From the NCBI GenBank assembly GCA_002753225.1, contig PDZS01000009.1, positions 16,500 to 80,499 on the forward strand: a stretch of DNA of 64,000 nt, given 5' to 3'. The stretch is from Deltaproteobacteria bacterium YD0425bin51. GTDB taxonomy: Bacteria; Desulfobacterota; Desulfobacteria; Desulfobacterales; YD0425bin51. Below, in pieces: positions 1-64,000 of the stretch. Made by a program: the position numbers and the translations under genes. Under the pieces are notes generated by a model, which was not told the DNA's origin, searched no databases, and saw only the letters and a program-made list of their open reading frames with translations. The first letter of the stretch is position 1; the number at the start of each line of letters is the position of its first letter.

Positions 1-249
1 ATCAGGTGCTAAAAAATAAGTGGCATCTAATCCTTTTGAACGAAGAAGCTCTGTTAATTTTGCAGCATTATATACAGAAATAAAAGCCCCAGCCTGAATA
101 GTATAGCCCATTAAAACCAGATCTTTTTGTGGTTTTTCATATACAGTTTTAGGCTCTAACGGTTTAGTCTCTGGTATATGTTTATATTTAGCGCATCCAA
201 TAAAAAGGACAAATATAATAACTAAAATTTTTTTGTTGTTTTTTAGCAT
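1..249 (-). CDS. SPOR-domain lipoprotein, N-terminal part (runs off window start)
   Basis: Manual translation from ATG at 249: MLKNNKKILVIIFVLFIGC (lipobox-like) ... GYTIQAGAF..VYNAAKLTELLRSKGLDA (SPOR motif). Confidence 0.7.
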   Translation of the reverse strand, partial: MLKNNKKILVIIFVLFIGCAKYKHIPETKPLEPKTVYEKPQKDLVLMGYTIQAGAFISVYNAAKLTELLRSKGLDATYFLAPD

Positions 250-269
250 AATAAACTTAAAATCTTAGA

Positions 270-1064
270 ATGAATGTTTCAGTAATTATTCCAGTTTATA
301 ATAGAGCTGGGTTTGTTAAGGAAGCGATTGAATCTGTCCTTTCCCAGACATTTGCTAATTTTGAAGTTATAGTAATAGATGACGGCTCCACAGACAATAC
401 TAAACAAATTTTACACTCTTATCTAAATAAAATTATAGTAATTAGTCAAGATAATAAAGGAGTAAGTTATACAAGAAATCAAGGAGTTCTTAATGCTTCA
501 TATGAATGGATTGCTTTTCTTGATTCTGATGACATGTGGCTACCCAATAAGCTTTCCCATCAGGTAGCCTTTATTGAAGCAAACAAGGATGTGCTAATTT
601 GCCAGACTGAAGAAATATGGATAAAAAATGGTATTAGAGTTAATCCTAAAAAACGTCACAAAAAAAGATCAGGAATGATTTTTGAAAGGTCTCTTGAACT
701 TTGTTTAGTTAGTCCTTCAGCAGTCATGATTAAAAAGGATTTTTTTAAAGAAATTGGAGGTTTTGATGAAGACCTCCCTGCATGTGAAGACTATGACTTA
801 TGGCTTAGAATAAGCTGCAGGTATCCAATATATCTAATTGAAAAACCTCTTATTATAAAGCGGGGAGGGCATATTGACCAATTATCACGCACTCCTTTAC
901 TGGACAAATATAGAATATATTCCATAAAAAAAATATTAGAAAGCGGTTTGCTTTCTCCTTCTCAGAAACTATCTGCAGAAAAAGTCTTAAAAGAAAAATG
1001 TGCAATTTTTGCAAATGGATGTATAAAAAGGGGAAAAACTGATGAGGCTTATTATTATTTATAG
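270..1064 (+). CDS. Glycosyltransferase family 2
   Basis: VSVIIPVYN, IDDGSTD, AFLDSDD, EDYDLW motifs. Confidence 0.92.
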   Translation: MNVSVIIPVYNRAGFVKEAIESVLSQTFANFEVIVIDDGSTDNTKQILHSYLNKIIVISQDNKGVSYTRNQGVLNASYEWIAFLDSDDMWLPNKLSHQVAFIEANKDVLICQTEEIWIKNGIRVNPKKRHKKRSGMIFERSLELCLVSPSAVMIKKDFFKEIGGFDEDLPACEDYDLWLRISCRYPIYLIEKPLIIKRGGHIDQLSRTPLLDKYRIYSIKKILESGLLSPSQKLSAEKVLKEKCAIFANGCIKRGKTDEAYYYL

Positions 1065-1125
1065 CTTTGACAATAAAGAGTTTATATAATATTTATATTT
1101 TACTTCTTTTAAATTTGGAGTCAAA

Positions 1126-1725
1126 ATGGGATTTGCTGCAAAAAAAATAGAAAAAAAATATAGTTATGCTGATTATTTGGAATGGGAGGATAATCGCAGA
1201 TGGGAAATTATTGATGGCGATGTTTATGATATGAGTCCATCTCCATTAAGAAAACATCAATTTACTTCTATCGAATTATCGTGGCAAATAAAAAATTTTT
1301 TAAAAGCAAACAAAAGACCTTGTGAAGCCTATCATGCTCCATTTGATGTCCGCTTTCCAGAAAGCGTTAAAAATGATGAAGAAATTATAGATGTAGTTCA
1401 ACCTGATATAGTTGTTATTTGTGACTATTCTAAGCTAGATAGGCGAGGTTGTCATGGCGCTCCTGATTTCATAATAGAAATTCTTTCTCCTTATACAGCT
1501 CACAAAGACCATAATATAAAGCGTGACCTTTATGAAAAAAATAAAGTGAAGGAATATTGGATTATAGACCCCTCAAATAAAATTGTAACAGTTTATATTT
1601 TGGATGAAAAAAACAGATATGAAAAACCTATGATACATTCAAAGCAAGGCAAACTAAAAGTTGCAGCTTTAGAAGGACTTGAAATTGATTTTGACGACAT
1701 ATTTTCTGCGTCTGTTTTTGAATAA
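1126..1725 (+). CDS. Uma2/DUF820 family PD-(D/E)XK endonuclease
   Basis: YSYADY, EIIDG, QPDIVV, GAPDFIIEILSP, EYWIIDP motifs. Confidence 0.9.
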   Translation: MGFAAKKIEKKYSYADYLEWEDNRRWEIIDGDVYDMSPSPLRKHQFTSIELSWQIKNFLKANKRPCEAYHAPFDVRFPESVKNDEEIIDVVQPDIVVICDYSKLDRRGCHGAPDFIIEILSPYTAHKDHNIKRDLYEKNKVKEYWIIDPSNKIVTVYILDEKNRYEKPMIHSKQGKLKVAALEGLEIDFDDIFSASVFE

Positions 1726-1728
1726 GAT

Positions 1729-3288
1729 ATGCCTATTTATACAGAAATTACAGTTTCGCCTGATTTTATAGATGATAATTCTTTTATCAGATCAGAAATT
1801 TTAAAAGCAATAGCTTTACCAGAGGACAAGCAGATTAAATTTAAAATTATAAAGAGGTCAATAGATTCAAGAGGAAAATTCCCTAAATATCTCCTTAAAA
1901 TTGAAGTTTATATGGAAGGAGAAGATCCAGAGCAAAAATTTTATTCATTAAAATATCCAAATGTATTTTCAAAAAAGCAGGTATTGATAATAGGAGCAGG
2001 TCCATCTGGTTATTTTTGCGCTTTAGAGCTGATTGAAAATGGTCTAAAACCAATTATTTTAGAGAGGGGAAAAGATGTAATATCTCGTACTAAAGATATT
2101 TTATTATTAAAAGAAACATCTGTGTTGAACCCAGAATCAAACTTTTGTTTTGGAGAGGGAGGAGCTGGAGCTTATTCTGATGGTAAGCTATATACGCGTT
2201 CTACAAAGAGGGGAAATATAGCAAAAGTTTTAAAAATTTTTGTTGATCATGGAGCAAATCCTGATATTTTAATTGATGCACACCCCCATATTGGTTCAGA
2301 TAAATTGCCTCAAATTGTTAAAAGAATTAGAGAAACTATTCTGTCTCACGGCGGAGATATTTATTTTAATACAAAAGTTACAGATTTTATAATAAAAAAC
2401 GAAACAATTATAGGGGTCAGGTCAGAAGATGATAGAGAATTTTATGGTGAAGCTGTTGTTCTGGCAACTGGTCATTCTGCCCATGATATTTTTGAACTTT
2501 TGTATAAAAAAGGAATTTTTATTAAAGCAAAGCCATTTGCTTTGGGTGTAAGAATTGAGCACCCACAATCTTTGATAGATGAAATTCAATATCATCATAC
2601 CCCACGTCACAATAAATTGCCAGCAGCAAGCTACAGATTAGTCTGTCAGGTTGAAAGAAGAGGAGTTTTTTCATTTTGCATGTGCCCCGGCGGTTTTATT
2701 GTGCCTACTTCAACAGATATTGGAGAGATTGTTATAAATGGTATGAGTTTATCAAATAGAGATTCTATGTACGCTAACTCTGGCATTGTTGTTGAAGTAA
2801 AAGTTGAAGATACTCTTCCATACACAGGGGAATTATCCTCTCTTTCTTTTCAAAAGGGAGTTGAAAAGAAAGCTTACAGATATAACCCCCAAAAAAATTT
2901 GAAAGCTCCTGCCCAAAGAATGATTGATTTTGTAAAGGATAAAGTTTCACCTACAATTCCAGATACCTCTTACTTTCCCGGAGTTTTTTCAGCAGATTTT
3001 AATGAGATTTTACCCAAAAATGTAAGCATGCGCCTAAAAAGAGCTTTTGTTGAATTTGGCAGTAAAATGAGAGGCTATTATACTAATGAAGCGACACTAT
3101 TAGCTGTTGAATCAAGAACAAGCTCTCCTGTAAAAATTCCAAGACTTGATGATTCGCTTATGCACCCTCAAATAAAAAATTTATACCCTTGCGGTGAAGG
3201 TTCAGGTTATGCTGGAGGAATTGTATCTTGTGCAATTGATGGTCAAAAGGTTGCGCGTTGTATAAATACATATAGAGAACTAAAATAA
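1729..3288 (+). CDS. NAD(P)/FAD-dependent oxidoreductase (uncharacterized FAD-dependent dehydrogenase family)
   Basis: GAGPSG, FGEGGAGAYSDGKLYTR, SFCMCPGG, GEGSGYAGGIVS motifs. Confidence 0.85.
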   Translation: MPIYTEITVSPDFIDDNSFIRSEILKAIALPEDKQIKFKIIKRSIDSRGKFPKYLLKIEVYMEGEDPEQKFYSLKYPNVFSKKQVLIIGAGPSGYFCALELIENGLKPIILERGKDVISRTKDILLLKETSVLNPESNFCFGEGGAGAYSDGKLYTRSTKRGNIAKVLKIFVDHGANPDILIDAHPHIGSDKLPQIVKRIRETILSHGGDIYFNTKVTDFIIKNETIIGVRSEDDREFYGEAVVLATGHSAHDIFELLYKKGIFIKAKPFALGVRIEHPQSLIDEIQYHHTPRHNKLPAASYRLVCQVERRGVFSFCMCPGGFIVPTSTDIGEIVINGMSLSNRDSMYANSGIVVEVKVEDTLPYTGELSSLSFQKGVEKKAYRYNPQKNLKAPAQRMIDFVKDKVSPTIPDTSYFPGVFSADFNEILPKNVSMRLKRAFVEFGSKMRGYYTNEATLLAVESRTSSPVKIPRLDDSLMHPQIKNLYPCGEGSGYAGGIVSCAIDGQKVARCINTYRELK

Positions 3289-3359
3289 GGAATGGTGAAA
3301 AATTGATATATAGTGGAATTTTAATGATGTTATATTTAATCGCTTTAAATGGAGAAAAC

Positions 3360-4391
3360 ATGATAGATAATAAAATGGAAAAATTAGAAATTGCTCAAGA
3401 ACATGTGTATCAAGATGAGAATACAAATATTCAAAATATAATCAAATTATTAAAGAAAAAAATGGATAAAGACTATTCTACTGGAATAATGAGGCGTGGT
3501 GCACATCCTAAACATCATGGTTGTGTTAAAGCAGAATTCATAGTTGAAACTAATTTATCAGATGAGCTGCGAGTCGGAATATTTAAAGAAGCTTCTAAAT
3601 ACCCAGCTTGGATTCGTTTTTCCAATGGTTCTGGAGAAGTTCAATCCGATCTCAAAAAAGATATACGAGGTATAGCTATTAAAGTTATGAATGTTGAAGG
3701 TAAAAAATTATTGGAAGATGAAATTGATGAAAAAACTCAGGATTTTCTACTTTTAAGCTATCCTGTTCTTCCAATAGGTATAGTTTCCGATTTTTATAAA
3801 CTTATTGATGCTGCTATCAATAAACATCCTTTATGGTTCTTTTTAAATCCATTTTCTTTGCATCTTCGTGAAATTAAATTATTTATAGATGCAGCTCGCC
3901 AACATACTAATCCTTTAGATATCCCTTATTGGAGTACCACACCGTATATGTTTGGGACAAAAGCTGTAAAATATTCAATTAAACCAACTTCAAATAATCT
4001 TAAAGAAATGCCTGTTAATCCTTCAGGAAATTATTTATGTGAAATAATGAAGCAACAGTTAAAAGAGACAGAGGCTTCTTTTGATTTTATGGTTCAATTT
4101 CAAACTAATCCAGTCGAGATGCCAATAGAAGATGCTAGCATTCTTTGGGATGAATCACATTCTTCTTTTCAAAAGGTTGCAACTATTAAAATTCCTCCTC
4201 AGCAATTTGATTCAGAAAAGCAAATGGATTTTTGTGAAAATTTGTCCTTTACTCCATGGCATAGTCTTCCAGAACACAAACCTCTGGGCGGTATTAACAG
4301 AGCTCGTAAAGAAATATATCGTGAACTTTCAAAATATCGACATCAAAAAAATAATATATCTCGGAAAGAACCTACAAAATGTGAGTTATAA
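3360..4391 (+). CDS. Catalase-like heme protein (short catalase-related peroxidase/AOS-like family)
   Basis: RGAHPKHHG (distal His), RFSN, RGIAIK, RARKEIY (proximal Tyr). Start moved to ATG 3360 because of a GGAG RBS. Confidence 0.8.
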   Translation: MIDNKMEKLEIAQEHVYQDENTNIQNIIKLLKKKMDKDYSTGIMRRGAHPKHHGCVKAEFIVETNLSDELRVGIFKEASKYPAWIRFSNGSGEVQSDLKKDIRGIAIKVMNVEGKKLLEDEIDEKTQDFLLLSYPVLPIGIVSDFYKLIDAAINKHPLWFFLNPFSLHLREIKLFIDAARQHTNPLDIPYWSTTPYMFGTKAVKYSIKPTSNNLKEMPVNPSGNYLCEIMKQQLKETEASFDFMVQFQTNPVEMPIEDASILWDESHSSFQKVATIKIPPQQFDSEKQMDFCENLSFTPWHSLPEHKPLGGINRARKEIYRELSKYRHQKNNISRKEPTKCEL

Positions 4392-4440
4392 CTTCTTAAA
4401 ATAATCAAGAACAAAACTTGCCATAGGTTTGGATGAAGCT

Positions 4441-7400
4441 TTATAATAAATAAATACTATTATATGCTTCATCAACATTAATAACTCCATCTTTAAGACG
4501 GGAAATAACATTCAACATTAAATCATCCTTACCTTCTTCAAAAACAAAACTATTTTGACAAGTAATATGTTCGGTAAGCTTTTGAATTGTTGGATAATTA
4601 AATAAATCTGTTATTCTTAAATTAGTTCCTATTTTTTCGTTTATAATATTTATTATTTCAACTGCTAAAATTGAATCTACTCCAAAATCTGTATAAGGTG
4701 TATTTATATCAAAATCCTGATTTTTAAGAACTTGGGTCAAACTCTCAGTTATTTTCTCTTCTATATTTACTCTATTGTTTATTTGTTTTTTTTTTTCTTT
4801 TACTAAGAAAGTTTTCTTATGCCTAGTCTCTCCATTGCTTTCAGAAGTTATAATATGCGCCAAACTATTTGGGATACTTTCATTCAAACATAAAACATTA
4901 TTAAAGCCTTCTTCAAAAAGTATCTTCTTCCACATATCCAAACTTAAAAGCGGACCACCCTTTAATCTATCTTCTTCATCATCAAACATCCACCAACCTT
5001 CTAGTAATCCAAAAGTAAGCGATGTAAAATTTGTTATAGAGGTCGCTTCATTTAATATCATCACTCCATTTCTCTTTAAAAGTGATTTTGCATTTTGAAG
5101 GGTATTTCTTATATTTTTCGTTGCGTGAATGACATTTGCAGCTATAACTATATCAAAGCTTCCATAATTATAGTTCTGCTCTTTTATATCTTTTTCTATG
5201 TTTAAAAGTTCAAATTTTACAAAAGGATAATCTTTAAATGTTTTTTTAGCATAATTTAGAAAACTCAAAGAAATGTCGGTATAAATATAATTAACATCTT
5301 TATTTGTCTTAATTAAATCCAAAACAAAAGAACTTGTTCCTCCTGTTCCTGCTCCAATTTCTAATATATTAATTTTATCAAAACCCCTAAATTCAATATA
5401 TTGCTTTACTGTTTGTGCTACCATATTATTTAAAAAATCTGCACTTTTATTTTCTCTGTAAACGCTTTCTACAAGGTCTGTCGAAGAATTAGGAAATATT
5501 ACTTCCACTGATTTTCTTTTTCCTGTAAGTATTTCACACAAATTATCCATGCAAACTGAAAGAAGACGAACATAAGGAAGCATCTCAGGATAATTATTTA
5601 TTATCTCTTCTTTCTTTTCATAAACATTGCAATTTTCAGATTGTTTTAAAATCTCCAATATTTTTTCATATAAACGCTTATATATTGGAATAACATTTAA
5701 ATCTTTATTTTCTTTAAAAATATCAACCAAATAATATCCGCACAGTTTATTTAAATCATCAAAAGGAGATTTTAATGGCGCGTCAATATCTGGTAATTCA
5801 AAGAGGTTTTTTACTTTTGATAAAAAGCTAGGTATGGTTTCAGGATAAAGCTCAATCAAACTATTTTTTGCTATATTAATTCTATCTAATAAAATTTTTT
5901 GAGCCTTTAGAGGCATAACGTGCTGCACTCTATGAGATAATATCCTGCAAATTGCATCTATACCTTCTTCTGTCTTAATTGGAATAAAACCCATTTTTTG
6001 AACTAATTTTTTTTGTTCGCCATTATCATTGTCCCAGTATCCCCAATTTATGCTTATGACAGGATAGGGGAGTTTTTGATTTAAATACATTGCAAAACTG
6101 TCTTTAAATCCGCATCCAAAAGCATAATGAGAAAGTCCTCTATCTCCTATAAAAGATTGGGATGAAGAAAAAAAGAGCAAAAAATCCAAATTTTCCTTCT
6201 CTATTGCTTTATACAAAACCATGCTTCCTTTAACTTTAGGAGACATAACAAAACGAAATGTTTCTTCATCCATTTCTGCTATAAGATTTGCATGAGGAAT
6301 AATTGCTGCATGAATTGCTCCATCAATTTTTCCAAACTTTTCTTTTCCTTTATTTACTCCATATTTTATGGATTCAAAATCGTTTGCATCAGCAGTCAAA
6401 TAAATTACATTTCCACCCAGTTCACTAACATTTTTTATCTTTTTATCAATATCTTCATTTAACTCTCTTCTCCCAATCCATATTAAATTTGCTTTAAATT
6501 CTTTACCTAAATATTTACTGAGCTTAAAGCCAATATTTCCTGTTCCTCCCAAAATAAGATAAACTCCATTTGTTTTAAAAGGCATTTTATATGCTTTAGG
6601 AATTTTGATCTTTTCAAAAACTAATCTGTATGGCCTAAATTTTTTATCCATAAAACTTACATTTATCTTGGGATATTCATTTTCTATAGCCCTTGAAAAA
6701 CCATATAAACTAAAAGGATTATCTGTAATAATTTTAAGCTCAATGGGATTTTTAATTAATTTAATAATTCTAAATAAAGTTAAAGCTTTTTGTTCAAATG
6801 ATTCAGCATCAAAATCGTTATCTAAATAATGTATAGTATCAGATTCTTCTATCTTGGATTTTTCTATTTCAAAATTTTGAGAAGACAGTATAAGAATGTT
6901 TTTCTTGTCAGAAGAATTAGATTTATAATATTTTAAGCTTGGTTTATAAAAAAAATCCAAATCCGGATTTTCTATTTTAGGCTCTTTTTTTAATGATTCT
7001 TTTATCCAGTGCCGTTCTTTTGCAAATGGATATGTTGGAATAGGAATACGTCTTGGCTTTTTATCTTGATATAATAACTCCCAATCTATTTCAACGCCTA
7101 CAACCCAAAGATGTGCCAGTTTATTTAACTTCCTGTCTTTAAATATGATTTTAATAAACTCGCTCCCTTCTTCTCCTTCAAGCAAAAGCTCTGCTTTTAG
7201 TTTACTTGTCTCAATATTTCCTTCATAAAAATTTTCTATATAATCTTTTCCCTTGATATATTTCTCTAATTTGACTTTTAATTCATCAATACTTGAAACA
7301 ACCATTGCTATTCTATGTTCCATTGAATTACGCCCCATCTGCAACGTATAGGCTATATTTTCAAGAGAGATTTCTTTTTTATCTAAAAATTCAATAAATT

Positions 7401-10400
7401 CTTTTGCATAATCTTGAAGTCTATCTTTATTTTTAGCTGATATTATTATTAAACAAGGGTTTGAAGATATGTTTTCTGTTATATTTTCATATTCTTCCAA
7501 AACTACATGGCAATTTGCTCCTCCAAATCCAAAAGAGCTTATTCCTGCTCTTCTTGGTATTAAATTCCCTTTTTCATCTATTAGCCTTTCCCATACCTTT
7601 GTTTTATCTACAATATAAAAAGGCGTATTTTCGAGCTTAATATTAGGATTTAAAGTTTTTAAATGCAGGGTGCCTGGCAGTTTTCCATATTGCAAAGATA
7701 ATATAACCTTCATGATTCCAGCAATTCCTGATGCTGGTTCCAAATGTCCTATATTTGTTTTAACAGAACCTATTCCGCAAAATTTTTCTTTTTTACAAAG
7801 CCTAAAAGCTTTTTTTATACCCTCAACTTCCACAGGATCTCCAAGCTCTGTTCCTGTTCCATGAAGTTCAAGGTAGCTAACTGTTTCAACGTCTACTCCC
7901 CCCTTTTTATATGCTGAAATAAGAAGGGCGCTTTGCGCATCATAATTAGGGGCAGTAAGTGATGCTGCTTTGCCTCCATGATTTACAGCAGAACCTTTTA
8001 TAGTTGCATAAATAAAATCATTATCTTTTTTGGCTCTATCTAAGGATTTAAGAACTATTACCCCAACACCTTCTCCTTTAACGTATCCATTTGCGCTTTT
8101 ATCAAAAGTTTTACATCTTCCGTCCGGAGATAAAACTCCAAGTTTTCCAGCACTAATCATTGTCCCAGGTGAAAGCATAAGACTTACTCCTCCAGCTACT
8201 GCCATGTCGCATTCACGATTTTTTATGGCGGATACAGCTCTATGAACAGCTATAAGACTGCTTGAACATGCTGTATCTATAACTTCGCTAGGTCCATGCC
8301 AGTCCATGATATATGAAACCCTGTTTGCAAGCATAGCATTTGAAGTTCCAGTTGCAGCAAGCGCACTGCTTTTGTTATGAAACATAAGGATATGCTGATA
8401 ATCATTAAACTGGACTCCGACAAAAATGCCTATTTGCTTTCCTGATAAATCACTTGCTTTGTACCCTGCGTCTTCAACTCCTTTCCATACGCTTTGTAAA
8501 AACAATCTATGCTGGGGATCCATCATTTCAGCCTCAGCTAATGATATTTTAAAAAAGGATGGGTCGAACTTATCAACATCAGAAATAAATCCGCCCCATT
8601 TATAAATACTTTGGTAATCTAAATCCCATCTTTCTTTTGGAATTTCTGTAATTAAATCATGTTCTAATTCTAAATGACGAAAAAAATCCATTAAATTTTT
8701 TGAATTGGGGAAAATGCCATCCATACCTATTACAGCTATATCTTCATTTTCAGATGCTATTTCTTTGTATGTATCAGTCGCAGTTTCAATATCGTTTTCA
8801 TTTAAATACTTACATAAAGATTTTATGTTGCTATGGGCAAAAAATATAGATGGAGTGATTTCTGTTTTATAGTTTTGACTTAATCTTTCAGCAAACATTT
8901 TAAGGGCAATGGAATCAAATCCAAAACTTCCTAAATTTTCATTTGGATCAATACTTTTTGGAGATACTTTAAGAATTGATGCTGCAATATTTAGTATATC
9001 CATATCTTTTGTAGAATAAGCATTCACAAGTTTTCCAGAATAATGAATTCCCGTTTTAGCAGGAATGACGTCATTCCCGCGAAAGCGGGAATCCAGGGGA
9101 ATATGTCCAATTGATGTCACCATTACTTGAGAATAATTGCTTTTAAGGATATCTTCAAATGAACTAGTACCCTGATCTGTTTCTAAATAGCTCATTCCAG
9201 ATTTTTTGAGATAAATTTCTTCGGCTTCCATATCCATATGGAGCCCGCCTTCTCGCCACAAGTGCCAATTAATTGATACTGCAACCCCTTGTCTCTCCCC
9301 CTTAATTCTTAATTCTTCACGCATTTTAGCAAAACCATCTAAAAACCTGTTTGCAACGGCATAATCGCACTGCCCAAAATCGCCTAAAATAGATGATGTT
9401 GAGGAAAAAAGAACAAAGAAATCAAGCAGCTCATTTTTAGTAACTTCATCTAAAACAATTGTCCCATGAACTTTAGGCTTAAGTGTTGCCTCAAAATCAT
9501 AAAATCCCTTTTTTGTAACAGGTATTTTTGAAGAAATACCAGCGCTGTGAATCACTCCATCAATTCTTCCAAATTTTTCCTTTGTTTTTTTTATAACATC
9601 TGACATTCCATTTATATCAGATACATCTGTTTGAAAATAAAGGAAATCTCCTTCTACTTCTTTCTTTGATCTCCCTGTTAAAATGATTTTTGCCCTGTAT
9701 TTTTTAGCTAAGAAATCTGCAAAAATTTTACCAAGCCCACCTGCTCCTCCAGTAATTAAATAAACGCCTTCATGCTTTATAGGCAAAGTTTTTTTTCCTT
9801 CTATTTTAATATTGGAAATATTTAAGGTAAATCTTTCCCCATTTTTATACATGACTTCATTATCATTTAATGTAAGCTCTTTTTTTATGATATTTAAAAT
9901 ATCTATATCTGTTTCAACTTTAAGCGTTGAAAACTTTATATTTGGAAGCACAAGGGCAAGAGACTTAGAGTATCCTGATACTGCATCTTTAAAAGGGCTG
10001 TTGTCATCTGATACAAATAAAAACCTGCACGCTTCAATATTTTTAATAATATGATAAACAGAATATATTGTATTTCCTAAAGAGCCATCTTTTCCTAATG
10101 ACCAAAGATGTACTATAGCTTTTGCATTTGGTATATTTAAAAATAATTTTTTATAGTCTTCTTCTGAATCTTGATTAATTTCATACAAATTATCAGACAG
10201 CTTTATGAATTCTTTACCGGGTTTAACTAAAATTCCATTAGAATTAACCCTTTTGTCATCTGTATCGAAAAAAACTATAGGGTCTGAATAATCTTCACAT
10301 GCAATTTTTTTTGATTTTCCCCATACAGGCTTAAGGAAATTTATATTTCCTTTATTTTCTGTTTTAAAGCCTGAACCTGAATACCAATATCTTTCCCTTG

Positions 10401-13400
10401 CAAAAGGGTATGTTGGTAGAGGAACTCGTTTTGGCAATTCATTGCTGTATAAAATCTTCCAGTCAATGGAAACTCCGGAAACCCATAATTTACCAATTTT
10501 ATCCAAATCTTTTTTCTTTAATATAACGTTTAAAAAAGCTTTCCCTTCGTCCCCTTCAAGTATAATTTCAGTTTTATTTTTTTTAACATTTCCAGAATAA
10601 AAATTATCTATATCTTTTTCTCTATTTACATATTTATTTAATTTTTCTTTTAGCTCATCAAGACTTCTAACAATTATAGATATTCGCTCTTCCATTTCGT
10701 CTCTACCCACCTGCAGAGTATAGGAAATACTTTTAAGAGAGAACTCTTCATCTTTTTTTAAAAACTCTAAAAAATTGATTGCATATTCTCTTAATCTTTC
10801 GCTGTCTTTAGCAGAAAGTAGAATCAGGCTTTCTGAATCCTCAAAATCAGGTATTTGATTTTCATATTCTTCAATTACAACATGAGCATTTGACCCTCCA
10901 AATCCAAAAGAACTGACCCCTGCTATACGGGGAGATTCCCAGTCCATTGTTTCTTTAATAATATAAAATGGAGTGTTTTTTATGTCTATGTAAGGATTAA
11001 GCTCTTTAAAATGAATGTTTGGAAAAAGCTTATGGTATTTCATCGAAATAAGAACTTTAATTACTCCTGCTATACCTGCTGATGTCTCTAAATGCCCTAT
11101 GTTTGTCTTAACTGAGCCCAGTCCGCAAAAATTTGACTTTGACGCTCCTTTAAAAGCCATCTTTAGTCCGCTTATTTCTATTGGATCACCTAAACTGGTC
11201 CCTGTTCCATGGGCTTCAATGTAAGTTATTTGATCAGGAGTTATACCTGATTTATTAAAAGCTGAAATTAAAACTTCAGCCTGTGCTTTAGGATTTGGAG
11301 CAGTAAGAGAGGCTGTGTGACCTCCATGATTTTCAGCAGTTCCTCTTATTACTCCATATATGTAATCACCATCTTCCTCTGCTTTATGCAGCGGCTTTAA
11401 AAATATTGCACCAACCCCCTCCCCTCTTACATAACCATCAGCATCTTTATCAAATGTTTTGCATTTCCCATCTTTGCTTAACATTCCTGCTCTGCTGAAT
11501 GCTATTGAAAGAGTGGGGGTGAGAATTGTGTTTACTCCGCCAGCAATTGCCATATCGCATGAACCGCTTCTTATTGCCTCAATTGCTCTATGAATTGCAA
11601 CTAAAGAACTAGAACAAGCAGTGTCTATAGGCTCGCTTGGACCATGAAAATTTAAAATATATGATATACGATTTGCTAAAACTGAATGCGCCATTCCTGT
11701 TGATGTATATGGTTCAATTTCATCTAAGCTTTTACTTATAAGTTCTGCATAATCATTTGCTGCAACTCCGACAAATATGCCAGTTTTACTGCCAGAAAGG
11801 CTTTTTGGACTGTATCCTGCATCTTCAATGGTTTTCCACACTGTTTCTAAAAAAAGCCTTTGCTGGGGATCCATAAGTTCTGCTTCTCTTGGAGATATGG
11901 AAAAAAACTTGCAGTCAAATTTATCAACATCTGGCATAAACCCGCCCCATTTTGCCCATGTTTTATTAGGGTTAGTTGCAGGGTCACCATAAATTGCTTC
12001 AAAATCCCATCTATCTTTTGGAATTAGAGAAACCATATTTGCCCCTGCTTCCAGATTCTTAAAAAAAGAATATAGATCAGGAGACTTTGGCATGACACAG
12101 CTAACTCCTATAATTGCAACAGGATATACTGATTCATTCTCTACAAATCTTTTGATTTGCATGTTAAAACGAGGCGTTAATTTAGGTACTTCAATCTCTT
12201 TTGCTATTTTATAATATTTCAAAAGAGTTTCTAAATAAGAATCGCATAAAAATTTTGAAAAATCTTTGATGCTCTTATGTTCAAAAAACAAAACAGGAGT
12301 TATTTCAAGATCATATTTTTCATTTAACCTATTTGCAAACTTAGTAAAGCTTATGGAATCAAAACCATATTCGCTTATATCTTCGTTTATATTTATATCT
12401 TTCTCATGTATCTTTAAAATTTCTGAAATTATTTTAAATAAATCTTTATAAACTTTTGCTAAAATCCCTTCTGCATTGCCATCTGTTAAGTAACCGTCCA
12501 CAAGTTTTCCTGCAAAATGGATTCCCACTTCCGCGGGAATGACGTCATTCCCACGGAAGTGGGAATCCAAGAAAACTGGTGTTCGGTTACTTATTGTAGT
12601 TTTTTCAAAGCTCCCTTTTATCATCATAATCTGGCTGTATTGTTCTGAAAGAGCTATTAAAAAAGTTTCTATCCCTTCTTTGTGAGAAATAGTCTTTATT
12701 CCTGTCCTTTTGAACAAAAGCTTTTCTGTTTCAGAATCAACCTTCATCCCTCCGTCTTTCCAAAGGCTCCAGTTTATGGAAATTGTTTTGCCATGCCTGT
12801 TTTGGATTTTTCTATAATCTGCAAAATTGTCCATAAAGCTGTTTGCATAAGCATAATCAGACTGTCCTGCATTTCCTGTTATTGCAGATATTGAAGAAAA
12901 AAGAACAAAAAAGTCCAAATTTTCATCTTTTGTAGCTTCATCAAGATAGATTGTCCCTGATATTTTAGGAGCAAAAACTGCTTCAACCTCTTCTTTAGTC
13001 TTATTTTGAATATATCCGTCTTTTATTATCCCTGCGCTATGAATAATTCCATTAATTGATTTAAATTTTTCTTTAATTTCATAAATTAATTTAAAAACAT
13101 CATCTCTTTTTGAAACATCTGATTGAATATATGTAATATTATGGTCAAAAGTTTTATTTAAAGGAGAACGTCCGCAAATAATGACATGCGCCCCTATTTT
13201 TGACGCAAGATAGTTTGCAAAAACAAGTCCTATCCCTGATGCTCCTCCAGTAATTAAATATACTCCTTCCTCCTTTAAAAGATTTTTTATATCTTTTGAA
13301 GGTTCAAACTCTTCAATTTCCCTTATATATCTTTGTCCATCCTTATATCTAATTTCTACGCTATCATTTATATGAAACTCCTGTAAAACTATGGAAGGTG

Positions 13401-16374
13401 CATCTTTTAAAGATGGAAGGCTTATGGTTTTTAATGATAACTTTGAATTTTCGAGAAATAATGTCTTTGCAAGAGCAGACAACGATCTATATTGCGGTTT
13501 GATTTCGTCATCTTTTTCCTCATAAACATATAGAAACTTAGTTTTATCTTTTAAAATGGATTTTGCTAAATCAAAAATGAAAAAAAAGATTTTTTCATTT
13601 TCATTTGAAGATAAACATATAATATTTTTTTTATCTTTTACAGACTCTAAAAATGTATCATAGTCAGTATTGTCAGATATAATAACAGGTGGTTCTATTT
13701 CACCTTTTAAATTTTCATTATCTTTTTTCTGCCAGACTATTTTAAAATATCTTTTAGAATAATGCTGTTCCATTAGTCTTACAGAAAAATCCTTTATTTT
13801 TATAAGCACTTGCCCAGATTTATCGCAGATATATATATTAAATTTTTTTATGTTTTTACTATCAGAAATATTAACAGCATAGGCATAACATTCTTTGGAT
13901 ATTTTTTTTAATATAATGACTTCACTTATTGAAAAAGGGACATAAGGGCTTTCCGTATTATTTTTACCAATTAAAAAACCTGCTGTCTGCAAAGCTCCAT
14001 CCATAATTGAAGGATGCAAAACAAAATCATTAAAAGTATCATTTATACATAAAGGTAATGACAACTGTGATAGAGACTCCTTTTCATTTGCATATAGAAA
14101 ATCTATTGCTTGAAAAGACTTGCCATAATTTGCTCCCGAATTTTTAAAAAGATTGTATATAGTTTCTTTTTCTCCAATTTTTTCGCATCTCCCTAAAATC
14201 TCTTTAATGTCGATTTGTTCATAAATATTTCTATCTTCATATTCCAATCTGCCTTGAGCATTTACTCCCAAATCTGTAAAAACTTCAAATTCAATTTTTT
14301 CTCCTTTGGGATAAAGTTTTATAAAAATTTCTTTATGCTTATCTAAAAGATTGATTGGCTGTGACCATACAACATTTGTGATTTTTGTAACAGGTTTTTC
14401 CCCTGAAATTTCAGCAGATCCCCTTGCCATTTCAATATATGCAACTCCGGGAAAAGTTTTTTTGCCGGCTATTACATGATCTTTTAGGTAAAACTCTGTT
14501 CCAGTTAATTTTGTTGTAAATTTTTGTTCTTTTAAAGTTGATATATTTTTGTCTAAAAAGGGATGGAGCTTTGAAATTTGAAAAACTTTTTCTTTATTTT
14601 GCTGAATTAAATAAGTCTCCTTTGCAAATGGATAAGTTGGGATAGGAATGCGTCTTGGCCTTTTCTCTTTGTATAATGATTTAAAATCTATATCTTTTCC
14701 AGACATCCAAACTTTAGCAATCTCATGAGTATCATTTATAAAATTTTCTATGTTTTTTATTTTGTCTAAAAGATCAAAAGTATTTGATACAACTATTGCA
14801 AAACGCGAGTCCATTGCCTGTCTGCCAACTTGCAGAGTGTAAGCAAAATCAGATATTTTTATATCTTTTGCATATTTATTAGAAAAAAAAACTTCTATTT
14901 TTTTAAGATAATCGTTAAGCCTTTCTTTATTTTTAGCAGATATCACAATTAAATTATTGCCATCATCTATAAAATCAGACTTATAATTTTCATATTCTTC
15001 TATAACAATGTGAGCATTTGTTCCGCTAAAGCCAAAAGCGCTTACTGCAGCTATTCTATTTGAATTTGAAGGTTTCTTCCAATCACAAAATTGAGTATTT
15101 ACATAAAAAGGGGAGTCTTTAAAATTTATATGTTCATTTGATTTTTCAAAGTTCAACGATGGTACTAGTTTTTTATGTTTTAAGCATAACAAGACCTTTA
15201 TTACGCTTGCAACTCCTGCTGCCGCTAACGTATGACCGATATTAGTTTTTACAGCTCCAATAGCGCAAAATTGTTTTTTATCTGTATATTTCTTAAAAGC
15301 ATCTGTCAAAGCTTGAATTTCAATGGGATCTCCTAATTTTGTACCTGTACCATGCGCTTCAATGTATGTAATTGTCTCAGGGGAGATATTATATCTGCCG
15401 TAAACTTCACATTCCAAATCAGTTTGAGATGGAGCGCTAGGCGCTGTAATTCCATTTGTTTTTCCATCCTGATTTATACCAGATCCCTTAATTACTCCAT
15501 ATATATAATCTGAATCTTTGATTGCATAATCCAATTTCTTTAAGACAATTACTCCAACACCTTCACCAGGAACAAAACCATCTGCTTTATTATCAAATGT
15601 CTTACATCTTCCGTCAGAAGATAACATTCCAATTCCTGCTGACATCATATGGAATTGAGGGGTATTCATTACTTGAACACCGCCGGCTATTGCTATTTCA
15701 CATGTGCCGGACAATATGCTTTCACATGCCATATGAATTGAGACTAAAGATGACGAACATGCTGTATTTATGGCAACACTTGGCCCTTTTAAATTTAAAA
15801 AATATGAAATTCGGGCAGGTAGAATAGGGGCTGCATTTCCTGTAAAGGAATAAGTTTCAAAAGGATTTTCACTTTGCTGAAGGACAACAGGGTAATCAAT
15901 AAAATTATATCCAACAAAAACACCGCATTTTTTCCCATCTAAATCTTTAGGTATATATCCAGCATCTTCTATTGCGTGCCATGCTTCCTGAAGGAAAAGT
16001 CTTTGCTGAGGATCCATATATTCAGCTTCTTTAGGAGATATTCCAAAAAATAGAGGATCAAATTCATAAACATCTGAGAGAAATGCCCCCCACTTGTAAT
16101 AGATCTCTTTTGTTTCCCATCTATAACTTGGAACTTCTCTTATAGATTTTTTAGCACAAGATAAATTTTCCCAGAATTCGTCAAGATTTGATGCGTCTGG
16201 AAACCTTCCAGATATGCCAATAATTGCAATATTTATATTTTTAGAATCGACTGGTACAGACTTTTTTTTTTGTTCCTCGTGGAACTTTTTAATTAATCTT
16301 AAACCTTCTTGAGCTGTAATTTCTTCGTTTTTTATTTTCCTTAAGATATCTTTTCGAGTTAGATTTTCTGGCAT
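4441..16374 (-). CDS. trans-AT type I PKS: DD-KS-DH-KR-ACP-KS-KR-ACP-KS-KR-cMT-ACP-DD
   Basis: 3x TACSSS/HGTGT/NIGH; DH HVIAGKKTFP; 3x GGxGxxG KR; LEIGAGTGG MT; ACPs GFDSI, GFDSI, GVDSI; no AT (GHSxG) seen. Confidence 0.93.
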   Translation of the reverse strand: MPENLTRKDILRKIKNEEITAQEGLRLIKKFHEEQKKKSVPVDSKNINIAIIGISGRFPDASNLDEFWENLSCAKKSIREVPSYRWETKEIYYKWGAFLSDVYEFDPLFFGISPKEAEYMDPQQRLFLQEAWHAIEDAGYIPKDLDGKKCGVFVGYNFIDYPVVLQQSENPFETYSFTGNAAPILPARISYFLNLKGPSVAINTACSSSLVSIHMACESILSGTCEIAIAGGVQVMNTPQFHMMSAGIGMLSSDGRCKTFDNKADGFVPGEGVGVIVLKKLDYAIKDSDYIYGVIKGSGINQDGKTNGITAPSAPSQTDLECEVYGRYNISPETITYIEAHGTGTKLGDPIEIQALTDAFKKYTDKKQFCAIGAVKTNIGHTLAAAGVASVIKVLLCLKHKKLVPSLNFEKSNEHINFKDSPFYVNTQFCDWKKPSNSNRIAAVSAFGFSGTNAHIVIEEYENYKSDFIDDGNNLIVISAKNKERLNDYLKKIEVFFSNKYAKDIKISDFAYTLQVGRQAMDSRFAIVVSNTFDLLDKIKNIENFINDTHEIAKVWMSGKDIDFKSLYKEKRPRRIPIPTYPFAKETYLIQQNKEKVFQISKLHPFLDKNISTLKEQKFTTKLTGTEFYLKDHVIAGKKTFPGVAYIEMARGSAEISGEKPVTKITNVVWSQPINLLDKHKEIFIKLYPKGEKIEFEVFTDLGVNAQGRLEYEDRNIYEQIDIKEILGRCEKIGEKETIYNLFKNSGANYGKSFQAIDFLYANEKESLSQLSLPLCINDTFNDFVLHPSIMDGALQTAGFLIGKNNTESPYVPFSISEVIILKKISKECYAYAVNISDSKNIKKFNIYICDKSGQVLIKIKDFSVRLMEQHYSKRYFKIVWQKKDNENLKGEIEPPVIISDNTDYDTFLESVKDKKNIICLSSNENEKIFFFIFDLAKSILKDKTKFLYVYEEKDDEIKPQYRSLSALAKTLFLENSKLSLKTISLPSLKDAPSIVLQEFHINDSVEIRYKDGQRYIREIEEFEPSKDIKNLLKEEGVYLITGGASGIGLVFANYLASKIGAHVIICGRSPLNKTFDHNITYIQSDVSKRDDVFKLIYEIKEKFKSINGIIHSAGIIKDGYIQNKTKEEVEAVFAPKISGTIYLDEATKDENLDFFVLFSSISAITGNAGQSDYAYANSFMDNFADYRKIQNRHGKTISINWSLWKDGGMKVDSETEKLLFKRTGIKTISHKEGIETFLIALSEQYSQIMMIKGSFEKTTISNRTPVFLDSHFRGNDVIPAEVGIHFAGKLVDGYLTDGNAEGILAKVYKDLFKIISEILKIHEKDININEDISEYGFDSISFTKFANRLNEKYDLEITPVLFFEHKSIKDFSKFLCDSYLETLLKYYKIAKEIEVPKLTPRFNMQIKRFVENESVYPVAIIGVSCVMPKSPDLYSFFKNLEAGANMVSLIPKDRWDFEAIYGDPATNPNKTWAKWGGFMPDVDKFDCKFFSISPREAELMDPQQRLFLETVWKTIEDAGYSPKSLSGSKTGIFVGVAANDYAELISKSLDEIEPYTSTGMAHSVLANRISYILNFHGPSEPIDTACSSSLVAIHRAIEAIRSGSCDMAIAGGVNTILTPTLSIAFSRAGMLSKDGKCKTFDKDADGYVRGEGVGAIFLKPLHKAEEDGDYIYGVIRGTAENHGGHTASLTAPNPKAQAEVLISAFNKSGITPDQITYIEAHGTGTSLGDPIEISGLKMAFKGASKSNFCGLGSVKTNIGHLETSAGIAGVIKVLISMKYHKLFPNIHFKELNPYIDIKNTPFYIIKETMDWESPRIAGVSSFGFGGSNAHVVIEEYENQIPDFEDSESLILLSAKDSERLREYAINFLEFLKKDEEFSLKSISYTLQVGRDEMEERISIIVRSLDELKEKLNKYVNREKDIDNFYSGNVKKNKTEIILEGDEGKAFLNVILKKKDLDKIGKLWVSGVSIDWKILYSNELPKRVPLPTYPFARERYWYSGSGFKTENKGNINFLKPVWGKSKKIACEDYSDPIVFFDTDDKRVNSNGILVKPGKEFIKLSDNLYEINQDSEEDYKKLFLNIPNAKAIVHLWSLGKDGSLGNTIYSVYHIIKNIEACRFLFVSDDNSPFKDAVSGYSKSLALVLPNIKFSTLKVETDIDILNIIKKELTLNDNEVMYKNGERFTLNISNIKIEGKKTLPIKHEGVYLITGGAGGLGKIFADFLAKKYRAKIILTGRSKKEVEGDFLYFQTDVSDINGMSDVIKKTKEKFGRIDGVIHSAGISSKIPVTKKGFYDFEATLKPKVHGTIVLDEVTKNELLDFFVLFSSTSSILGDFGQCDYAVANRFLDGFAKMREELRIKGERQGVAVSINWHLWREGGLHMDMEAEEIYLKKSGMSYLETDQGTSSFEDILKSNYSQVMVTSIGHIPLDSRFRGNDVIPAKTGIHYSGKLVNAYSTKDMDILNIAASILKVSPKSIDPNENLGSFGFDSIALKMFAERLSQNYKTEITPSIFFAHSNIKSLCKYLNENDIETATDTYKEIASENEDIAVIGMDGIFPNSKNLMDFFRHLELEHDLITEIPKERWDLDYQSIYKWGGFISDVDKFDPSFFKISLAEAEMMDPQHRLFLQSVWKGVEDAGYKASDLSGKQIGIFVGVQFNDYQHILMFHNKSSALAATGTSNAMLANRVSYIMDWHGPSEVIDTACSSSLIAVHRAVSAIKNRECDMAVAGGVSLMLSPGTMISAGKLGVLSPDGRCKTFDKSANGYVKGEGVGVIVLKSLDRAKKDNDFIYATIKGSAVNHGGKAASLTAPNYDAQSALLISAYKKGGVDVETVSYLELHGTGTELGDPVEVEGIKKAFRLCKKEKFCGIGSVKTNIGHLEPASGIAGIMKVILSLQYGKLPGTLHLKTLNPNIKLENTPFYIVDKTKVWERLIDEKGNLIPRRAGISSFGFGGANCHVVLEEYENITENISSNPCLIIISAKNKDRLQDYAKEFIEFLDKKEISLENIAYTLQMGRNSMEHRIAMVVSSIDELKVKLEKYIKGKDYIENFYEGNIETSKLKAELLLEGEEGSEFIKIIFKDRKLNKLAHLWVVGVEIDWELLYQDKKPRRIPIPTYPFAKERHWIKESLKKEPKIENPDLDFFYKPSLKYYKSNSSDKKNILILSSQNFEIEKSKIEESDTIHYLDNDFDAESFEQKALTLFRIIKLIKNPIELKIITDNPFSLYGFSRAIENEYPKINVSFMDKKFRPYRLVFEKIKIPKAYKMPFKTNGVYLILGGTGNIGFKLSKYLGKEFKANLIWIGRRELNEDIDKKIKNVSELGGNVIYLTADANDFESIKYGVNKGKEKFGKIDGAIHAAIIPHANLIAEMDEETFRFVMSPKVKGSMVLYKAIEKENLDFLLFFSSSQSFIGDRGLSHYAFGCGFKDSFAMYLNQKLPYPVISINWGYWDNDNGEQKKLVQKMGFIPIKTEEGIDAICRILSHRVQHVMPLKAQKILLDRINIAKNSLIELYPETIPSFLSKVKNLFELPDIDAPLKSPFDDLNKLCGYYLVDIFKENKDLNVIPIYKRLYEKILEILKQSENCNVYEKKEEIINNYPEMLPYVRLLSVCMDNLCEILTGKRKSVEVIFPNSSTDLVESVYRENKSADFLNNMVAQTVKQYIEFRGFDKINILEIGAGTGGTSSFVLDLIKTNKDVNYIYTDISLSFLNYAKKTFKDYPFVKFELLNIEKDIKEQNYNYGSFDIVIAANVIHATKNIRNTLQNAKSLLKRNGVMILNEATSITNFTSLTFGLLEGWWMFDDEEDRLKGGPLLSLDMWKKILFEEGFNNVLCLNESIPNSLAHIITSESNGETRHKKTFLVKEKKKQINNRVNIEEKITESLTQVLKNQDFDINTPYTDFGVDSILAVEIINIINEKIGTNLRITDLFNYPTIQKLTEHITCQNSFVFEEGKDDLMLNVISRLKDGVINVDEAYNSIYLL
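9013..9100. mobile_element. Degenerate copy of 107-bp palindromic element, in frame in PKS KR-ACP linker
   Basis: Core GGAATGACGTCATTCCCGCGAAAGCGGGAATCC; encodes LDSRFRGNDVIPAKTGIHYSGKLVNAY; right end eroded. Confidence 0.8.
12487..12593. mobile_element. 107-bp palindromic MITE-like element, in frame in PKS KR-ACP linker
   Basis: Ends TAAGTAACC/GGTTACTTA; head-to-head REP core centred on TGACGTCA; 105 bp plus one TA = 35 codons. Confidence 0.88.
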
Positions 16375-16377
16375 AAT

Positions 16378-17058
16378 TTATCCCGCAATTTCAGTAATAA
16401 TAGATAACAAAATATTCTTACAATTTAACTTATGAAACTCTTTTATAGAATTATTAACATATTTTATCTTTTCTAACAGTTTTATGGGAAAGGTTTCAAA
16501 TCTAACTATTAATTCTTCAACAGCAAACTCTTGTTTTAAAATAGCCATATCAAAAGCCTTCTTCCAATCTTTATATCCTTGTTTATACGCCTCTAAAATA
16601 TCGGCTATATCTTTCGGCTCATCTCTATTTAAAATAGCTCCAAACTTATTTGAAATAATCTCATTTATAGTATCTATTTTATATCCATTTATGAAATTAG
16701 GTTTTTCGATACGTTGTGTATAGTCATTAACAAAATCTATTTGTAGTATGCTTTCTTTTTCTTTGAATAATACTCTAATAAAGTCTTTGCTTTCGACTGT
16801 TTTATCAAAGATAATTTCTTTTCCCTTTGAAATCTCTATAAACTCCTTAAATTCCGATTTAAAAAAAATGCTTTTATTAGCAAAAATATCTAAGTCATCG
16901 CTGTATCTATGATAATAATTGTGAAATCTTGTTAAAGCTGTTCCTCCTGTTAAGTAAAATAAGTTATCAAAAGAAAAAATAATATCCAGCACTTTATCTT
17001 GAAAAATATAGAGGTTATTGTAATAGCCAGCGTAATCGTTTGGGAGCATTCTCTTCAC
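16378..17058 (-). CDS. AbiEii/AbiGii-family nucleotidyltransferase toxin
   Basis: YLTGGTAL..HRYSDDLD and NK..A..R..PKD..D motifs; alternative start ATG 17049. Confidence 0.85.
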   Translation of the reverse strand: MKRMLPNDYAGYYNNLYIFQDKVLDIIFSFDNLFYLTGGTALTRFHNYYHRYSDDLDIFANKSIFFKSEFKEFIEISKGKEIIFDKTVESKDFIRVLFKEKESILQIDFVNDYTQRIEKPNFINGYKIDTINEIISNKFGAILNRDEPKDIADILEAYKQGYKDWKKAFDMAILKQEFAVEELIVRFETFPIKLLEKIKYVNNSIKEFHKLNCKNILLSIITEIAG

Positions 17059-17341
17059 CTAAATAATAATTCCTAAGGGATATTAACCTGATATTTTGAA
17101 ATTCATATTTAAAGAATCCATTTGGTATTTTTGCAAGCATTTCTTTTAGCTCATTTTCACTAAAAATCTTTACTGCTTTAAAAAAAAATTTATGATTTAT
17201 GATTATTTTTTTAAATAAATATAACTTTTCAGTTTTTGTTCCGCTTAAAATAATGTCTTCTATATCTTTAATACTATAGTCATAGTCCCAAAAGCACTGA
17301 CTTAAAATATCGTTTAAATTAATTTCCCCCATAGCGTCCAT
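17015..17341 (-). CDS. Putative cognate antitoxin (FWDY-type small protein)
   Basis: Small ORF with CFWDYD, upstream of and overlapping the AbiEii-type toxin. Confidence 0.65.
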   Translation of the reverse strand: MDAMGEINLNDILSQCFWDYDYSIKDIEDIILSGTKTEKLYLFKKIIINHKFFFKAVKIFSENELKEMLAKIPNGFFKYEFQNIRLISLRNYYLGEENAPKRLRWLLQ

Positions 17342-17355
17342 AACTTTTTAAGTTA

Positions 17356-17703
17356 TTAATAATTATATAGTTTTTGAATTTGCTCAAGCTTATCTCTTAA
17401 TGGTTTTACCATCTTTTCAAACTGCTCATTAGATAGAATACCCTGCCGATATAGATTTTCCAAGAGTGTTATCTCTCCCCTTACCTCTCCTTTTGCTTCT
17501 CCTCGTGCTTCTCCCTTTGCTTTTCCTCGTGCTTCTCCCTTTGCTTTTCCTCGTGCTTCTCCTTCAATGAGACCTTGATTATAAATATGCTCTGAAATAG
17601 TAGTTTCAACAAATTCCATATTTACCTCCTTTTTTATATTATTTAAGGTTTCTTCTGATAATTTGCTGTACATCTCTGACCATCGATTTATCAAAATAAC
17701 CAT
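17356..17703 (-). pseudogene. C-terminal fragment of an Rpn/DUF4351-like protein
   Basis: GLIEGEARGKAKGEARG tail typical of Rpn-type proteins; no N-terminal nuclease domain. Confidence 0.5.
17477..17563. repeat. 12/24-bp coding tandem repeat (GEAR/GKAK)
   Basis: Repeated cctcgtgcttctccctttgctttt units. Confidence 0.8.
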
Positions 17704-17754
17704 TTAACCAATGCGTCATGTGTTTTAGGATTTATTTTCAATTATCCCTCCTAT

Positions 17755-18195
17755 TTACGATACTTCTCTATGGACAGCAATTAAAGCTATTACCTCCCCT
17801 TCTTTTATGATAGGCATGGGGTTCATTTCTGCTTTAATAAAAGTTTTATCTTTTTTAATATATTCTACTTTTATTAGTTTTGGGATACTCATACTCTCAA
17901 TATAATTTGCAAGATCATTAAAAATTTCGTCTGCTTTTTCTTTAATAATAATTTCTTTTATGTTTTTGCCAATTATATCATTGCTGTTTTCATACCCAAG
18001 CATCTTTGCGAAAGCTATATTTGTAAAAGCTATAGTGCCGTTAGGAGTTATAATTGTCAGTCCATCATTAGTTTCATTTACAAAATTTCTAAAAATCCGT
18101 TCTGATTCTATATATGCTTTTAATTCATCCACTTTTCTTTCTAATTTCTTAAATTCTTTAATTAAATATCTAATAGCATTATGTTCATTTATCAT
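17755..18195 (-). CDS. Stand-alone PAS domain protein with N-terminal coiled coil
   Basis: SERIFRNFVNETNDG, N.AFAKMLGY, IIGKN; ATG overlaps the PKS stop (ATGA). Confidence 0.8.
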   Translation of the reverse strand: MINEHNAIRYLIKEFKKLERKVDELKAYIESERIFRNFVNETNDGLTIITPNGTIAFTNIAFAKMLGYENSNDIIGKNIKEIIIKEKADEIFNDLANYIESMSIPKLIKVEYIKKDKTFIKAEMNPMPIIKEGEVIALIAVHREVS

Positions 18196-21100
18196 ACCAT
18201 CTCCTCTTCTATTAGTTGGTCAGCCTCATAAATATCTAGCTCCCCTACTTTTAAACGGTCAATAATGTTTAAAATAATACGGTCTTCATCATTATGCTTA
18301 ATTTCTCCAGAAAAATTATTTGTTATATGATCTTTTAACTTTAAAATTGTTGGATAATTAAATAAATCAGTTGTTCTTAAATTTAAATTAAGTTTTTCAT
18401 TAATTTCGTTTATAATTTCAACTGCAAGTATTGAATCAACGCCAAATTCTGTGTAGGAAGTATCTGTGGTTATATTCTCTCTATCAACTTTAAGAACTGA
18501 AACTAAAATATCTATTATCTTTTCAGCTATATCTTGATTTAGTTTTTTTTCTATGCTCCTTTTATTTTCCTTTAGTTTTCTTATCTCTCCATTGCTTTCA
18601 GCAATTATTACATTTTGAGGACTTGCATAGTTATTAATTAAATCAATAACATGATCAAAACCCTCTTCATAAAGAACTCTTTTCCACATTTCAGTAGAAA
18701 GAAGCGGACTCCCTTTTATACGATATTCTTCATCTTCAAACAACCACCATCCATCCAAAAGACCAAATGTAAGGGTAGAAAACTCCATGACAGAAGTAAT
18801 TTCATTTATAACCATCCAGCCGTTCGCTTTTAAAAGTGTTTTAAGGTTTCTAACAGCATTTTTTATACTTTTTGTTGCATGAATCACATTTGAAGCAATA
18901 ATAATATCAAAGGCTCCATTTTCATATCCTTGAGATAAAGGATCAGTCTCTATATCAAAAGTGTTAAATTCAACAAAAGAATATTTACCATAATTTTTTT
19001 CCCCATATAAAATAAAACTTTTGGAAATATCAGTATAAACATAATGAATATTTTCACCGTGCTTAGAAATAGCAGAAAGAAGCGTTGCACTTGTTCCGCC
19101 TGTTCCTGCTCCTACTTCTAAAATATAAATTTTTTCATCCCCTGATTCCCTTGTCTTTATATAAGAAATTACTCCAGCTAACACTAAGTTATTAAAAAAA
19201 TCTGCAGTAATATTTCCCTTGTAGACATTTTCAACTAATTCCATAGATGAATTTGGGAACATAATATCTGTTGCAGGAATCTTACCTGTTAGAATTTGAG
19301 GATAATTTTTAAGGCATGTCCATAAAAGCTTTACATAAGCTGAGATTTCAGGGAAATCGTTTATAAGTTTATCTTTTTTTTCATCTAAGTTTTCATATTC
19401 GCTATATTTAAAATCAGCTAAAATATCTTCTAAAGCCCTATAAAGCTTATTATAGCTCGGTATTATATCCTCTTTAGAAATCTTGCTAAAAACCTCAAAT
19501 AAAAGTGACTTTCCAAATAGATTCATCTCATAAAAAGAATTAGATGGATTATTATCTAAATTTATAACAGGGAACTCAATTTTAGATAGCGCTTCCTGAA
19601 AAACTGAAGGCCTATTTTCAGGGTAAGTTTCTATTTGGTAACTATTATTTATCCCCATTTTAGATAAAATGTCATCACTCGCCTTAAAAGCCATAATTTG
19701 TCTAACTCTTCCTGTTAGAATCTTTGAAATAGCATCTATTCCTTCTTGTAGAGAAATTGACTGAACACCCTGGCTAAGCAGCCGATTCTTATGGTTATTA
19801 TCTGATACTATTCCAACATCGCCAAAGTAGCCCCAATTAATTATTTTGACAGGATAAGGAGCAACATTTTGTAGATGAAGAGCGAAAGAGTCTTTAAAAG
19901 TACAGGCTGCAGCATAATTAGCCTGTCCCATATTTGCTGTAAATGACTGGGCAGAGGAAAAAAAGATCATAAAATCAAGAGGCTCGTCTTTAAAGATTTT
20001 AGCTAAAACTACGCTGCCATTAACTTTAGGAGACAACACATCTTTTAGAGTATCTTCGTCCATATTATATATTGCTTTGTCTTTCAAAACAATTGCAGAG
20101 TGAATAACTCCATTAATTTTTCCAAAAGCTTTTTTTGCTGTTTGAAAAGCTGTATTCATTGATTCAAAATCAGACCCGTCTGAAGAAATATATAAAACCT
20201 CTCCACCTAATTTTTCAATTTCTAATATTTTCTCTTTAAGACTCTCATTTATCTTTTTCCTGCCAATTAGAACTAATTTAGCCTGAAAATTTTTTGATAA
20301 ATATTTAGAAAATTCAACCCCAATCCCTCCAGCTCCGCCAAGGATAAAATAAACTCCCTGTTTTTTAAAAGCTGGATAATTAGATCTTGGGATGTTAATT
20401 GTCTCTAAAATTCTTATATAAGGTTTACCATATCTTATGGCAGCCTCTTCAATGTTGTCATAACTTAGCTTTTTAATTATTGGGGCTATAACTTTAATAT
20501 CTTTTAAAGTTATATCAATATATTTTGCGGATAATTTCCTATATTCTTTTGCAATTACACGGGTTAATCCCTGCAGACTCCCAGAAAAAGAAAAACCGAC
20601 ATCCTCTTCTGTGACCTTATGGACATCGTTTGTTATAACTATAAGCTTAGGATTAAATGCCTCTATTGCTTTTACGAGTCTAAATAAAGATAATATACCT
20701 TTTTCTTGGCTTTCTTTAAGCTCATCTAAATCATAAATATCTATTTCCTTTTCTTTAATCCCTCCTAAAAAATAAATAATATCAATATGACCAATTTTAT
20801 TTATAAAAACATCTATATCCTCTTCATTTAGAACAAGCTCAAAGACTTCATCGTTTGAGTAATTTTCTGATATTACAGTCTTCAGCTTCAAACAATCTTT
20901 TGGATAAATGATTAAGACTCTATTTTTAACTTTTAACTCTGGATGGGGTTTAAAATCGTATGGGAACCATGTTGGTTTATAAAAAAAATTACAAATATTA
21001 TCGTCAGTCTCTTTCTTTTTCGTAGTTGAATCAAACCAGTAGCTCTTTTTTTCAAATGGATAAGTAGGAAGATGGATCCGTCTTGTTTTTTGCCCTTTAT

Positions 21101-23822
21101 GAATAATCTTTAAGTCACTTTCTACCAAGAGACTCTTTTCGTCTCTCACATATCTGTCTAATTTATCAATCAAATCATCCATATCTTTGGCTGAAACCGC
21201 TATTTTTTCATCCATTAAATCTCTATACTGCAAAGTGGCAGATATCTGAGAAAGCTTTAAATTCTTTTTATGTTTTAATATAAATTCGTATATGTTTTTT
21301 ACATAAACCTTTAATCTGTCTTTATTTTTAGCAGATATTAGAATAGGCTGACTATTTTTGCTGTTTGGCAAATTAATATCCTTATATTCTTCGACAATAA
21401 CATGGGCGTTTGTTCCGCTGAATCCAAAAGAACTAATTCCAGCTCTTCTCGGTATATCTTCAGGGATTTTCCATTCATTAAATGTTCTTATTACATAAAA
21501 AGGGCTTTCTTTAAAATTGATATATTGATTTTCTTTTTTAAAATTCAAAGAAGGGGGAATCTGTTTGTTTTTTAAACTTAGCAAGGCTTTTATAAAACCA
21601 GCAATCCCTGCGGCAGAAGCAGTATGACCAATATTTGTTTTTACAGAGCCTATGGCGCAATATTGTTTTTTATTTGTATATTTTCTAAAAGCGTTTGTTA
21701 ATGCTTCAATTTCAATTGGATCCCCTAATTTTGTGCCTGTACCATGAGCTTCTATATAAGTTATTGTCTCTGGATTTACGTTAAATTTCTCATAAACAGA
21801 TATTTCGAGATCAGTTTGAGATTTTGCGCTTGGAGCTGTAATTCCATTGGTTTTACCATCCTGATTTATTCCAGAACCTTTAATTACACCGTATATATTA
21901 TCTCCATCTCTTATCGCGTTTAATAAAGGCTTTAAGACTACTACCCCAACCCCCTCACCCGGAACAAATCCGTCTGCTGAATCATCAAAAGTTTTGCACC
22001 TGCCTTCAGGAGAAAGCATTCCAGCGCTTGTTGTCATAATGTGGAAAGCTGGAGTATTATATACAAAGACTCCCCCTGCTATTGCCATTTCTGATTCGCG
22101 AGAGATTAAGCTTTGACATGCCAGATGAATTGCCACAAGAGATGATGAGCATGCTGTATCAATTGGAATACTTGGTCCTTTAAGATTTAAAAAATATGAA
22201 ATTCTTGCTGCCAAAATAGAATTAGAGTTGCCCAAAAAAGACTGTGCATCGATTTTTGCTGGATAATCACCCCGCACTGCTCCAACAAACACTGATACAT
22301 TTTTGTTAGATATGGACTTATTAGCATATCCAGCATCTTCTAACGCAGAAAAGCTCTCTTCCAGAAAAAGCCTCTGCTGGGGATCCATCTGCTCTGCTTC
22401 TCTGCCAGACATATTAAAAAAGAGAGGATCAAATTTATCAATATCTTCTAAAAAACCTCCCCATTTGTAATAATTATCATCCCCGTAAAACAAAGACTCC
22501 CCCCACCTGCCTTTAGGAGGAGAAGATATATGGCTTTTACCTAAAATCAGATTTTCCCAAAATTCGTCAATGTTAGCTGCGCCTGGAAACCTGCAAGACA
22601 TACCTATAACTGCAACATCTTGACTCAAGTTTTCTTTTTTTACATAAGGGGTATTAATCTCAGGCATTGTTACAACAATTTTTCCTATGTTTTTTCTATC
22701 CTGCATGAACTTATAGGCTTCTTTAATTTCTCGAAATGGAAAGACTTTTAAAACTGTAGGACGAATAGTCCCTTCTTCCAAATGTCTGACCATAATGTCA
22801 AAATATTCTCTTAATCTATCTGGTTCCCTTGTTATAAGCCTTCTTAAATCCACACTGCATATAACCTGATTATCTACCATATTGGACAAATCAAAATTAT
22901 TTGAAGATTTTAAAGCAGTCATAGCTATTTCAATATAACGACCACAAGGAGCAAGAATATCTATCCCTTTTTGAATAGCATCTCCTGGCAAAGTATTAAT
23001 AACTACATCAACACCATAGCCATTTGTATATTCCAAAATTTTTTTACTAAAATCTTCCTTTTGGTAATTTATTAAATAATTTACCCCCATTTTTTTTAGA
23101 TAATCCAATTTATCATTTGAGCTGGCTGTTGCGTAAATGTCTGCCCCTATTATTTTTGCCATCTGCACAGCAATAAGACCAGTTCCTCCTGCTGCTGTCT
23201 GGATTAAAATCTTTTCACCTGATTTAACTTTAGCTATCTCAAATACATGATGCATTGTGAGAAAAACAACTGGAAAAGCGCATGCTTCTTCATGAGTAAT
23301 ATTACTGGGCTTTTTAACAAGCAAATTTTCATTTGTATTTACAATTGCGCTGTGTCCTCCCATATTAATTCCAGTAAGCCCCATTACTTCATCGCCAACT
23401 TGAAATTGACCCGCCATATCTCCAGTTTTTAAAACCACACCTGATATTTCAAAACCCGGAGTAAAAGGATACTCAGGCATTGTTGGATAAAGGCCGTTTA
23501 TGCAGAGTAAATCGCCAAAATTTAACGAGAAAGCCTTAACTAGAACCTGAACATCTGTATCTGCTGGATCTTCAGGTTCTATATTACGAATCTCAATATT
23601 TTCAATTTTAGCTGGTTTTGTTAACACTACTGCTTGATAGGGACCCTGGATTCCCGCTTTCACAGGAATGACGTCATTCCCGCGAAAGCGGGAATCCAGA
23701 ATAATATGTGATCTGTTAGTTATTTTTTGGATTAATTTATATCCATCTTCAGGAGATATTAGATTTGATTCTATTTTTTTGAGGATTTCTTTTATATGGG
23801 ACTCATTATTTGTCTTTTTAAT
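18192..23822 (-). CDS. trans-AT type I PKS: DD-ER-KS-KR-cMT-ACP-DD (extended upstream to a probable ATT start)
   Basis: ER LIQTAAGGTG; KS DTACSSS/HGTGT/NIGH; KR GGAGGIG; MT LEVGAGTGG; ACP GVDSI. Frame is open upstream of GTG 23663 and encodes a docking-like helix pair. Confidence 0.88.
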   Translation of the reverse strand: MKKTNNESHIKEILKKIESNLISPEDGYKLIQKITNRSHIILDSRFRGNDVIPVKAGIQGPYQAVVLTKPAKIENIEIRNIEPEDPADTDVQVLVKAFSLNFGDLLCINGLYPTMPEYPFTPGFEISGVVLKTGDMAGQFQVGDEVMGLTGINMGGHSAIVNTNENLLVKKPSNITHEEACAFPVVFLTMHHVFEIAKVKSGEKILIQTAAGGTGLIAVQMAKIIGADIYATASSNDKLDYLKKMGVNYLINYQKEDFSKKILEYTNGYGVDVVINTLPGDAIQKGIDILAPCGRYIEIAMTALKSSNNFDLSNMVDNQVICSVDLRRLITREPDRLREYFDIMVRHLEEGTIRPTVLKVFPFREIKEAYKFMQDRKNIGKIVVTMPEINTPYVKKENLSQDVAVIGMSCRFPGAANIDEFWENLILGKSHISSPPKGRWGESLFYGDDNYYKWGGFLEDIDKFDPLFFNMSGREAEQMDPQQRLFLEESFSALEDAGYANKSISNKNVSVFVGAVRGDYPAKIDAQSFLGNSNSILAARISYFLNLKGPSIPIDTACSSSLVAIHLACQSLISRESEMAIAGGVFVYNTPAFHIMTTSAGMLSPEGRCKTFDDSADGFVPGEGVGVVVLKPLLNAIRDGDNIYGVIKGSGINQDGKTNGITAPSAKSQTDLEISVYEKFNVNPETITYIEAHGTGTKLGDPIEIEALTNAFRKYTNKKQYCAIGSVKTNIGHTASAAGIAGFIKALLSLKNKQIPPSLNFKKENQYINFKESPFYVIRTFNEWKIPEDIPRRAGISSFGFSGTNAHVIVEEYKDINLPNSKNSQPILISAKNKDRLKVYVKNIYEFILKHKKNLKLSQISATLQYRDLMDEKIAVSAKDMDDLIDKLDRYVRDEKSLLVESDLKIIHKGQKTRRIHLPTYPFEKKSYWFDSTTKKKETDDNICNFFYKPTWFPYDFKPHPELKVKNRVLIIYPKDCLKLKTVISENYSNDEVFELVLNEEDIDVFINKIGHIDIIYFLGGIKEKEIDIYDLDELKESQEKGILSLFRLVKAIEAFNPKLIVITNDVHKVTEEDVGFSFSGSLQGLTRVIAKEYRKLSAKYIDITLKDIKVIAPIIKKLSYDNIEEAAIRYGKPYIRILETINIPRSNYPAFKKQGVYFILGGAGGIGVEFSKYLSKNFQAKLVLIGRKKINESLKEKILEIEKLGGEVLYISSDGSDFESMNTAFQTAKKAFGKINGVIHSAIVLKDKAIYNMDEDTLKDVLSPKVNGSVVLAKIFKDEPLDFMIFFSSAQSFTANMGQANYAAACTFKDSFALHLQNVAPYPVKIINWGYFGDVGIVSDNNHKNRLLSQGVQSISLQEGIDAISKILTGRVRQIMAFKASDDILSKMGINNSYQIETYPENRPSVFQEALSKIEFPVINLDNNPSNSFYEMNLFGKSLLFEVFSKISKEDIIPSYNKLYRALEDILADFKYSEYENLDEKKDKLINDFPEISAYVKLLWTCLKNYPQILTGKIPATDIMFPNSSMELVENVYKGNITADFFNNLVLAGVISYIKTRESGDEKIYILEVGAGTGGTSATLLSAISKHGENIHYVYTDISKSFILYGEKNYGKYSFVEFNTFDIETDPLSQGYENGAFDIIIASNVIHATKSIKNAVRNLKTLLKANGWMVINEITSVMEFSTLTFGLLDGWWLFEDEEYRIKGSPLLSTEMWKRVLYEEGFDHVIDLINNYASPQNVIIAESNGEIRKLKENKRSIEKKLNQDIAEKIIDILVSVLKVDRENITTDTSYTEFGVDSILAVEIINEINEKLNLNLRTTDLFNYPTILKLKDHITNNFSGEIKHNDEDRIILNIIDRLKVGELDIYEADQLIEEEMV
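23647..23722. mobile_element. Partial copy of 107-bp palindromic element, in frame between PKS docking domain and ER
   Basis: TGGATTCCCGCTTTCACAGGAATGACGTCATTCCCGCGAAAGCGGGAATCC plus degenerate arm ending GTTAGTTA; encodes LDSRFRGNDVIPVKAGI. Confidence 0.8.
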
Positions 23823-23823
23823 A

Positions 23824-24567
23824 TCAAAACTCCTTTGGTTTAAAGCGTTTGTGATTCATCAGAGATGCTCCGCCATCTCCAGTTTGAGTTAAGACGTAAA
23901 GACCTGATTTCTCTGCATATCGACCAATATCATCTTTAATCACCAATGCCCCCATGCCTGCAAGCATTTTGTATTTTTGAAACTTAGGGAAAGCCTTTTT
24001 AAAATTCGGTATTTTTTTATTTAAAAAGTTGTCTACCATCCTTTTTTCCAATTTATTTTTTACTTCTATTACTAAAACACTTTCATTATTAACCGCTACA
24101 ATATCATATTCTGCTTCACCTTTTTTCTTTAGATTTCTATGGATATCATTGAAGTGAAAATCCTTAAACAAATAAAAGATATTACGATAAAACAAATCCT
24201 CTGCTATCTCTCCTTGCACAAGTCCAAGATCTCCTAATTGTCTTCTCAGCTCAACCAGTCCTTTAAACATTTCATCGCTTGATTGTCTCATTTCTCTAAG
24301 AGATTCTTTAAACTCTTTCATCTCTTTACGATGTATTTCACTTGATTTTTTAAGAGATTCATTAAATTCTCTAAGTGATTCACAAATCTCCTTCATCTCT
24401 TTATTATTCATTTCACTAGACTTTTTAAGAGATTCTCTAAACTCTTTCATCTCTTTACGATGTATTTCACTTGATTTTTTAAGAGATTCATTAAATTCTC
24501 TAAGTGATTCACGAATCTCTTTCATCTCTTTATTATGTATTTCACTTGATTCTATAGACCGCTTCAT
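23824..24567 (-). CDS. Coiled-coil repeat protein with C-terminal PD-(D/E)XK nuclease-like domain (DUF3782-like)
   Basis: Repeats of EMKEFRESLKKSSE, then EYDIVAVN..VLVIEVK. Confidence 0.7.
   Translation of the reverse strand: MKRSIESSEIHNKEMKEIRESLREFNESLKKSSEIHRKEMKEFRESLKKSSEMNNKEMKEICESLREFNESLKKSSEIHRKEMKEFKESLREMRQSSDEMFKGLVELRRQLGDLGLVQGEIAEDLFYRNIFYLFKDFHFNDIHRNLKKKGEAEYDIVAVNNESVLVIEVKNKLEKRMVDNFLNKKIPNFKKAFPKFQKYKMLAGMGALVIKDDIGRYAEKSGLYVLTQTGDGGASLMNHKRFKPKEF
24295..24550. repeat. Coding tandem repeats (about 129-bp super-period)
   Basis: catctctttacgatgtatttcacttgattttttaagagattc recurs at about 24320 and 24449. Confidence 0.75.
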
Positions 24568-24583
24568 TATTCTTCCCTTAAAT

Positions 24584-24619
24584 ATTTAGGCGCTGAATTA
24601 AAAAAAACAGCGCCTAAAT
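24584..24619. terminator. Hairpin downstream of the MCP, possible terminator
   Basis: ATTTAGGCGCTG...CAGCGCCTAAAT 12-bp stem. Confidence 0.55.
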
Positions 24620-24624
24620 TTACT

Positions 24625-26928
24625 CTATATTTTAAATTTGCTTACAAGTTTGGTAAGGGTTATTGCCATTTTTGAAAGCTCATTTGATGAATCTTTTGTT
24701 TGCGATGCCCCCATTGCAGTCTGTTTTGCAGCACTTGAGATGCCAACCATATTTCTTGAAATATCATTTACTCCACTAGCTACTTCATTTGAAGATCTAG
24801 CTACATCTTTAATGCCGCCATTTACCTGTTCAACATTTTTTGCTATATCAAAAGCAGTTTTTGATGCCTCGTCTGTTGATTTAGCTATTTCTTCTACTAA
24901 TTTTGCAGATTCATTAGCATTTACTGCAACTTTATTTACAGTCATTGCAGCTTGTGAAACAGATTTGGATATTTCAGAAGCAGTTGCTGTCTGCTCTTCA
25001 ACAGATGAAGCAATCATAGTATTTATATCTGCAATTTTTAAGATTGTGCTGTTTATTTCTCCAATTGCTTTTACAGCATCATTTGTTGCTGTTTGAATAT
25101 TATCAATTTGTTCTGCTATTTCATCTGTAGCATCAGCTGATTGTTTAGCAAGTTCCTTTACTTCTCCAGCAACAACAGCAAAACCTTTTCCAGCATCTCC
25201 TGCTCCTGCTGCTTCAATGGTAGCATTCAAAGCTAGCATATCAGTTTTATCAGCAATATCTTTAATAACTGATACTACTTTACCAATCTGTTTTGAAGAA
25301 GTAACCAAAGCCTTCATGCGAATATTTATTTCTTCTGCCCGTTTATTTGCATCTTGAGAAATCTGGCTGGCTTGAGCTGTATTTTTTGAAACTTCATTTA
25401 ATGAGGTTGTCATTTCTTCTACAGCAGAAGCAACAGTATGAATTTGATTAGACATATCCTGGCTTGCACCTGCAACTTGTTTTACATTTATACTTGTTTT
25501 TTGTCCAAAATTTGCAACATTTATAAAAGTAGAAGACATCTCTTCTGTCATTGCTGCAACATTTGATACTGAAGCGCTTGCCTGTTCTGCTGCTGATGCT
25601 ACAGTTGATACGCTTGCATTTATCTGCTCAGACGCAGCAGAAATTACATTTGATTGAGATTCCACTTCTTCAGCAGAAGAAGCCATCTGGCTTGCAACTG
25701 TAGATAATTCTTCAGATGAACTTGAAAGGGTATTTGAAGTTTGTAAAAGTTCGCCAACTATTACTTTTATGTTACCCACTGCATCATTAAGGTCTTTTGC
25801 CATATGTCCAAGCTCATCATTGCTGTCTACATCAATCTTTACAGTAAGATCTCCCTGCCCAAAAGATTTTGTAAAAGCTATCACTTTATTTATAGGTTCA
25901 ACAATAGAATGTCTTATTACAAAAGATATAATTATACTGATAATAATCGAAATAATTATACCTATAATCATATTTGTTGAGCCGCTCTCAACCAATTCAT
26001 GAGATTCTTTTGCAATATCCATACTCTGCTTCATACCTGCACCAGCTATAGATTCTGCAGAATTTACTATTGAATCTACAAGCATATTACGCTGTTTAGA
26101 AACCTTATCTCCATTGCTCCATTCTTCTAAAACATTTTTCATGGCATTTTTATATTCATCAGCCCCCTTTTTTACAATTTCGAGCTGTTTAAGATTAACG
26201 CCCTGCGTAGTTATTTTTATAATTTCATCCAATTTTTTATAAATATTATCAATTTTCCCCATACTCTCTTCAAAAAGCTTTATTTCTCTGGATGCCTGAG
26301 CTTTAAAATTTCCAAGCCTTATGGCGTTACCTAAATCAATTACGTCATTTATAAGAGTAATTTTTGTTAATCTATCTGTTACTTTTGCAGGCTCCGAAAT
26401 GTCCTGTTTTATTTTTTCATTCTGGATTGATAAATATTCATAACAAGCCTCCATATACAAGGATGCTGCTTTATTTAATCTTTCGCGAAGCTCTGTTATA
26501 GACTTATTTATATTGGCTGTTTCATTTATCAGTTTTTCATATTCTACAACCTGGGGCTTCAAAATAGTTATTGCTTCTTTAAGCTTTACTAGTTTGGGAT
26601 ATTTTTCAACAAATTCATCTCCCTGCTTAAGGTATTTTTTTACTTCTTCAAAATTTTTCAGTCCTTCTATTAAATAGTTATTCTCACCAGATAGGGCATA
26701 AGCACGAATCCATGTTCTTGTTATAAGAGAAAATCTCTCAATATTATTTGCAAGCTCCACCTCAGGAAGATATTGCTCCTGCATAACTTTCGATTTCTCT
26801 TCTATTCGGTTCATACTGCTAATGGTTACCCATCCTAAAATCAGCAAGACTGCAGTAATAATACCAAAGCCAATTGCTATTCTCATTCCGACTTTTACAT
26901 TTTTAATCAAAGACATTATTTTACTCAT
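24625..26928 (-). CDS. Methyl-accepting chemotaxis protein (2 TM, HAMP, long signalling domain)
   Basis: [37 protein letters not shown]. Confidence 0.92.
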   Translation of the reverse strand: MSKIMSLIKNVKVGMRIAIGFGIITAVLLILGWVTISSMNRIEEKSKVMQEQYLPEVELANNIERFSLITRTWIRAYALSGENNYLIEGLKNFEEVKKYLKQGDEFVEKYPKLVKLKEAITILKPQVVEYEKLINETANINKSITELRERLNKAASLYMEACYEYLSIQNEKIKQDISEPAKVTDRLTKITLINDVIDLGNAIRLGNFKAQASREIKLFEESMGKIDNIYKKLDEIIKITTQGVNLKQLEIVKKGADEYKNAMKNVLEEWSNGDKVSKQRNMLVDSIVNSAESIAGAGMKQSMDIAKESHELVESGSTNMIIGIIISIIISIIISFVIRHSIVEPINKVIAFTKSFGQGDLTVKIDVDSNDELGHMAKDLNDAVGNIKVIVGELLQTSNTLSSSSEELSTVASQMASSAEEVESQSNVISAASEQINASVSTVASAAEQASASVSNVAAMTEEMSSTFINVANFGQKTSINVKQVAGASQDMSNQIHTVASAVEEMTTSLNEVSKNTAQASQISQDANKRAEEINIRMKALVTSSKQIGKVVSVIKDIADKTDMLALNATIEAAGAGDAGKGFAVVAGEVKELAKQSADATDEIAEQIDNIQTATNDAVKAIGEINSTILKIADINTMIASSVEEQTATASEISKSVSQAAMTVNKVAVNANESAKLVEEIAKSTDEASKTAFDIAKNVEQVNGGIKDVARSSNEVASGVNDISRNMVGISSAAKQTAMGASQTKDSSNELSKMAITLTKLVSKFKI

Positions 26929-26963
26929 TCTGTTTTTTCCTCCTTAATAATTAAACTTTAAAT

Positions 26964-27067
26964 TTGTCTGAACACGATTTTTAAGATTAAAGAATTGGCA
27001 CGATTTAATATAAAATCAACGTGCTGAATCATGGAAATCTTTTAATCCTATAATCGTGCTCAGACAA
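26964..27067. repeat. ~103-bp GTCTGAAC...GTTCAGAC inverted-repeat element
   Basis: TTGTCTGAACACGATT / AATCGTGCTCAGACAA; inverted homolog at 43302. Confidence 0.8.
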
Positions 27068-27072
27068 TAAAA

Positions 27073-27864
27073 TCACTTTCCATAGCTATGCAGACCTTGA
27101 AGATAATTTACCCCAAAATAAGTAAATAGTACTGCAATAAAACCAATAATTGAAAGATATGCAATCCTTTTTCCCTGCCAGCCTCGTGTAACCCTTGCGT
27201 GCAAAAGTGCAGCATATATAAGCCATGTAACTAAAGACCATGTTTCTTTAGGATCCCATGACCAGTAACTTCCCCATGCAGAATTAGCCCATACAGCTCC
27301 AGTTATGATACCTATTGATAGAAAAATAAACCCAAATGCTACTGTTTCATATATTAATTCATCTAATTCTTTTTTCAATTTTACAAGATATAATAAACTG
27401 ATTCCAAAAGCTATGGAAAAAGCAGCATAACCTAAAAAACATGTAACAACATGTGCAATAAGCCAGTTACTCTTTAGAGCAGGTACCAGCGGCTGAATGC
27501 GGTCATTTATATTTGGAGACATTGCTGCATAAGCCATGGCAAGAAACGCAAATAGAGATGAGCTTATACCTATCATTTGGTTTTTGTATTTATAATTTAT
27601 AAAAAAATATATCAAAATTACTGCCCATGCAAAAAAGATTAATGATTCATACATATTGGAAAGTGGGGCATGTCCTATTCCAGCTTTATAGGATTCAAGC
27701 CATCTTAAAATAATGCCAAGACTACTCCCTGAAAAACCTGCATATATTAACCATTTCCCTATAGTATCAGGTAATGATTTTTTAAAAATCCAGGAAGAGA
27801 CCAAAAAGATACCAGAAAAAGCATATATAAACGTTGTTATTGATAATATCATCGAGCTATTCAT
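27073..27864 (-). CDS. ccsA: Cytochrome c biogenesis protein CcsA/ResC (system II)
   Basis: WANSAWGSYWSWDPKETW (WWD domain). Confidence 0.92.
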   Translation of the reverse strand: MNSSMILSITTFIYAFSGIFLVSSWIFKKSLPDTIGKWLIYAGFSGSSLGIILRWLESYKAGIGHAPLSNMYESLIFFAWAVILIYFFINYKYKNQMIGISSSLFAFLAMAYAAMSPNINDRIQPLVPALKSNWLIAHVVTCFLGYAAFSIAFGISLLYLVKLKKELDELIYETVAFGFIFLSIGIITGAVWANSAWGSYWSWDPKETWSLVTWLIYAALLHARVTRGWQGKRIAYLSIIGFIAVLFTYFGVNYLQGLHSYGK

Positions 27865-29119
27865 TATAATTTTTCTCCTTTAAATATAGAGATAGTTCCT
27901 TTACTTTATTTTGCATTCCTATTTTATTTTTGTTTGCAATACCAGACACCATAACACTACTTGTCTTTTCGTCTATTTTTGTAATTTCTATACATAAACT
28001 TTGGTGTGACATAAAAAAGTTTATGAAAAAACCTATAATCATTATTATAAAGCCGGCATAAACCAGACTAACGCCTGGATCATATACAACTTGCAAGCCA
28101 GTATAGTAAGTTTTATTAAAATCTAATAAAGAGATAAAAAAATCTCCACCCCTCATTTTATCAAAAGTAGGGAATTTTAATGGAATTACTACTTCTTCCT
28201 TTCCTTTTTCTGTTGAATAGGTTCCAAAAAATGCTTCTCCTACCTCTTCATAATGACTCAATCCTCCTAATTTAAATTTTCCTTTTTTTTCTGGAATATC
28301 TATTTCTTCATCCACTTTTACATTGATTTTATAACTCATCCCAGTTTCTTTACTATTAAAATTCAATAAAGCTTCTTTTGGAGGAATTAGTCCATAACTG
28401 GATTGATAAAAACTTATTCCTTTATAGCGAAGAGGTTTATTTACTACAATATCCTGTTTTAAAACAGGTTTGTTATCTATAAGTATAGTCAATTTTGATA
28501 AATATTCTTTGGGAGTTCCTGAATCATAAAAACTTACATCAAAGTCATCACATTTTACAGCAAAACCTAAATTATAAACATGTCCTGATTTATTTAAGTC
28601 AATATTTCTAACCTCAGACCCTTCAGGAATATTAACGTATCCCGTAAATCCAAGTATAGAACCGACTAAACTTCCTAAAAGCAAAATCAGAATACTTATG
28701 TGAATGATATATACCGACATTCTTGTTAGCCGCCCTTTTTCAGCAAATATAAGGAATTTATCGTTTGTATCATCTGTCACATTGTTTTTAAAGCCTTTTT
28801 CTACTTCACGCGCAATAAATCGTTTTAATTTTTCAATTGGTTCTTCAATGGTAATTGTCTCTTTTGCTTCTGAATTATAAAATCTTGAAATATTTGTGCT
28901 TGGTGTTTTTATAGAGATTATTTTAAGAGTTTGAGAAAACCTTTCCATTGAGCAGATCACTATGTTTATTCCTAACATCAGAATTAGAATCTGAAATCCA
29001 AATGAATGATATATGTCAAAACTACCCATAGGAATAAGAGTTCCTATTATCGAAATAACTGCTATAATAAGCAAAAGCGCAATTGTAAGTTTAACTGATG
29101 CGAAAAAATTCCATAACAT
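27857..29119 (-). CDS. resB: Cytochrome c biogenesis protein ResB/Ccs1
   Basis: VNKPLRYKGISFYQSSY, TGLQVVYDPG; adjacent to ccsA. Confidence 0.88.
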   Translation of the reverse strand: MLWNFFASVKLTIALLLIIAVISIIGTLIPMGSFDIYHSFGFQILILMLGINIVICSMERFSQTLKIISIKTPSTNISRFYNSEAKETITIEEPIEKLKRFIAREVEKGFKNNVTDDTNDKFLIFAEKGRLTRMSVYIIHISILILLLGSLVGSILGFTGYVNIPEGSEVRNIDLNKSGHVYNLGFAVKCDDFDVSFYDSGTPKEYLSKLTILIDNKPVLKQDIVVNKPLRYKGISFYQSSYGLIPPKEALLNFNSKETGMSYKINVKVDEEIDIPEKKGKFKLGGLSHYEEVGEAFFGTYSTEKGKEEVVIPLKFPTFDKMRGGDFFISLLDFNKTYYTGLQVVYDPGVSLVYAGFIIMIIGFFINFFMSHQSLCIEITKIDEKTSSVMVSGIANKNKIGMQNKVKELSLYLKEKNYNE

Positions 29120-29123
29120 ATTT

Positions 29124-31949
29124 TTATTTTCCTTTATCTTGGGGCAAAATTGTTACTGTTCTTGCCTTATCATTATTTAAATATTTTTTGGCATAATATA
29201 AAACATTTTCTTTGGTTATAGACCTATAGCCTTTCATAATAGTATGTGCCCATTCTATTTGTTCAGGATGTTTTCTAGAATCAGTTAGAACTAGCTGGAG
29301 CCAATAATCATTTGTTCTTACCATTTCTTTTATGCTTGTAATTATTGGGTCTATGACACGCCTAAGTTCATCATCTGTTATCTTGGAGTTATTAAATTCT
29401 ACTATAAGTTTTTTTACTTCATTTGTAACCATATCAGCATCTTTAGGATTTATGGAAACAACAACCCCAAATAATCCGTATCCAGGGTATGCTTTACTCC
29501 CTTGATTATAAGCATAAGGAGAATATGTTGCTCCTAATTTCTCTCTTATTTTTTCCCTTAAACGTTCTGAAACTATTCCAGATAAAACATTAAAGCATCT
29601 GTTTCTTGTTATATCCCAAAAATCTTCTGTAGGATATGTAACAATAACCATTCCTTTATCTATTTCAGTAGGAACTTTTATGTTAAAAGTCTTAGCTTCA
29701 GGAAAATGTGGCAAAGTAGAAAGTATAGGCTTTGATATGGGATATCTTTTGGGAAGAGATCCAAAATATTTAGAAGCAAGCTTTATTGTAAGCTCTGTAT
29801 CAAAATCTCCAACAATTGTAATTTCTAGTGGTTCATGTTTAAAGATAGGCGCAATCCATGATTTAACATCTTTTATCTTTAGTTTTATAAGCTTTTCATA
29901 AGCTGGAAGCCCAATTCTTGGGTCATAATTACTTAAAAAACTTTTACCAGAAATTTCCATAGCTCCTTCAATGTTTCTGGAAAGCTCTTCATATTGTTGT
30001 TTAAAACGCTCTATTGAAAGATTATATGCTTCTTCCCTGTATCCTGGATCCATCAGATATGTATAAAGGACTTGAAATAATAAAGGCACCTCTTTAGATA
30101 TTGTTTTTCCGCTAAGTAAAAAATATGCATCCCCAATACTAAAGCCTGCAGCAATATTTTTACCAGAAAGGGCTTTATGAATTTCACTTTTTTTGTATTT
30201 TCCAAAGCCGCTTTCATTTATAATTTCTGTTGTAAGGTAAGATAGCCCTGGTGAATTTAAAGGCTGTGAAGACTTTCCATATCCAAAAGAAATATTTACA
30301 GATACTTCTTGAGCTTTAAAATCAGTCTTTTTTAGATTTAATCTTATCCCATTTTCAAAATCAATCTGGATTATCCCAAACTCTTTTATATCCTTTCTTT
30401 TTATTATTTTACCATAATTTTCAGGGTCAGAAAGATAAGGAAATTTAATGGTCGTTTCTTCAACAATGGGAGATACTTTGACATCATTACTTTTATTAAA
30501 AACATCTATAATATCGCTTGTTTTAGAAATTTTTGCGTTTCCTGTAACAAGAATTAGCCTGTGATCAGCTTCCCATGTTTTTTTTAGAGAATTATGAACA
30601 TCTTCTAAAGTTAAAGCATTTATAACAGGAGAAAACAAATCTTTTTCCTGCTGAGGCGATTGAAAAACCCTATTGCTATTTAAATTTCCAATTATTTCAC
30701 GAGCAATATCTCTACTGTTTCTAGTTTGAGCTTTTTTCAAATTTGTATCCAGCATTGTTTGAAAATCTTTTTTTACTCTATCTAATTCTCCTTGAGTGAA
30801 TCCATAAGACAAAGCCCTTCTTAAAACCTGTTCAATGGAAGACAAAGCTTTGTCCCATTTTTCAGGACTGCATCTGGCTGAAATATTTGCGTATTTGATA
30901 CGGTTTAAAAAAAGTCCTGAATCAATCATAGCTGATGTAAATGGAGCTTTTGCTCCGCTTATCATATCATTTAGCCTTGTTTGGATTATTTTATCTGCTA
31001 TGTCTTGAATTATTAACTCTTTTTCAAAAGCAAAATTACCATTTACAGGTGAAACAAGTTTTGTGGTTTCAATGCTTAGACTGGTATTACCTTCCTCTTT
31101 TTCATAATGATAGAATCCTTTGATCCCTTTATGCTCTATTTTGCCAAAATCTGGTTCTGTAAATTTAGCTGTACGGGGAGATAGTCCTTTAAATCCATCT
31201 TCTATAATTTTTGAAGCTATATTTACATCAAAATCTCCCACCATAACTAAAATAAATTTTTCAGGTCTGTAATAATTATCGTAGAATCCTTTAAGAGTAT
31301 TTTGATCTGCTTTTTTTATTGTCTCTTCTTTTCCTATAGGCTCTCTTTTTGAAATTTTTGAATCAGGAGCCTCAAACTTCAATGTCTCAATAAATGTGCG
31401 GTAAGAAGCAGAGTCACGGGCTGTTTTTTCAGCAAGGATAACTTTTTTTTCCCTCTCTATTTCTGAAGGAAGAAGAAGTGCTCCGTAAGCATAATCTTTC
31501 ATAACAGTTAGACCTTCTTCTATGGTTTCTTTTTTACCATCAGGAAGGATTAAATCATAAACTGTTTCGTAAAAGCTGGTATGGCCGTTAGCATCAGGAC
31601 CAAATTCCATCCCAATTCTTTGAAAGTATTTAACAAGTTCACCTGGTTTAAAATGAGTTGAGCCGCAAAAAACCATATGTTCCAAAAAATGTGCTACCCC
31701 TTGCTCCTCGTCAGACTCATGCATTGAACCAATTTGTATATTAAGGTGCATGCTGACTCTGTTTTTTGGTTCATGATTCTCCATTAAAACATATCTAAAC
31801 CCATTATCTAATCTTTTAAATATAACTTTTGGATCAGGAGATAGATCGTTATTTTCATGGGGCCATGGTGCTAATTTTTCAATATTTTGAGAATAAGCAT
31901 TTGCTGCAAATAAAAGAACAAATAAAATAAATATAACTTTTCGTTTCAT
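29124..31949 (-). CDS. M16 family zinc peptidase (PqqL-like), secreted
   Basis: Signal peptide; AHFLEHMVF inverted zincin motif; LREKLGATY. Confidence 0.9.
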   Translation of the reverse strand: MKRKVIFILFVLLFAANAYSQNIEKLAPWPHENNDLSPDPKVIFKRLDNGFRYVLMENHEPKNRVSMHLNIQIGSMHESDEEQGVAHFLEHMVFCGSTHFKPGELVKYFQRIGMEFGPDANGHTSFYETVYDLILPDGKKETIEEGLTVMKDYAYGALLLPSEIEREKKVILAEKTARDSASYRTFIETLKFEAPDSKISKREPIGKEETIKKADQNTLKGFYDNYYRPEKFILVMVGDFDVNIASKIIEDGFKGLSPRTAKFTEPDFGKIEHKGIKGFYHYEKEEGNTSLSIETTKLVSPVNGNFAFEKELIIQDIADKIIQTRLNDMISGAKAPFTSAMIDSGLFLNRIKYANISARCSPEKWDKALSSIEQVLRRALSYGFTQGELDRVKKDFQTMLDTNLKKAQTRNSRDIAREIIGNLNSNRVFQSPQQEKDLFSPVINALTLEDVHNSLKKTWEADHRLILVTGNAKISKTSDIIDVFNKSNDVKVSPIVEETTIKFPYLSDPENYGKIIKRKDIKEFGIIQIDFENGIRLNLKKTDFKAQEVSVNISFGYGKSSQPLNSPGLSYLTTEIINESGFGKYKKSEIHKALSGKNIAAGFSIGDAYFLLSGKTISKEVPLLFQVLYTYLMDPGYREEAYNLSIERFKQQYEELSRNIEGAMEISGKSFLSNYDPRIGLPAYEKLIKLKIKDVKSWIAPIFKHEPLEITIVGDFDTELTIKLASKYFGSLPKRYPISKPILSTLPHFPEAKTFNIKVPTEIDKGMVIVTYPTEDFWDITRNRCFNVLSGIVSERLREKIREKLGATYSPYAYNQGSKAYPGYGLFGVVVSINPKDADMVTNEVKKLIVEFNNSKITDDELRRVIDPIITSIKEMVRTNDYWLQLVLTDSRKHPEQIEWAHTIMKGYRSITKENVLYYAKKYLNNDKARTVTILPQDKGK

Positions 31950-31992
31950 AATACCTCAATTAATTTAGAAGATTTTTAGTTGACATTATATA

Positions 31993-32283
31993 ACTCGATG
32001 TTCAAGTTTTTGGGTTCAATCATAAAATACCTGTCATTCCGGGCGCAGCGAAGCGGAGACCCGGAATCCAGAAGCATTGAGCGGATCTAATTTCGGCTTT
32101 CACCAAAATGATGATGTGGCTTCTGTATGCTCTTTTCATACATGTAAATCCCCTTAAGTTGACGTTTATAGGCGAAAGTAGGAATCCAGGCTCCGTCAAA
32201 TACATGGATTCCGGGTCTCCGCTTCGCTACGCCCGGAATGACGGCTTTTTATATATCTTGGTAAAAAAACTTGAACATCGAGT
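31993..32283. mobile_element. 291-bp MITE with 19-bp TIRs enclosing an inverted pair of REP-like palindromes
   Basis: ACTCGATGTTCAAGTTTTT / AAAAACTTGAACATCGAGT; inner GTCATTCCGGGCG..CCCGGAATCCA at 32033-32070 and its inverse at 32205-32242. Confidence 0.8.
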
Positions 32284-32330
32284 ATAAATTTAATAACATT
32301 TTCCTTTTAAATTATAAATAAGGAAAAACT

Positions 32331-33035
32331 ATGAGAAAAATTTTTTATTTCATTGCAGCTAGTTTATTCGTCACAATTTTTATTTCATGCGGTAAGCAAT
32401 TTGATTCTAAATTCAATCCGCTGACCTTGTACTCTTTGAAAAACTATGAAATTGAAAGTATAAAAGGATTCCCTCAAATTGGGCAATGGATGCTTGACTC
32501 AAATTTAAATTATGCGCATTGGCTTGGGGAAATTCATTATGGAAAAAGTTTGAGAGAACCAATTAATATCATAATTATTGACAAGATTTCTATGTCAACA
32601 GACGAAGCAAAAAAAAGGCTTATAGACTCGTGTAGATTAGCAGGCTATCCCAGTCGCAGAGGGCATTCAGGAGGTTATCTAGCATATATTGGTCATAATC
32701 TGTATTCCCAACTTCCTGAAGAAAAAACGCATGCTTTCTCAAATGGACCTTTTGAATTCAAAAATAACCATGGCCGAATTTTTGGTCCTCACTTTTATTA
32801 TGGAAATTATATATTTACAGGAGCATTCAGCAGAGAAAAAATAGCTCCGCTAGCTCAGATAAAACATGAATTTGATTCATTTAATATAGCTCGGGATGAT
32901 TTTGCACAAAATTTAGACAGAAAAACTTCTTACAAAATAAGTGGTTATATAAGTATGAATAACTTTATACTTAAAAACCCCAAAATAACAACAGCAGATC
33001 ATGATGGAATAGCAATACTGATTACTTTAGAATAG
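32331..33035 (+). CDS. Putative lipoprotein of unknown function (possibly LssY C-terminal-like)
   Basis: Lipobox FISC; EPINIII, NHGRIFG, ARD motifs; AAGGA RBS. Confidence 0.6.
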   Translation: MRKIFYFIAASLFVTIFISCGKQFDSKFNPLTLYSLKNYEIESIKGFPQIGQWMLDSNLNYAHWLGEIHYGKSLREPINIIIIDKISMSTDEAKKRLIDSCRLAGYPSRRGHSGGYLAYIGHNLYSQLPEEKTHAFSNGPFEFKNNHGRIFGPHFYYGNYIFTGAFSREKIAPLAQIKHEFDSFNIARDDFAQNLDRKTSYKISGYISMNNFILKNPKITTADHDGIAILITLE

Positions 33036-33044
33036 AAAAATTTG

Positions 33045-33073
33045 TTGACAAAAAAAAAATTAAAATATATCAC
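33045..33073 (+). promoter_or_regulatory. Possible sigma70 promoter of the hdrA-flx operon
   Basis: TTGACA-17 bp-TATCAC. Confidence 0.4.
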
Positions 33074-33138
33074 TTATCCTTTTAAGCTTTTAAGGTTATC
33101 AAAGTATTTAGTATTATTTATTTACAGGAGAAACTAAA

Positions 33139-36100
33139 ATGTCAAAAGAGATAATTGGATCGGTAATGGTCGTAGGCGGCGGTATTACCGGTATGCAGTC
33201 TGCTTTGGATTTAGCAGATTCAGGATACTATGTCTATCTCGTGGAAAAAGGTCCAAGTGTTGGCGGAAGAATGGCGCAGTTGGATAAGACCTTTCCCACG
33301 AATGACTGCGCGATGTGAATTATTTCACCTAAACTGGTCGAGGTCGGCCGGCATTTAAATATTGAACTCCTCACCCTTTGCGATGTAAAAAATGTAAAAG
33401 GAGAGGCTGGAAATTTTACTGTAGAAATAGTTCAACATCCCAGATACGTGGACACAAGTAAATGTATAGCATGCGGTGCTTGCTCTGAAAAATGTCCAAA
33501 GAAAACAGTGGATACATATAATATGGGAATTGCGAAACGTAAAGCCATTTATGTTGAGTACGCCCAAGCTGTTCCCCTAAAATATGCAATAGATCCCAAA
33601 GAATGTATTTATCTTACAAAAGGAAAATGCGGCGCTTGTAAAAAGATTTGTCCTGCAGATGCCATTAACTTTGATGAAAAAGAAAAAAATTTAACACTTA
33701 ATGTTGGTGCTGTTGTTATATCTCCAGGCTTTTCACCATATGATCCTACAAAATTTGACAACTACCAATATTCAAAGCTTCCCAATGTTATGACTGCAAT
33801 GGAATATGAGCGAATACTTTCAGCATCAGGACCAACTAAAGGGCATTTGGTTCGTCCTTCTGACCATAAAGAACCAAAGAAAATTGCATGGTTCCAATGT
33901 GTTGGTTCAAGGGACTTAAATAAATGCGATAATTCTTATTGTTCATCAGTATGCTGTATGTACGCAATAAAAGAAGCAGTTATTTCCAAAGAGCATGCAG
34001 GTAAAGGATTAGACTGTGCTATATTCTTTATGGATATCAGGACTCATGGGAAAGATTTTGAGAAGTATTATGAAAATGCAAAAAATAAGCATGGCGTAAG
34101 ATTTATCCGTAGCCGTGTTCATACCATTACTCCAATTCCTAATAGTGATGATCTAGAAATTCGCTACATTAAAGAAGATGGTGAGCTTGTAGTTGAAGCT
34201 TTTGATATGATAGTTCTTTCAGTAGGACTTGCAACTTCTCCAGAAACAGTTGAATTTGCAAAAACTTTAGATATTAAGCTTACAGAAGGTAAATTCTGTG
34301 AAACTACGACATTTGAACCTGTAAATACTTCGAGGAAAGGTATTTATGTTGCAGGTGCATTCCAAGGACCAAAAGATATTCCTCAGTCAATTATTGAAGC
34401 ATCAGCCGGAGCATCAGCCGCTGGTGAAATACTTACACCTTCTCGGAATACTTTAACAAAAGTAAAAGAATTTATTCCAGAAATTAATGTAATAAATGAC
34501 CGTCCAAGAATTGGTGTTTTTGTTTGCAGATGCGGCATAAATATAGCAAGTGTTGTTGATGTCCCTGGTGTTGCTGAATACGCAAAAACTCTTCCATATG
34601 TTGAATTCGTAACAGATAACTTATTCTCATGCTCACAGGATACTCAAAATACAATTGCTTCTATAATGAAGGAGAAAAATTTAAACCGCATTGTAGTTGC
34701 AGCTTGTACACCCAAAACTCATGAGCCTTTGTTCCAGGAAACATTATCTAATGCAGGCCTTAACAAATATTTATTTGAAATGGCAAATATTAGAAATCAG
34801 GATTCTTGGGTTCATAAAAGTACTCCAGAGCTAGCTACTGAAAAAGCAAAAGATTTGGTTAGAATGGCTGTAGTTAAAGTAGCCTTGACAGAGCCTTTAA
34901 AAGAAGCAGAACTTGCCATAAATCAGACAGCTTTGGTTATTGGCGGCGGTATTTCTGGAATGGTAGCTGCAAAGAGTTTGTCGAAACAAGGATATGTTAC
35001 TCATATACTTGAACGAAGTGATAAACTTGGAGGACAAGCTTTATCTCTTTTCAAAACAGGAAAAGAAGAAAATATTCAGAATGAGTTAAGTAAACTTGTT
35101 GATGATGTAAAAAAAGATAAAAATATTCAAATACATTTAAAGACTGATATTTCTAAAGTAGATGGTTTTGTAGGCAACTTTAAGACTGTTCTTTCTTCTA
35201 ATGGAAAAGATGAAGTTTTAGAGCATGGCGTTACAATTATGGCAACAGGGGCTGCTCCCATAATTCCTGAAGAATATCAATATGGGAAAGATCCTAGAAT
35301 TATCACAAACCTTGATCTTGATAAAAAGTTCATAACTAATGATCCTATGCTCAAAACCCTAAAAACAGCGATATTTATACAGTGTGTTGGTTCAAGAGAG
35401 CCAAATCGTATGTACTGCTCAAGACTCTGTTGTACAAACTCTGTATTAAATGCTCTTGAACTAAAAAAGATAAATCCTGAAATGAATGTATTTATCTTAT
35501 ATAGGGATATGAGGACATATGGAGAAAAAGAGCTTCTTTATAAAAAGGCCAGAAAAGAAGGTGTTATATTTATCAGATATACATTGAATGAAAAACCAAG
35601 AGTAGTATTTGAGGAAGATGAGTTAGCAGTAATTGTGAAGGATCATGTCCTATCTCGTCCCATAATGATAAAGACAGATCTTTTGTCACTTGCTCCTGCT
35701 ATAGTTCCTTATGCTGATGATAAACTTGCTAAATTCTTTAAAGTGCCTCTAAATGAAGATGGTTTCTTTGTTGAACGTCACGCGAAACTAGGTCCATCTG
35801 AATTTGCAACTGATGGTGTTTTCCTATGCGGACTTGCGCATTATCCCAAACCAATAGATGAGTCCATCGCCCATGCTAAAGCAGCAGCATCAAGGGCAGT
35901 TACTCTCCTTGCCAAGAAAAAAGTTTATGTAAGCGGTCAAATAGCTGCTGTACAACCTGCAAATTGTAGTTCGTGCGGAGTCTGTATTTCAATATGCGCT
36001 TTCTCTGCTCCTTCTTTTGTTGAAAAAGGTCCATTTACAGGAAAAGCAGAAATAAATCCAGTTCTTTGCAAAGGATGCGGACTTTGCGTGTCATCTTGTA

Positions 36101-36171
36101 GGTCAGGAGCCATAAGGCTTAAAGGTTTTGATAATGATCAAATATTTTCACAAATATTTGCCATAAAATAA
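33139..36171 (+). CDS. hdrA: Heterodisulfide reductase subunit A-like protein, selenocysteine-containing (1010 aa)
   Basis: AGGAG RBS, ATG 33139, [22 protein letters not shown](33316)-IISPKL in frame with ORF 33448; FQCVGSR and ferredoxin motifs. Confidence 0.92.
33334..33351 (+). promoter_or_regulatory. Putative SECIS hairpin of hdrA
   Basis: CTGGTCG-AGGT-CGGCCGG stem-loop just 3' of the UGA; unusually GC-rich codons. Confidence 0.65.
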
Positions 36172-36189
36172 AATAAGGAGATTTTTAAA

Positions 36190-36615
36190 ATGTCTGATTG
36201 GCAACCAAAAATAGTAGCTTTTTTATGTAACTGGTGCAGTTACGGCGCTGCTGATTTAGCAGGGGTTAGCCGCATGGATTATCCGCCTAATATTAGAGTT
36301 ATAAGGATTCCATGTTCTGCACGCATGAGTCCTAAATTTATGCTGGCTTCTTTAAGACAAGGGATTGATGGCGTATGGGTATCTGGCTGACATCCTGGTG
36401 ACTGTCATTACCTGGAAGGTAATTATTATGCTAGAAGAAAGTTCTCTCTTTTTAAAAATTTAATAGAGTACATGGGGGTTGAGCCTAACAGACTTCATTT
36501 CTCTTGGATTTCTTCGTCTGAAGCTCCAAAATTTGCACAGGTGGCAAATGAGGTTGTTGAGTCAGTCAAGGCTTTAGGACCAAACAAAAAATTCGTAAAA
36601 ACCAAGGCAGCTTAA
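36190..36615 (+). CDS. mvhD: MvhD/FlxD [2Fe-2S] subunit, selenocysteine-containing (141 aa)
   Basis: FLCNWCSY..., VSG-TGA(36388)-HPGDCHY at the conserved GCHPGDCHY motif; frame continues to TAA 36615. Confidence 0.92.
36407..36423 (+). promoter_or_regulatory. Putative SECIS hairpin of mvhD
   Basis: ATTACCT-GGA-AGGTAAT, 16 nt after the UGA. Confidence 0.65.
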
Positions 36616-36616
36616 T

Positions 36617-37564
36617 ATGTTAGAATATACTAAAAAAATAAGAGAAATAGCGGAGCGCCTTTTAAAAGAAGGCAAAGTCGATATGGTCATTGGGTTCCGC
36701 AAAGGAACTTTGCCAATGATCAATGAGCCCCATTTCGTAAAACGAGCCGAAGATGTAAATGAGCTTTACTGGGATACCTTTTGTGCCGTAAATCTTGCTA
36801 ATTATTTGACTGATAGAAAAGAAAGAATTGCGATTGTAGCAAAAGGATGTGATTCAAGAAATATTGTAAATCACATTATAGAAAATAAGGTTAAAAAAGA
36901 TAAGATAGTAGTTATCGGCGTACCTTGCAAAGGAATGCTTGGAAGGCGAAAAATTGCTTTGGCTGCAGGAGGAAGTGAAATTCTTGAAGTGATTGACGGG
37001 GCTAAAGTAACCATAAAATCAAAAGCAGGCGTAAAGGAAGTAGATAGAAAAGACGTAACTCAAGATAACTGCATTATCTGTACACATCGCAATCCGGTAA
37101 TCTATGATGAGCTGGTTGCTGAAAAAGTTGAAGAACAAAAGAATGTTGACAGATACGAAGACGTTAAGAAAATAGAAGCTATGTCTGTTCAGGAAAAGAA
37201 TGAATATTTTGATACTCTTCTTTCAACTTGTATTCGTTGCTATGCTTGCAGAAATGCATGCCCGCTTTGTTATTGTCCTACTTGCTTTGTTGATGAATCT
37301 AAGCCTCAATGGGTTGGAAAGAGCATAGAAGAAACAGATATAAAAACTTTTCATTTCTTAAGAGCATATCATTGTGCAGGGAGATGTACTGATTGCGGAT
37401 CATGTGAAAGAGTATGTCCAATGAACATAAAGATGCGCGTGCTTACAAAAAAACTTGAGAAAGATTGCTTTGATCAGTTTGGCTGGGAAGCAGGACTCTC
37501 TTTAACTGAGCGTCCACCGCTTGATACTTACAAGCCAAATGATCCACAAGATTTTATTAAATAA
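36617..37564 (+). CDS. flxC: FlxC-like 4Fe-4S protein
   Basis: CIRCYACRNACPLCYC, CTDCGSCERVCP; position after mvhD. Confidence 0.75.
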   Translation: MLEYTKKIREIAERLLKEGKVDMVIGFRKGTLPMINEPHFVKRAEDVNELYWDTFCAVNLANYLTDRKERIAIVAKGCDSRNIVNHIIENKVKKDKIVVIGVPCKGMLGRRKIALAAGGSEILEVIDGAKVTIKSKAGVKEVDRKDVTQDNCIICTHRNPVIYDELVAEKVEEQKNVDRYEDVKKIEAMSVQEKNEYFDTLLSTCIRCYACRNACPLCYCPTCFVDESKPQWVGKSIEETDIKTFHFLRAYHCAGRCTDCGSCERVCPMNIKMRVLTKKLEKDCFDQFGWEAGLSLTERPPLDTYKPNDPQDFIK

Positions 37565-37584
37565 TAAATTTAAGGGCAAAAAAT

Positions 37585-38643
37585 ATGAAGGTCATAAGAA
37601 TTGACAGGGGTGAAGGTAAATTTCGTGAAGGACTAAAACTGTTACAAAATTCTTATGTAGCATTTGGTCCTCTAAAAGAAGATAGAGAAGTTTATAATTT
37701 TAAAATATTAGGCGATAAAACGCCGGATTTGAATATTCAAAATACATATCTTTCTCCAAAAGGAATAGTCTTCCCTCAATCTGAAGTTATGCTTAAATAT
37801 ACTTTAGATGAGACAAAAGAAGATTGTAACTTAATGAAAGAGGCAGAAAAGGACAAAAAGCCTAAAGCTGTATTTGGAATACGGCCTTGCGATGCAGCTT
37901 CCTTTTTAATAGCTAAAAGAAATTTTGATACAGCAGATTATAAGGATCCTTACTGGATTTCGAGTTATGAAGCTACAACATTTGCAGGGCTTGCATGTAA
38001 TGAACCTTGTTCAACATGCTTCTGTAAAAGCGCAGGATATGGTCCTTTTAATGAAGAAGGCTTAGACCTTTTATTTGTAGATTTTAATAGTTATTTCCTG
38101 ATCAAAGTTCTAACCCCAAAAGGTGAAGAACTTATGAAAAAAGCAAACTGGCAAAATGTTGTAGATTCAGATAAAGCTTTAGCAGATATTCTTTCAAAGA
38201 AAACATCCTGCGAAGATAAATTTACAACTTCTATTGCTACAAGCAACTTAAAGAGCAAGACAATTTTAGAGCTTTATAATGCTCCTTTCTGGGAAGAAGA
38301 AAGTTTTGCCTGCTTAAACTGTGGAACATGTACATTTGTATGCCCAACATGCTGGTGTTTTGATATACAGGATGAAAACTGCGGTTGTGACGGCGTTCGT
38401 ATGAAAAATTGGGATAGCTGCATGTTTCCATTATTCACGTTACATGGAACAGGACATAACCCTAGAGGAAATAAACAACAGCGGGTTCGGCAGAGATTTA
38501 TGCACAAGCTGAAATACTATTTGGACAAATATGATAAAGGAATTCAATGCGTAGGATGCGGACGGTGCGTTCGTCTATGTCCTGTAAACATTGATATTCG
38601 CCGAATTTCCGAAAAAATGAACGGGTATAAAGCCTGTAACTAA
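37585..38643 (+). CDS. flxB: FlxB-like (AsrA/HydB family) 4Fe-4S protein
   Basis: GIRPCD, CLNCGTCTFVCPTCWC, CVGCGRCVRLCP. Confidence 0.78.
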   Translation: MKVIRIDRGEGKFREGLKLLQNSYVAFGPLKEDREVYNFKILGDKTPDLNIQNTYLSPKGIVFPQSEVMLKYTLDETKEDCNLMKEAEKDKKPKAVFGIRPCDAASFLIAKRNFDTADYKDPYWISSYEATTFAGLACNEPCSTCFCKSAGYGPFNEEGLDLLFVDFNSYFLIKVLTPKGEELMKKANWQNVVDSDKALADILSKKTSCEDKFTTSIATSNLKSKTILELYNAPFWEEESFACLNCGTCTFVCPTCWCFDIQDENCGCDGVRMKNWDSCMFPLFTLHGTGHNPRGNKQQRVRQRFMHKLKYYLDKYDKGIQCVGCGRCVRLCPVNIDIRRISEKMNGYKACN

Positions 38644-38656
38644 GAAGGGGGACACT

Positions 38657-39502
38657 GTGCAAAATCCATATTTGCCTTATCCGGTGCGTATAGCCGAAAT
38701 AATAACAGAAACAGAAGATAAAAATTTAAAAACTTTTAAATTCACCTTCTTGAAAAAAGAAGATGAAGAAAATTTCAAGTACAGATCAGGTCAGTTCTCT
38801 GAACTCTCTGTAACTGGAAAGGGAGAGATACCCATTGGTATTGCATCATCTCCAACTGAAAAAGGCTTTTTAAAATTTACAGTCAATAAAGTTGGACTTG
38901 TTTCCTCTCATCTCCATACCATGAAAGTTGGCGATATAATGGGAATTAGAGGACCTATGGGGAATTCTTATCCTTGGGATATTTTGGAAGGAAAAAATGT
39001 AGTAATAATCGGTGGCGGATTTGCTTTTACTACACTCCGTTCTTCAATTATTTATATGTTAAATCCTGAGAATAGACCTAAATTTAAAGAAATTAATGTA
39101 ATTTATGGAGCAAGAACACCTGGTATGCTGCTTTATAAAGAAGAGCTAGCCAGTTGGGAAAAACGTGATGATATTAAAATGCATATTACTGTTGATGCTG
39201 CAAATGATCCTAACTGGAAATACAATGTAGGTTTTGTTCCAACAATTACAGAAAAAAAGGCTCCTCCAGCAGATAAAGATACTTATGCAATTATCTGCGG
39301 TCCGCCTATTATGATTAAGTTTACTCAGCCTGTCTTAGATAAGCTTGGATATACTCATGATCATATAATAATGTCTTTAGAAAACCGCATGAAATGCGGT
39401 ATTGGAATGTGTGGACGCTGCAATATCGGAAAAGAATTTGTATGTAAAGATGGACCAGTTTTCACATTAGCAGAACTTAATAAGACCCCAAAAGAATATT
39501 AA
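38657..39502 (+). CDS. flxA: FlxA-like FAD/NAD-binding oxidoreductase (AsrB/PyrK family)
   Basis: RGPMGN, GGGFA, CGPPIM, MKCGIGMCGRC. Confidence 0.8.
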   Translation: MQNPYLPYPVRIAEIITETEDKNLKTFKFTFLKKEDEENFKYRSGQFSELSVTGKGEIPIGIASSPTEKGFLKFTVNKVGLVSSHLHTMKVGDIMGIRGPMGNSYPWDILEGKNVVIIGGGFAFTTLRSSIIYMLNPENRPKFKEINVIYGARTPGMLLYKEELASWEKRDDIKMHITVDAANDPNWKYNVGFVPTITEKKAPPADKDTYAIICGPPIMIKFTQPVLDKLGYTHDHIIMSLENRMKCGIGMCGRCNIGKEFVCKDGPVFTLAELNKTPKEY

Positions 39503-39504
39503 TA

Positions 39505-39532
39505 TTGACAATAGGGGTTAAAATTATATATT
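39505..39532 (+). promoter_or_regulatory. Possible sigma70 promoter for dsrC
   Basis: TTGACA-16 bp-TATATT. Confidence 0.4.
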
Positions 39533-39625
39533 AATTTATTCTTTATGGAATAAGATATAATTAAGGCATACTATGCCATGATGATATAGTATAATAATTT
39601 TTTTATTTAAAAGGAGGATTTTTAA

Positions 39626-39943
39626 ATGCCAGAAGTTGAATATGCGGGGAAAAAATTTGGGGTCGATGAAGACGGCTTTATTGATGATTTTAAAAATTAT
39701 TGCGAAGAATGGGTTCAATATGTGAAAAGCCAGGAAGGTATTGATGAGTTATCACCAGAGCACAGACAAGTTATTCAAGTGCTTCAGGATTATTACAAGA
39801 AAAACGGTATTGCTCCTATGGTTCGTGTTCTTTCCAAAGTTACAGGGTTTAAATTAAAACACATATATGAGCTTTTCCCATCAGGTCCAGGAAAAGGAGC
39901 CTGTAAAATGGCTGGTCTTCCAAAACCAACAGGATGCGTATAA
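39626..39943 (+). CDS. dsrC: DsrC sulfur carrier
   Basis: LFPSGPGKGACKMAGLPKPTGCV with both C-terminal Cys; AGGAGG RBS. Confidence 0.95.
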   Translation: MPEVEYAGKKFGVDEDGFIDDFKNYCEEWVQYVKSQEGIDELSPEHRQVIQVLQDYYKKNGIAPMVRVLSKVTGFKLKHIYELFPSGPGKGACKMAGLPKPTGCV

Positions 39944-39968
39944 ATTTCATTCTGTAAAAATACTTATT

Positions 39969-40013
39969 AAAAACAAAAAGGCCCCTATTAAAATAAGGGT
40001 CTTTTTGTTTTTT
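39969..40013 (+). terminator. Rho-independent terminator after dsrC
   Basis: AAAAACAAAAAGGCCC...GGGTCTTTTTGTTTTT. Confidence 0.8.
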
Positions 40014-40024
40014 AAAGGATAGTA

Positions 40025-50200: not shown

Positions 50201-51487
50201 CCGTGTAAGCATTTCAGATTCTGAAACCAAGCCGTTCATTACATCAATACATTGATTTAAATTGTTTTTAATCTCATTAAAGTCGCCGTTATATTTATCT
50301 GAAATTCTGCCTGGAATATCTCCTTTAGAAATACGATCCACATATTCAGCAGCAACATTTAGAGGACCAATTACTGCATCTAATGTATCATTTACACCTT
50401 TTACGATTTTTGCGTAATCTCCAGTAAACTTAGAAACACTCCCTCTGGTATCAAGTTTCCCCTCAACTGCAGCCCGTGTTAACATATCAGATTCTGAAAC
50501 TAATCCATTTATGGTATCTATACATTGATTAAGATTATTTTTAATTTTATTAAAATCCCCAAGATATTGGTCAGTAATTTTTGGAGGAATCTGACCATGG
50601 GAAATTTTATCAACATAGTCTGCAGCTACTTTAAGAGGATTTATTACAGCATCTAATATATTATTTATCCCTACTGCAATATCTCTGAATTCAAAGTTAA
50701 TTGACTCTGGGGTTGCCCTAAAATCGAGCTTTCCATTTACAGCAGCATCTGTAATATTCTTTACTCCTGATAATATAGATTCTATAATAGATTTAACATT
50801 TTTGGATAAATACCAGCTAGCAAAGATTGATAAAATTATTGCTACTGTCATGAATATTATTAGCAGTTTCCTGTCAAATTCACCTCTTTCAGATGATAAT
50901 TTGTCTACTTCAGATGATAGCTTGTCATTTTCATCAATTACGCGGGATAACGCTTCTTCTGATTCTCTAAATGATTTTTGCATATTTAGCATTTCACTTA
51001 AAATATTTTTGTCCATACTATCTATTTTAGCGTCATCATTTGAAATACCTGCTGATATTAATTTGTCTTTTTCAATATTTAGATCTACGAGTTTCTGATG
51101 CTGTTTTTTCCAGTCATTCCACTTAATCAAAAAATCTTTCCATAGTTTTTCTTCTTCTTTGCTTTGTGGCAGAGGTTCGTAAACTTTCCATGCTTCATCT
51201 ATCCTTTTCCATGCTTTTTCTATAGTATCATAATATCCCTTTCTGGCATCACCATGTAATCTACGGTGAGCAAGCCCCACTTCTCCTAATGCAATAGCTG
51301 TCAGCCCTTCATTTATAACTCCAAGAGATTTAATACTTGGAAGACGGTTATTTGAGACTTCATCTTGACTCTTAATAGCATTTAATATTCCAAAATAACC
51401 TACAAGCCCTGTAATAAATACAATTAAAACACAAAATCCAGCTAACAAAAAAACTTTTTGCCCTAATTTTGTTCTACTAAACATCAT
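47270..51487 (-). CDS. MCP with 4HB-like sensor and poly-HAMP array
   Basis: 2 TM; 9 full 91-aa di-HAMP repeats plus half repeats; [20 protein letters not shown]. Confidence 0.92.
48070..50790 (-). repeat. 273-bp coding tandem repeat (about 10 units)
   Basis: catattcagc recurs at 48157, 48430, 48703 and onward. Confidence 0.92.
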
Positions 51488-51512
51488 TTTCTCCTTTCAT
51501 GCTTGATATATT

Positions 51513-52103
51513 TTAATTTTTGCTAACAATCTTAAGGGTTGCTCTTAATAATTCTTTAGCGTCTTCTAATATCGGTTCTCCATGTCCGCAGTATATGGAA
51601 GTGATATTTCTGCGGCATAACTTTGCTAAAGATTTGATAAATCCTTCTTCATGTGTTCCTTCAGAGGAACGAATAATAAGAGGCGCATCTCCTGAAAAAA
51701 GAACGCCTTCCTGATTATTATAAAGACAAATGGAATCATTGCTATGACCAGGCATATGTATTACCTCAAATATCCTATCTCCCATTCTTATTTTTTCACC
51801 ATCTTTAAGAATGTGATCAACTCCAGCAAGAGATTCTGAAAAAGCGTAAACAACTGGATTAAAAAGCTCTTTTATTCTTGGCAAAAGGCTTGAATGATCA
51901 TAGTGGCTATGGGTTAAAACAACTTGATCTACCTTTTTTTTCCCAACACCTGTTGAAGTTTGATTTATTTTTTCAATAATTGATGGATCCCTCCCTACAT
52001 CTACTAATGTGTTCATATCAGCAATAGCTTTCCATGTCCCTAAAACAAAATAAACATTAGATGTATAGGTTTTACAGTTTTCTGAAAGGTTAAATATCTT
52101 CAC
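51513..52103 (-). CDS. Metallo-beta-lactamase-fold hydrolase
   Basis: THSHYDH, PGHS, FSGD, CGHG. Confidence 0.9.
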   Translation of the reverse strand: MKIFNLSENCKTYTSNVYFVLGTWKAIADMNTLVDVGRDPSIIEKINQTSTGVGKKKVDQVVLTHSHYDHSSLLPRIKELFNPVVYAFSESLAGVDHILKDGEKIRMGDRIFEVIHMPGHSNDSICLYNNQEGVLFSGDAPLIIRSSEGTHEEGFIKSLAKLCRRNITSIYCGHGEPILEDAKELLRATLKIVSKN

Positions 52104-52133
52104 TATTACTCCATAAAAATTCTATCATTATCA

Positions 52134-52256
52134 TTAAGGGAAATACCTATATATCTCTTTTCTGCCTTCCATAATAGCATTTCCCAAACAGATATCTTCT
52201 AATGATTCCGAAATAATCTCATAAAATATATCTTTTTTATATTCCTCTTCATTTGT
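52134..52256 (-). pseudogene. Possible remnant of a small antitoxin-like gene
   Basis: Startless frame EEYKKDIFYEIISESLEDICLGNAIMEGRK, abutting the repeat element. Confidence 0.3.
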
Positions 52257-52341
52257 TGTCTGAACTCGGATTCATCGGATTAAGCGGATAAAATCGGATT
52301 TTCATCAGACTAATCTGTTTAATCAGTTTAATCCGAGTTCA
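52256..52341. repeat. Variant GTCTGAAC element overlapping the cheR stop
   Basis: TTGTCTGAACTCGGATT...AATCCGAGTTCA. Confidence 0.7.
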
Positions 52342-52947
52342 TTTTTTTACTTTTCTAAATACCTGAGCATTTGGTACTACCTGTTGAAAAAGACCAGATA
52401 ATTCTGAAGGCATTTTTTGAGTATGCTCTGTAACAAAAAAGCCATCTTCTGTTAAGCAGTCATGATACATTTTAATTACATCTATTCTTTCATTTTCTTT
52501 AAAATGGAGTAAAACATTTTTACATAGTATTAACCCAAAATCTTTACGTATTGGTTTTAAAGATAATAAATCATGCCGCTGAAAATCAATACATTTCCTT
52601 ATTTCTTCAATCAGCCTGAAATAACCCGGTTTATCTGTTTTTTCAAAATACTTCTCAAATATATCTTTAGGTATTCTTTTAACCTGCTCTTCTGGATAAA
52701 TTCCTTCCTGAATTATTTTCCCAAAAGAATCACTTTCTTCTATATCTGTTGCATGTATTTTAACGTTTCTAAACATCATATGTCCCATGTTTTCTCGTAA
52801 AATAATTGCTAATGTGTATGCTTCAGGACCCATGGCGCATCCTGCATCCCAGATATGTATAAATCTTCTTGTTTTTAAAACGGGAAGAGCATAATCACGT
52901 ATCATTTCCAAAGTCTGCATGTCTCTAAAAAAATAAGTAAAAGCCAT
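52339..52947 (-). CDS. cheR: CheR-type methyltransferase lacking the N-terminal helical domain
   Basis: Starts at FTYFFRD; WDAGCAMGPEAYT, ATDI, HDLL, CKNVLLHF. Confidence 0.85.
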   Translation of the reverse strand: MAFTYFFRDMQTLEMIRDYALPVLKTRRFIHIWDAGCAMGPEAYTLAIILRENMGHMMFRNVKIHATDIEESDSFGKIIQEGIYPEEQVKRIPKDIFEKYFEKTDKPGYFRLIEEIRKCIDFQRHDLLSLKPIRKDFGLILCKNVLLHFKENERIDVIKMYHDCLTEDGFFVTEHTQKMPSELSGLFQQVVPNAQVFRKVKK

Positions 52948-52950
52948 TTT

Positions 52951-54975
52951 TTAAACAATCCCTTTCTTCTCTTCTTCTTTTGCTAAATAAATTAATTGTA
53001 AAACGTCTATAATAAGTGCCATTGTGCCGTTACCTAATATTGTTGCACCTGCAATTCCTTTTGTGTCATGAAAAAAATCACCTAATGGTTTAATAACAGC
53101 TTTATGGTCACCGATAATTTCATCTACAGCTATTCCTATCTTTGTTCCATCAATTTGTACTATTACTATGCTTTCATTATCAGTATAAGAACTATTTATA
53201 AAAAAAATATCTTTTAAGCAGACAAAAGGGATCATCTCATCCCTTACAATTATAATATTCCTTTTGTCTGATGTAGTCATATTGTATTTGTTCAACTCCA
53301 AACATTCAACTACAGTGTCAAGGGGTATTACAAAATCGCTTTCTCCAGTACGGACAAGCAATCCGTCAATAATTGCGAGAGGGAGTGGTAATTGAATGGA
53401 AAATACTGTTTTTACACCCTTCTGACTGCTGATTTCTATTGTTCCAGAAAGTTCTGTTATACACTGTCTTACAACATCCATCCCCACTCCGCGTCCAGAA
53501 ACACTTGTTACTTTTTCAGAAGTGGAAAAACCCGGAACAAAAATTTGAGAAAAAATCTCTTTTTCAGAAAGTTTAGCATCAGGAGAGATTAAACCTTTTT
53601 CAATAGCTTTTGCTTTTATGGCATCAACATCAAGTCCTGCTCCGTCATCTTCAACTGTAATTACTATGTTTGCGCTTTTATTAGCTGCTGCAAGGCGAAT
53701 TGTTCCTTTTGCAGGCTTATTTGCTTTTTGTCTTTCTTCAGGAGATTCAATTCCATGATCAATGCTATTGCGAATCATATGAATCAAAGGTTTAATTAAA
53801 CGATCAATATCTGTTTTATAAAGTTCAACATCTGCGCCTTCAGTAACAAGTTCAATTTCTTTACATAATTCACTGGAAAGATCACGTACAAGCCTTTGAA
53901 ATTGACTGAATATCGTACCAAAAGGTGACATACGGATACTTAGTACGCAGTCTCTTAGTTCACTTGTCAAAAGTTCCAATTGTCTAATTGGCGCGCTAAG
54001 TTCAATGGAGTTACTCATGTCAGTTGCATGGGTGATCTGACTTTGTATGAAAACTAGCTCTCCAACAAGATTAATTAATTTATCTAGTTTTTCAGAGGAT
54101 GTAGAATGATCAGCCTTAACATTGCTTTCAGATTTTTGTTGAGACATTAATAAATTCAATTTGCTGGGAGAAATCATTCCGCCAATTAATTTATTGATTT
54201 GTTTTTGCCTTGATAGAGCAGTATCAACATCTTCCTGTGTGATATAATGGAATTTAGATAAAATCTCCCCTATTCTTGGTATCATATCATCTGGCTCTTT
54301 TTGAAAATCATCTTTTAGCTCTTCAATTTTGACAAGAGAAATACCTTGAACAAAATCAAAAGCTTCTTTTATGACTCTTATATCATAAGAAGTGGCAATA
54401 ATTATACTCCAGCCTTCAGAATAAGGTACAAGCTGGCACTCGCCTAAACGGGACAGCTTATTTAAAAGTACTAAAAGAACTAAATAGTGATCTGATGGAG
54501 AAACTTCAGAGTTTACATTTAAATGAATTTGATAGTTTACTATATGATCTTTTTTTGTAATAGCTTCAGGAGCAGGACATTCATTTGCAGCGGGAAGTAA
54601 AGTTTCAAATGCTTCTATAATCATTTCCCTTAGTTCAATATCAGACTTTACACCGCTTTCTGTCTCTTGAAACATCAGATGGATCTGATCCCTTGCTGAA
54701 AGGAGAAGGTTAATAAGCTCAGGTGTTATGGATATTTTACTATCACGAACATGGGAGAGGATATTTTCTACGCGATGGCTGAATTCAGAAATTTCATTAA
54801 ATCCAAACATAGCAGAAGCACCTTTAATGGTGTGCATTCCCCTAAATATGTTGTTAACTGCTTCTTTATCACTTGAATCTTTTTCTATTTTTAAAATATT
54901 TTCCTGAACATTTAAAAGGAGCTGTTCAGCATCTTTACGAAAAAGTTCAATATCCTGCTCATCCCACTGGCTCAT
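52951..54975 (-). CDS. cheA: Chemotaxis histidine kinase CheA (divergent copy)
   Basis: FRGMHTIKG, HMIRNSIDHG, SGRGVGMDVV, C-terminal CheW domain. Confidence 0.9.
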   Translation of the reverse strand: MSQWDEQDIELFRKDAEQLLLNVQENILKIEKDSSDKEAVNNIFRGMHTIKGASAMFGFNEISEFSHRVENILSHVRDSKISITPELINLLLSARDQIHLMFQETESGVKSDIELREMIIEAFETLLPAANECPAPEAITKKDHIVNYQIHLNVNSEVSPSDHYLVLLVLLNKLSRLGECQLVPYSEGWSIIIATSYDIRVIKEAFDFVQGISLVKIEELKDDFQKEPDDMIPRIGEILSKFHYITQEDVDTALSRQKQINKLIGGMISPSKLNLLMSQQKSESNVKADHSTSSEKLDKLINLVGELVFIQSQITHATDMSNSIELSAPIRQLELLTSELRDCVLSIRMSPFGTIFSQFQRLVRDLSSELCKEIELVTEGADVELYKTDIDRLIKPLIHMIRNSIDHGIESPEERQKANKPAKGTIRLAAANKSANIVITVEDDGAGLDVDAIKAKAIEKGLISPDAKLSEKEIFSQIFVPGFSTSEKVTSVSGRGVGMDVVRQCITELSGTIEISSQKGVKTVFSIQLPLPLAIIDGLLVRTGESDFVIPLDTVVECLELNKYNMTTSDKRNIIIVRDEMIPFVCLKDIFFINSSYTDNESIVIVQIDGTKIGIAVDEIIGDHKAVIKPLGDFFHDTKGIAGATILGNGTMALIIDVLQLIYLAKEEEKKGIV

Positions 54976-54988
54976 GAAATTATCCCTT

Positions 54989-55004
54989 AATCATGTTCAG
55001 ACAA
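54989..55004. repeat. Single GTCTGAAC element arm forming the cheA stop codon
   Basis: Minus strand TTGTCTGAACATGATT. Confidence 0.55.
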
Positions 55005-57039
55005 TCTGTTTTTGAGAAACAAATTCCTTTTCTTTTTGAACTGCGTATTGGGTAATTTTAGGAATATCAAGTATCAATGCCACTGTTCCATCTCCTAATA
55101 TTGTAGCTCCTGATACTCCTTCAGCGCTATAAAAGATGTCTCCCAGAGGTTTAATAACAGCTTGATAATTTCCTATTATTTCATCAACAACAATGCCGCA
55201 TACATTATTATTAAAGTTTACAATAACAATTTGACCTAAATGTGATTTGTTTTTAGATAAATTAAACGCTTCCTGCAAATTAAAATAAGGAATTAATTGT
55301 CCCCTTAAAGCAATTATATTTCGCTCATCAGACATGGCAAAGGTCTCTTTAGAAAGTTCAAGACATTCTTCCACAAATTCTAAAGGAAGAACAAAAAAAT
55401 TCTTTCCTGCTTCAATGAGAAGACCATCAATTATTGCAAGCGTTAAGGGAAGAAAAAGGCTTAAACATGTACCTTTCCCTTTTTCTGTTTCTATCTGAAT
55501 TGTCCCTCTTAAAGCATCTATAGATCTCTTTACAACATCCATCCCCACTCCACGACCAGACACTTTTGTAACTTTTTCAGAAGTAGAGAATCCCGGAGCA
55601 AATATTAAAGAATAGATATCCTTTTCAGAAATCTGTGTATCTTTTGAGATTATACCTTTTTCAATAGCTTTTAATCTTATGGCATCTTGGTCCAATCCTG
55701 CACCGTCATCTTTAATTGTAATTACAATATTTGAACCTCTGTGTGCAGCATTTAAACATATAGAGCCTTTTTTTGCCTTTCCATTCTTTATCCTTTTATC
55801 AGGATTCTCAATGCCATGATCTGCGCTGTTTCGGATAATATGAACTAGAGGATCGAAAAGCTTTTCTATAACGGTTTTATCAAGCTCAGTTTCTCCTCCT
55901 TCAGTAATAAGATCAATTTCTTTACCAAGTTCATTTGAAAGATCCCTTATAAGACGCTTAAACTTATTAAAGGTTGTTCCTATAGGAAGCATCCTGATGT
56001 TAATCATGCAGTCGCGTAATTCTCCAGTCAAGCGCTCCACCTGTTCAATAGCAGTAGAAAGTTCAGATTTATTAGATGTCATATTTGACTGATTAAGCTG
56101 GGCTTGAGCAATTACAAGTTCACCTACAATATTCAGGAGATGATCTAATTTTTGAGATGATACCCGGACACTTTCAGTATTTGTTTTTGCAGACGGACCG
56201 TCTGGAATCTTTTGTTCTTTTGAATCATTAATTACTTTCTTTATTTTTTCCTGATATTCTACAGCTTCATCTACATATTCAGGGTCAACCTGACCTCGTT
56301 CAATCAAAATTTCCCCTATTTTTGGAATATGATCTTCTTGCGCTTCTAATGATTCTTCTAAAATATTCGTCTCACTCATTGTTTTAAAAGAATCACAACT
56401 ATTTTTAACTGTTAAAAGATCAGCAGTTGTTTTTAGCTTTATATCCCATGAAAGATAGCACTGGTTAGGATTAATTTCTTCTGGAATTTCCTGGGGTTGA
56501 GGTTTGATTGTGCATTCTCCAAGTGCTGAAATCTCATTTAAGAATTGCGCTAAATAAATTCCGCTTGGAGTCAGCATGCTAGTATATGGCTTAAATTTTA
56601 TGTCATAGGTTCTTTGTTTTTGACTTTCCTGCTTGATTGGAGAAACTTTTTGCTCTTTTTTAGAAGGTAAAAGAGTATCAAATGATGCAATAATCATTTT
56701 AATCAGATCAGAATCAGACTTACCTTCTCCATCTATCATCATCTTTATCTGATCTTGTGAAACAAGAAGCAGATTAATAAGGTCTTTTGTTACAGGAATA
56801 GTTTCTTCGCGTACATTTAAAAGGGTATTTTCAATATGATGAGTGAACTGGCTTATATCATTATAGCCAACCATTGCACTTACGCCTTTTAGCGTATGCA
56901 TAGCTCGAAAAAGCCTATGAATAGCATCTTTATTATTACTGTCTTCTTCAATAGAAAGAATACATTCCTGTATTTCAGGCAATAATTCCTGCGCTTCATG
57001 CTTAAAATCATCTCTAAAATCGCTAAATTCAGTAGTCAT
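54997..57039 (-). CDS. cheA: Chemotaxis histidine kinase CheA
   Basis: FRAMHTLKG, DPLVHIIRNSADHG, SGRGVGMDVV. Confidence 0.92.
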   Translation of the reverse strand: MTTEFSDFRDDFKHEAQELLPEIQECILSIEEDSNNKDAIHRLFRAMHTLKGVSAMVGYNDISQFTHHIENTLLNVREETIPVTKDLINLLLVSQDQIKMMIDGEGKSDSDLIKMIIASFDTLLPSKKEQKVSPIKQESQKQRTYDIKFKPYTSMLTPSGIYLAQFLNEISALGECTIKPQPQEIPEEINPNQCYLSWDIKLKTTADLLTVKNSCDSFKTMSETNILEESLEAQEDHIPKIGEILIERGQVDPEYVDEAVEYQEKIKKVINDSKEQKIPDGPSAKTNTESVRVSSQKLDHLLNIVGELVIAQAQLNQSNMTSNKSELSTAIEQVERLTGELRDCMINIRMLPIGTTFNKFKRLIRDLSNELGKEIDLITEGGETELDKTVIEKLFDPLVHIIRNSADHGIENPDKRIKNGKAKKGSICLNAAHRGSNIVITIKDDGAGLDQDAIRLKAIEKGIISKDTQISEKDIYSLIFAPGFSTSEKVTKVSGRGVGMDVVKRSIDALRGTIQIETEKGKGTCLSLFLPLTLAIIDGLLIEAGKNFFVLPLEFVEECLELSKETFAMSDERNIIALRGQLIPYFNLQEAFNLSKNKSHLGQIVIVNFNNNVCGIVVDEIIGNYQAVIKPLGDIFYSAEGVSGATILGDGTVALILDIPKITQYAVQKEKEFVSQKQIV

Positions 57040-57050
57040 AGGTTTCTTTA

Positions 57051-57452
57051 TTACTTTAATAGTTTAAGAGATTTAAGTTCCCAAAGAATTTTTTCTTGAT
57101 TTATAGGTTTAACTAAATATGAGGTAGCCCCGCCTTTATACAATGCTTTTACAGAATTATGGGGGTCGCTGAAAGCAGTAGTCATTATTACTTTTACTTC
57201 TTGCGAGGGTTTATTAATTCCCATTTCCTTTTCTAACTTGCGTATTGTTGAAACTGTTTCATGCCCATCCATTTTTGGCATCATAATGTCTAAACATATG
57301 AGATCATAAGGCTGTTTCTTTTCCCATGCCAATTTAAAGGCTAAAATTGCTTCTTCTCCATCACTTACAGTATCACATATTCCATAAGGGGAAAGGAGTT
57401 CTTTTAATAACATCCTTGGGAAAAATTCATCATCTGCAATTAGAGTTTTCAT
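57051..57452 (-). CDS. Single-domain response regulator (CheY-like)
   Basis: IADD, LDIMMP, YLVKP. Confidence 0.9.
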   Translation of the reverse strand: MKTLIADDEFFPRMLLKELLSPYGICDTVSDGEEAILAFKLAWEKKQPYDLICLDIMMPKMDGHETVSTIRKLEKEMGINKPSQEVKVIMTTAFSDPHNSVKALYKGGATSYLVKPINQEKILWELKSLKLLK

Positions 57453-57538
57453 GTACCCTCCTATTATTAAATACCTAGTATACTACCATCTTATTTTAAT
57501 TTTGTCTGTAAGGAATCTTTGACTTTTAAAAAAAATTA

Positions 57539-58324
57539 TTAATCACTATAGTCTAATTGGTCATATAATATTTTACATTTCTCCATATCAGACTTTTTGG
57601 CAGCAAGCTTTAATCTAAATGCTGTTTCCTCTATAGAATCTTCTTTGACTTCACTTGCTAATTCTTTTAATATGCCTGCATATTCTTCTATTAATCCAAA
57701 ATCGCAAGTGCTCAAAGCCTCCTTAATCTTTTGTATTTGAAATTTAGACTTAAGGAGATACTCCTGCCAGATTTCTTTAGCAACTGGTTCATCTAATTTA
57801 AATAATGAAGGGTTTATAAATGCCTTTTCAATTTCTTCATCTAATTCTTTTTTTATAATTGGTTTTTTTATGGAAATGATTGGGATATCATGATTTAGTA
57901 CTTCGGAATTCTTATCACGAATAATTTCTGTTGCAGTTAATCCATCCATTTCAGGCATTTGAGTATCCATAAGAACAAGATCAAAAGACTCCTTTTTTAA
58001 TATATCAACCGCTTCTTTTCCATTATTTACAACTGTTATGTTATAATCTTTTAAACAAGAAGTTATAAGCTGTTGATTAAAAGGTATATCTTCTGCTAGT
58101 AAAATTTTTATTGAATTAAGATTTTCTGCTTTTTCTATCTTAAAAACACCTAAAAGATCATCTATGATTTTTAGCTGGTCTTTTCCTGATGATTGTATAT
58201 ATTCAAGATACTCTTTTACTTTAGGAGTGTGCTTCATTTCCAAAAGGAGTTTTGTAATACCAAGAATTGCGCTCATTGGCGTTTTAAGCTCATGGCTTAG
58301 GTGACGAATGAATTCCTTATCCAT
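57539..58324 (-). CDS. Degenerate hybrid kinase (HisKA-REC-Hpt-like, no HATPase)
   Basis: SHELKTP runs directly into ILLAED..LMDTQMP; receiver C-terminal half shortened; Hpt lacks His. Confidence 0.65.
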   Translation of the reverse strand: MDKEFIRHLSHELKTPMSAILGITKLLLEMKHTPKVKEYLEYIQSSGKDQLKIIDDLLGVFKIEKAENLNSIKILLAEDIPFNQQLITSCLKDYNITVVNNGKEAVDILKKESFDLVLMDTQMPEMDGLTATEIIRDKNSEVLNHDIPIISIKKPIIKKELDEEIEKAFINPSLFKLDEPVAKEIWQEYLLKSKFQIQKIKEALSTCDFGLIEEYAGILKELASEVKEDSIEETAFRLKLAAKKSDMEKCKILYDQLDYSD

Positions 58325-58339
58325 AAAATCCCCACAAAA

Positions 58340-58897
58340 TCATGCCCAAAGATTTGTCAAATCAATTTCTATTTCTTGAAAAGGCTCTCCACTAACTTTG
58401 TCATCATCACTAAAGAAATCAACTAAGACCCACTTCCCAGACTCAAGCCTGAATATTTCTAAATTTTTTGATGTTGGGTCTATTAACCATACATAAGCCA
58501 CACCAAATTTAGCATATTTAGGCATTTTCCTTTTTCTATCGTGTTTAGCTGTTGAAGGTGATAACACTTCACATATCCAATCAGGAGGAATTGATGTCCA
58601 ATTATTTTCTGGGAGCGTTGGCATTCTTTCTCTTTTCCATCCAGCTAAATCAGGCACAACAGTATCTTCTTTTGTTTCACTAAATTTGATTTCTGGTTCA
58701 ACCAATATCCACCATCTTCCAGAATTTCCTTGCCCATATTTGATTCTAATATCTGCTAGTCCAAAAGCAGCATTACTATGCTTGTAAGATGGTCTCGGCA
58801 TGGCAAAAAGCTCACCATCTATAATTTCGCCTATCATATTTTCTGGAATAGTATATAAATCTTTATAAGTAGCATTTATCTTAATTGGCGTTAACAT
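58340..58897 (-). CDS. Uma2/DUF820 family endonuclease (close paralog of 43411)
   Basis: VPDLAGW, PDWICEVLSP. Confidence 0.9.
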   Translation of the reverse strand: MLTPIKINATYKDLYTIPENMIGEIIDGELFAMPRPSYKHSNAAFGLADIRIKYGQGNSGRWWILVEPEIKFSETKEDTVVPDLAGWKRERMPTLPENNWTSIPPDWICEVLSPSTAKHDRKRKMPKYAKFGVAYVWLIDPTSKNLEIFRLESGKWVLVDFFSDDDKVSGEPFQEIEIDLTNLWA

Positions 58898-58915
58898 TTT
58901 ATAGCCTCTTTGTTT

Positions 58916-59317
58916 TTATCTTATAAGTTGTAAAGATTTAAGTTCTTTAACAAGCTGTTTGTTATCAACAGGTTTAACTAAATAGGATGTAGCACCTCCT
59001 TTATGTAAAGCTTTTACAGCATTCTTGGGATCAGATAGTCCTGTAATCATTATAACTTTTACTTCCTGTGATGGTTTAGTGAGTCCCATATTCTTTTCTA
59101 TTTCGCGTATTTTTAAAAGAGTATTATGACCATCAACATATGGCATCATAATATCCAAACATATTAAATCATATGGTCTTGAATCTTCCAATGCCAATTT
59201 AAAGGCTTGGATTGCTTCTTCTCCATCAGCAACTGTATCGCATTCTCCATACACTTTAAGCAGTTGTTTTAATATTATACGTGTGTGGAAATCATCATCA
59301 ACTATTAAGCTTTTCAT
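58916..59317 (-). CDS. Single-domain response regulator (paralog of 57051)
   Basis: IVDDD, LDIMMP, YLVKP; same 133-aa length. Confidence 0.9.

Positions 59318-64000: not shown

Follow-up and report, generated by a model that had tools for sequence, protein, structure and literature searches.

Canonical trans-AT polyketide synthases (PKSs) of the bacillaene PksE type use AT-AT-ER type proteins and contain split modules. They are encoded in contiguous clusters, and the halves of a split module come from adjacent genes. The KS clades of such enzymes track the chemistry upstream of each KS, a relationship set out under the name ‘trans-AT PKS correlation rule’ (PMC7930024). A dispersed arrangement is described for the patellazole (ptz) pathway of Candidatus Endolissoclinum faulkneri, which comprises six large PKS genes together with free-standing AT1, AT2 and ER, and its authors attributed this dispersal to rearrangements that took place early during host restriction (PMC3851785). 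Large contiguous trans-AT clusters of 23 and 13 modules are reported for a Verrucomicrobiota metagenome-assembled genome (MAG) (PMC11832590).

The system described here, from a MAG of the Desulfobacterales (Deltaproteobacteria bacterium YD0425bin51; GCA_002753225.1), shares with canonical trans-AT PKSs its AT-less modules, the KS-linker remnant (RhiE-like_linker), in-line C-MT domains, DH-only modules, modules split after DH or KR, and a free-standing AT-AT-ER, whereas the two halves of a split module are encoded on different contigs or at a distance of tens of kb. Scattered trans-AT PKS genes with free-standing AT and ER are common to this system and the ptz pathway, but the present one has 12 PKS genes with 38 KS rather than six PKS genes, and the ptz pathway belongs to an intracellular symbiont with a reduced genome (PMC3851785), whereas the 5.22-Mb MAG, in which several operons for chemotaxis and numerous two-component systems are encoded, is not that of a genome-reduced host. 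The Verrucomicrobiota clusters are likewise multimodular trans-AT PKSs predicted from the MAG of an uncultured bacterium; they differ in being single loci and in being shorter than the present system, which would have 38 KS if it forms one line (PMC11832590).

Architecture of the PKS genes in the window

The 64,000-nucleotide stretch that we analysed (the window) is part of a 141-kb contig (C126) and carries the AT-less PKS genes g1 and g2 and the 5' part of g3 (Table 1). An earlier note on this DNA had described two such genes with four KS and a third giant PKS gene about 37 kb away on the opposite strand. Pfam confirmed one KS in g1 and three in g2, and the start of g3 is 37.7 kb from g1. 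The N-terminal enoylreductase of g1 was identified by Pfam as ADH_N/ADH_zinc_N and is accompanied by one KS, one KR, one MT and one ACP. Since g1 opens with an ER, a partner protein that precedes it and ends in an ACP is implied. The ER-KS part of g1 is 58–65% identical to an internal ACP-ER-KS stretch of the PKS on contig C84. In g2, Pfam identified three KS, one DH, three KR, one C-MT and three PP-binding stretches, and the last carrier domain (residues 3863–3938) was matched by the ACP_SdgA_C model.

Table 1. Positions of the PKS genes, repeat copies and other features discussed. Positions are those of the window unless a contig is named.
Feature	Position	Strand	Description and basis
g2, AT-less PKS, 3977 aa	4441..16374	-	KS-DH-KR-ACP-KS-KR-ACP-KS-KR-cMT-ACP; Pfam and local HMMs
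Partial second copy of 108-bp repeat	9017..9095	.	In frame, g2 KR2-ACP2 linker, residues 2427-2453
Dispersed palindromic repeat, 108 bp	12486..12594	.	In frame, g2 KR1-ACP1 linker, residues 1261-1297
AbiEii-like nucleotidyltransferase, 226 aa	16378..17058	-	Pfam AbiEii 4e-10; PADLOC AbiEii 8.5e-14
108-aa ORF	17015..17341	-	0 matches in Pfam, NCBIfam and PADLOC
115-aa ORF	17356..17703	-	No family above threshold (Pfam, NCBIfam, PADLOC)
PAS-domain protein, 146 aa	17755..18195	-	Pfam PAS 1.8e-12; TIGR00229; 4-bp overlap with g1 stop
g1, AT-less PKS, 1823 aa	18192..23663	-	ER(26-335)-KS(345-719)-KR(1098-1289)-cMT(1498-1674)-ACP(1711-1784); Pfam and local HMMs
dsrC	39641-39940		115.8 bits
IMP cyclohydrolase	40642-41319	-	
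g3, 5' part	61382..64000	+	Continues past window end; Pfam, local HMMs and DH alignment
g3, full length, 4687 aa	C126:77881-91944		ACP-KS-KR-ACP-KS-DH-KR-cMT-ACP-KS-KR-ACP-KS-DH0; bare ACP first
AICAR transformylase	C126:93711-94961	+	
AT-AT-ER, 1104 aa	C62:23817-27131		TIGR00128 and TIGR02814

g3 stops one residue past a DH-like domain in which the catalytic His is replaced by Tyr and the Asp by Glu, and is followed on its 3' side by a convergent AAA_35 gene and then by the AICAR transformylase gene. Because g3 has a bare ACP start and a KS-DH end without a carrier, and g1 has an ER start, these genes make sense only with proteins from other contigs.

Alignments identified the C-H-H triad in the KS of g1 and in all three KS of g2, together with the catalytic His of the g2 DH. 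The ACP serines of g2 sit in GFDS/GVDS motifs. RhiE-like_linker (PF22336) was matched in three stretches of g2, one of g1 and four of g3, corresponding to one per KS. Neither Acyl_transf_1 (PF00698) nor Thioesterase was matched by Pfam in g1, g2 or g3, and the Pfam scan of the window ORFs detected no AT, TE or PPTase gene, in agreement with the earlier note.

Genome-wide inventory of the trans-AT system

Twelve AT-less PKS genes were found at nine loci on seven contigs of the MAG (134 contigs, 96.96% complete, 3.7% estimated contamination, 32% GC), which bears out and enlarges the proposal that the window genes need partners encoded elsewhere. As a draft, the MAG could hide a further PKS gene or a linkage between contigs. 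The two PKS genes on C62 are set 24 kb apart and, apart from these and g1, g2 and g3, each PKS gene is bordered on either side by 9 kb or more of non-PKS genes. PKS genes that would serve one pathway are consequently found at several loci with unrelated genes between them, and their flanks are of housekeeping and signalling type. As had been noticed, housekeeping and chemotaxis genes also separate g1 from g3; this interval holds 24 ORFs of at least 150 aa plus dsrC (25 genes), including ccsA/resB, an M16 peptidase, Hdr-like iron-sulfur flavoproteins, IMP cyclohydrolase, two CheA, CheW, CheR, two MCPs and several histidine kinases.

The AT and TE genes sought in the remainder of the genome were both located, as AT-AT-ER on C62 and KS0-ACP-TE on C2, and the possibility that this genome has no AT fails on the first of these. 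Two stretches of the AT-AT-ER protein match TIGR00128 (fabD, 471 bits), with the motifs GHSLG and GAFHS in AT2 and GSSLG in AT1, and its enoylreductase belongs to the PfaD family (TIGR02814, 693.5 bits against a cut-off of 449). Six AT matches were obtained by Pfam across the genome, all outside the window contig, and a local AT HMM detected none in the 12 PKS proteins. The genome encodes one PPTase, of Sfp type, on C52. The KS0-ACP-TE gene adjoins genes for a carbamoyltransferase and a macrolide-type glycosyltransferase; it represents the one case of a TE fused to an AT-less KS, and this KS alone has Cys-Gln-His. At the C62a locus, the first KS comes after an acyl ligase, an SDR and a 122-aa protein that is ACP-like. 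The last of these gave weak ACP matches (E 5e-4 in NCBIfam and 0.18 in Pfam) and has the motif GFKSID.

Domain maps of nine of the 12 proteins were made with HMMs built from the genome's own domains; these local HMMs missed one g2 ACP that Pfam detected. A thirteenth AT-less protein, with the architecture KS-KR-ACP and encoded on C1, was considered for the line but left out: its 1433-aa match to the opening module of the C66 hybrid PKS reaches 72% identity, and its KS falls in the hybrid clade of the within-genome tree. If C1 were part of the line, the gene and KS counts would change. Upstream of the C1 PKS there is also a KS-linker fragment of 115 aa.

The state of the 12 genes bears on whether they are scattered relics, the pieces of a broken-up ancestral cluster that no longer cooperate and are inactive, decaying or otherwise used. 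Decay would be consistent with the DH-like domains without catalytic His that end g3 and C84, the palindromic repeats that have invaded several PKS coding sequences, the fragment near C1 and the AbiEii-like gene between g1 and g2. However, about 46,000 codons are kept open over the 12 ORFs (up to 5522 aa) at 32% GC, and the composition of the genes is like that of the host genome. The C-H-H triad is present in 37 of the 38 KS (46 of 47 aligned KS overall), the catalytic His in 15 of 17 DH, and the carrier serine motif in all eight sites checked in g1, g2 and g3, whereas the repeat insertions are all in frame and in interdomain linkers. We consider the relic explanation improbable.

Split modules and inferred protein order

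Six of the proteins have incomplete C-ends. Four of them finish in KS-DH (g3, C84, C62b and C73b), C48 finishes in KS-DH plus the structural half of a KR, and C2b in KS-KR. These are matched by six N-terminal starts: full KR-ACP in C62b and C2b, catalytic-half KR-ACP in C2a, and ACP-KS in g3, C69 and C73b. The remaining ends comprise five proteins that finish in ACP and one start locus, against five KS starts and one ER-KS start. As the KS-DH proteins stop 0–6 residues past the DH, there is no space for an overlooked ACP. The split points also show homology to sequences found in cis. The C-terminal 207 aa of C48 match the stretch found in cis ahead of KR catalytic subdomains, as well as the N-termini of C2b and C62b, and C2a begins at the first residues of a KR catalytic subdomain. 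Over its N-terminal 69 aa, C73b matches the linker located in cis behind Asp-less KRs (seven matches), and the C-end of C2b is an Asp-less KR.

KS phylogeny, suggested in the earlier note as a check, was followed in a within-genome tree, whose clade names are not those of TransATor. The clades track incoming chemistry, and the 26 in-cis KS sort accordingly: an MT is upstream of 4/4 KS in clade A, an Asp-less KR of 7/7 in clade D-ii, a DH of 9/9 in three enoyl clades, and a KR with Asp and without DH, or a bare ACP, of 6/6 in clade C-iii. KS4 of C62a is mixed, with DH and MT upstream and placement in an enoyl clade. The N-terminal KSs fall in the clades predicted by their proposed partners at 10 of 11 junctions. 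The rule comes from the very 12 proteins on which it was used and is thus not independent, and it leaves the final junction, C2a to KS0, unexplained.

Enumeration gave 432 orders that fit the ends, of which two also fit the clade rule. One of these two has g1 before g2, which is their order in the operon. The favoured order, in which every split module is completed, is C62a, C84, g3, C2b, C73b, C62b, C69, g1, g2, C48, C2a and TE, where the evidence for the C84 to g3 and g3 to C2b junctions consists of the two His-less DH-like domains and clade placement. A first junction from C62a to C48, considered from KS subclades, was dropped because the split KR fixes C48 to C2a to TE. Based on the complementary ends, the nine loci would constitute one pathway, and we place at roughly 55% the probability that g1, g2 and g3 are intact subunits of one 12-gene trans-AT polyketide assembly line.

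The same ends could instead belong to at least two separate trans-AT lines, each spread over several loci, with a common AT-AT-ER and PPTase and several mid-sized polyketides as products; g3, for example, might act in one line and g1-g2 in another. Complete pathways in any number would give balanced ends, and 432 orders are compatible with the ends alone. Separate megasynthase clusters with their own TEs are present on C59, C66 and C73, duplicated module blocks such as g2 and the C48 PKS (53% identity across 3194 aa) are what paralogous lines would produce, and a single bacterial line with 37 extensions would be exceptional. Several lines are nevertheless hard to reconcile with the single TE-fused AT-less KS and the single starter cassette, and with the use of all three N-terminal ACPs for split modules, which leaves none for loading. 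In addition, with C48, C2a and TE fixed by the split KR, joining C62a to C48 closes the other eight proteins into a cycle with neither start nor release. We regard a division into several lines as unlikely.

Proposed assembly line and product

In the single-line reading, the free-standing AT-AT-ER is predicted to load malonyl on all modules and to supply enoylreductase activity in trans, and the Sfp-type PPTase is predicted to prime the carrier domains. The chain would begin at the C62a locus with the acyl ligase, the SDR and the ACP-like protein, and would be handed from protein to protein by docking in trans across the split modules, including the KR that is divided into structural and catalytic halves. 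g3 is expected to act early, at about modules 9–12, and g1-g2 late, at about modules 27–30, with release by KS0-ACP-TE, beside the carbamoyltransferase and glycosyltransferase. The product would have about 37 extensions and would be hydroxylated and partly unsaturated, with up to nine C-methyl branches; it would probably be carbamoylated and glycosylated.

More tentatively, at a little under even odds, we hypothesise that a free-living, chemotactic, anaerobic member of the Desulfobacterales operates one 12-protein, 38-KS line from nine unlinked loci, that the order is set purely by recognition between proteins at the split modules, among them the KR with its halves on different contigs, that the in-frame palindromic repeats of the interdomain linkers mark and perhaps drive the recombination by which module blocks were duplicated and scattered, and that a methyl-branched, glycosylated and carbamoylated product of about C75–C80 results. 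We know of no trans-AT line longer than 38 KS and of no polyketides from this lineage. The literature that we searched contained no report of complex trans-AT polyketide producers among the Desulfobacterales, an order that would be added to the known producers.

If one line is indeed built from nine loci, even a very long synthase could do without clustering and colinearity in a genome that is not reduced, and split-module docking would be enough to put a dozen megaproteins in order. Cluster-based mining of the antiSMASH type would break the system up into about nine clusters that look ‘incomplete’, and would overlook its product. The complementary split points (KR halves, KS-DH with ACP, and ACP with ER) would offer testable pairs for trans-AT docking and engineering.

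Palindromic repeat and integrity of the assembly

Rickettsia palindromic elements insert in frame into protein genes. The 108-bp repeat of g2 is alike in being a dispersed palindrome in frame within coding sequence, and differs in host and in element family. It adds about 36 residues. Copies with 90–94% identity are present on 10 other contigs, and full-length copies with 84–90% identity on C62, C2 and C126. The repeat lies within PKS genes of C126, C62, C2 and C84 and within the NRPS-PKS hybrid gene of C81, and 12 or more further contigs carry it in non-PKS DNA. Eight of 10 in-frame sites identified by peptide motif are in PKS or NRPS-PKS interdomain linkers.

The dispersal would be unreal if it were an artefact of assembly or binning, with chimeric contigs or several organisms in one bin. 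The estimated contamination of 3.7% and the proneness of PKS repeats to misassembly, of which they are described as a known cause (PMC7930024), allow for such an error. Against it, the separation of g1 from g3 is contained within one contig, and window GC is flat (0.29–0.36). The longest DNA matches of the window PKS genes elsewhere are 66–72% identical, and matches above 80% are only copies of the palindromic repeat, of up to 118 bp. The PKS genes have a GC of 0.31–0.33 and a tetranucleotide correlation of 0.98–0.99 with the genome; for the seven trans-AT PKS contigs this value is at least 0.996, and their tetranucleotide fit places them 36th or better among 76. The repeat family, moreover, is common to some PKS and many non-PKS contigs. 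A chimeric contig, raised as a concern in the earlier note, is unlikely given this base composition, the genome-specific repeat within some PKS genes and the at most 72% DNA identity between PKS paralogues, and we judge an artefact to be very improbable.

Relatives, host metabolism and neighbouring genes

Among 30 same-order genomes, one per family, no orthologue of g1 was detected; the best non-self match was 60% over the KS alone, in a conventional co-directional array (G009). No orthologues were identified among GTDB representatives (best segment at most 52% identity; 80 loci kept) or metagenome contigs (at most 53%; 74 loci), and neither set contained a known cluster colinear with this system. 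In favour of the proposed junctions, the contiguous metagenomic cluster L125 has the same split points between neighbouring genes (...DH-KR-MT-ACP-ACP / ER-KS-DH / KR-ACP-KS...). It is 48% identical to g1 over residues 9–1818, but its three genes are adjacent and co-directional and include a KS-AT module, and it is not an orthologue. In L049, the DH-KR-MT-ACP-ER-KS arrangement is found in cis.

The host had been described as a sulfate reducer. The presence of aprA (945.7 bits against a cut-off of 641.75) and dsrC is consistent with this, and AprA is 85–87% identical to proteins of Desulfobacterales MAGs; on the other side, neither dsrA (TIGR02064) nor NIR_SIR (PF01077) was matched in this 97%-complete MAG.

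The IMP cyclohydrolase and AICAR transformylase genes lie in opposite orientation on either side of g3. An inversion that split purH around g3 was considered and rejected: cyclohydrolase, searched for as its own open frame of about 204–262 aa, was separate in 28 of 29 same-order genomes with a match, which indicates that the purH split is ancestral.

g1 and g2 are themselves not adjacent, as four small same-strand ORFs that the earlier note omitted lie between them (Table 1). One encodes the AbiEii-like protein (Pfam 40.5 bits against a cut-off of 22.5), and its end is 3 bp from the g2 start codon. An AbiEi antitoxin was not found beside it, the 108-aa and 115-aa ORFs having no AbiEi match in Pfam, NCBIfam or PADLOC. 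The 108-aa ORF occupies the position expected for this antitoxin.

AT-less PKS genes of the window and of the genome

The earlier note had described a scattered trans-AT line with two AT-less PKS genes (four KS) and a third about 37 kb away on the other strand, and these genes (g1, g2 and g3) were borne out by ORF listing and Pfam. Neither AT nor TE domains were identified in g1, g2 or g3 by Pfam, and a RhiE-like linker, typical of AT-less modules, follows every KS of the three proteins. The g1 and g2 genes are close-packed on the same strand, separated by four small ORFs: a PAS protein overlapping the g1 stop, ORFs of 115 and 108 aa without a family match, and, ending 3 bp upstream of g2, an AbiEii-like nucleotidyltransferase whose AbiEi partner was not recognised among these ORFs (Pfam, NCBIfam, PADLOC). 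The 25 genes separating g1 from g3 include those for cytochrome c maturation, Hdr-like redox proteins, DsrC, purine synthesis, chemotaxis and two-component signalling. No PKS continuation was found 3' of g3, whose stop falls in an overlap with a convergent AAA_35 gene; the AICAR transformylase gene comes next.

The MAG comprises 5.22 Mb in 134 contigs (32% GC), with 3.72% contamination and 96.96% completeness, a value at which some genes may be absent from the assembly. The KS family had 55 matches in this genome, and HMMs trained on the Pfam-verified g1 and g2 domains placed AT-less KS matches in 13 proteins, named here by contig; nine of the 12 domain maps in the proposed line depend on HMMs made from the genome's own domains. 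The flanks of each PKS gene are unrelated genes (Pfam, 183 flanking ORFs and two large neighbouring ORFs), among them clpXP-lon-tig, hemA, hisBCD, yidC-rnpA, ftsH-folP and chemotaxis operons. Other NRPS and cis-AT hybrid clusters with their own TEs lie on C59, C66, C73 and C81, and there are 42 condensation-domain matches. An NRPS ORF of 11,972 aa on C59 reaches the contig end and carries a TE and 12 or more condensation domains; a second giant ORF lies on C95.

Location of PKS genes and associated features (C126, contig PDZS01000009.1; window, C126:16500-80499)
Feature	Position	Strand	Length (aa)	Domains or setting
g2	window 4441-16374	-	3977	KS-DH-KR-ACP-KS-KR-ACP-KS-KR-cMT-ACP
g1	window 18192-23663	-	1823	ER-KS-KR-cMT-ACP
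g3	window start 61382; C126:77881-91944	+	4687	ACP-KS-KR-ACP-KS-DH-KR-cMT-ACP-KS-KR-ACP-KS-DH
C62a	C62:31193-47761		5522	AT-less PKS
C62b	C62:71843-85648		4601	AT-less PKS
C84	C84:31883-47197		5104	AT-less PKS
C48	C48:24995-35467		3490	AT-less PKS
C69	C69:20979-36047		5022	AT-less PKS
C73b	C73:150641-159880		3079	AT-less PKS
C2a	C2:74136-88316		4726	AT-less PKS
C2b	C2:88814-100681		3955	AT-less PKS
C2TE	C2:63731-66532		933	KS-ACP-TE
C1	C1:115544-119827		1427	AT-less KS-KR-ACP
KS-linker fragment	C1:115139-115486		115	directly upstream of C1 PKS
AT-AT-ER	C62:23817-27131			
AT	C66:41945-42877		310	
NRPS	C59:23867-59785		11,972	
Giant ORF	C95:33799-66651		10,950	
Repeat copies	window 12486-12594, 9017-9095			in g2
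Repeat copy	window 23647-23724			at g1 start
Repeat copy	window 44648-44765			in histidine kinase gene 44006-46378
dsrC	window 39641-39940			
MCP	window 47270-51487		1405	10 HAMP_2 repeats
CheA paralogues	window 52951-54975, 54997-57039			tandem
Uma2-family genes	window 1126-1725, 43411-43977, 58340-58897			
Uma2-family gene	L035:1009-1662			adjoins 3' end of C84 PKS
IMP cyclohydrolase	window 40642-41319			
AICAR transformylase	C126:93711-94961			
AAA_35	L008:14126-15727 (C126:91925-93526)			just past window, convergent with g3
AAA_35	C1:119842-121422			15 bp past C1 PKS
AAA_35	C77:34659-36266			overlaps end of 3613-aa NRPS
LanM-like	L009:8943-11525, 11437-12765			C126, about 10 kb past g3
LanM-like	L030:6964-10083			C73

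The C1 protein was left out of the line. Over 1433 aa it shares 72% identity with module 1 of the C66 hybrid PKS, its KS clusters with hybrid KSs, and its gene looks like a stray duplicated module.

Trans-acting and release parts

Trans-acting parts were sought in the whole genome, and an AT-AT-ER, a PPTase and the C2TE release module are present. Next after the AT-AT-ER gene come genes for an acyl ligase and an SDR and then, immediately before C62a, an ORF of 122 aa with weak likeness to an ACP. The PPTase is single-copy, on C52, and the C2TE gene is followed by carbamoyltransferase and macrolide-type glycosyltransferase genes. A stand-alone housekeeping FabD was not evident. The genome's six AT matches all fall in PKS genes or clusters, and at 217 bits the small AT on C66 stays below the fabD cut-off (260.9).

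Evidence for a single genome

The gap between g1 and g3 is contained in a single 141-kb contig, GC is even along the window, the window PKS genes share at most 72% DNA identity with any paralogue, and the PKS genes and contigs match the tetranucleotide profile of the genome. We also identified a dispersed palindromic repeat of about 108 bp (about 84–94% identity) on many contigs, with 26 of its 63 blastn matches within ORFs of at least 150 aa. Read in frame, it contributes a peptide such as LDSRFRGNDVIPAKAGIH, a motif found in eight ORFs of at least 300 aa; six of these are PKS or NRPS-PKS genes, where it occupies interdomain linkers only. In-frame copies shared by PKS genes on C126, C62, C2 and C84 and by the C81 NRPS-PKS hybrid gene link these five contigs to a single genome. 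C48, C69 and C73 showed no copy.

KS clades and catalytic motifs

The Cys-His-His triad is present in 46 of 47 aligned KSs, the exception being the KS before the TE of C2TE (Cys-Gln-His). Catalytic His is kept in 15 of 17 DHs; the terminal DH-like domains of g3 and C84 carry Tyr at this position, and g3 also has Glu for Asp. The Asp scored in KRs is that of the LDD motif. In the within-genome KS tree, clades track upstream chemistry. Among in-cis members, an upstream MT occurs in all of clade A (4/4), an Asp-less KR precedes all of another clade (7/7), a DH precedes all of three clades (9/9), and an Asp-containing KR without DH, or a bare ACP, precedes all of a further clade (6/6). This correlation is a published rule for trans-AT systems (PMC7930024).

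Complementary protein ends suggest a chain order

The C-termini of g3, C84, C62b and C73b lie 0–6 residues past a DH and that of C2b 10 residues past an Asp-less KR, and 207 residues separate the DH of C48 from its C-terminus. N-termini are KR-ACP in C62b, C2a and C2b and ACP-KS in g3, C69 and C73b. The C48 tail shares homology with the N-termini of C2b and C62b and with the segment found in cis ahead of KR catalytic subdomains, and the first residue of C2a is the exact start of the KR catalytic subdomain; together these argue that C48 and C2a carry two halves of one KR. Residues 1–69 of C73b match the linker after Asp-less KRs in cis. Five of the proteins have a C-terminal ACP. An N-terminal KS is likewise found in five, with ER-KS in g1 alone; the starter locus accounts for the sixth start.

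The MT-ACP ends of C62a, g1, g2 and C69 would pass the chain to the clade-A starts of g1, g2, C48 and C84, with C69 (ending DH-KR-MT-ACP) predicted to feed the ER of g1. The same succession occurs in cis in C84 and in locus L049, and across adjacent genes in L125, a metagenomic PKS cluster. The two His-less DH ends, of C84 and g3, would lead to g3 and C2b, whose first KSs both fall in the non-enoyl clade, and active DH ends to C62b, C69 and C2a. By enumeration, ends alone allow 432 single-line orders and the KS rule, which was drawn from the very proteins it is used on, reduces these to two, one of which has g1 before g2. Routing C62a to C48 was rejected; the line would stop after 12 KS, with eight leftover proteins in a cycle lacking start or release. 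The order we infer is C62a, C84, g3, C2b, C73b, C62b, C69, g1, g2, C48, C2a, C2TE; a single line, docking between the proteins and the product are likewise inferences.

Host and known systems

The MAG encodes aprA, whose product is 85–87% identical to those of Desulfobacterales MAGs, and dsrC. Neither dsrA (TIGR02064) nor a NIR_SIR domain gave a match anywhere in the 97%-complete MAG; dsrAB is either unassembled or lost. Among 30 same-order genomes sampled, this MAG is the sole member of its family. Our literature search, judged partly from titles and abstracts, turned up nothing on trans-AT PKSs from Desulfobacterales or from sulfate reducers, and the MAG-derived trans-AT clusters in PMC11832590 are from Verrucomicrobiota. 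Scattered trans-AT genes are described in a genome-reduced tunicate symbiont, for its patellazole pathway (PMC3851785). Here, by comparison, the host genome is large, with many genes for chemotaxis and signalling, the system comprises 12 genes and 38 KS, and one domain is split between unlinked genes.

Neighbouring genes

The large MCP of the window (1061 bits for its HAMP_2 repeats) lies near tandem CheA paralogues, and three Uma2-family putative endonuclease genes occur in the window, with another beside C84. The purH functions are split between two genes that lie on opposite strands with 53 kb between them, a split common to 28 of the 29 same-order genomes in which a match occurs. Of the AAA_35 paralogues in the genome, the three closest (scores of 942 and 360 bits against the g3 neighbour) all abut a megasynthase 3' end. 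LanM-like lanthionine synthetase genes (DUF4135 and LANC_like), one adjoining a YcaO cyclodehydratase gene, indicate RiPP clusters close to PKS loci.
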